From assembly GCA_965637545.1 (NCBI GenBank), contig OZ281496.1, positions 8,618,001 through 8,682,000 of the forward strand: a DNA stretch of 64,000 nucleotides, written 5' to 3'. Both the position numbers and the translations under genes were made by a program. Under the pieces are notes generated by a model. It saw only the letters and a list, made by a program, of their open reading frames with translations. It searched no databases and was not told the DNA's origin. Below are positions 1-64,000 of the stretch, piece after piece. Each line of letters begins with the position of its first letter. Position 1 is the stretch's first letter. The DNA is from Phallusia mammillata. Its lineage: Eukaryota.

Positions 1-1465
1 AGTTGCGCAGCTATTTTCAATTAACTAATTATTTACCAAAAATATATTGATCCACACATCACTTTAACCAGTCGGTCATACAATCTAAGTTCGAGTTTAC
101 CCACTCGACCAGTCAAACCCTATACTAGGGCTATCTTCGAATCAAACATAGTATACCAGAAATATAGTGTAGTTATTGGTTATCACAAAAGTTTTTGTTT
201 AACGTGTTTACATGGGTAGAATTGATGTTTGCGTATTCTGCAATATGTGCTTGGCAGAAATCAAATGTCAACAGTAATGCAATCTAGGCGAGGCCTGACG
301 TAGGATTCTCAAATAACCAATAAGAATAGTAAAATGACTGACACTCAAATCCACAGATTAAAACAATCAATTCCCTAATGCTACCATACATTGCCTAATC
401 GCCGTTTACTTTAAGTCGTTTAAGAATAAATATGTATGTTTCTTTAAGCGTGTCATTGGTAAAACGATGACTTTACACGATAGTTTTTCATAGTTTAATC
501 TCAGAAAACTGCAGGTAATGTTTGGTTTAAGCGAGTAGATTCGCCAAATATCGTGTAAGATATTCACCCTAGCATCTTGTATGATCCGATGTAAACTTTC
601 CGATCGAAACAACTCTATATATCTAAGATCATGTCCCGAAAATCGTACGTGAAAACAAACATGTACTGATACAAGTATTATTCGGAAATAATTTCGGGCG
701 CACATATTAACTTTTAGTTACTTCATGTGCCAAGGATCAATTATCTACAACAACAAACATATAAAGTGAGATCGCTACATTTCAGATTTCTTTTGTGGTT
801 TCATATGCCTGTGTCATTTCTACTGGTCGGTATGTTTGCATAACCACACACCTAATTCCTTTCAATCCTAAATTAAAATGAAAACTTGAAAACCTTTCTA
901 TCTGTCATTAAGCTATTGCTGATAACCTTTCAGACGAATTATAACGTTTATCTAAAGACGATACTAAAACAACCATACCATGCGCTTTCAAATACCTGCA
1001 AAGCCGAATTCTAGACTGAAGCCATACGCTAACCGGCATCAACTGGTTTCGCAGTGTGGCAGTCAGCTATGCAACAATTTCCTTTTCCTGTGTGTCCGAT
1101 TACAAGCGTCATTAAGTTGGACAGAAAATGCGTCAAACCAGTAAGTTGAAGTATTCCACTGGCACTGGTAAAATATCCAAACCTATTTTTGCAGTATAAT
1201 TGACATCAGGCATACATTAAATCTGTGTGTTTTAGCATGGCAGAAATAGGAACTTTTATCCAAAAACCACACCTTGTGCACACCAGCTTTGTCTCGTTAC
1301 TGTAAAACACTTCAATCTAGTTGCTGCGCGTACATGATGAATTAAAACAGCATTAACTGTATAGCCGTAGCCGACTTTTGTACGATTCCGTAATACAGGA
1401 AGCAATTGACTCGTTTTAAATCAGAGCAAGCGATCAACCGCGAGTATTATTCTCAGACACGAACC

Positions 1466-1843
1466 CAATGCTGGATTAACCGTTAGGCAAAGAAGGCACC
1501 TGCCTACAGGCAAGTCAAAAATCAAGACCATTTTAAAATCAATAGAAATTTAGTCATGATTTCAAAATAGTTATTTTTTAAACTAATAATTCTGTTTTTC
1601 GTGACGAATTGAAGGCAAAGATTGTTTGAAAAAAGAGGAATTGAAACATGTTGCCACTTGATTTTTGATGAATTCGCATTTCCGTTAAGTGACGCAACGA
1701 AACAAACGTGGCGTTGTCAACGTTGAATCAATCTAAACACGGATGATTTTGTTAGCTAGGTATGACTTAGACTGAGTCGACCCTGATTTTCGGGCCATTT
1801 ATGAAATGTGCCCACAGGCCAGCAGACCCTTAATCCGGCACTG
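1466..1843. mobile_element. hAT-type MITE (CAGTGCnGGATTA family)
   Basis: Termini caatgctggatta / taatccggcactg; flanks cacgaacc (1458-1465) and ctcgaacc (1844-1851), a 7/8 match to an 8-bp TSD. A shorter relative lies at 14638-14797. Confidence 0.7.
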
Positions 1844-2381
1844 CTCGAACCCCCACTGACTTGACTTGAGACTCGACTAACATGACTTGCTACACAACCC
1901 TGCCTATAATTCTTCAGATACATGTTACTTTTGATTAATGTTTTGTGTTTTGTTGTCGCTTTTAAAAGTAAGTTTAATAAAATTTCCAATGGCCAACTTG
2001 CTTTTGTTTGTTCTCATTGACGAGTGAACGTATTTATTAGTTTGTAAATAATACACTTTCATATTTTTCATAATTTTGCAATGAAACAGTAGCACAATCT
2101 GAATACAAATAGGATCGTGGGAAGACATGAACCCTTTGCGGTCTTGTCAAAGTCGCCTCGCGAGCGCTGGTTTGGGAAAGGCTGCGTCAGGGCCTGCAAG
2201 CAATGTGGCTCTGTTCTAAACTGATAAACTCAAAACTTTGCAACGTACGTCATTAATCAGAATGTGTGTTACGTCATCATAGGTATTGCATCATACCATT
2301 CGCTTCTTTTTAATATCGTTCGTGCTCGCAAACAATGCACTACACTTGCAAAATTAATTTTAGGGGGAAGTGAGTCCAAAG

Positions 2382-2513
2382 GTAAATAAATTTGTTTATT
2401 TAACGTTATCCAGTAAAGAATATGATTACAATCCAGTAAATTACAATCCAGTCAGTAAATAAATTTGTTTATTTAACGTTATCCAGTAAAGAATATGATT
2501 ACAATCCAGTAAA
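2382..2513. repeat. Local tandem duplication of ~59 bp
   Basis: gtaaataaatttgtttatttaacgttatccagtaaagaatatgattacaatccagtaaa occurs at 2382-2440 and 2455-2513. Confidence 0.85.
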
Positions 2514-2625
2514 GAATCTGATTAAGTCTGGTTGGGTGATTGACAAGTTTGGAAAATCCATGTTGTGTTGCAGTGGAGTAAAGACCAGAATTAAACATAG
2601 TTGCTTTTGGCACACGTAGTGAGAC
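2500..2625 (-). mobile_element. Non-LTR retrotransposon (LINE) AP-endonuclease fragment
   Basis: Translates GFSKLVNHPTRLNQILYWI, the typical end of a LINE APE domain (QLVxxPTR...LD). Homologous to 27170-27420. Confidence 0.5.
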
Positions 2626-2712
2626 TTGCCAACATATACATAACCCGTGCATTTTTACTTCGAATATTGTACTTGTTGTGTGAATAACCATAGGCAAACA
2701 TTGCTAAAGTCA
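2625..2712 (-). pseudogene. Inverted fragment of orphan 7TM gene (end of TM1 to start of TM2)
   Basis: Minus strand reads LAMFAYGYSHNKYNIRSKNARVMYML, matching IAIFAYGSSHNKYNSGDRNARVMYMM of 50733-51611. Confidence 0.7.
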
Positions 2713-3256
2713 AGAAAGGGATAGTTTAGTTGTGTTTAGCATCGACCAAGCAAGTCTTTGAGAGGCAATTGTTTGGTTTTCAAGACTTGGACCGAACCCA
2801 TATACCAAGCGGTTGAACTCCATGATTTAAACCTTGATAAATCTAAATTTTCTGTTCAATTCGAAACAAAGGCACAGTGACATATGTGTCTTTGACGTAA
2901 CTTTGGTGCACAATTGTTGCAGAGTTTCACTTCAGTGTTTCAGTCGATTGTCAGAACGATCCGCTTTACAATAAGGAAGAGTATCCAGACGGTGGTTATT
3001 TAAAGAAGGAAGTATGACTTGGTATATGCTGTGATTCTCATAACTGCAGTTTAGTTCATTCCAACGTAAGTTAGTTTGTGCAGAAACCAGGCGTTGTTTG
3101 GCAGCAATAAAACCATTGGGATTCGTGACTTTTAGGGCACCTGTTTATGTTTACTAAATTTGAAAGCACTTTATCTCTTATCCGTTCACCTAGGCCTGGT
3201 TAGAGTAGGTTTTGACTTTTTGAACATAACGCTAAGTCTTATGTTGATTAACCGTA

Positions 3257-3916
3257 GTGGATGTTTATATTGGGCTTGACTTGGCTTTTATTATTGTGGG
3301 CTGCATTCCGAGATCAACGCGTGCATGTCAAATCCTAATGAAAATCACGCCCATCGTTATAGGTTTTAGTTTATGCTCAGTTTACACATTTCTGTGGTTC
3401 AAACAACGTTGCTTCTATAAAAGTTCGCTTTTGAATCAGCTTTACAACGGTCGGATTAAAGTTCTAAGTTAGTCGAGCATTGTCTGTCTGAATTTTAAAA
3501 CATTTACTGCATGCATTGCATACTCTATTACACAAAGATATCAGTCTTATGGGTGTGGGTGTACACATTTTGAAGGTAATGTTAAGTGGCCTTTGTTAGC
3601 AGGCAGTGCAATTGATATAGCAGGACAGTGGTTGCTTTTATTTCTTTTCCTCTATCCATTTAGATGCGCCCAGCAGGGAGTAAATGTTATTGCCGGGTTA
3701 CAAACGATGAAACGAACCGCTTTTATGTCATTACTTTGCATTTCAACCGATATTGTATCAATGTTTGCTAACTTGTATCTTGAGGTACAGCTATTTGCAG
3801 CAGCAATTGCTTGCAACCTATTAGCTGTTGTGTTAACGTTCGAAACTTGGAACGATATATTGAAATATCCTCTGTCAATTTTTGCAAGCAGTGAAACGGT
3901 TGATATCGAACACTGA
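3257..3916 (+). pseudogene. Orphan 7TM receptor-like pseudogene (TM1 to mid-TM2 missing)
   Basis: ORFs 3257-3472 and 3593-3916 are in the same frame, separated by TAG (3470-3472) where paralogs have W (VLSWSS). Carries family motifs YTFLWFKQRCFY, LFLFLYPF and LTFETW, plus the shared 3' flank. Confidence 0.85.
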
Positions 3917-5176
3917 GTTATTTAGTTTTTATAACATTATTGTTCGTCCACATTAATTGCTCGTGATTTTCGTGCATCCTAGTTTTCTGTTTCTCTTGAA
4001 ACGATCTATTGTCGCGTTGTGCTATCTTAATGACGATTTTTGCTTTCTACTTGTCGCATTGTGTATGTAATCTTGCTAGCAATAAATTAATTGGTATTGA
4101 AACTTACCTATTTTGCAAACATACCTGACTTTTAGACTGTATTTAGTATACTTCATTGTTTTGCAGCAGGGGTTGGCAACCCCTGGCACACATGCCAAGG
4201 TTGGCAGGTTGTTTTGCTGTATTTATGTTGAAGTACTAATTTAAACTTATACATTGCTTGTTACCAGTTCATCATTCAATAATAGCCTTACATTCGGCCT
4301 ACACGCATAAATTATGTTACTATTGATATATTACTATTGAGGTTTAAACGTTAGGTCGAACGAACTAAATAGGAATATTTTTATAAGATTTGCGTTTTTT
4401 CGGGTTGGGTGCGTACAGCTTTATTTGTTTTTGAAAAATGGGTTTGGTTCGGGCCTGACTTTTTCCCTGTCAGTAATTTTTTTTAAAAACAATAAGTTTC
4501 AAAGATATGAGTTGCAAACAACCATGCTTGAACAAAACGAACTTCTCGTTTTGGTGCTTGTGTGCAAGGCATGCAAGGGAAGGAAACAATTGCACGGTTA
4601 ATTGATTTGCATCGGCGACTGCGTGCTGGGCATCAACCCAATATTAAATGCAAACCTAATTGTTTCAGCTTGCTCGGTTTCATGTGGTTTAGGCCAGCTT
4701 AATCACAGACAAGTCTTTTGAAAGCATTTTTCAGAATTACAAGTATATTAAGTTTGATGTCGGTTAGTAAATACATAAGCGCTATATGTAGTTTAAAATG
4801 GTAAATGGCACAATTAGTGGATAATGACTAAAACGCGCAACAGCTGCATTGCAAATGGTTATGTAGCAACAGCTCATAAGAAAGGCAGTTTTGCGCACGG
4901 TGAGTATAATATGACTGGGCATAATTCGATTTCTTGTATGTTGTACATTTATTATGACCTGGTAGTATAGATGTGGCTGCCTATACTGACAGCTGGGTAA
5001 AGCGTAAAAGAGGTTTTGTTTTTAATATTATTGCCTTGGTTAATGTTAGATTTTTTACCTTACAGTTTGTGGTTAATTTGAAAACCAAGATCTAATTCTG
5101 AAGGCATAAAGTGACCAAAACCGATTATAAGTTAAAAAAGAAACAGAGAATACAAACAAGTGAAGATTGTATCAAC

Positions 5177-5496
5177 CAGGGGTGTGCAACCTGCGGCCCG
5201 CGGGCCAAATGCGGCCCGTTGATAATGGTTGTGCGGCCCGCGGAGACGCTGGAATTTTCTAATTTACTGGTAAACGATTCCAATTTTCATGTATTTTTGA
5301 ACAGATTAATGCGCCCGGTGCTATTTCTATGCGACCAAGCAATAATGCAACTATAAATAAATGCGACTTTTACTTGTTAACTCAATGTATAAGCATATTT
5401 TTTATGCAACAAAGTAAAATCAACTTGTGGTGCGGCCCGCGATCTAATTATGGTAATTGTATTTGGCCCCACAGTGACAAAGGTTGCACACCCCTG
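5177..5496. mobile_element. hAT-type MITE inserted upstream of the ZF1 coding start
   Basis: TIR caggggtgtgcaacc / ggttgcacacccctg; TSD gtatcaac / gtataaac; internal gcggcccgc repeats. Absent from the paralogous ZF leader at ~16.1 kb. Confidence 0.85.
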
Positions 5497-5554
5497 GTAT
5501 AAACAGCAAACGGAACAAGAACAGTTGATAGCAAAGAATACTGACAAACATACA

Positions 5555-6537
5555 ATGAAAAGTTGTGTAAAATCAGCAAACAAAAAATTTAAATGCAATT
5601 TATGTGAAAAATCATATACCCGAAAGTGTAATCTAAAACAACATTTGGTTACACACAATGGTGAAAAACGCTATCAGTGTGAGGTTTGCAAGAAAAAAGT
5701 TTTCACTAAACCAAATTTGAAAGCACACATGCTGACACACTCGGACAGAAAAAGACCACATAAGTGTGAAATTTGTGAAAAGTTTTTTTTGTCAGCTTCT
5801 GAATTAAAAATACATCAGGTATCGCACACTGGCGTTAAAGCATACAGTTGCAATATTTGCGAAAAGAAGTTTCAATTTCCAGGACATGTGAATCAACATA
5901 TGAGATGCCATTCAGGGGAACGACCATACAAATGCAATCTCTGCGACAAAAGCTACAACCATTCTTCACACCTTTCAAGACACATGCTTCATCACACCAA
6001 GGAAAATACCAAGTGTGTGAAAAATGTTTTACAGAGAAAAGGAGTTTGGACATACATCTTAATGTACACATGGGACTTAAACTGCATAAGTGTACAATAT
6101 GTCAGAAAGCATTTAGTTACCCAAGATCTCTAAGGAGCCACATGTTCATTCATAGTGACGTGAAACCACACAAGTGTAAGTTTTGTGAAAAGGAGTTTGC
6201 TTCGATAGGTGGTCTAAAACATCATATGGCGGCCCATAAAGAAGAAAAACCATTCAAGTGTCCCTCTTGTGGAAAAGGATTTCATCACATGCACGGTTTG
6301 AAACGACACAGTTTGACATACTCAGGAATAAAGGCTCACCAGTGTGACATTTGTGAAAAAAAGTTTGCCCTTTCGACAACATTGAAAAGACACCGAGAAG
6401 CTCACTTTGGAAATAAAAAGATTCAATGCAAAGTTTGTAAAAGTTACTTTATACGACTTGAAAACTTAAAGCTGCACTTGAAAAAAACCAACAAGGGTCG
6501 AAAATGTGCCAAAATTTTATATGACATCAACCTTTGA
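5555..6537 (+). pseudogene. C2H2 zinc-finger array ZF1 (~11 fingers) with frameshift
   Basis: Tandem CxxC...HxxxH fingers with TGEKP-like linkers run across ORFs 5450-6133 and 5848-6537. A ~10-nt deletion near 6002-6012 relative to paralog 16193 shifts the frame within finger 6. Finger 9 has H>Y. Confidence 0.85.
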
Positions 6538-7329
6538 AACTGTCAATTATTATGTCATTAAAGTTCTGAAAAAACGACAATGCACAATGCCCATGTAACC
6601 TGAAAGGCAGCGATATTCAATCTTCGGCGGGAATTTAATCACCCTTTTCCGGCGAGAGACTGAGTTGGGCTACGATGTTGTACGACCGTATGTAGAAGGT
6701 AGCACAAACACTCTTCTTGTTATGTTTGTCGAATCAAACTTGTTTTGCTGTGAAACTATATTTAAAAAGCTTCCAAAAATTACCACATAAGCTTTCATAT
6801 TTAATCTTAGTATTTTCGGCTTTGTCAAACTTGATTCTGTCTCGACAATGAGTATTTAATTTCGTATCAGGCGGAATAGTAATAAAAAAAAACTTACATG
6901 ACCATATTTGGCAATCAGCTTGCTTTCTTTGCACGATCGAATCAGAGCGATTTGCACATCCATCCATTTTTACCATCAGCATTTACAACGATACACTAGA
7001 AAACAACAGGAATACTTATCACTGAATCAAGCTAGAATATTTTGGTTATGTTTGTGTAGGTTTTATTTCAAATCAGAATAGTTAAATCTTTCCTGTGGGC
7101 CAAATGCGTCCAAAAACAAAGGAAACTGGAATATTTGGAGGTGGAAATTGAAATATGAATTTTAAACATAGTTTTTGTACCCCTGTGACTATCGTCGTAC
7201 ATCTCACTGTATGGATCACCCCAATCCTATTGACATCCTACTACGATACTGACATGCCCCGCAAAGGAGACAATCAATGGTGCTTGTGAATCGACTTTTA
7301 GCGGAGTTACCCCTAGACCAAAAGAATAA

Positions 7330-7820
7330 GTACAAAAAAGTAATCACAAAACTAAACTCGGGTTTTATGGTGGAGCTACCACTAACACCATACCTCACGA
7401 TAGACCCAAATTGATCAAAGTTTCGATAGGTGGCGCAAAAAGCTGAATTAATTTAGCATCTAATAAGGGGTAGGGTTTAGGGCAGGAACTTGGCCGAATG
7501 GCCTGGCGCGCCTGACCCATATACAGACATAAAAAACCTGATCGGGATTCGTCCCCGGGAGGTTCCTGGGTTCGAACCCCGTGAAGAAAAAAAAAAAAAA
7601 AAAAAAAAAAAAAGGGGTAGGGTTTAAATTGAATTTCGAAATAGGTGCTTGGGCTCTTTGCGCCACCTAGACAAATGTAACGAAAAGCGCTGCTTACATG
7701 AGTTCTGATGTTCATTTCGTGAAACTGCGATGTCTTGCGGCTTTCATAACTGTCTCTGCTTTTTGCGCCAACCATCTGCAATATGTTTTGATGTTAGTAA
7801 GTCTGACATATTTTTTGAGT
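7330..7820. repeat. Dispersed element with internal inverted repeat around a TAGGGTTTAG motif (possibly Helentron/HINE-like)
   Basis: taggtggcgcaaaaagc (7427-7443) and gctctttgcgccaccta (7653-7669) form a 16/17 inverted repeat. Homologous copies at 47192-47570 and ~52590-52850. The class assignment is only an inference. Confidence 0.55.
7480..7611 (+). mobile_element. tRNA-derived short SINE / tailed tRNA retrocopy
   Basis: A-box TGGCCGAATGG, B-box GGTTCGAACCC, pure poly(A) tail and a 15-bp TSD aaggggtagggttta (7465-7479, 7612-7626). The empty site is visible in the paralog near 47330. Confidence 0.8.
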
Positions 7821-7821
7821 C

Positions 7822-9400
7822 TGGTGCGGTTGATAGCGCGAAATATTTTCCTGTGCCACAATAGGATTAATATGCTACGCAAACACCTTATGATACAGCC
7901 TAACAGCGGTGTAGCTCGGGCAATGGTTGTGGCGGCTTATAATTTCCAAGCGATCGCTGCGCGTTTGCACAACACGGGTGGCGTAAACCCTGCCTAATTG
8001 GCGTAGGCGAAAATCGATGTGCGTGGCCACCTCGCGGCCTCCGATTGGCTGGAATTCCTTTCACCTGGCGTCGAATATATTCCCAATGAACTCGCGGCTT
8101 TGCTGCCAGCGTTTCTCGGGTTGATCTCAATAAAAGTACTGGGCCGAATAAAAGTACTGTCCCGCTCGAGATTGAATAAACTCGTCGCTTACTGCTGCCG
8201 GCTGCGGACGCTCAATATCCGGTATGTCCAAGATACTGATAAATCCGTTTAAGACACCTGGTCTAGACTATATAATATTTCCCTTGCCGCGTTCGGCTTC
8301 TGTGCGATCGGGCGAACTTGCGTCGCTGAGGTTACGATAAACCCGGACCTGCGAACTCACTCCTTCGTTTGGGGTGTTGGCCGATCTCGCAATAAAGACG
8401 TCAGGCTGCTTTAAATACTCGTCTAGCATAATCTGGTCTTCCGAAGACAATTCTCCATACCTGGCTAAAATTGCATCTACATCCAATGATCCAGAGGGTT
8501 GAGGGGTGTCGAATGTATTTGATAAATCCGAGTGTGGAATAGCAGTTTCTAATATTCATCGTTAGCAGAACAGTGATACAGATCAGTTGATTTCGTATTC
8601 AAATAGAATGTAAATAACATCAACAGCAATTAACAATAGGTATTGCAAAGAAGACAAAAGAATAGAAACCGTTAAGCCAACTAAATGTTTATTTTGATAC
8701 ATTTAAGCGCCAACGCTAGTGCCTATACAGGAAAGACATTGTCCTATCTATGTTTGATTAACCGATAAACTAATTTGCCTTTCATTGGCCCAAGATAAGT
8801 CCCTAGGATTTCTGCGGGATTTCGGTTGCTGCTTCCCCGCAGAATGATCCGCTATATTGTCGTGTGCTAAATTCGGTCCCTCATTGTTTATGAGTCCTAT
8901 TTCTGGTCATGGACTTGTTTTGTACATTAGTCTGGTCGATACATTTATCTCGAGTCGGCTAACCGCTTGCACGGGGCAGTTCGACAATGGTTGTCGCCGT
9001 TAACCAAAGACGCTATGTAGCTACATATATTTATGCTGCGCTTCGTCGCGAAGTTTTCCGAGTGCTTCAAGTTAAAGACTTTGTCGTTTTTCTGGCAGTC
9101 GTGATATTTTTTAAGTCAAAGACTTGGCCGTTTTCCTAGCTTAATCTGAATTGACGCAGGTTTGCCTTTTCATCAGCTCTTACCTATCCAAATGTTAACA
9201 CAAAAATGGCATTTTTTAGCAAAATCTCATTTTACATACAAATGTGTGAGGAGATTTCCCACTGATATAAGCGGCCAAGTATACATTCATTGGTCGGGAG
9301 GAATTCGGCGCCGTTTATGGAACGCGATGTATATTGTGTGACGCTTTGGTATATATATTAGCTTGCCCTGCGTTCTATATTATTGCATATGGCCGCTACA
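7822..9400 (-). mobile_element. LTR-like insertion (long solo LTR or internally deleted LTR element)
   Basis: Bounded by TG...CA (tggtgcgg / ccgctaca) with 4-bp TSD agtc (7818-7821, 9401-9404). Absent from the paralogous region near 47560-47600. The minus strand starts TGTAGCGG, with CCAAT and TATA-like boxes ~110-135 bp inside. Confidence 0.65.
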
Positions 9401-9562
9401 AGTCTACACGGGAATGCTTACAAACAGGTTTAATTCGGTACGGCGCTAAACGATACTTTTATCAAAACTTTCAGCAGCCATCTTGGACTCCAATTCAAAC
9501 GTAATCAGATGCTGTAAGATGATTTTAATACAACGTAACTTCAAACTGAACTGATTCAGAAT

Positions 9563-9795
9563 TGCCGGGTTACAACTGATAAAACGAACCGCATGTATGT
9601 CAATTCTATGCATTTCAACCGATATTGTAGCAATACTTGTTAAATCGTATTTAGAGGTTTAGAGGTTAGACGTATTTAGAGGCGTTCGCTTGCAACCTAG
9701 TAGCTGTTGTTTTAACGTTCGAAACTTGGAACGAAATATTGAAATATCCTCTGACACTTTTCACAGGACGGGAAATAGTTGATATCTCACACTAA
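9563..9795 (+). pseudogene. 3' fragment of orphan 7TM gene (TM6-TM7)
   Basis: Reads AGLQLIKRTACMSILCISTDIVAI...CNLVAVVLTFETWNEILKYPL with a disrupted middle, followed by the family 3' flank. Confidence 0.8.
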
Positions 9796-10049
9796 GTTGT
9801 TTACTATTCATAACATTATTGCCAGTCCACATCAATAGCTCGTGGTTTTCATGCCCCCTAGTTTTCTGTTTCTCTTGAAACGATCTATTGTCGTGTTGTG
9901 CTATCTTAATGACGATTTTCGGTTTCTACTTGTCGCATTGTATAGGAAGTCTTGCTAACAATAAAATAATTGCAAACATCCGGGTATTGTTGGTGTTTGT
10001 TCGACTAACGTTCGTAAATTGTAGTATGACTACTGTTTAAGGCTCAAAC

Positions 10050-10177
10050 TTCTAGAGACCGCGTACCACCTGACAACCATTTCATGAGGTGACAGGAGTG
10101 GTTCAACGACTCACGCTCTACCAACTGGGCTACACAGGTTTAACGGTGAACTCGTCGTATCACAAGCACCGTTGCCT
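10050..10177 (-). ncRNA. tRNA-related structured element (Pol III A-box), copy 1
   Basis: Minus strand TAGCCCAGTTGGTAGAGC (A-box/D-arm) is preceded by a hairpin and a TATA-like tatata, and followed by two hairpins. Homologs at 13599-13686 and 58512-58640. No canonical B-box or acceptor stem. Confidence 0.4.
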
Positions 10178-10889
10178 ACTATATAAGCACATTACACCTT
10201 CGTAGGTACCGCCAGATCGAAGGCAATGGTCAGTAACTGGAATCGCCAGATCGAAGGCAATGGTCAGTATCAATTAAAACTATGTTTTTACACTTTCATA
10301 ACAAGTGCGTCAGTACATGGCGTTAAACTGTCGTTAACAGACTGAGGCCTTCTTTCGCAGGTATAAAAAATTGCACAACAAGCGGACATCCTGAACCGAC
10401 ACAGTAATACGTCGAAAAGTTAATGAAAACATCAACTGCAATAAACGGTTTGTAATTACAACGACGTCCTGCATAAAGTGTATACAATGAACGTTGTCGT
10501 TTAATCGAAATTATAAAGAGTTACCATAGCCTTCTTGTTTGCTGTGCAGCATCAAAACGCAATCAGAGGTTTGACACGACTGAACGGTAGTTTTTTTTGA
10601 AAGATAATACAGTAAAACCAATCATCAGTTTCTGTAAATCGAAATACATATCATTTCCAGGAACTGATGGTGCCACATAGGCGAAATATTTGTTCCATTC
10701 ATTTGGACCGACTCATTCTGTTTTACCAATGTTTTAGTCGTCTTTCGGTTTCACTGTATTATAGTCCAAAAAAAAGCAAAACAATGATCGCCAGTTTAAG
10801 CCATGCTGTTGATGGTTTTGATGTATTACTAAAGTTGTCGTTTTTTTGAACGACCCTGTTTAAGTCCTTAGTAGTAAAGCCCTGGTCTT

Positions 10890-11030
10890 TGTTTGACGTT
10901 AGTTAGTTTGTGCTGAAACCTGTCGTGGTTTGGTAGCAATTAAAATTTTGGGGCATCATGACTTTTTGCAGCACCTTTTTGTATTACATAGGTTATGTTG
11001 AGACGAGTTGAGTTTGTTTCGTTTGGTGTC
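10890..11030 (+). promoter_or_regulatory. Conserved upstream block of the 7TM family
   Basis: gttagtttgtgcngaaacc...tttggnagcaat..aaa recurs at ~3065-3140 (+) and ~55340-55470 (-), each time on the 5' side of a 7TM copy. Confidence 0.5.
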
Positions 11031-11274
11031 AGAATATAGCAACACCATTACACTAAAACAGTCATCAGGCCTGAATCGTTATGGAGCGCAAGACAATTGG
11101 TGAATAATGGCTCAACGCGCTGAAAAAAAGCTAATACAAGAATAACTTGTCTTTTATTCAGTTTGCGGATGTCTACGTAGGAATACTGAATGCTTTGACA
11201 TTTTGGACAGAATATAACGTCTTAAATTGATTGAGAACTGTCGTATACCTTTTGGAATTTGTTCAAACTTGAAG

Positions 11275-12153
11275 ATGGAATCAAACACTTCCAATCTTAC
11301 TAACATCTATGTACGAACGAACAAATTTTCCCCTCAAAGAATTGCTTCGCTGACGATAGATACAACTGCACTTTTCGTTACCATTTACTTCACTATTGCA
11401 ATATTTGCCTATGGTTGTTCACACAACAAGTACAAAAGTGGAGATAGGAATTCACGGGTTATGTATATGTTGACAAGTGCAGCGTCTATCTTAGTGAACA
11501 TATACATTGTGTTTGACATCAGTTTTGTGAATGTGGGTTACACTGAAGGATCAACATATGTCTGTCAAATCCTAGAGAAAATTAAGCCCATGGTGCTAGC
11601 TTTCAGTTTCTGTACAGCTTACACATTTCTGTGGTTGAAACAACGTTGCTTCTATAAAAGTACGCTTTTGAATCACCTTTACAAAGCTTGGATTAAAGTA
11701 CTAAGTTGGTCGAGCATTGTCTTTTTGAGTTTAGGCGTATTGATTTCTTGCATTGGATACTCCATTACACAAAGAGTTCATTCAATTGGCTATGGATGCA
11801 TAAAAGTTAATGGAAATGTAAAATGGCCTTGGATAGCGGGAGGTGCAATTGATTTTGGGGGCCAGTGCTTGCTATTGTTTCTTTTCCTTTATCCATTCAA
11901 ATGCGCCCAGCAAGGAGTAAATGACATTGCCGGGTTACAAATGATAAAAAGAAGCGCTTTCTTGTCATTTCTGTGTATTTCAACCGATATTTTAGCAATC
12001 ATTGTCAGTAATAATTTGGACGTAGAGCTGTTTGCAGCAGCAACCAGTTGCAACGTAGTAGCTCTTGTTTTAACGTTTGAAACATGGAAAGAAATACTGA
12101 AGTCTCCTCTGTTACTTTTCACAAGACGGGAAACCCTTGACATCCAAAAGTGA
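11275..12153 (+). CDS. Intronless orphan 7TM (GPCR-like) membrane protein, 292 aa
   Basis: ATG at 11275 (the TTG start at 11227 is not conserved in the paralog). Seven hydrophobic segments, N-terminal sequons NTS and NLT, Cys at the top of TM3 (YVCQ) and in ECL2 (GYGC). Full-length paralog at 50733-51611. Confidence 0.9.
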   Translation: MESNTSNLTNIYVRTNKFSPQRIASLTIDTTALFVTIYFTIAIFAYGCSHNKYKSGDRNSRVMYMLTSAASILVNIYIVFDISFVNVGYTEGSTYVCQILEKIKPMVLAFSFCTAYTFLWLKQRCFYKSTLLNHLYKAWIKVLSWSSIVFLSLGVLISCIGYSITQRVHSIGYGCIKVNGNVKWPWIAGGAIDFGGQCLLLFLFLYPFKCAQQGVNDIAGLQMIKRSAFLSFLCISTDILAIIVSNNLDVELFAAATSCNVVALVLTFETWKEILKSPLLLFTRRETLDIQK

Positions 12154-12712
12154 TTTGTTTTTGTTTTTTAGTGACATTATTGTCCACATTGACTAATTGC
12201 TGATGATTTAAGGCACACTAGTTTTGTATGATAGTTTTCTGTTGCTTTTTTTTCGGTTTCTACTTGTCGCATAGTGTATGTAGTCTTGCTAGAAATAAAT
12301 AAATGCACAAACATCAGGGTATTGTTGATGCTTGGTTCAAATAAAGTTCCACAGTTGTGGAAATTATAGCATGGCTTGATTAAAGGGGATTTTGAGATCC
12401 AAGATGGCTGCTGAAAGTCAGAAATCTTTTTTTTTGCTGAAAGTACCGAATCAGGGCTGTTTGTAAGCATTCCCGTGTAGACTCGAAAACAATGTCAGGC
12501 TTACTAACATCAGACCGTATTGCCGATGGGTGGTGCAAAAGCACATAAGTCTAAGAAAAGACAAGTGAACACTTTAGACAATTGGTGTTATGCGTGTTAA
12601 GGCTGTACCTTTTAATGTTTTCTAAATGCAATAGTATTTGTTTCTGTTAACAAGTCTCATTTTTAAATGCATTTACATTTCGGACAAAATGTTAATTTTA
12701 ATATTTTTTCGA

Positions 12713-13233
12713 ACCGTAGTATACGTTTGTGGTTTTGCTGAAACCTAAAAGACTAATTCAAACACTTTTAATGCTGGCTGAAAATAGAAAGTTGGTCGAG
12801 TATTGTCTTTCTGAGTTTGGGCATGTTTACTTCTTGCATTGGGTATTTGATTACTCGAAGAATTCAGTCATTTGGACATGGATGCATAAAGATTGCTGGA
12901 AATGTAGAGTGGCCTTTGATAGTGGGAGATGCAATTGATTTTGGGGGCCAGTGCTTACTTTTATTTCTTTTCCTTTATCCATTCACATGTGCCCAGCAAG
13001 AAGCATTTGGCATTGCCGCGTTACAAATGATAAAACAAAGCGCTTTCTTGTCGCTTCTTTGCATTTCAACAGATATTGTGGGAATACTTATTAACTTGCA
13101 TGTGGAGGTTCATCTATTTGCAGCAGCAATTTCTTGCAACCTAGTAGCTCTTGTTTTAACGTTCGAAACGTGGAAAGAAATATTGAAATATCCTCTGTCA
13201 CTTTTTACATGGTGTGAAAAAGTTGATATCTAA
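12713..13233 (+). pseudogene. 7TM pseudogene with internal deletion (N-terminus to TM4)
   Basis: Family 5' leader gaaccgtagtatacgttt...ctgaaac and a degraded start (tcaaacact) are joined almost directly to SWSSIVFLSLG (~12789). TM4-TM7 are open to the stop at 13233. Confidence 0.8.
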
Positions 13234-13598
13234 GAATGAATGCTTTATTTCTTATTACATTGTTGTTTAAGTCTGATATGTTTTTACTGATCCTTATAAC
13301 TGTGAATGTTTTCTTGTTTTTTGTCTTTTCGAAGTTGCCATCAATTTTGCAATTTTTAAAAGTTTTTGATTTGTATTTTTTACTATTGTTTCGTAAACGG
13401 ATTTTATATATCAATATCAATTTATATATCAATTCATAACTGGGATCTGACCTGAAGGGTTTATGCAGAGCAGCGATCAGGGTACAGTCATATGCAAATC
13501 ATAGTACGCAAAGACCATTAAACGTGTTGTACTGCATCAGCCGGTCACCAAGGATTCACCACCACATGGCACGGCGTAGGCTAGAAAAAAGGCTGCGA

Positions 13599-13686
13599 TG
13601 ACAGGAGTGTTTCCGCAACCCAGGCTTTACCAACTAAGCTATACAGGTTCAGCGGTAAACTCGTTGAATCACAAGCATTATTGCCT
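13599..13686 (-). ncRNA. tRNA-related element, partial copy 2
   Basis: Minus strand tatagcttagttggtaaagc...cactcctgtca aligns with copies at 10050-10177 and 58512-58640, then diverges. Confidence 0.35.
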
Positions 13687-13879
13687 GCCTCATAAGCACA
13701 TGGCACCTTCGTAGTAAGGGATTGTTTACACTTTCATAACCAATACGCCAGTCCTGAACCGACTAACTCATACGCGGAAATAGTGATAAAAACATCAACT
13801 AGAGTAAACGGCTCGTAATTACAACGACTTCCTTCATAAAGTGTATACAATGAACGTTGTCGTTTATTCGAAATCATGC

Positions 13880-14200
13880 GTGACAAGGCTTTCTAAATAA
13901 GATTAATAACGGGTTATTAGCTTGCAAAGCGACATAAGTTATACATAAAATGCAGGCAAGGCAAAACCGCCCCACGTATTGCGGCGTTCAAGTCATTTAG
14001 TGTAAACAGGCCAGAAAACATTGCAAGCTGAACATTTTATAAAACTTCGCATTTTGTCTTTAATCATACACAGCTCGTTTGTCAAATCAGTTCACGTGAT
14101 CAAACGTAGTGATCTGATTTGTCGAGTTGTGTCATGTTGCGATAGCCTGGTATTAAGGCTTAAAGAAGATTTCCTCTTTAAACATCGTTCTCTGCAATGC
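13880..14200. repeat. Dispersed repeat with CACGTGATC core
   Basis: Inverted homology to ~56350-56660; related segments at ~27540-27870, ~28170-28205 and ~56660-56980. Confidence 0.65.
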
Positions 14201-14637
14201 GATACAGCGGATGTGTTGACCAAGTCAGGTAAGCCAACACAAAAAGGTTCGAATTTTGTTTCTTACCCTTTCGCTGGTATATTACGCAACAAGACACCCT
14301 TTGTGTAATTTGTTATGAGCGCAGGTCACCCTACATTTAAGCACTTCCCTTCCGCCGGCAAAAGAACACCTTTCTTAAGCAGGCATGGGAAAATACAATT
14401 TGTCATGAGTACAAGGCCTTCTTCCGCTGTTATTGAAGATTGGTGCGAATTAAAGTTTGGTGTGTGGTTTCTTTACTGTACATATGTGTTTGTCTGACGA
14501 ATGGTGTCGCTGTTGCTCGTTTAGATCTGTATCTGTGTCGTTATTTTGCAGAGAGCCGTGTTTATTCCACGCGTCATTTAGCCTTGATCCAAAAAGATTC
14601 TGTTGTTCGCACTGGCAGTTTATTCTGCACCGAAGAT

Positions 14638-14797
14638 CAGTGCGGGATTAACCATTAGGCAAAGTAGGCACGTGCAAAATCCTGGCCAATTGATTGATTT
14701 GGCAACTCCGATAATTCTCATTTTTAGTTGGCAACCCTGATTTTCGGGCCACTTATAAAATGGGCCTACAGGCCAGCAGACTCGTAATCCGGCACTG
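14638..14797. mobile_element. Short hAT-type MITE related to 1466-1843
   Basis: Termini cagtgcgggatta / taatccggcactg; shares ttaggcaaag and ccctgattttcgggcca with the 1466 copy. TSD imperfect. Confidence 0.6.
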
Positions 14798-16192
14798 CTA
14801 AGATGCGACGCTACTGCGTGTATTAACTATTTCACACACAAAAAAACATTTTTTTAAATATTTGACCATTTAAAAACATCTCGAAGATACCAACACATAA
14901 TAATCGAGCTCATTAACTGTTTGAACATGGCGCTTGCACAGGTTTAAACATTAGGCCGAACGAATTCTGTACAAGAAACAAATATTTTTATTAGATTTAC
15001 GGTTATTTCGGATCGGGTTTTGGTGCGAGCTTTATTTGGGTTGACAAATAGGCTTCAAATGGGATTCGGGCTTGAATTTCGATCCCTTTTGCATCTCTGC
15101 AAAAAAAAAACGATCGAACTTCTTTGAAAATGTTTGCATTTACATTGATAGGAAAATACGTGCAGTTTAATAGACTGTGCAGCTCAGAATATTACTATAT
15201 TTTTGCGCTCATGGATTCAATCCGTTATTACTAGTTTACTGATTGAAAAAAAAAAATCGGCTGTTCATCAACGAAATTCAGAAGTGACAAATATGCTTTA
15301 TTAGAAATCGCTTTGGCATCTAAAATATTCTCTGAATTAAGTTGCAAAATGCTTGTTGTGCATGTTTCCATCTTCACTGTAAACATATTCTTCACAATAT
15401 TCATCACACTTGGCAGGTGGTATGTGGCCTAAAATGCTTTGCAAACCACTGTGTCGACAAAAACAGAATTTCGTATTGGCACATTTGTTCAAGGCATGCA
15501 AGCGAAGGAAACAATTGCACGGTCAATTGATTTGCATTGGCGAGTGCTTGCAGGCACAGAAATCTAATACGAATTGAGTAAACCCATTTTTTTCAGTTTG
15601 CTCGTTTACATGCGGTTTGGACAAGCTTAATTAAAGCCAAACATTTTGAAACAGTTAAGCATGTTTCGAAGTAACTAGCTTTTTGTGCTGAGTTGTTTTA
15701 AGTCTGTTTATTTTGCTTTCTGAAAGAGCGTATAGCGACACAATGACATTGAAACACGAATGGCACAATTGGTGGATATGGCTAAACGCGCTGCTGCTAA
15801 GTCTGCACTGTATTGTAAAGATTAAGGTAGCGGCAGCTCATAAGATACTGAACTTTGCACGCTGTTAGTATTACAAGATTGGGAACAATTCAATTTCTTG
15901 TTTGTCAAAGTTAGTTTACACATAAAAGAGGTACATTTGATAGGATTTTGTTAGTATTTATAGTTCAGTTGTAGATGCCTCTATGTATAGCTTGTTAAAG
16001 CGACCATGCCATCAGGTTTCGTTTTGAATTTAATAGCCGTGGTTTTGTTTGTATTTTACCTTACAGTTCGTTGTTAACTTAAAAACAATTCTAAAGACTT
16101 AAAGTGGTCAAAACCGACATATTGTGAAGAAAAGAGACAGCATACACAACTAAAACGAGAAAAGTTGATAATTCAATATTGACAAACATAAG

Positions 16193-17035
16193 ATGGAAAA
16201 TTGTGTAAAAACTGCAACCAAAGAATTTGAATGCAATTTGTGTCAAAAATCGTTTACGCGAAAGTTTACTCTGAAACAACACGCTGCTACGCACACTGGA
16301 GAAAAACGCTATCAATGCGAGGTTTGCCAGAAAAAAGTTTTCACTAAAACGCTTTTGAAATCACACATGCTGACACATACGGATAGAAAAAGACCACATA
16401 AGTGTGAAATTTGTGATAAAGTTTTTTTGTCTGCTTCTGAATTGAAAAGACACAAGGTATCGCACACTGGTGTGAAACCATACAGTTGCGACATTTGCAA
16501 AAAGAAGTTTCAAACCTCAGGACATGTGAAGCAACATATGAAAAGCCATTCAGAAGAACGACCATACAAGTGCAAGCTCTGCGAAAAAAGTTACACCCAA
16601 TCTTCACACCTTTCAAGACACATGTTTCATCACACCGAGGAACAACCACATAAGTGTGGAGTGTGTGAAAAATCTTTTACAGAAAGAAGGTGTTTGGACA
16701 TACATCTTAATGTACACGTGGGTCTTAAACTGCATAAATGTACAATATGTCAGAATTTGAAGGCATTCAAATACCCAAGAACTCCAAGGAACCACATGCT
16801 TACTCATAGCAAGTAAAACCTCACAAGTGTAAGTTTTTTGAAAAAGAGTTTGCGTGAAGAAATGGTCTCAATAAACACATGTTGAGTCATAAAGAAGGAA
16901 AGCCCTTTAAATGTCCTTCTTGTGAAAAAGGATTCAATCATTTTTAAATTTCAAAAAACTACACAGCTTGACACATTCAGGAATAAAGGTTCACCAATCA
17001 CCAGTGTGAAATATGTGAGAAAAAGTTTGCCAAAC
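16193..17035 (+). pseudogene. C2H2 zinc-finger array ZF2 (open for ~7 fingers, then decayed)
   Basis: ORF 16193-16816 (207 aa) of tandem fingers. Downstream sequence still aligns to ZF1/ZF3 fingers 8-10 but has a frameshift and stops (aagtaaaacc, tgcgtgaaga). Confidence 0.85.
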
Positions 17036-17383
17036 AAACAGTCAGTTACTTTGAGTTTAAATTTCTAAGACTGGTTTTAAATTCATAAGTTTATTTGCTG
17101 CCAAAATCTTTGTTAGTAACCGTCTTGTAGAAACTCTAAAAAGTTGGTTCTGTTGTATCTTTGCATAAACATTTCGTTTGATGATTCCAGATATGTATTA
17201 ATTTTGATCAAATCAAGCCTGTACAAAACTCAGCAAGAACATCGGTTGCAAGCCGTCACGTAAAATGAAACAAGGAACACGCGTACGTGTACATCAAAAG
17301 AAAACTTTGGTTTAGGGCTAAACACGAAAGGTATTTTGAAAACATTGGTAACATCTGTCATAATAAAAGAAAATCAAAAAAAG

Positions 17384-20300
17384 CTACATGGCAACGAGTT
17401 CAGCATTATTTCGGCGAGCAGAAGCAGCACGAACTTTCTTACATTGATTCACTGCGCTGTCAATCACAGATGAATAAAGCAACGGGTTGAGGGCGCTGTT
17501 GATCGGAAGCAAAACCGCAGCTGCAAGCACATAAACGATATCGGATAATACTACACCACCAAGCGACAAATAACTGAGGATGCAAATCGGAATCCAGCAA
17601 CAGAAATCGGTCAGAAGCAATCTGGATATTCGCTTCTGCATTTTGGCGCTGGTATCATTGTTTCTTGCCTCAGCCATGCGATTGCTGCGTCGATAAATAA
17701 GGACATAAGCGGCAACCATAAAAATAAACATGACAAAATCAACTGTGATAATAAACAGTGAGTATCCCCAAGCTGAATGGCTACTTGAAGCAAAGAATCT
17801 TGGCAAACACACGCTGGTTTTAGCATAGTAACCAAACTCTCCTTTGATTGATTGCCCTGACATTTTAATGTTGATGACTTGTTTAGCGTCGTGCCATGAC
17901 AGAACGGTGCTGTTGGTGGGTGACATACGTTGTGCCAAGAAACAAAATCACGCTTGTGAATGAAATTGGGAAACCATACTGTTGTCACAAAGTAACCAGA
18001 TGCAAAATCAATTGTGGGATTGATGGCAATGACCAAACCAACACACCAAGTAAGGAAACACCCCAATATTATCCATTTAGGCTCAAGTGACGTAGTTAGA
18101 AATGGGTTCCACACAGACACAAGTCGATAGACTGATATCAGTGCCATGGTTAAAGCCGAAGTCTGAGATGAAATGACACACAGTACACCCACGATCGAGC
18201 ATTGTGTGCTTGAACGCCATTGAGAATCAAAATAACAATAACTTCCAGAAAACTGGAAAATTTTGGCTGCAACGGTAAGTAAATAGATTCCCATTAACAT
18301 GTCGGAAACTGATTGGTTGACAATGAAAATTTGAGTACATTTATTTACACAATTGTTAAAATTCCAGTTTTGATATGTCTTTCTGACAGTGGTTGCAGCA
18401 ACTATGAAATTCCCTATCAATGCAAGGATACCCATTATCCATATAAACACAGTTAAAATAGGGTTGGCAATCATTTCCTTCTGATTGGAGAAAATAGTGT
18501 TATGTGAACTGATAGGTGGGCATTCGTCACTGCCGTCCAAGCAGTCTTTGATTCCATCTTCTTTTTCAGCCATGGGCACTGATAGTGGATTTCCATTAAG
18601 ACAATAAAACCTCCTGTCCTTACAGCGATCTTTTGCCTCATCCGATTTATCGTCACAATCGTAGTTTCCATCGCAAACTTTCATGACGTCAATACTTAAT
18701 AAACCTCAGTTGTTACAAATATGGCGTTTGGGACAAAGTGATTCGTTGTAGGAGCTGCCTAACGATCCATCACACATCCAGTATTGTGCTGCATCTGACA
18801 TAAATTGGGTGTCATAGCAAAACGCTGGTGGATTTGGGCAGTTATAGCACTCATCAGTGGCATTTAAACAATCTGGTCTTCCGTCGCATGCTACACCTAA
18901 AGTATTTCTCTTGTCACATATTATAGCGTCAATTTGTGGATAGCAGTAGTTCGTGTTTACCCAGTCCAAGCAGACAACAGATTCATTGCACAACACAGAA
19001 CCTATTGGAAGGCAATCTGTTTGGTTGTAACAGTGCATATGACCTGCTGGACAAGTTGACTGGGAATCGCCAAGCACAGCTTTGCACACGCTCTGATTCT
19101 CGCACAAGCATTCATCTGACAGGTCGCAGTCAATCACTCCGTCGCACACCTGCTTCCTTGAGATAACTATTTTCATGTCCAAGCAAAGGAAGCATCGGAA
19201 TTCTCCGTTGACAAAACACAGATCAGATTTGTCAGCGCACTGAGCGTCTTGGTCGTAGAGATTGATCTGTGGCAAGCTACATGGAAATGTCAACCAATAT
19301 CCAAGACAGTCGAAACTCGGTTTCACATAATCGTGGTAGCCACTTGAGGTTATAAAAGGACAAAAAGCAAACAAAGCGATTTGATAGTTATTGTTAAGAT
19401 CTTGATAAAGAACAGGAGATGATAAAGGAGGCCCGTCCAGTGGTTGGCATTGGGGAATGTTGCAAATCCAGTAATTATCAGCACAAACTTTATCCTTGTG
19501 TCCTTCACACGGTCTGTGGTGCTGAATGCAATCTGAGGAATTGTTTGCTTGGTACATTAAAAATCTCTCCATCGATTTTACACTGGTGCAGTTAATTAAG
19601 ATCTGTTCGCATTTTAAACCATAGGTGTGTTTAAGATAGTCGCAAGGCTCATCGCTTTGATCAATGCAGTTCGGCTTTCCATCGGCCACTGTTGTGTTGG
19701 GTATGCATTGCCCAGTAGCAGGACATATCTGTTCATCATAGATACATCCGCACATTACTTGATCACCACTACATGTGCAATTGGTTTCGTCGCTGCTGTC
19801 TTCGCAGTTAGGTTCTCCGTTACATTTTAGAGATAATAGGATGCATTGTTTAGACTTGCACTCAAATTCATCTTCCCAGCACGGACAGTTGGCTTCATCA
19901 CTGTAATCTTTACAATCATCTATCATATCGCATACCTTCGAGCTTGGCAGACAGCCACGCAAACCAACACATGAGGAACTTTCGTAACATGCACATTGAA
20001 ACTCATTAACTGGGCAAGTGCAATTCACTTCGTCTGTTCCATCTAAACCAGGGGTGTCCAACCTTTTTGGCCAAAGGGCCACATGCGGTTTACGAATGAT
20101 TGCGCGGGCCACTTGAGTGTTACTGCCAATTTGGAATCTCTGTCTTATAATTTCTTATTAAAATCCTCACACCGAAATTCTAATCTTAGAAATGTGTATT
20201 ATCCTCGTTTACAGTTATAAGAACAATAAACCCACCAAGATACAGTTAAGTCAACAAAGTTTTTCCCACACGTCGACATTTCAATGTGCAAGTTTGGCAC

Positions 20301-21131
20301 TGTTTTTCTCTAACAAGTTCGGCAATATTCGGTGAGATGGACGATGGAGAATGCAGAGCGATTTTTCCATATGGCTGTCAGAAATTGCTGATCTTACAGG
20401 GGATTTGAAGTCACATGTCAATCTTTCTTGGAAAGTTCTGTTGGCGTTACTTGCTTTTTATTTCTTGTTTGGCATAATCTATATCACTGCAGAGTGCAGA
20501 AGATGTTTTTCTGATCAATGCGTTTTACGCGAGTCTGTGGTACCATGCAGATGTATTTCAATGAACCAAGAAACATTAGACTACTGACTGACTCTTCAAG
20601 CACGCATCAGATTGTGACGTAACAATGTAGAAATTGTGATGCGTAACAATGCGCATTGTGACGCAACAAAAGTAGCTTGAACAGTTGTGTATTACTACTC
20701 TATTAACAAAGAAATAAGGCAAACAACAATTAAAATGTCAATTTTTCGGAATGGAAGTTTGCCATAAATTACGTAGGCGATTAAGTTGTCATTTCAAAAA
20801 ATACTACGCGGGCCACTCAGAACCTTCCTGCGGGCCACATGTGGCCCGCGGGCCACGGGTTGGACGCCCTGATCTAAACAGTCATAGATGCCATCACATG
20901 TTTGTGTCTTTTCATAACATCCCAGACCATACGTGCAGTTACTGTCTCTTGGAAAACAGCCGCATTGGTATTGACTTTCATTGCAGACCGTTTTGTTGTA
21001 TATAGTACATAATTCGATAGGAACACATTGAGTTGCTCTAAATGTAGTTAAGATGTTGTCCGGTCTTGATGCTGGGCATCCACACACGAACTCTCCAATG
21101 TTGCAACTTTGCTGCTTATACCGACATTGTT
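17384..21131 (-). pseudogene. Giant terminal exon: ~9 LDLa modules + 7TM
   Basis: Acceptor tttttacag at 21132-21133; repeats CD...DC.D.SDE..C; TM motifs IWIMGILALIGN, LTDFCCWIP, LPINSALNPLLY. Lesions: MITE at 20049-20871, in-frame TGA at 18706-18708, 1-nt frameshift near 17940-17950. Confidence 0.9.
20049..20871. mobile_element. hAT-type MITE inside an LDLa-coding exon
   Basis: TIR caggggtgtccaacc / ggttggacgccctg; perfect TSD atctaaac (20041-20048, 20872-20879). Removing it restores CDGIYDCLDGTDEVNC. Confidence 0.92.
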
Positions 21132-22709
21132 CTGTAAAAAAGTACCGGTTCTTAAAAAAAAGTAATCAAATGTTACAGTTCAAAACATAAACCAGCAACC
21201 ACATATTTACAATATTTAGCTATAAAGCAACCTTGTTTTGCAATGTTACGGTCTTAATGTTTTTGGTTGACATCAGCTTTTTGCTGTGGTTTGAACTGGT
21301 TCAGTTCAAAGATCATTATTGTTTACATTTAATAAATAGTTAATAAATACAAGCAATGAATTATCTTTGGACTTAAAGTTAAAACCAGTAAGTTATTGAG
21401 CATTTTTTGACAACTCAGAACATATAAATGCCATGTTTTTACATGATGCTACCACTGGCTTGAAAACACGCTTAGAATTACTGATAAAATGAAAAGGTTT
21501 AATTGCGTTCCGAAAACAATTTGCTTACCATACGTAAAGAGACCTTCTGACAGTAGATTGTTGATTAACATTATAAGGGACAACAGCAGCACAAACCTAA
21601 CCATTTTTACCTTGCTAAATTATTTATTGATCTACTGCACAGTTAAAAACACTGTTTTAAATAGGACAATTCATGTGCAAATTCGGATAACTTCAATGCA
21701 AGTTCCATATGTTTGAAATCCATATGCCCCCTATGGATGCTTTGGCTCGACCAAATGGATACCAGACTAAGCGCGCAACGCGTAAACAACAGTTTGTTGA
21801 TGTGTGTGACAAACTATGGGCGCCGTTGACAGCTATAACTCATTGAATGGAAACGCACAATAGCGACTAAACAACTGCGTTCTTCCAACAAAATAAGCGC
21901 CGTGATATTGAGTTATGATGACTGTTGCAAGCACGAAATACTATGTCAAAGAAGGCTTGCGAAATAATTTCTGCATTTTAACTAAACCCTTGGGGTGAAG
22001 CGTTTACAGACTCATAATTTAAGTTATATGGGTTTTACTTTTTACATATTTCTCGTCAAACTACGGTTATATATTATGTTTGCCCAACTAACACCAACAT
22101 AACACTTTTTAACGACAACAAAACTCACAATTGCATTTTTGCATACTATTTACGCATTATTGTACGTAATTATTTATTTCCATGCAATAACCGCTGCACA
22201 CCCTTGTTATAATTATAAGTCTGAGAACTAAGTGGCTGCTTAATGTACCACCGATTTTAGGCAACAATTTGGATCTAACTCACAACAACGTTACCGACAC
22301 TGTCAGCTTAATACGAGTGAGGAAATAAGGAAGTGTCAGTACAGCCATCCTGCAAATGCCCTTCTACTAGAATTTTCGTCAATCGCTGCAATGCATTACT
22401 GAACAGCAACGATAACAAATTACCTTAACTTGAGCCGTTAGCGTTTTTGTTTTAAATTGTTTGCATTTGGTGTTGTTGCTTGATGCTTTTCTCTGCTCTT
22501 ATTGATTACAACAGTGGTCCACAAAACTTCCTATGCTTGCGACACATTTGAATTGATTGACAATTTCTTGTGACGTAACAAAATACTTTTACTTTTTTTA
22601 GACAAGTTAATGTGTTTTAGAAACAGTTATTTTTAGATCATAATCTATTAAACTGGCGCACACCGTTAATACAACTCGTCTGCTACTAGTTTTATTTGTT
22701 GCTTTAACT

Positions 22710-23291
22710 CAGGGGTGGGGAACTTACTTAGTACTGTGGGCCGCATGAATTGCACAACATTTTCGGGAGGGCCAAATATTTTTTTTATTTTCAAATTCCG
22801 TGTAATAATACCCTAAGCACACAATTGATTTTGTATTTTATCGCTCCAGATATGATTTTTTTCTTTGCTGTTACTTGTTTGCAACAAACAAGGCATACAG
22901 GTTTATCACCTAATTCGACTAAAATCTGTCCATTCTTTCTGGAACACCCTAGCTCCATTATACCGAATATATTTTATGTAACAATATAAGGATCCACGCT
23001 AATAGCTCTAAAATCAATTTAAAACTAACACCACATGGCAAATGATTTGTTACTGCAAGGAGAGACAATCAAGTGACAGTTACGTCACAAATACAGCAAG
23101 TGGTTGAATGTGTGGCAATTTTAATAAGTTTGGCGTCAAATGTGGAAATGTCGAAGTCTTTTCAAGTAAATATTTGCACATGAAAATTTTATTGTTGTTG
23201 TTTTTTATGCTATGTTTTATGCTGTACTTTGACAAAAATGTGACGCGGGCCACATTAAAAAGGCAAGCGGGCCGCAGGTTCCCCACCCCTG
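22710..23291. mobile_element. hAT-type MITE
   Basis: TIR caggggtggggaac / gttccccacccctg; perfect TSD ctttaact. Confidence 0.9.
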
Positions 23292-23325
23292 CTTTAACTT
23301 ATCTTTTTAACACGGCTGCCGTTAC

Positions 23326-23450
23326 CATCAACCAGCGGATGTAAACCGTGTAGTGTAAAGTATAAGTGCAGCATATCGGCTTCTAAAGTAAATACAATCG
23401 GCATCGTCCTGTGGTCACGATAAGTTAAACATTTTGTCATGAAATATCTC
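23326..23450 (-). pseudogene. Candidate internal exon of the receptor pseudogene
   Basis: Acceptor aatttcag and donor gtaacg flank an open frame RYFMTKCLTYRDHRTMPIVFTLEADMLHLYFTLHGLHPLVD; domain identity uncertain (weakly CUB-like). Confidence 0.35.
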
Positions 23451-23861
23451 CTGAAATTGTGAGGAAGTCAACAGCAGAGTATCCTGTCTCCGCATCAATA
23501 GTTTGTTCGCGTTGATTGGCAACTTTAACAAGAAAACTGACTTTATTCGGACAAATTTGTTACGTGAGCCGGTTTATTTGAAGTCACAGCAAAAGTACTT
23601 GACCTTAGACTTAAAAATGAAAACCAGTGATTTCAAAATTTACTATTTAACCAAAGTTTAAACAGTGTTGCAAACGTCGCCCCTACATCAGCACGTACTG
23701 TTTTTATTAAGCAATCATCTTGGTTTGATTCACTGATCTGTTACTAAAGTGTTTTTACGTAAGTTTCCTTGTTTGCCATTGAAAAAGACAAAGAATAATG
23801 GTGAATTTGTTCACGAGCAGTGTCACGAATTTAGTTATATTTGGTTGAATGGTCCCTAGTG

Positions 23862-24430
23862 CAGGGCGTCAAACTCCTGGGGTTCGTGGGCCACATTGCA
23901 GTTTGGAAATGCCGAGGGCCGCATGTAATTTTTAATCTAGTTCTAATACTCTTAAACAACCTTTTCGCTACGACGGCCTCATTGCAGATCATTGAAATTA
24001 CAGATGTAAATAAATAGGTTTTTATCGTATATATATATGTATATATATATATCATCTATTGACGATATAAAAGTTAAGATAAATTTTAAATCTGATGCAC
24101 AGGTAGAGCTGCACAGTGTAAACATCAGTTTTAATTGTTTATTACATCATAATTTGTAATGTGACGCTTTTGGCGCCTGTTTTTCGCATTGTCTGCACAC
24201 AATAATCCTACGAAAAGTTTGACGCATATGACTGGTAACTTAACGCTTTGAGGAACGGTTTAATTACTATTGTTTCATAACATATGGATTTTATTCATGA
24301 ATTAAATTTATGTAATGTTTAAATCATAGCTTTCACTTAGAAAAGTAAGTAAAATTTATTATAATTAGATAAAAATCTGACAAAACACTACAATTGTTGT
24401 TGAGTGTTCGCGGGCCGCATGCGGCAGAGT
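23862..24430. mobile_element. Degenerate hAT-type MITE
   Basis: 5' terminus cagggcgtcaaactc with gggccgc motifs; 3' end cgcgggccgcatgcggc is truncated and no TSD was found. Confidence 0.5.
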
Positions 24431-24959
24431 TGTTGTTTTTATGCTGCATTGCAATACGAATATTAAATAACGTTAACCACACTTTTTGTCATCACAGCAA
24501 GTTGTTTTTTTTCTGCTAGAAAATCATCAATGGCTTCATGTCATGCTTGTAATGATTCTGTCAAAACAATAAAAAACAGAAATATTTACACCTGAAAACG
24601 AGACTAAATAAAATGGCCTAATTGGTGGTTTTCCAGAAAACTAAAAATCTTTGTAAAATACTTTTGTCCTATTCAAACAAAAAAACAGTGGTTTTACGCT
24701 TTGTTGTCATTTATGTCATGGAGGTTGGTAATGCGCCAAACTGTTGTATTTCTGAGGCTTTCCATAAAATGTTTCTAACAATGCTGATTGGGTCCTGTCT
24801 AATGTCAGATAATGTGCGTAAAAAAATATTGGATTAACAGATTTTGAAAAAATATAGCTGAGAAATACACAACGACAATGAGAAATGATTAATCAATAAT
24901 GTAACGTTCTTTCAATGTTTTATGGTGTAATTTAAATACAGCAATATTTATACCAAAAC

Positions 24960-25450
24960 TACTTCCATAAAAAGACGCATCTCCAAATGTCAATGCCAGA
25001 TCATCACATTGTCGATTGTTCCACTGATAAAGACAAAACAAATATACACATTTAACTTATGTATAGAAATATATGTATAGAAAGAACGATACTTTCGCAC
25101 CGAAAGCATTGGTTTGAATTCCTATTTCTTGCATTAACAACATCCTGATTCTGTCCAAGTATTAAACTTTCTCCTTCCTGGACAATATATCTAGGATAAC
25201 TTTTTGGTCCCATTTCTTCACCAATAATGAAAGCTCTATTTATAGCACTTTCGGTGTCAAATCGGACGCTAACATGATTTTAAAAGACATCTGGCGGCTA
25301 GGTTCTAGATCAGTTTTTTTTAAACCATACACACAAGGTGACGCTGGTAAGACTTGGAAAGTACACCTAATGCCAGACAAAGTTTTCTGTTCGACTATTA
25401 CGTGGAAACACAAAATGAGTCAACGAGCAATATGAAACAAAATTGCACAA
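24960..25450 (-). pseudogene. Second pentraxin domain exons (degraded)
   Basis: Reads HFVFPRNS...FPSLTSVTLCVWFK, then GESLILGQNQD...NQCFR|GTIDNVMIW across a short GT-AG intron; several in-frame stops and deletions. Confidence 0.65.
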
Positions 25451-26932
25451 CAATGACTGTTGCACATTAAAAGTCAGCATACTGACTTTTTTGCTTAAAT
25501 TTATGCACAAATCAATTGTTGAGTTTTTTGGTAATTTATACCGATATGGCCGCACGATAAAGTTTGGGACAAATTCGTCTTAACGTTCTTATAGGACAAA
25601 AATACACCAAATGAAAAAAAAACGGAAGAAACCAAACAATATTTTTGTATTTTTTTCGGGGTTAAAAAGTTAACAATGCAGTTTTATTCTACTTTCAAAA
25701 GGGAAGCACTTCTCGGTCGAAATATCCGGGTTCTGGCAACAAAACCAATTGTGGGGAAGACAGTAAACAAGATTCATGGTTTAATAAACTTTAAAAGAGT
25801 TCGAGACAAAGGTTTACACGTGGTTTTAGAATTTACGGTTGGTGACTTCACCTCATCTTATCTTCGTTGACAGGCTGCATGGGAAATGACCTGTTAATAA
25901 TTTTTGGATAATATATAGTGTCAGTTACCAAATCGAAAATAGGGCAAACCACACAACAACAAAGACACTGGGGCACTTTTTGTGCCGGGGAGGAAGAACT
26001 AAGCTATTGTTTCTTGTTATTTGTTAGTGAGAAAAACTCCCTAGCCAGAGTGGCATGCTTTAATGCCACACAATAAATTTTGAGAAAACGAGAATCAGTC
26101 TTTTTTCTATCTTTTTCATGCTGTTAGGCGACGTTAGTGATTGTCAGGGAAAATTGACAACGGCAGTTGGTGTTGAGCAATTCTATACGATAGCACTGTC
26201 AGTTACAGTGTTTAATAGTTTCATAACCTTTTGATTGTCGAAGATAAAGATTGGTGGTTTACAAGAGGACTAACAAAACCGGAAATTTTTGACCAATTTA
26301 AATAACAATGGTTTTACGCTTCTCACTTATGTCATGGTGGTTAGAACAGCGTTTAACTGTCAGGTTTATGAGATTTCGCTGGTCTGATTAATTGTTTATC
26401 ACTGGAATGTTGGTAAGTTCGAGTAAAATAGTACATATTTATCAAGTCAGACTGCACTACGTTTTTAATTCTATGAATGATATTTCAAACCAGGTGGAGA
26501 AGCAGATTTATATTGTACTTGCAATGACGAAAATTATTGTATTAACATATTTAAAAAAACATGAATAGGAAGTACACATTCGCGATAAGACATATTCATT
26601 ATTGAAATGTAAATGTTCTTCCGAGGCTATGGTAATTTAAGAAAACTGGATTACGTTAAAAGTCATAAGACATAAAAGAAAGAGTAACCACATTTGCTAT
26701 TGCTTTTTATAAAATGATGTCTACTTTTTGTTACATAAACAACAGAGTTGTTTTGATACAACTCAAAAGGTTAAAAGCATGTTTAAGTTTTGGAAAGTTT
26801 ACAAATCAGAAAATTGCAAAGTAATAATGAAAACAGAAGAAGCGCAAAAATGCTTTGGCCAATATTGAATTGAATTATCGTCACCTTACATTGATTTGTT
26901 GGATGCAACAAAACACAAGATTAAACATCCAC

Positions 26933-27102
26933 CGGAGGGCACTCGGTCGGAACAGAGTAGCTGCTGTTCCCCCAAATCTCCTCGACATGGTCGGTTGTCA
27001 TGACAACAGCGTGGTCAAACGGACATTTGCACGATGCTTCAATCCTCAGCACTTCCACTTGGGAGAGAACACGAGGCCATATCATAAAGTTGTCGATTGT
27101 TC
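26933..27102 (-). pseudogene. C-terminal exon of the first pentraxin domain
   Basis: Acceptor ttttgaag; GTIDNFMIWPRVLSQVEVLRIEASC matches the pentraxin C-terminal pattern G.I.N..IW.RVL...E; candidate donor gtggat. Confidence 0.7.
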
Positions 27103-27169
27103 CTTCAAAAGAAAAAAAAGAGACAACAATGTGTAACATGTACAAGGTAAACAGATTACTTCAATCCAA

Positions 27170-27420
27170 TATTTTCCACCTGTAGCATTGGTGGGACGAG
27201 GCAGATTGAATAATGCATAAATCATGCAGCGATCCAAACTTGTAAGGGGAGGTAATACCCCACATTCTAGCACATACGCAGTGTTGTCTAGTAGAATCCA
27301 ATCTAGAAGTTGATTAAATCCAGTTGGATAATTGACAAGTTGTGTAAACCCACGCTGTTTTTCAGTGGAGTAGAGAGCAGAGTCAAAAATAGTTAACTTT
27401 GGCCCATGAAATTCACCCAC
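27170..27420 (-). mobile_element. LINE AP-endonuclease fragment
   Basis: GFTQLVNYPTGFNQLLDWILLDN...GVLPPL matches the end of a LINE APE domain. Confidence 0.65.
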
Positions 27421-29641
27421 AATGAGACTTTATTTTACGGATTGATGAAAACGATCTTGTGTGGTACTTAACGTTTTCAAAAATATATTTTTGTGGGTTT
27501 TGCAGTAATTGGGAGTTGAAGATTTTGTAGCCTATTAACAATAAATGACTTAAAACGCCGTAATTCTTTGGCTGAATCTACCTTGCTTGCATCTCATGTC
27601 TAACTATTGCAATCTCATGTAAATCTTATACGCGTCGTTAGAAACAATAGTGATGACACAATACCTGTTGACGTAAATCTGTCGCCTATAATTTTTGCAA
27701 CGAGCTTTACACATAATGCTAACACTTGGTCATGACTTTATCTTTCAACACTTTGTTTGATTTTTCATTACATTAATTGCTATATTTAATTGAAAGAGTA
27801 AAATACTCAAAATTCACCAGCACTTGAAAATGCTCGGTTTAATACAGGATTAAGATGTATTACGACTGTTTTTTGTTGGAAACCTTTATGCATTGACCTC
27901 TTTGGTTTGAGGCTGAGCAAACACCAGAAATAGTAAGAGTAGTTTCTGCGAATATTCAGCTTACCGAGAGTCTCTTTTGTCGTTACAAACCTTTGCGTTT
28001 AGGCTGCAACTTTTGTAACATCCATTAATAACATAGCACAGCAATCATATTTAGTAGCAACCAATCTCCGACTTCCCAAAGGATTCATAAAATCAAGTCT
28101 TGCTGATTTAATGGGAAAGCTTTGTTCTTTCTCGAAGCAGCGCCACACAACCGTCATTTACGTCAGCTTAGCCAATCACGTTGTCGTGTTTGATCACGTG
28201 ACTTGGTTCTGTGCAAAAAGCGTGCGTATAATCAGCGCCTTTTTCTGTTGAAGCTAGGCAGAGTTTTTTATTTCTGACGAGGTGCGTTGTGCAAAGTGTT
28301 TGATTTAGTGGATTCTATTTAAATAAAGGATTAGGCCTTCGTTGTTGTATAAAGTGTATGAAGCTCGTTGCACTAAACCTAGACTCTGAATTTTTAGGAA
28401 ATCTGAGCCATTTTGTGTAATTGTATCCAAAACAAGTTGGGAAGCCACCGGCTAAGGGTAAGTGAAATAAAGTAGGCTAATGTGTTAAACTGTTTTTTAT
28501 CTTTCTTTCTTTTTTGTGAGCAGTTATTACGCGCAATTCAATTCTTGACACATCTTCCATAAAACGATACAAACAAGCGCGTCCCAAAACAAAGTTAACG
28601 CAACACGCGCATTGAAACCTAAAGATTGTCACGCTTGAAATAACATTTTCCAAATTGCGAACGTGGTCATTAAAAATACAAGTGCCCGAAATGGGATTTG
28701 GGCCCACAAGTTTATAAACATCGGGTAGTTGTAATCAACCTCGGTCAGCTTGATTAATGGATGCGTTATCAGTTACCGCGCGTTGTTTGTGAACTTAGGA
28801 ACGTTGATCTCACAGGTGCCGATTTTCTTTTTTATCTTGAATGCTTTTGTAAACCATTGGTCGAGTTGACGTTTGTAGTGATCCAAAACGATAAAATGCT
28901 CTTTTTCAATTTAAGTGAGCCCAAAGCTTCGTGATATAACTGTGGTGCAGTTGATTTTGTTTTACCTATGTATTTGAAATCGGGTTAATTTACTTTTTTA
29001 TGGTTCCTCGCACTCATACAGTTAAATGGACGATTTTGCAGGGAAATCTGTTATTGGAAGCTAACAATAATAATCTCAACATATCGTATGTTTCTTGCTA
29101 AGCAACTAACTTTGTCAACAAACTGTTGTTGATATTAACGAGCGAACAAAAGTTAATCACGGAATTACATACATACAAGAAATAATAAACATAAGTGTAC
29201 TTCCAGGCAGAGGAAACGCCCTCCTAACCACAGATATGCTGTCCAATTCAAAACAGCCCTGTTTTGTTGATGTTGTTTAATACTTGTGTTCGACACATGA
29301 GGAACCACCAACAATCGACACGACCAACTTCCAGCATTTCTAACATACGAGGTATAGTGTTCCGCAAGCTGTTGGTAAGCGTTTACTTTCCTTATATCTT
29401 TAAATCCACTATGGGTTGCACTATAGGTTTGGTGCTGATAATTAGGGCCTACTTTTCAGTATAGGCCTCTCTATTTGGCTTAACATGAAAAGATTACATT
29501 CAAAGTAAATGTTCTTCATGCCTGTGATGCACATTTCCAAAAACGTCAAACACCAAACACTTTTTTTTCTTTTTGTTGCCTTATTAATTTTAGCAAGCAT
29601 TGTTTAAATCTGTTTACATTGTAGCACAGCATACAATTAAC

Positions 29642-30072
29642 CGCACATCAAAAATGTCATTAAATTTTCAACAAAGGTGCCAAATCAGAATAATGACAAC
29701 TTCAATGTTTTCAGTTTATCCTTTTCTTCATCTGCCTTCTCCAATCAGTTCATCTTCGAAATCTGCGAGAAATAAAATATTTGTTTTATTTTCTGCCATC
29801 GGTTTCCGCCCTGCCAAAGGTATTTTTGAAGAAATATGATATCACTGGGAAGATTTATGGTTGTTTGTTTGAACCACAGCATTGCGGCTTGAAATTGCGG
29901 ATATATTTACTTATGTGGGAAAAATTTCAAACTACAAACGCCACACGTGAGATCTTGTACCAACGCTTGTCACCTCTGAAAAGATCTTCAAACATTTTAA
30001 GATCTTCGTTGTTTTCGTAATCCCAGGGAATAGTAACCCTATGAAAAGTTTTATGCAAAATATTTCGATCAA
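29642..30072 (-). pseudogene. Exon carrying the start of the first pentraxin domain (heavily degraded)
   Basis: Acceptor gttatag is in phase with the signal-peptide exon; reads ...RVAFVV*NFSHISKYIR, then a MLWFK piece; donor gttaat joins in frame to GTIDNFMIW. Confidence 0.45.
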
Positions 30073-30162
30073 CTATAACTTGGTTGCACATTTCCTTACA
30101 AGCAAACTTGGTAATTTGTGTTTACAAACCATCTTACCCTCCGTTGACTGTCAACATCTTAC

Positions 30163-30238
30163 CCTCCGTTGACTCTCCTGGATCAACTAATATTGCAACC
30201 AACAAACAAACGACAAGCAACAAACTTAACTTTGTCAT
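30163..30238 (-). pseudogene. First coding exon: signal peptide MTKLSLLLVVCLLVAILVDPGESTE
   Basis: ATG 13 nt downstream of acceptor tgtgtttgcag (30252-30253); hydrophobic core; strong donor gtaaga. Confidence 0.7.
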
Positions 30239-31349
30239 CTCTTCTGTGTCGCTGCAAACACAAGAAACGATGAAATGCTTTTTTCATAAACGCGTGCAAT
30301 ACTAAGGTATGCGCTCAGCTGCAGCAGTACTGTGTTTTTTTTGTTTTTTTAACTAATGTTATTTAAAATCGGCTTACTTAATATTTGTCTCAGGTAAATG
30401 CAAAGTTTGCATGGAAGTCTGGTTTTGGAGGCTAACGAAAATGTTTCCAACACATTGTCTATTTCTCAACAAGAAACTAACTTTGTAAACAAACTGTTGT
30501 TGATATTAACTACACAACTCATGTTCGCACAGTTACATTCAAGACAAAAACTAACAAACAAATCTATTTCCATGCCAACAGACCGACCACACAACCGCAG
30601 ATCTGCCTTCCAACACGAAATAACTCTGTTTTGTTCACGTTGTTTAATACTTGGAGATTCACACCGACAACTCACTGCAAACACTTAATGCGGACAAACA
30701 GATTAAACTTGATCACTTGCTTTTCATCCCGAACCAACATATGTCACAGTGTATTGCTGGAAGTTTGCAGCGAAGTGAACTCACTTATACACAGGAAGTT
30801 GTGATGTGAAATCCACATGGAAGTTTCATTAACATCCCGTTTCTAACTCATGCTGGGTATTTGTGTTTTAACGGGATGTGACAATGTGGATTTTGTCAAA
30901 TACTGCTGTAAAGTTTTACCTGTACTACCATCTCAATCTGCGCAGCTATTTACTACCCGGAAAAGATTATTTCCACCAGATGCAAACATGAGTTTTCTTG
31001 CATAGACCACATACCTTGAGCAGCCGCCGTCAGACCCTTTCCAGAATTATTTCACTCAACAACAATCTTACATTGTGCTGATCTTACATATTTTAGTTTT
31101 GGCGACAATTTAAAATGCGCGCCCTTGAAGCTGATTGATCAGACAACGGTGACTTCACCCAAACGGTGGCGCTGCGTAGCTCTTTTCAAATTGGTTTCGA
31201 ATGTCTGTAAAGCGATAAAATGCCAAGATTAGAATTTCCAATCTTGATGCGATTATCAAGAATATACTATCAACCGGTATGCAATGAACTGAATTCTTTT
31301 GAATTTTGGTTCAAATTAATTCAGTGACCTTTACCTCGTTCTTCACATT

Positions 31350-32215
31350 TAAATACAAACTTAATTTCGTGCAATTGTGCAAACCACTGGTTCTCAAATT
31401 GAAGTATGGTAGTGCAGTGAGCAGACAAAATGATTTAAAAGTCAACAAGTGTACAATACGGTGGTGCGCAAGTTAAATGGTTCGCTTCAGATAGTTTGGT
31501 AAGCATATTTCAGCTTTGATATTGTCTAAAACTTTCATATGCGACCCTTTATTACAATGCATTTGTACTAAACCAGAGAATAACTTCAATAAACCGGGTA
31601 TAAAATGTTTCAGATTTTTGAATAGCGTTCATTGTAGAACCATAAAATTAAGCAGCAATATGTAAACTGTACCATTGTTATTGAATTACTTTTGATATAT
31701 AAAATCAGAAGACCAATTACGGTAAAAAAAGGAACATGATATACATATTTTGTGTTTTGTTTAGGTAATACATTTTTTTCATAGTATCCCTTAAAAATTA
31801 TTACTTCCGCCTTTCCGACATTGTTTTGTCAGACAGATTTTGTGCAGTCAGGTCGCGCTGATTTTTCGTTTTAAACCTCAATGTTACATAACAACTGAAA
31901 ATGAACTAGTGTGCATGCATGTTGTCTAACTAGTTGTAGACTTAATGCTTCAATCCATGGAAATTAAGGAAGTGATCGATCAGTCAGTTTATTCGTATTG
32001 GTGACTGCATGCTGGACAAGCAAAACAAAGTTATTCAGTATAGTATGCTCCAGCATAAGCGCTTTCATGCATGAGCTGTATCCAATGTTACTTTTTCTTA
32101 ACAAAGTGATGCTTACAAACTTACTTGAGGTTAAGGTTCACTAACTAGTGACTAAAAGTTATGGTTTTACAACCTAGTAGCTTTAAGTTAAGGTTTGCAG
32201 ACTAGTACCCTGCAG
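31350..32215. repeat. Orphaned copy of the head-to-head ZF intergenic region
   Basis: 31350-31690 is inverted-homologous to 42270-42555; 31700-32215 is homologous to 62540-63050 and, inverted, to 40270-40440. It is cut off by the Penelope element. Confidence 0.75.
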
Positions 32216-32341
32216 TACTCGTAATTGAAACTTAAAGCTCGAATCACCCAGTCCGTTGCTTGGTGAGTGAAGACTAAAAATCCTTATAGCAATAGATGTA
32301 AGTTCCGACAAATCACTTAGTCGTTCACCCTTTGGTTTTAA

Positions 32342-32380
32342 AGATATATATATTTCGCTATTACAGCATCGTCAGTATCT
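32342..32380 (-). ncRNA. Minimal type I hammerhead ribozyme (left pLTR copy)
   Basis: Exact reverse complement of the 32726-32764 motif. Confidence 0.75.
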
Positions 32381-32725
32381 ACGAACAAGCAGAAAGATTC
32401 ATAAAAAATTAATGAAAACAGTATGCATAAAAGACCTACTAATAAAAGTGTAAAATGGAATGTTAAAAAACGTTACTCAAGCTGCAGCGGCAACCAACGC
32501 ACCGAGTGAACCGCTCGCTGTGTGCGATAGCGTAGTGGTGCGCCAAAGCCGTTTTGTCGTCGTTTGCGTTGTGTTGATGAGTCTTCCATACCGACCTGTG
32601 GCTATTCCAACGGATGGAAAATCGGTTTTTCGTCTGGCCGACATACTGCGCATTGCAAATTCGGCATGTTGCCACATAAATGCCGAAATCCCTACATGTT
32701 AGATGGAATCTTTCTGCTTGTTCGT

Positions 32726-32764
32726 AGATACTGACGATGCTGTAATAGCGAAATATATATATCT
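32726..32764 (+). ncRNA. Minimal type I hammerhead ribozyme in the Penelope pLTR
   Basis: agata-CTGACGA-T-gct(gtaat)agc-GAAA-tatata-tatct: 5-bp stem I, 3-bp stem II, palindromic stem III, predicted cleavage after AUA at 32759. Confidence 0.78.
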
Positions 32765-32930
32765 TTAAAACCAAAGGGTGAACGACTAAGTGATTTGTCG
32801 GAACTTACATCTATTGCTATAAGGATTTTTAGTCTTCACTCACCAAGCAACGGACTGGGTGATTCGAGCTTTAAGTTTCAATTACGAGTATTGCTTCTAC
32901 ACGGCCTAGAATCCTCGTTGCCCGTCTGCT

Positions 32931-35588
32931 ATGGACTGCAAGCAGTATAAAAAGTATGCTTCTATCAAGCAACGAATCCAGCTGCTGAAGAGATGTATGT
33001 ACTTCAACGTTCTTTTACCGTCGAATTGTCGAAAGAGCGTTGATTTCGACCTGCTTATAATCCAACAGAACAGAAGGATTAAAAAAGACCTCCCAAATCT
33101 GCAGGCCAGCGTGGAAAAAGCGCTACCAAATCTGCGCACACTCTCACCAAAAGAACGTTCATACATCTTTCGCTTCGAGCAAAAATGCAAACGTAAATGT
33201 AAACGCAAGTTTAAGTACCTGCTCGAAAGACAAAGCTCGCAGCGCACGGCGTTCAATATTTGCAAAAGCAAACCGCTAACCGCCAATCAAAGACAGAAAA
33301 AGATCAGCAGAAACGTTAAGGACAGAAAAAGATATTTGAGGAGAAAGGAAGAACGCTGTTATGCAAACTTGTTGGCAAAAGTGAAACATAACATCGTCAA
33401 TAAATCAAAGACGGCAATTGAGCTTCGGGACAAATGTTTGTTAGCTCGAGGACTAAACTTTGCTCCAACACCTGGTTGGTCAGAGGGTATTGAAAATCAA
33501 GAGTGGCTTAATGCTCACGGACATGTGAGGCGCGTGGAGTGGCGGTATGTTTTCCGAAAAGACGACAACACCGACGAACCTTTTTTGCCTGAAAGGTTAA
33601 AAATCCCGAAATACTCCAGGCCAAACAAAGACCTGCTTGATGAAGCTACCAAAGCATATGGTGACTTGGTTTTTTCTAAATTGAGAAATTTGGGAGAAAA
33701 AGTAAAATACAACTTCTGCCACAAGAACAACATGAATAAAGACCATAAACAAAGTTTACATAAACTTATAAAATTGACAAAAGACAATCAAATTGTGATT
33801 TGCCGCTCGGACAAAGATGGAAAGATGTTGATATTGGACTTTGATGACTATCGAAAAGTAATGCAACGAGAGATGACTGGTTTTGATCTGCTTCCCCTTA
33901 CCCGAGATGCATTTGATAAACATGTAACGCAAATACGTAAGACTTGCGAGGAAAAGATAATTTCTTTGCACCAGAAGAATGAAATTTCCGATCAGCTTTT
34001 GTTACACGTTGCTGGATTGAAATGTAAGGGAAACCTGTATCATCACGTTACGGGACCAACGGCTAAACATTTTTCTAACAACGCCCCCGCTTATGCATAC
34101 CCCTTATTTAAAACCCATAAACTTTCTGAGGAAGACATTGAAACTATCCGGGTTCATGACATTCCAGTCCGACTGCTGCAAGCATTGTCTCACACCTTTA
34201 CTTCCCGAGTAACTTCGTTCTTGGAATATCTGTTTCAGCCGATAAGCGTTGCCTACTGCCAAAGTATTGTCCCTGAATACTGCCGGGATAGTACTCATTA
34301 CTTGCAGATGTTAGATTGTTGGAAACAAGCCCACAAGGAATTTATTGCAGAGAAAATGAGAGAAACGGAGCTATGCATCATTACGGCCGACGTGACATCA
34401 CTGTACACAAATTTACGCCGCTCACTGATATACACTGCCTTGACGGACGCCTTACAAAGCCACTCCACGTTTTCATCCACTGCAATGAAGAACCTGGTTG
34501 ACCTCACGGTTTTAACTGTGGAAAATGTGATTGTGTGTCACGAAGATCGGTTTTATGCCCAGCGGTCTGGGATTGCCACGGGTGATAACCACAGTGTATC
34601 TCTGGCAAATATGGCGGTTCACTTTATTATAGTCCAGGCGAAGCGGTTCGTCGAAAAGACGGAGATTTTTGCTCATTTTATTGATGACATGGCGTACATA
34701 TGTCTGGGTAAAAAGAAAGCTGAACAGATAAATGACGGCTTAAGAAAATCATTTGCTGAATCTGGTCTTGCATTGACATTTCAGCTAATTGCTACCGATC
34801 AGAAGAAGGGGCACATTTCTTTTCTAGACGTGGAACACGTCATCTGCAATTATGACGTGTTCCAGTTTGTAACAAAAAATCACGTAAAGAAAACTGCTGT
34901 TAACCGCCGTTTTCTGGACGGAAGGTCTCACCATCCAATATCAGTTTTTAAGTCGATTCTGCATGGTGAGGCGAAAAGGATGCGTCGGCTTAATGAAAGA
35001 GACGAAGATTACTCAAAGAGTCTGCGACACCTTCAGCAAAAGGCCATATTGTCAAATTTCCCAAAAAACATGGTCCACGACATCATTGGTAAAGCAGGAA
35101 AATGGACAGAAAGATTTCCGACAAACCCGTCCACAATGTTTGGGGCTCAAAGGGACGTTTGGGCGACTAGTTTTCTTCATCTACTGAAGGCTAGTGAAAA
35201 AGAACGATTGCTGCAACCGAATGTGATGATTTCCTACAGAAAGCCACCGACTCTGGCTAGGATCCTCACAAGATACAGAACTATCGCGCAAAGCAGTTTT
35301 TTGACTAACATTTCATCACTGCCGGGTTCTTTTCCATGCGGCCATTGTGCATTGTGTGGCCACTTCGGTAACCACATGTCTATGGTGGACGCATCCGACA
35401 GCCTAACGGGGTGTTCACATTAGCGTCCCATCTAACATGTAGGGATTTCGGCATTTATGTGGCAACATGCCGAATTTGCAATGCGCAGTATGTCGGCCAG
35501 ACGAAAAACCGATTTTCCATCCGTTGGAATAGCCACAGGTCGGTATGGAAGACTCATCAACACAACGCAAACGACGACAAAACGGCTT
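32931..35588 (+). CDS. Penelope-like reverse transcriptase + GIY-YIG endonuclease (frameshifted, 3'-truncated)
   Basis: 830-aa ORF with RSDKDG, YPLFKTHK, ADVTSLYTN, QRSGIATG, FIDD, SHHP and CGHCALC. After a 1-nt shift at the G-run 35408-35411 it continues LTCRDFGIYVATCRICNAQYVGQT. Confidence 0.9.
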
Positions 35589-36637
35589 AATGTGGAAAAG
35601 TGTTATCTGAAATTAACAATTAAAATACAAACAGCAATACAATTTTTTCTGGCAAATTCGTTGTACATGGTTACCCAAATGTATCTGCTTAATTTCAATA
35701 AAATCGACAAGCCAATAGATATACCTGAATGTTATTTTTTTATACAGTACTATGTTCTGTTTAAATTGTTTGTGACTGAATGACTTTAATCACAGAAATT
35801 GTGCAAAATTGGGTTTAGACTTAGAGGTCATCAGTTTGTATTGTCCTAGCTTCCTATGGTCTATAGATAATGAAGGGTTTGTTTGTCAGCAAGTTGAATG
35901 TTTGATGATGCTAAAATAATATAAAATCCTGATATAAAAACATTTAATATATATATTTCTATTTATCACAATTTTATTGAGTTTCTCTGAGTTGAAAATA
36001 CATGCTGTAATAGCATATAAATCATTTATGCAATTAAAACTGATGAAAAATTTATTAAGTTAGCCTTCAAATTGTTAAGTTAGCCTATTCAAAGTTTGTT
36101 TAACATACTTTATCACTGGCATAGGAGAAGTAACACTGGCGAATCAAGAAGTTTGATTGCTGCACAGACACAACCATTTGTCCTAACTGTAGGGGACAAC
36201 GAGCCATTTCCTTTGGGTTGCTGTTATCCTAACAAGCAATATTTTCTTAAAGACCTGTTTGCTCCTTGAATTGACAAAACCAAAATGTTAAACCTCCAAA
36301 ATTAGTTGAAATAAACTATTGTTGTTAAAGAGGTCCTTAATGAATCATGTACTTTAGTCAAAACAGCTAGTTAAAATTTTGCCTGGTGCCTGTTGGTAAA
36401 CTGTAGTGTCTGTGATCAAACTGTGGGTGGATCAACTTCGGTTAGCAAATTAATAAATGTGTAAATTTGAAAAGGTTCAAGGCATTTAAAAAATATGAGT
36501 TCCTTTCATACAAAACAATATGGGTCCCCTTCAGCAAAGACCAGCACACAATGCGATATCTTAAAAATAAAATGACATGATTCTCAAATTTTGTTGCCAT
36601 TTAAAGTTTATGAGTGGGTAAACCTATTATGAAAAAA

Positions 36638-37180
36638 ATCGACTGATGATGACATCAAAGATTGACGAAACGTCTGAACGATGTATTCTTTATACACCAC
36701 TACCTTGGCAGTAATGTTTATCATTAAACAACTTTTCATCTACTTTTCAATTCTCAAAACTCAAAAGTTTGTTATCAACAATCATCACCAAACAGAGGCT
36801 TAGGTTTTTTTTATCTGAATGTGGATCATTTTAGTTTTACTCCAATTCAAAACAAAGGCTAAAGATTAAAGCAATATTAGCAAAGCAAAGTAGCTCAGTT
36901 TAGTGGGAAAAACTAAGAGTTTTTCAAACAAGAAAATTACTGTGATATGTGTTGTCATTACTAAAGCCATTTCTTATTGTAAACCAATCACTTACACCCA
37001 ATGGGAAATCTTTAAACATATTCGGGCTGTTCAGGTAATCACTGGGCCAATCAGGCTAAAATTTAAACAACACCAAAACAAAACTGATGACAACAGAGAT
37101 TGTCGAAACGTCTGAACGATGTATTCTATATACACCAGTACCTTGGCAGTAATGTTTTTGATCAAATTACTTTTCAAGTC
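36638..37180 (+). repeat. Two ~75-95 bp direct repeats with degenerate hammerhead cores
   Basis: ctgatga(t)gaca....gattg.cGAAACGTCtgaacgatgtattct...taccttggcagtaatgttt at ~36643-36740 and ~37084-37180. Confidence 0.5.
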
Positions 37181-38606
37181 CCTGTATAGTGTTCCTAACC
37201 AAAACAAAACTTCTCACAAACAACTGTTTGCAATTTCAGCACATGCTGTAGTTCTAATCCAAATAACCAATAAACCAAAATCGAATAATATGGGGTTAAT
37301 GGGTGAGTCAAACTAAAAGATACAACATGCTTTACAATGCACCAACCAATAAAGTACAAAAAATCATGGATCGTGTAGTTTAGTTAGTATAACCATTCAA
37401 GATTATTCATTTTGGTGATCGTATATTCACAGCACAAAGAAAGAAAAAAGATAGACGAAACCAACATGCTGCGCCTCCAGCTGGCACACAAAGAGCTGGT
37501 TCAAAAACTCAAAATGACATGATTTTGACAAAACATTTTATGGCCACAAAGCTATGAAAAGTGATTTTGTCTTGTGTTTGGTGACGATTGTTGATTGATT
37601 TATAAGGAGATGAAAAGTCATTTGATAAATTTTCAAACTATTATTAGTTTCAAATATTAAATAAGTATTACCTGTTTACAATGACAAAAGCAATTGCTTA
37701 ACTGTATCATGAACAAAGAGTGTCACTATAAAACAGAGGTCAGCAAGGGAGTGTTAAAAGTAATCATAAAGCTTTATGCAACTGCAAAATTAGTGTTGTA
37801 ATGTAACTTTTAAAACTACTAGGAGGTAAACAAAAAAATCTCCTTGTATAAGGTTTAAATTTGCCAGTACACCTGTTGATGAAATACATTTCATGTTTCA
37901 CAACAGAAAAAAATCTGTCTGATTTGAAAATGAACATCCATGTTTATCTGCATCTGTGCACTAATCCCACGATTTGGTTGCATTACATTTCTGTTTTTCT
38001 GGATGGGTTGTTTTATGCTGATTATTTGAAAGATAAAAAAATAAAACCAGCATAATGAACTCAGAGTGGCTTTGTTCTGAAATATGAAACCAACTTGTCC
38101 AGACCACCACTTTTTATTTTAAGCAGTTGTACACAGGTTGTCAAATTTGTTGTTGAAAGTTGCATTAATACTAAAATTGTTTGTTAAGCACTAAGCATTG
38201 ATAGATTGTACAAAAGAATAAGAAACTACAAAAGAAAAATATGGAAATGAACTGAAAGAACTGTCACAATAGTAATTATCTGATTACTGGTAGAAATTTC
38301 AGGAATAAAACTGGTCAAAATGTTAGCTTTAATTGCATATAAATGTCACAAAAAATGCTATAAAGGTGATAAAATAAGGTTGATTTGAATGAATTGGCTT
38401 GCCAATTGTTTTAACTAAAGCAGATATATTTGGGTTTTTTATGATTTACCACGAATTTTCCATCACAGTTTGTGTTGCAATAGAATGATGGTGGTCTGTT
38501 CAAGCTTCAATTGTTAATTTTTGATAAAACTTTTCCACATTTCTGTCCCTTCATGCTTTTTTCCCAACGGAAGTTTCAAACTGCAAACCCGTTCAAAAGA
38601 TGTTTT

Positions 38607-39338
38607 TCAAACTTTGCATTGAATCTTTTTCTTGCCAAAGTGAACTTTTCGGTGTCTTGTCAATGTTGCCAATAGTGCAAACTTTTTCTCACATATTTCA
38701 CACTGGTGAGCCTTTATTCCTGAGTGTGTCAAACTGTGTCGTTTCAAACCTTGCAAGTGATGAAATCCTTTTCCACAAGAGGGACACTTAAATGTTTTTT
38801 CTTCTTTATGGGTCAACATGTGTTTATTGAGACCATTTCTCCATACAAACTCTTTTTCACAAAACTTACACTTGTGTGGTTTCACTTCACTATGAGTAAG
38901 CATGTGTTTTTTTATAGTTCTTGGGTAACTGAAAGCTTTCTGACATATTGTACACTTGTGAATTTTAAGACCCAAATGTACATTAAGATGTATGTCCAAC
39001 TTTCTTCTCTCTGTAAAAGATTTTTCACACATTTCACACTTATGTGGTCGTTGCTGAGTGTGAGTGGACATGTGTCTTGAAAGGTGTGAAGATTGGGTGT
39101 AACTTTTATCGCAGAGTTTGCACTTGTATGGTCGTTCCCCTGAATGGCATCTCATATGTTGCTTCACATGTGCTAAAAATTGAAACTTCTTTTTGCAGAT
39201 GTCGCAACTGTATGGTTTAATGCCCGTGTGCGATACCTTGTGTGATTTTAATTGAGAAGCTGAGAAAAAACCTTTTTCGCAAATTTCACAATTGTGTGTT
39301 CTGTTTCTTGCGGAATGCGTTTTTACACAATTGTCCAT
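38607..39338 (-). CDS. C2H2 zinc-finger protein ZF3, 243 aa, 8 complete fingers
   Basis: Open tandem fingers. Fingers 1-2 of the paralogs are deleted in frame, and the last finger is cut by TGA where ZF1 has Cys (CKV*). May be functional or a recent pseudogene. Confidence 0.8.
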   Translation of the reverse strand: MDNCVKTHSARNRTHNCEICEKGFFSASQLKSHKVSHTGIKPYSCDICKKKFQFLAHVKQHMRCHSGERPYKCKLCDKSYTQSSHLSRHMSTHTQQRPHKCEMCEKSFTERRKLDIHLNVHLGLKIHKCTICQKAFSYPRTIKKHMLTHSEVKPHKCKFCEKEFVWRNGLNKHMLTHKEEKTFKCPSCGKGFHHLQGLKRHSLTHSGIKAHQCEICEKKFALLATLTRHRKVHFGKKKIQCKV

Positions 39339-40478
39339 TTTATCTTAATCAATAATGTTGTTGTTTACTGCTTACTTTTTTACCTTGCAACAAGCTGTAC
39401 AGCAAAATACAATTATATTTTCCAGCTATCGATCAACTGATACTACAAACTGTAACAGTCTATGCAAGACTTGCAAGTTTTCACATCACAAAACTGACAA
39501 ACGAAAATTTTTGAATTATTTCAGTCAAAATCAACACAGGATTTTATTGGTTTAGAATAGGAGGTAAGAAAACTATAAACAAAACCAAACATTTTGGATC
39601 AATTCAACAAGCTGTGAATAAAGTGGGCGGCTATAACTGCTCTAACATTTCTACGGACTTTTTGTGGACAACCTTGATTATCTTACGTACAAAACAAATA
39701 ACGTTGAATAAGTTAGCACCTTCACAACCCGCCGAATATGTTCCAAACCTAAACTTGAATGGGGTGGCTTCAATATTCATCCACCAATCACAGCCGATTT
39801 TCTGTAGTATGTTGCAATTAGTAACATAGCCTCGATTTTTGTACAGTTGTAGCTATGGCCAAATATTAACTGAATGCTATCCGACCTACTAAGTATCTCT
39901 GCTTGTATATACAAACTTGACTCGTTATGTAACATAGACTCTAAACCACAAGATAAAATAAACATTTCATTTATACCTTAATTCAAGATAAACAATACAG
40001 CAACGAACAACCTATTTGAGGGATTGCAGTTTCAAAACCTCATCTGTTGTAGTGATAGATGCAGTGACTCTAAGTAACCTCTTTTTGCTTTGAATGTGTG
40101 TAAACAAATCTGGATCTTGTAGCCATTAGGTCAAAGGAAGAAGGCACAATCAGCAACTGTGGCGCTGTCAAAGATAAGAATACATTCGCTACTAGACACT
40201 AGTTTGTACACCTTCTCTCAAGTCTCAAAGCTACTAGTTTGTAAACCTTTAGTTACGAGTTTGAGGACCTTAACTCAAACATGTCATTCAATCGCCAATG
40301 TACATAAACTAACTGATCGATTATCTCCTTCCCATGGCTTGGTCTATGAAAGATAAAACGAGTTGCAGTTTATATGCAATGTTGATGTTAAAGAGAGAAA
40401 TTAGAGCGACCTGACTAAACAAAATCTCTCTGACAAAACAGTACAGTAAATGCGCGTGTAATATTTTTGAGTTATACA

Positions 40479-42211
40479 GACGAATCCGGTTAATCGCATC
40501 ATCGATTTGCCAAGGGTATTTGATGCGATTAACCGGATTATGCGATAATCCGGTTGCTATGTAAACAGTACACGCCGTTAACAAAAGTGCTCATTTTCAA
40601 TTCCCCAGCTGAAACAAAGTTGCAGTGACGCTCAACTATGGCAACGGAGCAGTATTTTCTCTCTTTTGTTGCCGAGAATTGAAAAAGTACTCTTTGAAAA
40701 AATTGAAAAAAAAGTCAAAACTAGACTTATTACTCTAAGCGCAATGCATGACGTCATGCTTCCTAACTGTCGTGGCTATGGTGCAATCGCCCAAGTGTGT
40801 TAAAGAAACAGTAGAAACGCGCACACACACTCTTAACTGGCGCACACGGCACAGTTCGCTTGATTTGTGCTTTCTCTTGCAGTCAGGTATATTTGAAAAG
40901 ATATGTTACATCGCATCGTAGCTAAGGGGCCCAACATTTAAATTTGGGAACTTCCCTATAAAAACGGTTTATGTCATAAACTTTATGATGTTTTAGTCTT
41001 GTTTTGGGTAGTTTCCCTTATAAAGCTGCCAGGTCTCTCGCCTAATATACACGTAAAATGGCCTGTTGTTTCTAACCTATTTCATTTTCTAGTTCAAACC
41101 AACGCGTTAAGCGGCAAAGTGCTAGGTGCATATTTGCAAGCCCAAACCCGAAAGTACACGACCGAAACCTAGTCAAACTTACAATTTTGGCACATTCTAC
41201 AGCGCAAGAGCACTAAGGCGAGCAGTATCAGTTTCTATTATAACCCGTTATCCAATTGACAAAAAGAATAATTGATTTTAGCAAAACTTTAACGACTCAG
41301 ATTGTGGCGCTACTTCCTAGATTACTCAGCAAAACTGCAGCTGCAAGACTAGCGTGACTGTCACGTGATCAACGTGTGATCGTTGCTTCAAAAATTTAAA
41401 GCAGCAACAAATACTAGAGGAATAGATGCCTTTCTTAATCGGTGTTCTACCTGATAAGTTGCGCAAGGTCACGAATAGAAGACATAAAATATGGCAATCA
41501 TTAGCACCTTATCAATTACGTGAATCTAAACGACATAGTGTGATTACTTGCGATCTAACATTTTTACAACCATTACGTGTTTGGCGGGTAATGAACAATA
41601 TAACAGAAAACATTTTTAAACATTTGTTTTACATTTAACATTGTTTAAATTTCAATACAGTTTAACACTTCGAATTCGGTGCAGTTCGCACTTAGTAAGA
41701 AATTACAATCAGCGTCTTTGCCGGAACACCAGTTTCGTAACTTTAACACATTGAACTCTTTATTTAACCGCTTGGCATATCACTATTGGCGATTAGATAA
41801 GCCAATAAAAAAGGATCAATGTGCAATGAACTGTAAACTGAACGCCGATTTAATCTCCTAATAACTTTTCCAAAATATTTTATGGTCGGGACGTGCCTTT
41901 TTTTTAAATTAGATGCGTTATTTGGTGTAGAATGCAAACATGCATCTACGTTTTTTTCGCGTACATCACCTCCGGATGATTTTACTATCATATCGTCGTT
42001 TTCTATTCCAAAAACTCCGTCTGTTCGACTTTCACATAGAGATCATCAATCCGGTTAATCGCATATTTCGTTGAAAATCGATGCGAATATCCGGTTTATG
42101 CGATAAACCGTATGCGATTAACCGGACGATTTTCTTGACAAACGATGGGCGACGGTTTGGGATTTTTAATTGTGATGCAATTAAACGGATTATGCGATTA
42201 ATTAACCGGTT
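40479..42211. mobile_element. ~1.7-kb insertion with palindromic AATCCGGTTAATCGCAT subterminal repeats
   Basis: Repeat clusters at 40483-40555 and 42048-42210. The flanks are adjacent in the paralogous regions at ~31.75 kb and ~62.6 kb. Confidence 0.55.
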
Positions 42212-42569
42212 CCTAAACAAAACACCACACACGAAAGACTTACTTTTCTGCAAAAAATTGTCACCATGCGCCATAGTACAATGTACATATTGCTACATAG
42301 TTTTGTGGTTCTACATTCTACAATAAAGGCTATTCGTACCCGTTTATTGAACTGATCCTCCGATTTAGTACAAATGCATTGTAATAAAGAGTCGCAAATG
42401 GAAGTTTCAGTCAATTTCAAAGCTGCAGTATGCTTACCAAACTATCTAATGTGACCATTTAACTTACGTGTTACCGTATCATACGCTTGTGCTTACAGCA
42501 CTGTAACACTTCACTTTGAGAACCAGTAGTTTGCACATTTGCACGAAAGTAATTTTGTATTTTACCTTA

Positions 42570-42900
42570 CAGATTGCGGTAATCAAAGAAACAAGCCTCG
42601 ATTTTGCAACAGACAACACACAACCGAACAGCAATGGAAACAATACTAGTAAAATGAAGCTAGGAATATTAATGTAGACATAATGAAAACCAAGAAATTA
42701 AAAAAGTGAGAATCATCCCAAATAAATTTCAACAATTCACAACACAGTGGAGAAAAAGATTCTCAGTGCAAGGTTTAAATTTTTTTCTTAAAATTCCTTT
42801 TCTCCAAATTTTTGAAACACACTTTTCGTAATATTAGGACAAAAGTAGACCAGATATGTGTGAAATTTGTGAAACTAAAGATTCGACCAATGATTTTAAA
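42570..42900 (+). pseudogene. Highly decayed C2H2-ZF copy ZF4
   Basis: Family acceptor ttttaccttacag (42571-42572); remnant cacagtggagaaaaa...cagtgcaaggtt (HSGEK..QCKV) and tgtgaaatttgtgaa. Confidence 0.45.
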
Positions 42901-44097
42901 AGTAATGATGAGAAACTGCACCAAAAAATCCATTGTTACGTCATTCTCCTGTAGAAATGGTTTCGGACACGGTCACGCTTCGATGCATGACAAGAAAGGT
43001 CGTCTGCTTGTATTCACTCTGTCAGATTTACAAGTGGAAAATACGAATTTGGAGCTGTGAGCATGTTTTAGCTTGTTTGGTTCTGTTTATATGTGTGACA
43101 TAATTCTTGTCACGTACTTAATTGACGTAAAATAGCGTCTTATTCATTGTTGCGCACAGGTTTTAAAGACGAAACGTACAGTATAAATACATATGCTTCT
43201 TTAATATAATGTAAATTAGCCTCAAATTAATGATGTATTAATTGTTGACAAATTAGTCGTAAAGAGTTCTTTATATCTGATTAGCCTGATTTGTTATTGA
43301 GTGACCTATATAGAATTAAGAAAGAGGCAGTGAAATGCCGGATATGAATCAGTATGCCCAGTATGAAAACATCATTGTTACCAAAAATAATATTGAGGTT
43401 GTAATGTAAAACACAAAATTAATTTGAAAAGTGGCCCAGTGTCTCGTGATAGACTCCCAAAACTTTTGAAAATAACTAAATTTTAAGCGTTGTGTCTTTT
43501 TTTGTGATTTGTTTTCCTTACTGTGTAAATTTTAAACCACTCTCTTCTATTTTTAATACGTGTTTTATATGTGCACATTCTTATTTGCTATCAATATGCA
43601 CGAGTGGTGATTTCTCAGAAGCTATAAATCACATTTGTTTGTGTTTTACTTGTTTGGTTTAAAGTATATTAAAACCTGGATCAATCATTGAGTTTTGGTG
43701 AAATTAAAATCAGTCCCAGAAATAACTGCAAATTGCTACCTAATGACAATTTACAAGTTTACAGTTCAACATCATATTCTTGATAAACATTGTAGTTTTA
43801 ACGGAAACAACATTATAAACACAAAGCAAGAAATATAAAAATCTGCTTGAAAAAAGAACTTCTTGTTGCAACTGTTATGGTTTATTCTTCAAAATTCTAT
43901 TCAAATTTTAATTTCAACTTTGCATTAAGACTTTTGGCCTTTTGGTAACACTGTATTTTTAAATAGAAGTTACAAATGTTTATGACAATATCTTCAAAGC
44001 ACATATCTGAAAGTAACATACAAAAAATATCATAGACATAAGAAAAGTCGACATTGGAAAACACGTTTTCATGTACATTATCAGAACTACAGAACTT

Positions 44098-44852
44098 CCT
44101 AATACGAATTGAGTAAACCCATTGTTTTCAGTTTGCTCGTTTACATGCAGTTTGGACAAGCTTAATTAAAGCCAAACATTTTGAAACAGTTAAGCATGTT
44201 TCGAAGCAACTAGCTTATTATGCGGAGTTGTTTTAAGTCTGTTTATTTTGCTTTCTGAAAGAGCCTATAGCGACACAATGACATTGAAACGCGAATGGCA
44301 CAATAGGTGGATATGGCTACAAAACGCGCTGCTGCTAAGTCTACACTGTATTGTGAAGATTAAGGTAGCGGCAGCTCATAAGATAGTGAACTTTACACAC
44401 TGTTAGTATTACAAGATTGGGAATAATTCAATTTCTTGTTTGTCAAAGTTAGTTTACAACTAAAAAAGAGGTACATTTAAAAGGATTTGGTTAGTATTTA
44501 TAGTTCAATTTTTTCCTCTGTGTATAGCTTGTTAAAGCGACCACGTCATCAGGTTTCGTTTTGAATTTAAAAGCCGTGGTTTTGTTTTGTGTTTTACCTT
44601 ACAGTTCGTTGTTAACTTAAAAACAATTCTGAAGACTTAAAGTGGTCAAAACCGACATATCGTGAAGAAAAGAGACAGCATACACAAGTAAAACGAGAAA
44701 AGTTGATAATTTAATATTGACAAACATAAGATGGAAAATTGTGTAAAAACTGCAACCAAAACAATTGAGTCTAAAACAACACGCTGCTACGCACAGTGGA
44801 GAAAAACGCTATCAATGCGAGGTTTTCACTAAAACGCTTTTGAAAGCACACA
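44098..44852 (+). pseudogene. Near-identical duplicate of the ZF2 upstream region plus truncated ZF5
   Basis: Direct repeat of ~15565-16370, including atggaaaattgtgtaaaaactgcaacc, with internal deletions; ends at the pogo-like element. Confidence 0.8.
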
Positions 44853-44854
44853 TA

Positions 44855-47191
44855 CTCTTTGCCCCACAGTCGGGGCAATCAGGGACAGTGTCCCTAATTG
44901 CCCCACCTTTCCCATTTTACTTGTATTGAAGCTTTAGATTTCTATTTTTGTTCAACACGCTTCTTAAGCTTAAACTGGTGGCATTTAACTAATTACAAGA
45001 CAACATGTCTACTTGCCTAGAAATCAGTCTTTTTGATGCAATGCATCGAAATCTGAGATTTATATTAAACAGCTGGCACAAAACAAGGTCTCTAAACATA
45101 TCAAAACATTTTCTCACTACAGAAATAACATTGGAATGAAGTTTTAATTAACAACTAAAAATCACAAAAAATATATACCGGTACCGGTAAAACAGAACAG
45201 TGACAATTTTAAGACCGGTAGAACATAACTTCTAACTTTTCAAGGAGCATTTTAACAAAAATAACACACAAATTTTCCTTTGCCACTGTAACTAGAACAT
45301 TTATCACGGCACCAGCATTTGCACACACTACATTCAATCCAGTCCTCAGTCAGTGGTTCATGGTACAATTCAAGGCAAAAAATGCACCCATAAACTTTCT
45401 TCGCATACAGTTTCTTTTAGCTGGTCTTTGTTGGATTCTTGCAATTTGGATTTTGTTTTTTTGGTTTTGGTTTGCTTCCAGCTGCCACTAAACTGTTCTT
45501 AAATAGTGATGATGTTAAAATTTCTGATCTTTTGGATTTTCTTTACCGACAGGAGAGTTTAGCATGAGGCAATGGCGATATGTCTTGCACAGAAACTTTT
45601 CGTGGCGTTGCCAATCATTGCATCGAAGAACTGCAGCAAGGCTGATTATCAACCGCCTGTTGCAAAACGTCGGCTGTGGCTGTTTCAAAAAGGTCACCAG
45701 AAGTGGATGCTTCTGCATTTGCGTTAGCCACAACAGGGTCACTAGTTGAAGTACTGACTGGGTTTAGTGCAGCACTTTCTATCACAACTGGTAACATATC
45801 ATTGCTTATTTCTGCAGACACTTGGACTTTACAAGCTGGTTGCTTCAGGCTGGCGGAGACTTATGTTTGGATTTCTCATCATAAAATTTCCCAGCCAGTC
45901 TTTTCCAGCTTTCTTTTTACTGTCATTAAAAGGCACTGTGATGTTGTTTGCATTGGCAAGCTCATAAGCAAGTTTACAGAATGTGTCACTACACAAGCCA
46001 AAAAACATCTTTTGCATTTGCAATACATGTTCTACAAGCTCTTTTTCCAAATTTAATGGTAAAGCAGGCACAAACGACCCCAGCTTAATTTGGCCTGGTC
46101 TTGAAACGTTTTCTTTAAAATGTCTTTCAAGAGTGCTTTTGGAAATTTTGTATGTTTCAGCAGCTTTTCTAAAAGATAATTTTTTGGAACGGATGTCATC
46201 CAAAGTTTGCTCTAAGTCTTGCTTCGAGTACTGAGCAATTGCAGTTTTACGTTTATAATTTCTAACCATGATAGTGTAACTTTGACAAATTGCAATATAA
46301 AGATGATATTTAGTTTTAAATTGGCCTGGAAAACAAACAGTTTTGAAGAACTGCTTAGCAAAATTCATTGCATATTTAATTAATAAACACATATTTAGTA
46401 CTAGTCCCAAGATTTTGGGGTTCAAGATTTGAATGCCCAAGACTGGGATTTTTGGTGCCCATGATTTTGGGGGTTCGGAATTTTTTCATGCTACAAAAAT
46501 ACAAGCAGACATGTTAATACGGTAGGCAATTCCGCCATGTTATTACTGACAGTAGGCTACAAGTCAATTTTATGATTACAACAAATTTTAAAATAGCTTA
46601 GTAGGCTATGCATTTACCGAGCTATCCTTACTCAGCTGTATGTACTCTAACCTTATAGGAATACCAGTATGGTACTGAGTAACCTATGCCTATGATCAAA
46701 CTAGTTAAGCTCAGGCTCGGCTGATGGCCAATAGTTTCAAGTGAAAGCAAGAAATGCACTGCTGGGGCAAAGCGGGACAATGTCCGACATGTCCCGCTTT
46801 GCCCCCATTGCTCTGTCCCGATTTGCCCCCAACGTACAGCCTCCGAAATTACCGTATTTGAAAAACTAAACAAGAGTTTAGGAAAACATTTTTTTCAATG
46901 TTTGATCACCATGTTCTAGTGTATCTGATGGAACATAGCCAAGTTCAACTTTTATGCAGGTGAAGGCTAACTTAGATGATTTCTGAAACCTTTTCTTATA
47001 GTGAATTAAGCTAAAGGAATATTTCTTTCATAACTGAACGAATGTAAACCAGTTCTTCAAACTTTTCCATCAACTGCTGGACAAGATGGCCGACTTTGCA
47101 TAAAAACGGATAGGGGGCGCTAACGACAATATCCGCGAAAATAATCAGCTGTCCCTCTTTGCCCCGTGTCCCGCTTAGCCCCACTTTCCCC
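44855..47191 (-). mobile_element. pogo/Tigger-like DNA transposon, DDE domain deleted
   Basis: MVRNYKRKT...HTH (psq) + CENP-B-type HTH...LRQPEATSL (46269-45829); C-terminal DISPLP, SEILTSS and PHD-like CIFC..YHEPLTEDWIECSVCKCWCRDKC (~45290-45400). Right terminus ccccactttcccc followed by TA; left end degraded. Confidence 0.82.
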
Positions 47192-47570
47192 TACAAAAAA
47201 GTAATCACAAAACTAAACTGGGGTCTTATGGTGGAGCTACTAACAACATGCATCTTGACAGACCCAAGTTGAGCTAAATTTCGATAGGTGGCACAAAAAG
47301 CTAAATTGTTAATTTAGCATTTAATGAAAGGTAGGGTTTAGAAGTTTTTTGAAAAAAATTAACTTTTAAATCGGTGCTTGGGCTCTTTGCGCCACCTAGG
47401 AAAATTTAGTTAAAAGCGCTGCTGACGTGAGTTATGGCGACAGGAGATTGTCCATTTCAAAAAAGTGCGATGTCGTGCTGCTCTGATAACTACCTGTGCT
47501 CTTTGCGTCACCCATCGGCAATATGGTCCTATGTTTAGTCGGTCTGGCATATTTTTTGAGTGGGAATGCT
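47192..47570. repeat. Second copy of the 7330-7820 element (no SINE)
   Basis: Collinear homology including taggtggcacaaaaagc, gtagggtttag and gggctctttgcgccaccta. Confidence 0.7.
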
Positions 47571-47775
47571 TACCGACAGACTTGATTCGGTACGGAGCCT
47601 TCAAAACGACACCTTCAGCACAAAAAATGATTTTTGACTTTTAGCAGCGATTTTAGATTTCAATCCAAATGCAGTCAGATGCTTTAGGTAGATTTTAATA
47701 CAACGCAACTTTAATCTGCACTGATTTTTAAACGTATAAGTTTCAAGTAAAATTTGTTCCAACATCCCCTTAAAT

Positions 47776-48122
47776 CAGTGGTTCCCAACCTTTCGTGGAC
47801 CATGGCCTCCTGAAAGTAACTTTTTGGCCTCGTGGTCCCCTTCAAGTTACCATGTAGGACCTGTGGCCCCCTTAAAATGTAGATAGGAATCTCGCGTTGG
47901 AATGCGGTATTAATTTTGGCCTTAAACAGGTCTAATAGAGTAAATGAGCATGATAAACCTCACTATAAACATATAGTATGTGAAATTGTCGATTAAATTC
48001 GGGAATAAATTTAAAGTGAAAATGACTTTTAGTGGGTGTTTCTTGTGAATCTATGCTTGTGACCCCCGGAACACAGCTCGTGGCCCCTTTGGGGGGCCAA
48101 GGGCCCTGGTTGGGAACCACTG
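47776..48122. mobile_element. hAT-type MITE
   Basis: TIR cagtggttcccaacc / ggttgggaaccactg; perfect TSD ccttaaat. Confidence 0.9.
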
Positions 48123-48375
48123 CCTTAAATCAAGATATAGTATATGTCAACAACACAACTGATGAACATTTGTCGACGCGAACTTCAACAATACCCGGTT
48201 GTTTGTGCAATTAATTTATTGTTACCAAGACTTCACACACAATGCGACAATAGATCGTTTTAAGCCAAAGACTATGCAACATAAAACTGTAATACTAAAC
48301 TAGGGTGCGTGAAATATGCGAGCCATTTGTTAATGCGGACCAATAATCGCATGATGAAAAATAAACAAATCATTG

Positions 48376-48591
48376 TTAGACATCAACCGTTTCACTTCTT
48401 GTAAAAAGTGACGAAGGATATTTCAATATTTCTTTACACGTTTTAAACGTTAAAACAAGAGCTACTAGGTTACAAGTAATTGCTACTGCAAACAGCTCTA
48501 CGTCCAAATACCTATTAACAATTATTGCTATAATATCGGTTGAAAAGCAAAGTAGGGTCATAAAGGCGGTCCTTTTTGTCATTTGTAACAC
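48376..48591 (-). pseudogene. 3' fragment of orphan 7TM gene (TM6-TM7)
   Basis: LQMTKRTAFMTLLCFSTDII...CNLVALVLTF..KEILKYP; the family 3' flank follows. Confidence 0.8.
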
Positions 48592-48661
48592 AGCAGAAGC
48601 AAGTGATACCCAACCCGGTGTTTCAAAGGATTTATATCAGAATCAGTGATTTGCTCTAATA

Positions 48662-49075
48662 CAGTGGTTCCCAACCTTTTTGTAGTCACGGACCCCTTTT
48701 ATAAATTTTATAGGTCCGCGGACCCCCAACGCAATTTAGTCCAGTTATGTTTTTTTGTTTCCTGCATTATGCGTTATTATACTTTCGCTTATCAGGGCAG
48801 AATTTCGATCAACCTTCACAGTCCCTCAATCTCAATAAAGTTCTGTACTGTAGCAGTCAATGCAACGAAGAGATACATTTTCTGGTATACAATACTTGAA
48901 ACAAAGCACAATAAGTTCTATTGTTAATGTGTGTTGTGATGTCCCAATGGAGGTAACAATTACTAGTTTTCCTGATCCAAGGGTTTGATAAACAGTTTGC
49001 ACTCAGATGCAGGATTGTAAAAACGGTTTGGGAACTTACAAATATTGTCCATGAACCCCAGGTTGGGAACCACTG
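48662..49075. mobile_element. hAT-type MITE
   Basis: TIR cagtggttcccaacc / ggttgggaaccactg; TSD ctctaata / ctctcata. Confidence 0.85.
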
Positions 49076-50732
49076 CTCTCATACAAGGGATGCAAAACTA
49101 TGGCCTGCGGCTTTATTTTATCCGACCTGCGAGAGTCTTGGTTTTCAGTATATATCTTGGAAAAACTAAGGCTTTAGTTAACCATTGAAAGTAACAGTAT
49201 TTCCTGCAACAACATGTAAGATTAACTCCACCTAGTTTCACAGAATCTAAAAGGATGATACAAAAGTTTGTTTGTTTCATCACAGATAATATTAAATTAT
49301 CAATGCTCTCTTCATTGTGCGGGAACAAACGCCTTTCTATTGTTAATTGTGATGAAATAAAGAAATAAAATAAATATTTGTGATGAAATAAAGAGTTTGG
49401 CTGGTAGAGGACATTCTTTAAATATACTATTTGTTGGTCCTGCAAAAGCGCTTAGCAGAAACGTTTGGAACGGAGCTGCGTCAGGGATTGTAACCTACGT
49501 AGCCGTCAGATGTTATTTTTATCCCGCTCGTCGTGAAAAAAGTTTGTTTATCTCTGCTGTATTGAAAAAAGCACCGAAAGGTGTTTGTAACCATCAGGTA
49601 TGCCGTTGGGTACCAATGGTTGGAAAACACGCAGGCATTGCCAAGAACACTACAATTTTAAAAATCAAAACGTCGTGGAGTTTTATACACAAATATTTGC
49701 TTGTATGTAGAGCCGTGCATTGTCCACAAATATACAACGGATTTGCTATTCTTACAGCTAACGTCACAGTGTTACCAGAAGATGAACCTCGAAGTAAACT
49801 CCCCATGACGCCACAAATGAATCGGAATTTCGTTATGTGAAAATTAGGAAGCAGGTTTATTTGGGGTTTAACTCGCGTATCAGATAGTGCAAATTTAAAT
49901 GCAAATCAACAACAATATGAGAAAGGAGTTAACTATGCTGCATTTTAAAAATCAAAACATTTCGCGGCATTTATATCTGTTACGTAATAACCATCAATTA
50001 TCAAACTATATGGTTGTGGCATCAATAAATTAATTGTTACATCATAATTTTGGCAAAATAAAAAAAAATGTTTATCGTTTAACGCTATGTTGTTGTGTTT
50101 GGCATGAAATAAAACGTTTTTAGTGCAGACATTTCAGTTTCTCTTTTCTTGTAGCGGAAGTTCGACATGGATGCAAACTCTCAATGACACCACAAATAAA
50201 TGGTTCCAACTCTCGTGCCGTTGGTTTTGTGCAAATGAGGAACTTGGTTAAACCGGGGTTTTGTAGATTTCAGTATATTTATGACTGTGCAGTCACGGAA
50301 TAAAGTCAGATAGGGAATATGTGGGTTCGCATACGAAAACTGGAAAAAGATCACCTTAAATTCAAATCCAAACGCAGGCGAAATTTAATACAACGAAGCT
50401 TCAACTTGTATTCATGCAGAAACGTATGAATCAATTTTTTAGTAGTTTATTCCATCATCCCTTTATATCAATACTACATTTTACCCAAACTACTGTGGAA
50501 CGTTGTTCACTCCAAACATTAACAATAGCCGGAAGCTTGTGCAATTGAGTTATTTATAACATGGAAACCTAGAATAACGCAAACAACGAAATAACACATC
50601 ACGACAATAGATCTTTTTTTAAAAAAATACTAACAAGCAGAAAACTATAATACAAAGTTAGGATGCATGAAAACACAAGCAATTAGTCAATGTGGACTTA
50701 TAACGATGTAATAAAAAATAAACAATTGACTG

Positions 50733-51611
50733 CTAGATATCAACTGTGTCATTTCTTGTCAAAAGTGACAGGGGATATTTCAATATTTCTTTCCACGTTT
50801 CGAACGTTAAAACAAGAGCTACAAGGTTGCAAGTATTTGCTGCAGCAAACAGCTGTATTTCCAGACGAAAGTTACAAAGTGTTGCTACAATATCGGATAA
50901 AATGCAAAGAATTGACATACATGCGGTTCGTTTGATCATTTGTAACCCGGCAATGGCATTTACTCCTTGTTGGGCGCATTTAAATGGATAGAGGAAAAGA
51001 AATAAAAGTATGCACTGGCCCCAAAAATCAATTATACTTCCCACAATCCAAGGCCACACATTACTATCAACATTTCGGCATATATATCCAAATGACTGAA
51101 CTCTTTGTGTAATCGAATATTCAATGACAGCAGTAAATATGCCCAAACTCAGAAAGAAAATGCTCGACCAACTTAGTACTTTAATCCAACCTTTGTAAAG
51201 GTGATTCAAAAGCGTACATTCGTAGAAGCAACGTTGTTTAAACCACAGAAATGTGTAAACTGAGCATAAACTAAAACCTAGAACTATGGGCATGATTTTC
51301 ATTAAAGTTTGACATGCATATATTGATCCGGGAATGTAACCCACATTTATTAAACATATGTCAAGCACAGTGTATATGTTGACTAAAATAGAAGTTACAC
51401 TTGTCATCATATACATAACCCGTGCATTTCTATCTCCACTATTGTACTTGTTGTGTGAAGAACCATAGGCAAATATTGCAATAATCAAGTAAATGGTAAC
51501 GCATAGTGCAGTTGTGTCTATCGTCAGCCAAGCAATTCTTTGATTGGAATATTTGGTTGCACCCTTCGTTCTTTCTTCTATGTCTGTGACATTGGAAGTG
51601 TTTGATTCCAT
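50733..51611 (-). CDS. Intronless orphan 7TM (GPCR-like) membrane protein, 292 aa
   Basis: Intact ORF; seven hydrophobic segments; sequons NTS and NVT; Cys at the top of TM3 (YACQ) and in ECL2 (GYIC); paralog of 11275-12153. Confidence 0.9.
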   Translation of the reverse strand: MESNTSNVTDIEERTKGATKYSNQRIAWLTIDTTALCVTIYLIIAIFAYGSSHNKYNSGDRNARVMYMMTSVTSILVNIYTVLDICLINVGYIPGSIYACQTLMKIMPIVLGFSLCSVYTFLWFKQRCFYECTLLNHLYKGWIKVLSWSSIFFLSLGIFTAVIEYSITQRVQSFGYICRNVDSNVWPWIVGSIIDFWGQCILLFLFLYPFKCAQQGVNAIAGLQMIKRTACMSILCILSDIVATLCNFRLEIQLFAAANTCNLVALVLTFETWKEILKYPLSLLTRNDTVDI

Positions 51612-52589
51612 TTTTAAGTTTCAGTAAAATTCAAAACGTATAACTACGGTTCTCAATCAAAAAATGACTTACTATTCTGTCTGTAAAGTTGCAGCGAATG
51701 CAAAGCTGACTCCGGTTAATAACTGAGCATAGCACAGACTTAAGTATCTACTTCACGAGTTTTATTACAAGCAACATAACAAACAGACGAACACAGATAA
51801 CTTACTTTTACAAGTTCAACGTAACATCAAGTTGACGAGCGATTCGTACATTAAGCGAATAATGACAGAATATAATATTCGCACTTTGACCAGAATGAGA
51901 CTTGGAATTATAATCGGAATTAGAATGAATCTCAATGTTTGTGGTCCGATATTTATACTCAAAAAATTCGATAGCGATCTTGATTGAACAACAGATGATG
52001 AAACCCGAGAGATAAGAAATTGGACACACGGGGATTAGAAATCAATGTACCAAAGTCATTACGCTTGATTAACTCAAGGTTAATAGGGTCGTCCAAAAAG
52101 GGAAAAATATAAATTACAAAAAGCAATCTCGAGAAAAGAACAGATGTTTGCTGATTAATCCGGAGAGACCACGTGATTTGAACACGTGATTTGATGCAAA
52201 GTCAATACATTCAGTAATCAGGCCTAGGTAAACAGAAAAAAGAGACAAATTACTTTTGTATTCGCATTCTAATACGGTGTAGCAGCAGCGTGTTCAACCA
52301 TCCACCAATGGTGCTCGCCACTTTTTTGCGCTTTGCTATTTTTTTCGCCACTCTACCAACCCACAACAGATAGAAGCAAGCGAAGAGAGTTCATCTTTTA
52401 ACCAACAATGTCCGGATGCTCATTAATAAACAAGCTTAGGTTCATTGGTGAATTGTAAAACGAGAAGTGAAACTACGTCACAGTTTCGTCAGTTTCCTAT
52501 GATCTAGTCTTTTCTCAAAACAAGTTTGTGGCGAACTGAATAACACATAGTATACAACAAAATCAACACTTGAAAATGTGGACAATCTA

Positions 52590-52850
52590 TTGAAACCATA
52601 CCTCACAGCAGCCCAACATTTAGCTAAATTTTGATAGGTGAAACAAAGAGCACTAAGACCAAATATAAATAAATGGACCTCTAAAAATGCTAGCACTCAG
52701 GCTTTTTGAGTTGAGGGATAGTATTATCAATAAAATCCAAGGAAACTAACTTAAAACTTTTTCCTGTCCCTAGCCCTTTTTGGAAGCTAAATAAGTAATT
52801 CAGCTCTTTGCGCCACCTACCAAAATTTAGCTGTGCTACCTCGAAATACG
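52590..52850. repeat. Third, diverged copy of the taggtggcgcaaagagc inverted-repeat element
   Basis: taggtgaaacaaagagc ... gctctttgcgccaccta, with the flanking tttagctaaattt motif. Confidence 0.5.
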
Positions 52851-53500
52851 GTTTATGTTGTGCTGCCCCAAAAAATATGACACTTGGTTCGGTCAAAACA
52901 ACAAAAAAGAAAAAAAAGTTGCAAATGGGATGGATTTGGTTATAACATATAAGCTACATGTTGCAGCGGAAACTTGGCTGATATATGTCTTGCTTTTGTC
53001 GTGACGCATCAAAATATTCATCCGCGAGGCGTCATGTGCTTTGAACGGCAGGCCCCACAAGACGGGGGTGCAGCCGGTGCGCCGCACCGGGGCCCATGAG
53101 AGTCCAGGGGACAATGAGGATCCAGGGGACGCATAATTATTCGGTTAAAAATTGCAGGGTCAAATATGTATGTATTTTTAAAATTTGGTCTGATCATACC
53201 CATGTGAACAAAACACGTTGTTTTAAACAAGCTAGCAGTGATCGGGTCTCGAGACTTCAGTCATCATTTTCAAAGATTTGACTTGAGTTTTAGTAGTGAA
53301 AAGACCTGACTTGACTTGTTGCAACAAAAAGGAATTTTTTCACCTGATGAATTATTCAGGTGTCTTCAACTAACAACACCAGAACTTTACCGTGCGATTC
53401 GGAGATATTTGTGCTTAATTTTCACGTAACGAAGTCCTTGCTATGTGGAAAAACTTTCTTTCGTTGGCATTTTGTGCTGTAGTTGCCGTTTGGTTTAAGC

Positions 53501-53908
53501 CAGAGGTCACCAAACTTGACCACTGCGGGTCAGATAAGTTTAACAATGATTCGCGAGGGCCGCATAGTTTAGCGCCTTGCCCCACGAGGCGATTTTCATG
53601 GTCCCTTTTTCAATCCTATTTGAAGTCTAGTAATACGACTTTTAAATTGTATAGTAAGTCCCATCTTACCAGCAATGCTTCTAAATTACGTCACACGTGA
53701 CAAATGAAGGCAGTTGTTCGCGGACAATTAACACACTTCAAAGAGCGTTGTAATCCTACGGAACTATATAACATATTAATTGTACATGTTATGGCAGAAA
53801 AACTTTCGTAAGGAGTAAACTAACTTTTAAATGTTACAAAGTTATCGAAACCAAAAAATGTGGTCGCGGGCCGGATCCGACCCGCAGGCGGTAGTTTGGT
53901 GACCCCTG
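53501..53908. mobile_element. hAT-type MITE
   Basis: TIR cagaggtcaccaaact / agtttggtgacccctg; TSD poorly conserved. Confidence 0.7.
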
Positions 53909-53956
53909 GTTTCATTTGCTTTTAAGCGTTTACTTTGCTGCACAAACGGTGTAGCG

Positions 53957-54401
53957 CAGGGGTGGGCAAACTTTTTAGTGCAAGGGCCGCATTCAAAAGG
54001 TCTTAATCTCAGGGGTCCGCATAGTATTTCACCAACGACCGCCAATTGCTTGCTTGTTTTTTTTTTTTTTTTTTAAATAACTGGTGTAAAGAATTAGGTT
54101 TGTATCCTTTATATATACCATTTAAAGCCTCATTAAATGCTCAGATTAAAAATTTCTTACTTGACGCATAAGTGTACTAAACGGAGCTAACTGTTTATGA
54201 CGTCATAATCTGTATTGTGACGATTGGGGTGCCTGTTCTTTCGCATTGTTTGCACACAGTAAGCGGATAAAAAGTCTGGCGCAAACTATTTGGCAAATTT
54301 AATTTAGTTACGTCACCGCCGCCAGCACGTGTATTTCAACATACATGGTCACAGCACAAACACGTCTCCGCGGCCGTATGGCCGCATGTTGTGCACCCCT
54401 G
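53957..54401. mobile_element. hAT-type MITE (possibly chimeric)
   Basis: Ends caggggtgggcaaac / gttgtgcacccctg with ggccgc motifs; no TSD. Confidence 0.6.
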
Positions 54402-57400
54402 ATTTTGCCCAAAATATTAACGGAGTATATTTTCAGCTATGTGCAAATACGTTTGTTGTCACTGAAATTATAGGACAAACATTGGTTGAAACGCCACAAT
54501 TGCAATTGTTTCAAAATAAACAAGCATTTGTTGGAACATAGGCTACACCACGTATTTTTGTCAATAAATTCTTGCGCCAACATTAAAAAAGCGAGCCGCG
54601 TTTAGTTTCCATTTTTAGGTGTTGTGCGGGTCTGTGTTAACGATTCTAAAGCCGTGTTTAATGTCCGTTTGCAAAGTATTGCAACGACCTAAACTTGATC
54701 CTAAACGTGAACAAGGTTTGGCGTCAACAGTGCAAAGTGGGCTGTATTTGAAAACGTGAAACATTTTTACATTCGCGTTTCGCTTTACTTTTATTTACCT
54801 TCATCAAACGCTTTTACTTTTATTTACCTTTATCGAATGAAGAAATTGTGTTAAGTGACGATTCGCAAAGTAACATGGCAGAAACAACAGGCTAAACCAC
54901 GTAAAAAGTATCTGTGTTTAGTTCCAAAGTAAGTAGCCTATGGTACGGGTAAGATACTGCACATGGTACAGGCATCAGCAATTCGCACCCCCGGTATTTT
55001 TTAAATACTATTCAGCGTTATTAACATTCTCTTTAAAATTTACTAATATTTGGCGGGCCGCACAAACTCCTTCGCCGGGCCGCATGCAGTAAAATATAGG
55101 AATTTTAGGATTTTGAACTCTTAAAGGTTTGACGTTTTTGTCCAAGCTATTTAATGAGTGTGCTAATTACCATTGGCAAACATGCTTTTGTTTGTTCTGA
55201 TTGACGAATGAACGTATTAAATGCTGGATTATCTGCGCATAAACTGTAGTGCAACTTAACAAACTATTCTCGAAAGTGTTCAAGGGGGCCCTAGAAATTG
55301 ACTGCACCAGCATGTTTTTCTTCTCCTCAGGGCCCTGACGAAAACACAAAACGAAACAAACTCAACTCGGCTCAACATAACTCATTAACATAAAAAGGCC
55401 CAAAAAAGTCCTGAAGTCTCAAAGTTTTTATTGCTACCAAACAGCCTGGTTTCAGCACAAACTAACTAACTTCAGACAATGATATGGGGTCATCGTTGTA
55501 ATTGCAAACCGTTCATACTAGTTGATGTTATCGTTACCTTCCGCATATGACTGTACCGATTCAAGATGCGCGCTTGCTGTGCAATCTTCAGTACCATGGG
55601 AAGAAGACCTTGCACTCATGACAATTTGCATTTTCCAATGCCTGTCCTTCTGCTTGCGGAAGGATAGTGAATAAATGAAGGGCCCGGCGCCAGTAATAAA
55701 TTACCCGAAGGGTTTATTGTTGCGTATTAAGTGGTGTTTCCTTAAGAAGGAAGTTCCTATACCTATGAAAAGGTTCGTAACAAAATTTGAAACCTGTTTT
55801 GTGTTGACGCCTTTAAACTGGAGAAAGTAAAAAAAGTAAAATAAAGTTGTTACTAATTCCTTTGCTGGGGCGTAGCGCTTTGTTGCGAAATGCAATCCAC
55901 ACGCTTCTCATTAAATCAGCGTCAAAGTGGTGAGATATGATGTACATTGAAATGTCTCTTTTGGCGATAATGTAAGAATAATTGACGAAGCAACAGTGCT
56001 TCCTAATCAGCGAGGGCTTGTAGCAGGTTGCCGTTTCTCTTTGGTGTGTTTAATATGTATTCATTTCTTTGCTTGGTTTGTCATACTTTTACACCCGTTG
56101 TTTCACAGAACGACTGAGGATGCCCTTTTTGGGGTGAAATATATATCGTTTAACAACCTTGTTGACTGATTTTGATTAGGAAGCACTGTTGCTTCGTCAA
56201 TTATTCTTACATATAATTTAAAATATAATCAGTGATCGTCGACAAAAAAGATGCCCACTACTTGCGGGATAGATCCTGTACCAAACACTAAATTTTGGCG
56301 ATAATATAATACTTAACCAGACCAGCCAAACCCACTTTTCCGGAAATTTACTTAAGTCCAATTCATATTCACCGTGAAATGTTTAAAAAAGAAATTTTCT
56401 TTGTGCCGCGCCAGACGATTGCAACATGTCACAAATCGACCGATCAGACCACCACGTTTGATCACGTGAATTGATTTGACAAACGAGCTTTGTCTAACTA
56501 ATGACAAAATTTGAAGTTTCATCAAAAGCTTCCAGTATTGTTTTTTTGGCCTATTAACAATAAATGATTTCAAACGCCGTAGTTCATAGGGTGATTTTGT
56601 CTTGCTTGCATCTCATGTGTAACTAGTGTCGTTTGGCAAGCGCAGGAAATAACCCTTCATTAATCTCATATGGGAAGTCTTCCCACGCATGATGGAATAC
56701 TGACGCGTTGCTATCACCTATAGTGATGTCACAATGCCTGTTGACGTTGATCTGTCACCAACAATGTTTGCAACTAGCCGTTCACCTAATGTTAATACTT
56801 TGCCGTGATGTATCTTGAAACACTTTGTATCACGATTGCCACATTTATGAGAAAGGGTAAACTATCCAACTTTACCAACATATCTAATTGCTCATTTTAA
56901 TACAAGATTAAGATACATTAACACCGTTTTTGTGTCCTCAGCTTAGCCAATCAGGCTGTCATGTTTGATCACGTGACTTAGTGTATCTTAATATTAGACA
57001 ATGGTAAAAAATCAGGTATATTAGAATCATGGGCGCAACTAGGGGGGCAGGTTCGTCGGCATGCCAGGTCCCTTTTCTATCGACGTTATTGCGTATAACG
57101 GCTCTCGTACTGCGCCAAAAACACGTTCGTTCGCATCAAAGCTAAAAAAACTTGGCGCCGGTGCAGCAGTAAATCGCTTCATCGGCATGTATTGCGATGG
57201 TAAAAACGAAGTTTCTGCGATGTATTTATACAGCAACCTAAATAACCGCAACAACGATCTTTGTTGGAACTTGAAAACGTATATACATGTAAACACACAA
57301 AAATAAAAGGTTTATCGGCGTGGAGCTTCAGCCAAAAATCTTTCAATAACTTGTTTGTAATTTACGTGTCAGTTCCTGGTCCACAATCCGAAACAGACTT

Positions 57401-57566
57401 TTTTAAAAAACGACGTTATTTTCGTCATTTTCTTAGATGGACAAGACATTATTACCACATTTACTTGGTCTCCACTCCAACTCGATGCCTCTGACGTAAA
57501 TATGCACAAGGAATGAACTTACACATAACATGGTACAGCACTAGTAGACAGATTGAAAGATTAACG

Positions 57567-57761
57567 CAGTTCTCAAACTGTGCGTCGTTTCAATTTTCCA
57601 AGGGCGTCGCAGAATAGTTCCGTTTCGTGGCTTTTTGTTGTTGTATCAATAAATACAACTTTAATAATCAGTTTCCTCATTCACTTTTATTTTCTGGTGC
57701 GTCGCAAGTCCTGAAAACTTTTCCAGGGGCGTCGCAACAAAAAAAGGTTTGAGAACCACTG
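57567..57761. mobile_element. hAT-type MITE
   Basis: Ends cagttctcaaac / gtttgagaaccactg; perfect TSD gattaacg. Confidence 0.85.
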
Positions 57762-58180
57762 GATTAACGTGTAGACACCCAGTCGAACGAGTTTATTTGT
57801 TACGAAACAATGCCTTAGTTTAAAACGTTAATATACTTTTTACAATGGGCTTTGTGACTTACAAGTGTTACTTTTTCACGGCATTCGAAGCCGTACAATC
57901 CAAGGACGAAACCCAGTTTTTTTTAGATTATTAGTGGAAAAGCGCGTCACGTTATTCGACCAATCTATGATACGTCGTTCAAAAAAACTACTGTTCAGCC
58001 TTGTTAAAGCACTGATAGCGTTTTGATGTGGCACAGCAAACAATAAGGCTGTGGTAACTCTTTATAATTTCGAATAAACGAAAACGTTAATTGTATACAC
58101 TTTATGCAGGACGTCGTTGTAATTACAAACCGTTTATTCTATTTAATGTTTTTATTAACTTTTCGGCGTACGCTGCAACC

Positions 58181-58219
58181 GAATACAAAGGTATCGTAGA
58201 TGCCTTCGTAAGAATTCCA
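58181..58219 (+). other. Short insertion matching ADP/ATP translocase (SLC25A4/5/6 family) coding sequence
   Basis: Translates (E)YKGIVDAFVRIP, the ANT first-repeat matrix-loop motif YKGIxDxxVRIP. The core is absent from the paralogous non-coding flank at ~55545-55575. Confidence 0.55.
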
Positions 58220-58511
58220 GGATGTGCGATTGCTGTGCAATCTTCAATACCTGCGAAAGAAGGCCTTGCGCTCATGACAAATTGTATAAAGTTCTTAATC
58301 GGTTTGAAACAATGATTCCTTTTTTAAAATCTCTTACCCCAAGTATGTTTGAATGAAAAATGAGATTATTGTAAATTGAAACTAACGACCCTTTAACGCC
58401 GTGCACTGGCGTATTGGTTATGGAAGTGCAAAAAATAGTTTCAATTCGTACTGACACTTTCCTTCAATCTGAAGTTTCCCTACTACGAAGGTGTAATGTG
58501 TTTATAGGGAA

Positions 58512-58640
58512 GGCAACGGTGCTTGTGATTCGACGAGTGCACCGCTGAAACTGTGTAGCTCAGTTGGCAGAGCGTGAGTCGCGAAAACACTCCTGTCACC
58601 GCATTGAAAGGTTGTCAGGTGGTACGCGGTCCGTAGAAGT
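58512..58640 (+). ncRNA. tRNA-related structured element, copy 3
   Basis: A-box TAGCTCAGTTGGCAGAGC (from 58556); hairpins cggtg-cttgt/acgag-caccg, gagt/actc and cctg..acc/ggt..cagg are shared with the 10-kb copy. Confidence 0.42.
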
Positions 58641-58885
58641 TTGTGTCGCAAACAATAGCCATACTTCAATTTACGAACGTTAGTCGAACACGAACATCAA
58701 CAACACCCGGAGTAATTTATTGTTAGCAAGATTTCATACACAATGCGACAAGTAGAAACCGAAAATCCTTATTGAGATAGCACAACACGACAACAGATCG
58801 CTTCAAAAGAAGCAGAAAACTAGGGTGCATGAAAACCACGAGCAATTAATGAGGACTGGCAATAATGTTATGAATAGTAAACAAC

Positions 58886-59535
58886 TCAGTGTTCGATATT
58901 AACTGTTTCACTTCTTGTAAAAATTGACAGAGAATATTTCAATATATCGTCCCAAGTTTCAAACGTTAACACAACAGCTACTAGGTTACAAGCAATAGTT
59001 GCTGCAAATAGCTGTACCTCAAGATACAAGTGAGCAAACATTGCTAATATATCGGTTAAAATGCAAAGAAGTGACATAAAAGCGGTTCGTTTCATTATTT
59101 GTAACTCGGAAATAATATTTACTCCTTGCTGGGTGCATTTAATTGGATAGAGGAAAAGAAATAAAAGTAAGCACTGTCCTGCTGTGTCAATTGCACTACC
59201 CACTAACAAAGGCCACTAAACATTTTCATTAACCTTTATGCATCCATATCCAAATGACTGACATCTTTGAGTCATCAAGTATGCAATGCCAGAAGAAGAT
59301 ACGCCCAAACTCAAAAAGACAATGCTCCACCAACTTAGTACTTTGATCCAACCTTTGTAAAGGTGATTCAAAAGCGTACTTTTATAGAAACAGCGGTTGT
59401 TTAAACCACAGAAATGTGTAAACTGCGCATGCACTAAAACCTGTCACCACGGTCTTTATTTTCACTAGGGTTTGAGATGTAAATGATGATCTTGGTTTGT
59501 TACCAACAATGACAAAAGATATGTCAAGTGCAATG
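58886..59535 (-). pseudogene. Orphan 7TM pseudogene (5'-truncated)
   Basis: Begins in mid-TM2; frameshift near 59391-59398 (KQR region); TAG at 59216-59218 before WP; C-terminus SETVNIEH resembles the 3257 copy. Confidence 0.85.
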
Positions 59536-59620
59536 TACGGAAACCGGTATCATCCTCAGTTAATTAAGTATGTTGCTTAGTTATAAATTAGTCCAAAGCT
59601 ATATTAAAACTTCATTTTAG

Positions 59621-61061
59621 GTATTGCTTGCTGCTTTATGCCAAAGGTCCCCAAGCATATCAGATGCTTAAAGATTCAAATCTTTTGGTTCTTCCATCAC
59701 AACGAACTTTGCGCAGATATAGGTATGTTTTAGAACATGATTATCAAATTTAATGCAAAGAAATGTTTTGCTTTATTATAACTAAATGCTCTTTCTGGAT
59801 TGTTTTTAAGGAATGTTGCGCGTCCACATGTTGGATTTGACATCAGTCTTTTACAACAATTATATACATCAGGCACATGTCTGAATCATAATCATCAAGT
59901 TATGATCATAGTTGATGAAATGAAAATTCGTGGTCAGTGTTTTGCGTAATATAGTGCTTACTAATAACCTTTATAAATATCTGCCGTTGCAGAAGAGCTG
60001 GTCTTTCAGTCTTCTACCAACAAACTTGTGGGCTACGTTGATTTTGACAATGACTGTCAATCACAGAGGTTAGCCTCAAATATCCTTGGGGTTTATATGT
60101 AAAAGGCAAGTTATAACAAAATTAAACAGAAGAAACATGTTTTTGAATGTCAAAACAAACATGTATGTTGATGCAGGCATAACAAATTCAGCAATATCTG
60201 TAATGATAGGCCACTTTCCAACCACTGGGGCAAAGGGTCCACAACTTGTATCGGTGGTTTTACAAGCCATTTCAAGACTATACCTGATTTCAAACCCTGA
60301 TCAAGACCACCTGTAACAACTTGCTGTGTAGCAAGCCTGGTGGAACAAAATATCTTTGGAATGGTGCAGATCTTACATGGTCAATTATCTCAAACCTATA
60401 CCATGAAATGAGCATGTCATCTGCCGACACTTTAATTTCTTTGCATAAGTTAACTGTTCGACATATATATCCAAACACATACAACAAAATGAAAGTCAGC
60501 TATGCTGCACAAGTATTATCTAGTTCTGTTGCCTTAGAAGTCAAGGCCAAAGGATTTCCCATAATGGCCAAGTTTTTATAACTCATGAATGATTTTTTTG
60601 ATATTTGCAGCTCGACCCGTGGCTCAACAAACCCCAGTAAAGCCCCTTTTTATTTTTCGGATGATTATCGTCTCCAATGGCTTGAAACACCCTTTATACA
60701 GTTTTTTAAAAATGGGATTCAAATGTAAAATTTAGACGTAAGCGCAATGGGGATCATTTCTCTGATGCGGAAAAGGAAAAAAATGAAGCTTTCAAAGGCT
60801 ACACGCAATGGTTTAATGTTTACTGCTCGGTCGCTAGTAGAGGTGACAAGAACTCTATTAGCCAACGGGGCAGAATATGTTATTCTACGAAGACTGTCAC
60901 AGGATGTACTGGAAGACTTTTTCGGCAGTGTTCGTGAACAAGGTCTCTGGAGCAGAAATCCAAATGTACCAGAGTTTAGTCAAAGCATGCAATTAATCAT
61001 GCAAGAATGTCAAATGCATGCAATTAATCATGCAAGAATGTCAAAAAAAGAAATATCTTAA
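59621..61061 (+). pseudogene. P-element (THAP9-like) transposase remnant with spliceosomal introns
   Basis: Exons 59621-59722 (AY..L...L.LPSQRTLRRY), 59811-59932 (IVDEMKIR) and from 59993 (EELVF...LVGYVDF); later HKLTVRHI...KMKVSYAAQVLSSSVA and SQDVLEDFFG..R.QG...NP. THAP domain missing; stops and frameshifts present. Confidence 0.88.
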
Positions 61062-61306
61062 ATCAGAAATGCTTGGGAGATCCAGCTTGATTCGGTATAA
61101 CGCCCATGTGTGTACCTTATAACGCGTATGTGTGTACCTTAGTCAAAATGGGGTTGTCATTTCCTATGTTAGTGTAGTTTTTTTCTGACTGGTATTTTAT
61201 ATTTTGTGATTTATGGGTGTGAGTTTTTGCTGCAGTTGCTGTACATAAGCCTAAACTACATACAAGTTGCTACAAGTTACAGAACAAAAATGTTTTATTA
61301 AAGTAT

Positions 61307-62248
61307 TTATCGCCTGTTATTAGAATTTAAATCATTCCGAAAGGAGGTTGATTGGCCTTTTCCATGTACTCTTTTGTTAAGATGCACTTGTTTCCTAAAC
61401 ATTTCAGTCAGTCGCTTTGCATAAGAATGCCCTCTGATGCGAACATATTTTTTTATCATGTTTTCAAGTGAAGAAACAAGGGACTTCAGATCACAGGTAG
61501 TTTCATCACTCCATTGCTACAGATAACCATTTACACTTTCAAGCACATTTTCAGCAACTAACATTTGGTCAAATACTCGGGTGGGTGATTGGAGATGTTT
61601 TTTGGTTTCTAATTCAGTTTCACTAAAAACAGCTTGTGCAATAGGACCAACACCCCAGCAATTTTTCACAGGATGAGGATTATCTCCTTTCATTTGTAAA
61701 AATATGTTATCGTTATGTTTGTAAAACAGGTTCCTGAGAACACTTCCTCCAATGTAATCACAAACCTGCTGTTCATGGAAAGTTAGTTTGGTTGTAGCCA
61801 CACCTGTTTCATTTTTTACTTCAGATTTTAATTTCAGTAATAGAGGGAGCAGTTCAATTAGAATTGTTCTTCTTTGTGGGCATTCTTCTCTATGCATCAA
61901 CTTCAAAAAATGTTTGCTGAACAAAACTGAATTAGAAAAACCGTTGAAAACAGTTAAAATTTCATTACATATTTCATGAGGAATTTCCATCTCACTAGTA
62001 GATTTTGTAAACAAAGCTACATTAGCTCTAGCTTTCTCGATTTGGGATTGTAGTTGGGGCAAGGTCATATTCGGGTTCATTACAGTATGCTTTCGATCAT
62101 GTGTCAACAACCCTTGTTGAGTAGCAAACGCCTTCTGACATTTGCTGCAATAATAAGGTGTGTCTTCCAGTGGGGACGAATCGATTTCGACAATTATCTG
62201 TGTCAACGTCTGGTCGCATGCTTCATAGTCAATTTCATTTGCCATCAT
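61307..62248 (-). pseudogene. Convergent accessory ORF with one C2H2 finger (one internal TAG)
   Basis: 243-aa ORF (YCSKCQKAF...HDRKH; DYIGGSVLRNL) continues in frame past TAG 61517-61519 for 69 more codons (KKYVRIRGHSYAK...SFRNDL) to TAA 61307-61309. Confidence 0.7.
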
Positions 62249-62469
62249 AACAAAAATATTTCACTTTTCGAGCACTACGAAACTCACATTCAAGTAAAAT
62301 TCGCAACGTCTTGCAGGCTACCTTGTACAGAACCACCTCTTTATGTAACACAACTCAAGCGTGAAGCGGCAGACGGGTCGAATAAGAGCGGCACTTTTAA
62401 GAGAAAGAAAGAAACAAAAAAGAAAAAAGCAATAGTGACCAGGCACGTCAATATAGTGGCTCTGGTGGA

Positions 62470-63815
62470 ACCATACCATTATGTAGCAATATGTATACGG
62501 TATCATTGTTATTTAATCACTTCAAGTGTATCAAATCAGGAGACCAATAAGGGTAAAAATAGGAACATGGTGTACATGTTTTTTTGTTTCGTTTAGGTAA
62601 TCCATTTTTTTCATAGTACTGTATCCCTTAAAAAATATTACTAACGCCTTTCCGACATTGATTTGTCAGAGAGATTTTGTGTAGTCAGGTCGTGCTGATT
62701 TCTCGTTCAAACCTTAATGATACATAAGAACTGAAGTTAAAATGAACAAGTGTGCATGCTTGTGTCTAACTGATTTTATATTTAATGCGTCAATCCACGG
62801 AAATTAAGAAAGCAATCGGTTGGTCAGATTATTTACATTGGCGACTGCATGCTGGACAAGCAAAACAAAGTTTCAAGGCAGTTATTCAGTATAGTATGTT
62901 CCAGCATAAGCGCTTTCATGCATGAGCTGTATCCAATGTTACCTTTTCGTAGCAAAGTGATGCTTACAAATTTACTTTAGAAAGGTTCACTAGATAGTGA
63001 CTTTAAGTTATGGTTTTACAATCTAGTAGCTTCAAGTTAAGGTTTCTGAACGAGTAGCTTTGAGACTTGAGAGATGGTGTACAAACTAGTAGCGAATGTA
63101 TTCTTATCTTTGACAGCGCTTGCTGATTGTGCCTTCTTCCTTTGACCCAAATGGCTACAAGATTCAGATTTGTTTGCATACATTCGGAGTAAAAAGAGGA
63201 TAATCAGTACAACGGATAAGGTTTTGAAACTGTAATCGCGCAAATAATTTGTTGTTCCTTGCTGTATTGTTTGTCTTCAATTAGGTAGTAACTGGAAAGT
63301 TTATGTGGTTTAGAGTCAAGTTTTTCTATCTATGCAGAAATATTTGTAAGTCAGATAGCATTTAGAATTCACCAGAGAGTTGGCTGCAATTGGTAAGCAG
63401 CTAGCTTATTGAACGTTTTTTTTATGTCCACAATTCATCAAGGTTGTTCACAAAAATAAATAAATAAATAAACTTTTTTAGATACTGTTAGTGCAGTTAT
63501 AGCTGCCATATTGATGTACAGCTTGTTAAAGCGACCCAAAAGGTTTGGTTTTTCAGTTTGCTGTGCGTTTACACTCATGATTCAGCAATTGTGCCATCCA
63601 CTAATTTGAGCTTCACCTTACGCTTTGACGTTGCACAGCCTATTGTGGCTTGGTGATTGTTTAATTGCTAATGTCTCTCTATGTGTTCTTTCACAAAGCA
63701 AAACAAACTCAACCATTAAGCAAGGTGTTAATTGTAACGTTGAAAAAACAAACAAAATCCTGTGTTGATATCAACTGAATTAATTCAAAAATTTCGTTTG
63801 TTAGTTTTATATGGT
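62470..63815 (+). repeat. Further copy of the ZF upstream region (gene presumably beyond the window)
   Basis: Homologous to 31645-32215 and, inverted, to ~39490-40440 upstream of ZF3. Confidence 0.75.
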
Positions 63816-64000
63816 TGTAGCGACAACATGCCCAAACCCGCTATTGTGTATAGCTTTTTCCACAACAAAAGCACAGCCGCGTACAGCAGGCGAGAAAACT
63901 AACTTCCCGTACGTCAGAGAAAATACATCGCGCTCGGGAAATCCCTTGACTCCTGCCTATATAAACCGCGATTTCTGGGGAAAATGCCATTTGTATGTTA
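63816..64000 (+). mobile_element. LTR-like element start, running off the window
   Basis: Flank homology to ZF3 upstream stops exactly at TGTAGCGAC. Resembles the TGTAGCGGC start of 7822-9400 (-), with tatata ~140 bp in and a shared catttgtatgt. Confidence 0.5.

Follow-up and report, generated by a model that had tools for sequence, protein, structure and literature searches.

A tandem array of tunicate-restricted seven-helix receptor genes in Phallusia mammillata as a candidate chemoreceptor-like repertoire

No living animals are more closely related to vertebrates than the tunicates, yet a published survey of receptors in Ciona turned up neither olfactory nor TAS2 genes (Kamesh et al. 2008, PMC2396169), which raises the question of how tunicate larvae and adults perceive chemicals. 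Johnson et al. (2020, EvoDevo 11:15, PMC7397655) described a "tunicate-specific 7TM family" that includes Ciona robusta KH.C3.516, placed P. mammillata sequences in the family tree, and proposed that the members are chemoreceptors analogous to vertebrate olfactory receptors. KH.C3.516 localises apically, to the exposed tip of papilla cells that are contractile and myoepithelial, not classical sensory neurons, and the same authors also weigh transmitter from neighbouring neurons as its ligand (PMC7397655). It is the only member of the family with known expression. The central chemoreceptor idea is therefore already published (Johnson et al. 2020), and our results overturn nothing. In this study, we analyzed genes that appear to form a new, lineage-specific subfamily of this known but uncharacterised family.

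The window is a 64,000-nucleotide stretch of the P. mammillata genome (contig OZ281496.1, positions 8,618,001 to 8,682,000) and represents the right-hand end of a ~190-kb tandem array (contig C3, 8.49-8.68 Mb), which contains ~10 intact genes among roughly 40 pieces. A tblastn search with the two intact proteins of the window as queries recovered eight loci, the same eight that a first-pass annotation of the sequence had listed. Together with a marginal ninth match and the associated elements, they are as follows.

2588-2803, minus strand: 5' coding part (aa 11-80) of a decayed copy, in inverted orientation, with 3254-3913 as its partner (tblastn E = 1e-8)
3064-3219, plus strand: promoter-like or 5' leader homology block of the decayed copy 2588-3913 (blastn)
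3254-3913, plus strand: decayed copy covering aa 73-292, interrupted by a single in-frame TAG (tblastn E = 5e-82, 65% identity)
9561-9792, plus strand: remnant that lacks its 5' part, aa 218-292, frameshifted between aa 252 and 255 (tblastn, two frames)
11206-11274, plus strand: conserved 5' leader of intact copy B (blastn homology to copy A begins here)
11275-12153, plus strand: intact gene B, a single coding exon for a 292-aa seven-helix protein (open frame)
12775-13230, plus strand: 5'-truncated copy, aa 139-292, free of internal stops (tblastn E = 8e-63, flank analysis)
43900-44013, minus strand: marginal candidate ninth remnant, aa 232-271, 42% identity (tblastn E = 0.011)
48379-48600, minus strand: 5'-truncated remnant, aa 219-292 (tblastn E = 2e-23, 3' flank homology)
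50733-51611, minus strand: intact gene A, a single coding exon for a 292-aa seven-helix protein, the copy modelled by AF2 (open frame)
51685-52197, no strand assigned: 513-bp solo-LTR-like repeat, 73 bp upstream of the gene A ATG (ends read, copies elsewhere in the genome)
58889-59537, minus strand: decayed copy covering aa 77-292, disrupted by a single frameshift and a single stop (tblastn in two frames, E = 6e-72; 3' flank homology)

The piece at 2588-2803, which carries three stops in a longer tblastn alignment, is inverted and lies upstream of the promoter-like block at 3064-3219, and by blastn this block matches sequence 5' of both intact copies, at 52198-52256 for A and at 10896-10980 for B. 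Judging from this arrangement, the pieces at 2588-2803 and 3254-3913 are one gene whose 5' coding part has been inverted and now sits upstream of its own promoter-like region. The earlier count of eight loci, two intact and six decayed, thus holds for the tblastn matches but corresponds to seven genes, plus the marginal remnant at 43900-44013, a weak match that may have arisen by chance. The two intact copies are 70% identical to each other, and five to six copies in the window are broken.

Copies in the array arise by tandem duplication at the DNA level and decay fast. The 3' flanks of the window copies are homologous for at least 230 nt beyond the stop codon, and comparison of these flanks revealed no poly(A) tail at any window copy. 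In five of seven copies, the homology passes through and beyond a common AATAAA, which lies at 12294 in gene B and is also contained in the homologous flank of the 9561-9792 remnant; the 3254-3913 copy likewise retains its 3' UTR, and the truncated copy at 12775-13230 sits directly 3' of gene B. Upstream, ~160 nt are conserved among 10 array members, so the layout of an array gene is a conserved ~160-nt upstream region, one coding exon and a 3' UTR of ~140-190 nt. A genome-wide count, as the first-pass annotation had suggested, gave at least 115 family matches, with further clusters on C1 and elsewhere on C3. The claim of clustering with many pseudogenes, the signature of tandem birth and death, agrees both with this number and with the ratio of intact to broken copies in the window.

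Gene A is likely transcribed. Contigs of three probable RNA runs cover 50773-51684, which is the body of the gene, and leave its flanks uncovered, and one of these contigs has a GT-AG joint on the strand of the gene. Transcription is likely rather than proven because no run is on record as RNA. The description of the genes as intronless accordingly stands for the single coding exon but not for the 5' leader, which is spliced at copy A in one run. A splice donor is provided by the repeat at 51685-52197. This repeat is flanked by a 5-bp target duplication (AAAGT), occurs in at least 46 copies genome-wide, often paired ~2.5 kb apart, and is polymorphic, as the joint 51684/52198 is present in two runs, X1 and X14, the second of them a DNA run. 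The only spliced form observed at gene A comes from the repeat-bearing haplotype and skips the start codon. An alternative allele of copy A has six nonsynonymous and two synonymous codon differences.

Beyond this genome, a profile search of public protein collections returned 1269 cluster representatives at E <= 1e-3. The 12 named representatives that were looked up are all tunicate (Phallusia, Ciona, Clavelina and Styela); taxa are known for named matches only, and the tail of the list and unnamed metagenome matches lie outside this count. Along with the lack of a Pfam match, this fits the earlier proposal of a lineage-specific family. One of the P. mammillata proteins is identical at 289 of 290 residues to a family open reading frame elsewhere in the same genome. 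In our tree, the two window genes belong to a six-gene clade drawn entirely from the P. mammillata genome (SH-aLRT 99), and several other members from this genome group one-to-one with single Ciona proteins. We infer that the window subfamily expanded inside the Phallusia lineage. The tree is evidence that some subfamilies are maintained one-to-one with Ciona and that others, like the window array, are recent expansions in a single lineage.

The window genes share with the KH.C3.516 family a length of ~290-340 aa, seven helices, arrangement in tandem arrays and an absence of matches outside tunicates. They also share a signature consisting of a Cys at the top of TM3, W-x2-Q-x3-Y, G-C in ECL2, Q-x5-L-x3-P, R-x7-C-x3-D and an F before helix 8. 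KH.C3.516 was not among the 206 proteins that we fetched, and the sequence printed in the supplement was compared by eye and unscored; it contains all of the invariant and near-invariant positions in the same order and spacing. The window genes differ in forming a separate subfamily, confined to the P. mammillata genome in the tree sample and ~20-30% identical to Ciona members, and in being known from sequence and a model, whereas expression and apical localisation are known for KH.C3.516. The first-pass annotation had called these genes orphans, which does not hold entirely, since the family already appears in the 2020 paper.

The features that had been read from the protein sequence were all recovered. 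Both intact copies encode 292 aa and carry N-terminal sequons (NTS plus NVT or NLT). An AF2 model of the gene A protein (pLDDT 85, pTM 0.82) has seven TM helices, an ECL2 hairpin and helix 8, and places the glycosylated-sequon N-terminus outward in a GPCR-like bundle. In an alignment of 71 family members, C100, Q126 and C178 are invariant, and conservation reaches at least 90% at W123, Y130, Q199, L205, P209, R228 and F270; both intact window copies keep all of the invariant positions. C100 at the top of TM3 and C178 in ECL2 are predicted to form a disulfide. The TM3 end reads FLWxKQRxFY as described, and DRY, CWxP and NPxxY are all missing from the family alignments, which have W-x-[KR]-Q-x3-Y, C-x3-D and N-x3-N...F in place of the class A switches. 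In a Foldseek search of the PDB, the top 50 matches were all GPCRs, with classes A and C at the top (TM-score 0.5-0.59). VIA-align gave Z = 14-16.6 to seven-helix proteins; its best rows are microbial rhodopsins, Ste2, viral UL78 and TMEM87A, with Z equal to that of true GPCRs. The Z of 16.6 to a microbial rhodopsin reflects a generic bundle. A type I rhodopsin was considered and rejected, as TM7 (residues 254-269) has no Lys and none is conserved there in the family alignment. Overall, the model supports a GPCR-like receptor fold.

Divergence among the copies is concentrated on the outward half of the protein. Copies A and B differ at 57 of 150 residues in the outward half and at 29 of 142 in the inward half (Fisher p = 0.0013). 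When 10 intact paralogs are aligned, the columns of the outward half have a mean entropy of 0.88 bits, versus 0.46 bits for those of the inward half (Mann-Whitney p = 3e-8), and in a circular-shift control only 4 of 291 shifts reach the observed difference. The pattern of a variable outside and a constant inside that had been noted between the two intact copies thus extends to the paralogs, and a uniform spread of variation was not seen. The conserved inward half includes W-x-[KR]-Q-x3-Y at the end of TM3, Y-P-[FL] at the end of TM5 and [KR]-R at the start of TM6. The proposed dN/dS check, run by halves on 10 full-length paralogs (dS ~0.37), gave omega of 0.48 overall, 0.60 outward and 0.33 inward. 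The outward half diverges about twice as fast as the inward half. Purifying selection is clear from these values; omega exceeds 1 in neither half, and positive selection is therefore not demonstrated.

The relationship of the family to known receptor classes is one of architecture and mode of evolution. The window family shares with class A GPCRs the seven-helix fold, the TM3-ECL2 Cys positions, the ECL2 hairpin, helix 8 and, close to where TM3 ends on the cytoplasmic side, a basic residue, but unlike them it has no match to the 7tm_1 HMM and lacks DRY, CWxP and NPxxY. None of the 69 matches to 7tm_1 (PF00001) in the genome coincides with a family locus, Pfam scans of ~50 members gave no family match at E thresholds from 0.1 to 10 depending on the search, and a sequence search of the PDB gave no link to any receptor class. 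The profile-profile comparison that had been proposed also failed to place the family, as hhalign of the family alignment against a class A profile returned a probability of 0.7% versus 99.5% for the control. With OR and TAS2R genes, the family shares single coding exons, clusters, many pseudogenes, lineage-specific expansions and a variable ligand-facing half opposite a constant cytoplasmic half, and it differs from both in its motifs and in showing no sequence or profile similarity. The nematode Sr* superfamilies are likewise large, phylum-restricted seven-helix families with fast turnover that standard GPCR models miss. Sr* genes have introns, unlike the window genes, and no Pfam Sr* model was significant (best Srsx E = 0.68, in one member), although one ESM Atlas cluster of the window family is automatically named "Serpentine receptor class gamma".

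Our results are consistent with a model, to which we assign a probability of about 0.6, in which the window is part of an array of the tunicate-restricted receptor family that includes KH.C3.516 and acts as a chemoreceptor-like repertoire. The constant inner face would engage a single transducer shared by all members, for which a heterotrimeric G protein is the likeliest candidate, and the variable outer pocket would bind differing external ligands; it is through this range of ligands that the array would act as such a repertoire. We infer a chemosensory role on these grounds. The non-self-sensing function that the first-pass annotation had offered as an alternative finds no support in our results. 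Docking to an intronless Gi-like G-alpha of the same genome scored 0.34 and the control 0.45, which gives no verdict on coupling.

An unlikely alternative is that these are receptors for internal signals such as peptides, lipids, transmitters or developmental and immune cues, the array reflecting relaxed constraint after duplication. The contractile, non-neuronal papilla cells that express KH.C3.516 and the transmitter ligand considered for it (PMC7397655) would suit such receptors, as would omega below 1 throughout and the members that pair one-to-one with Ciona proteins, which conserved endogenous receptors are expected to do. However, the fast turnover of the copies, in the window and among the roughly 40 array pieces, the concentration of divergence in the outward half and the many dozens of family genes together form the pattern of an exteroceptive family rather than of hormone receptors. 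It is less probable still that the proteins have seven helices but do not signal through G proteins, acting instead as a channel, transporter, trafficking or adhesion factor. The lack of DRY, NPxxY and CWxP and the VIA-align scores of microbial rhodopsins, Ste2, UL78 and TMEM87A leave room for this reading, and the docking scores favour neither side; yet the protein has several hallmarks of a GPCR (an outward, sequon-bearing N-terminus, the invariant Cys pair of TM3 and ECL2, a hairpin in ECL2 and helix 8), the Foldseek top 50 are exclusively GPCRs, TM7 offers no conserved Lys for retinal, and an inner face that is conserved, basic and aromatic suits a common cytoplasmic partner.

It is very unlikely that the family is a tunicate branch of the TAS2R lineage made up of very diverged relatives. 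A Clavelina member is automatically named "Taste receptor type 2" in UniRef, but other automatic names of members contradict one another (GPCR family 1, GPCR family 3, serpentine class gamma). In the ESM Atlas, the named clusters closest in structure include one of TAS2R, with a TM-score of 0.67, a value shared by fungal and other clusters. The 50 best PDB matches of Foldseek and those of VIA-align contain no TAS2R chain. TAS2Rs share with the family a length of ~300 aa, a single coding exon, clustering and the lack of DRY and NPxxY; nevertheless, the Pfam TAS2R model (PF05296) matches none of the ~50 members, and its best genome-wide match (E = 0.3, 16.7 bits against a cut-off of 22.2 bits) lies off the family loci. 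We consider it just as improbable that the window copies are dead or dying and that their frames remain open by chance in a decaying array. The broken majority (5-6 of 7-8 loci), the repeat upstream of the copy A ATG with its start-skipping spliced form, and the six nonsynonymous against two synonymous codon differences of the copy A alternative allele point in that direction. Against it are the purifying selection across the 10 paralogs, strongest in the inner half, the retention of every invariant family position in A and B, and the absence of the repeat insertion from other haplotypes.

With many dozens of genes per genome, restriction to tunicates, a GPCR-like fold and a chemoreceptor style of evolution, the family to which the window array belongs is an obvious candidate for chemical sensing in tunicates. 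It has so far been without a Pfam model, a class assignment or a ligand, and with one expression pattern only. The window contributes a confident fold model, a quantified contrast between outward and inward halves and a distinction between conserved and expanded subfamilies, and it supplies concrete targets for de-orphaning and expression studies. We tentatively extend the chemoreceptor reading to the idea that the family is the main chemoreceptor repertoire of tunicates, a seven-helix class without a traceable link to known GPCR classes. If that is true, the family would take the place of the olfactory, vomeronasal and bitter-taste receptor genes that are missing from tunicates, and two intronless G-alpha genes, Gi-like but unusual at their C-termini, might serve as its dedicated transducers. 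Its fast-evolving, species-restricted arrays would then adapt every species to the particular cues for settlement, food or gametes on which it relies.

A six-frame ORF list and tblastn searches using both intact proteins as queries re-found eight receptor loci in the window, two intact and six decayed, confirming the cluster that the first-pass annotation had described as intronless seven-transmembrane genes. The window sequence is free of any N.

Receptor loci in the window, with strand
11275-12153, plus: intact gene B, 292 aa, 70% identical to gene A
50733-51611, minus: intact gene A, 292 aa, 70% identical to gene B
2588-2803, minus: decayed piece (tblastn), 5' coding part of the same gene as 3254-3913
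3254-3913, plus: decayed piece (tblastn), same gene as 2588-2803
9561-9792, plus: decayed piece (tblastn)
12775-13230, plus: decayed piece (tblastn)
48379-48600, minus: decayed piece (tblastn)
58889-59537, minus: decayed piece (tblastn)
43900-44013, minus: marginal ninth remnant (E = 0.011)

Nucleotide comparison of the flanks showed that the pieces at 2588-2803 and 3254-3913 are one gene whose 5' coding part has been inverted and now lies upstream of the gene's own promoter-like block (3064-3219). The upstream promoter-like block of the receptor genes also occurs at 55387-55470 (minus strand) without adjoining coding sequence, where it may be the last trace of another lost copy.

Retroposition was considered as the copying route because the decayed pieces keep the 3' end, mostly without the 5' end: five of them (3254-3913, 9561-9792, 12775-13230, 48379-48600, and 58889-59537) reach the last codon and the 3' UTR and have lost the 5' part. 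Despite this one-sided retention, the copies have in common not only the 879-nt coding exon but also their surroundings. About 160 nt of upstream sequence is common to ten array members, and homology between copies extends for 230 nt or more into the 3' flank, in five of the seven copies compared spanning a shared AATAAA and running on past it; a poly(A) tail is absent from all seven of these flanks. The 3' homology beyond the poly(A) signal, the shared upstream sequence, and the lack of poly(A) tails speak against retroposition: the receptor genes multiply by DNA-level tandem duplication. Nor, with poly(A) tails absent, does retroposition explain the one-sided 5' loss in the decayed copies.

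The window (C3:8618001-8682000) comes from a 240-Mb assembly in which protein A matches at least 115 places. The window's clade (62 to 76% identity to A) is concentrated at 8.49 to 8.68 Mb of contig C3, with a few copies elsewhere on that contig, and comprises ten genes complete from ATG to stop, three whose start is shortened or lost, two interrupted by stops, and ~25 fragments. More distant clusters (21 to 45% identity) lie on C1 at 4.53 to 4.55 Mb and on C3 at 24.3, 25.7, 26.8, and 27.1 Mb, and ~50 further uninterrupted frames of 265 to 450 aa are spread over contigs C1 to C8; the P. mammillata protein CAB3262857.1 is identical at 289 of 290 positions to a family ORF on C2, which marks the genome as that of P. 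mammillata or of a near-identical form. In a quick maximum-likelihood tree, both window genes fall in a six-gene clade made up entirely of genes from this genome (SH-aLRT 99). Among other family members in this genome, L042 groups with Ciona LOC100179835 (support 95), L049 with the Ciona protein H2YQW7 (clade support 93), and L043 with LOC144745713, in a clade that is supported but not resolved. The single-Ciona pairings and the genome-only clade indicate that the family mixes conserved orthologue lines with lineage-specific expansions. The window holds a fast-turning-over subfamily, confined to this genome among the sequences sampled.

To what class of receptor these proteins belong is a separate question, and the automatic database names conflict, ranging over 'Taste receptor type 2', 'GPCR family 1 profile', 'GPCR family 3 profile', and 'Serpentine receptor class gamma'. 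Pfam returned no match in ~50 members at thresholds from E <= 0.1 to 10, and the family profile had no match among PDB sequences at E <= 10. The genome has 69 7tm_1 matches, none at family loci. With hhalign, the family profile reached 0.7% probability when aligned to a class A profile made from this genome's own sequences, whereas the same class A profile recognised an independent class A gene at 99.5%; on this result and the empty Pfam searches, class A membership was rejected. TAS2R membership, prompted by one automatic UniRef name, was likewise rejected, as the Pfam TAS2R model matches none of the members scanned and nothing else in the whole genome. Kamesh et al. (2008) listed neither olfactory nor TAS2 receptors for Ciona (PMC2396169).

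The fold is better defined than the class. AlphaFold2, given a 28-member alignment, produced a model with pLDDT 85 and pTM 0.82 in which seven helices (residues 23-52, 61-91, 97-131, 141-168, 186-215, 220-250, and 254-269) are accompanied by an ECL2 beta hairpin (171-180) and a helix 8 (273-288). The top 50 Foldseek matches in the PDB are all class A and C GPCRs, at modest TM scores of 0.5 to 0.59 and E about 1e-3. An exhaustive VIA-align search gave Z = 14 to 16.6 alike for microbial rhodopsins, Ste2, viral UL78, GABA-B, GPR55, and TMEM87A. The nearest ESM Atlas cluster is from Chordata and lacks a Pfam assignment (TM 0.77), with a TAS2R cluster at TM 0.67, level with fungal clusters; a feature search returned Chordata clusters without a common Pfam family, scoring 0.93 to 0.96. 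The modelled seven-helix bundle is generic, with no receptor class standing out. The GPCR-like fold that the first-pass annotation had suggested is borne out.

C100, Q126, and C178 never vary across the 71 diverse members compared, and W123, Y130, Q199, L205, P209, R228, and F270 show conservation of 90% or more. One of the two cysteines sits atop TM3 and the other within the ECL2 hairpin, the position of the disulfide in GPCR classes A, B, C, and F, and we infer a disulfide between C100 and C178. The remaining conserved residues group ahead of helix 8 and close to where TM3, TM5, and TM6 reach the cytoplasm. Ten full-length paralogs were used to measure selection on the outward half of the protein (N-terminus, extracellular loops, and outer helix halves) and on its inward, cytoplasmic half. 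Pairwise Nei-Gojobori estimates gave a mean dS of 0.37 and an omega of 0.46 (0.60 outward, 0.33 inward), and a GY codon model in IQ-TREE gave 0.48 overall with the same 0.60 and 0.33 for the two halves. Column entropy was 0.88 bits in the outward half versus 0.46 bits in the inward half (p = 3e-8), a contrast reached by just 4 of 291 circular shifts. ECL3, outer TM3, ECL1, outer TM6, and ECL2 are the most variable segments; inner TM5, ICL1, and inner TM7 are the least. These values show clear purifying selection, less strong over the presumed ligand-facing side; omega stays below 1 in both halves and so gives no sign of positive selection. The clustering of variation toward the outer face, read earlier from two intact copies, thus holds. 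Of the original reading of an orphan family with chemoreceptor-like evolution, the fold and the evolutionary pattern were right, the chemosensory function is putative, and the family is not new, having been published in 2020.

Johnson et al. (2020) described Ciona KH.C3.516 as a seven-transmembrane protein 'of unresolved phylogeny' for which BLAST retrieved nothing beyond tunicates, and their tree contains P. mammillata sequences (PMC7397655). In the larval papillae, it ranks second by enrichment among transcripts of the axial columnar cells, and its GFP fusion concentrates at the exposed apical tips of these cells (PMC7397655). Read by eye and unscored, KH.C3.516 and KH.C3.722, both printed in the supplement of that paper, carry every invariant family position with identical spacing, sharing the signature Cys, W-x2-Q-x3-Y, G-C, Q-x5-L-x3-P, R-x7-C-x3-D, and F. 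Twelve-residue words from five Ciona matches are absent from the same supplement. In later literature, KH.C3.516 has single mentions in one paper and its preprint. An exhaustive profile search returned 1269 cluster representatives at E <= 1e-3, including 1030 at E <= 1e-10, against 0, 5, and 1 matches from a word-index protein search, which is insensitive for this hydrophobic family and whose blanks are uninformative. In a taxon sample of 30 representatives looked up plus two from the word search, all 12 named representatives are tunicates (P. mammillata, Ciona intestinalis, another Ciona species, Clavelina lepadiformis, and Styela clava). The remaining looked-up representatives derive from assemblies of metagenomes or sequencing runs, among which one contig looks eukaryotic; informative neighbours are absent from the JGI and ENA contigs carrying one such representative. 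The tunicate-only range rests on this sample and the published statement (PMC7397655).

Transcription of gene A is likely, if weakly documented. None of the runs is recorded as RNA, but contigs of three small runs that are probably RNA cover the gene body and leader (50773-51684), and these three runs gave no contigs on the neighbouring 50073-50663 or 52437-53815, stretches included in the every-bin coverage of a probable DNA run. One probable-RNA run has a joint at 51583/51806 with GT..AG on the gene A strand, which argues that this run is RNA. Upstream of the gene lies a repeat:

51685-52197: solo-LTR-like repeat, 513 bp, with a 5-bp target duplication (AAAGT), 73 bp upstream of the gene A start codon

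This repeat has at least 46 genomic copies, often in same-strand pairs ~2.5 kb apart, and is therefore probably a solo LTR; it is missing from other haplotypes. Exon-by-exon reading of the spliced form places its upstream exon inside the repeat, which donates a GTAAGT splice donor. The acceptor is cryptic and lies within the coding region, 28 nt past the ATG, so the spliced isoform cannot encode the full protein. In the other haplotype, the leader is unspliced and six nonsynonymous and two synonymous codons differ from the reference. Beside gene A, summed DNA-run depth reaches 15,000 to 45,000 at 48497-49087 and 53816-54012, versus ~120 to 750 in most other bins; these stretches are high-copy repeats.

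The receptor copies share the window with other genes and elements. A gene at 17384-20112 (minus strand), extending to about 30238, encodes LDL-receptor class A repeats followed by a rhodopsin-class 7TM region (Pfam 7tm_1, E = 4.5e-10) and belongs to the tunicate expansion of LDLa-repeat, relaxin-receptor-like GPCRs that was reported from Ciona in 2008 (PMC2396169). Three paralogous C2H2 zinc-finger genes or pieces lie among the receptor copies at 5450-6537 (plus), 16193-16816 (plus), and 38607-39338 (minus); the first occupies two overlapping frames, which suggests a frameshift. An 830-aa ORF at 32931-35423 (plus) weakly matches reverse transcriptase (RVT_1, E = 3e-5). The 203-aa ORF at 45829-46440 (minus), with an HTH_psq domain (E = 4e-9), probably represents the DNA-binding N-terminus of a pogo/Tigger-type transposase. 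A 243-aa ORF at 61517-62248 (minus) has one C2H2-like finger near its N-terminus and is without a Pfam match.

Two intronless Gi-like G-alpha genes were also found in the genome.

Gi-like G-alpha genes
L081, G000:C2:7464183-7465169, minus: full-length, intronless, 357 aa, N-terminal MGC
L082, G000:C7:5827832-5828818, plus: full-length, intronless, ~357 aa, N-terminal MGC

Their C-terminal tails (...VFGSG and ...GLMTE) are atypical and differ from the usual Gi ending, and the genes could be retrogenes or lineage-specific transducers. Complex prediction of gene A with L081 scored 0.34, its control reaching 0.45, which weighs neither for nor against an interaction, and any tie of these genes to the receptors is speculative. 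The analysis establishes the fold, conservation of the Cys pair and of the inner face, variability of the outer half, birth and death of copies in tandem, and the restriction of named members to tunicates. We propose that the conserved inner face would engage a cytoplasmic transducer common to the family, probably a G protein, and that the variable outer half would meet diverse external ligands.
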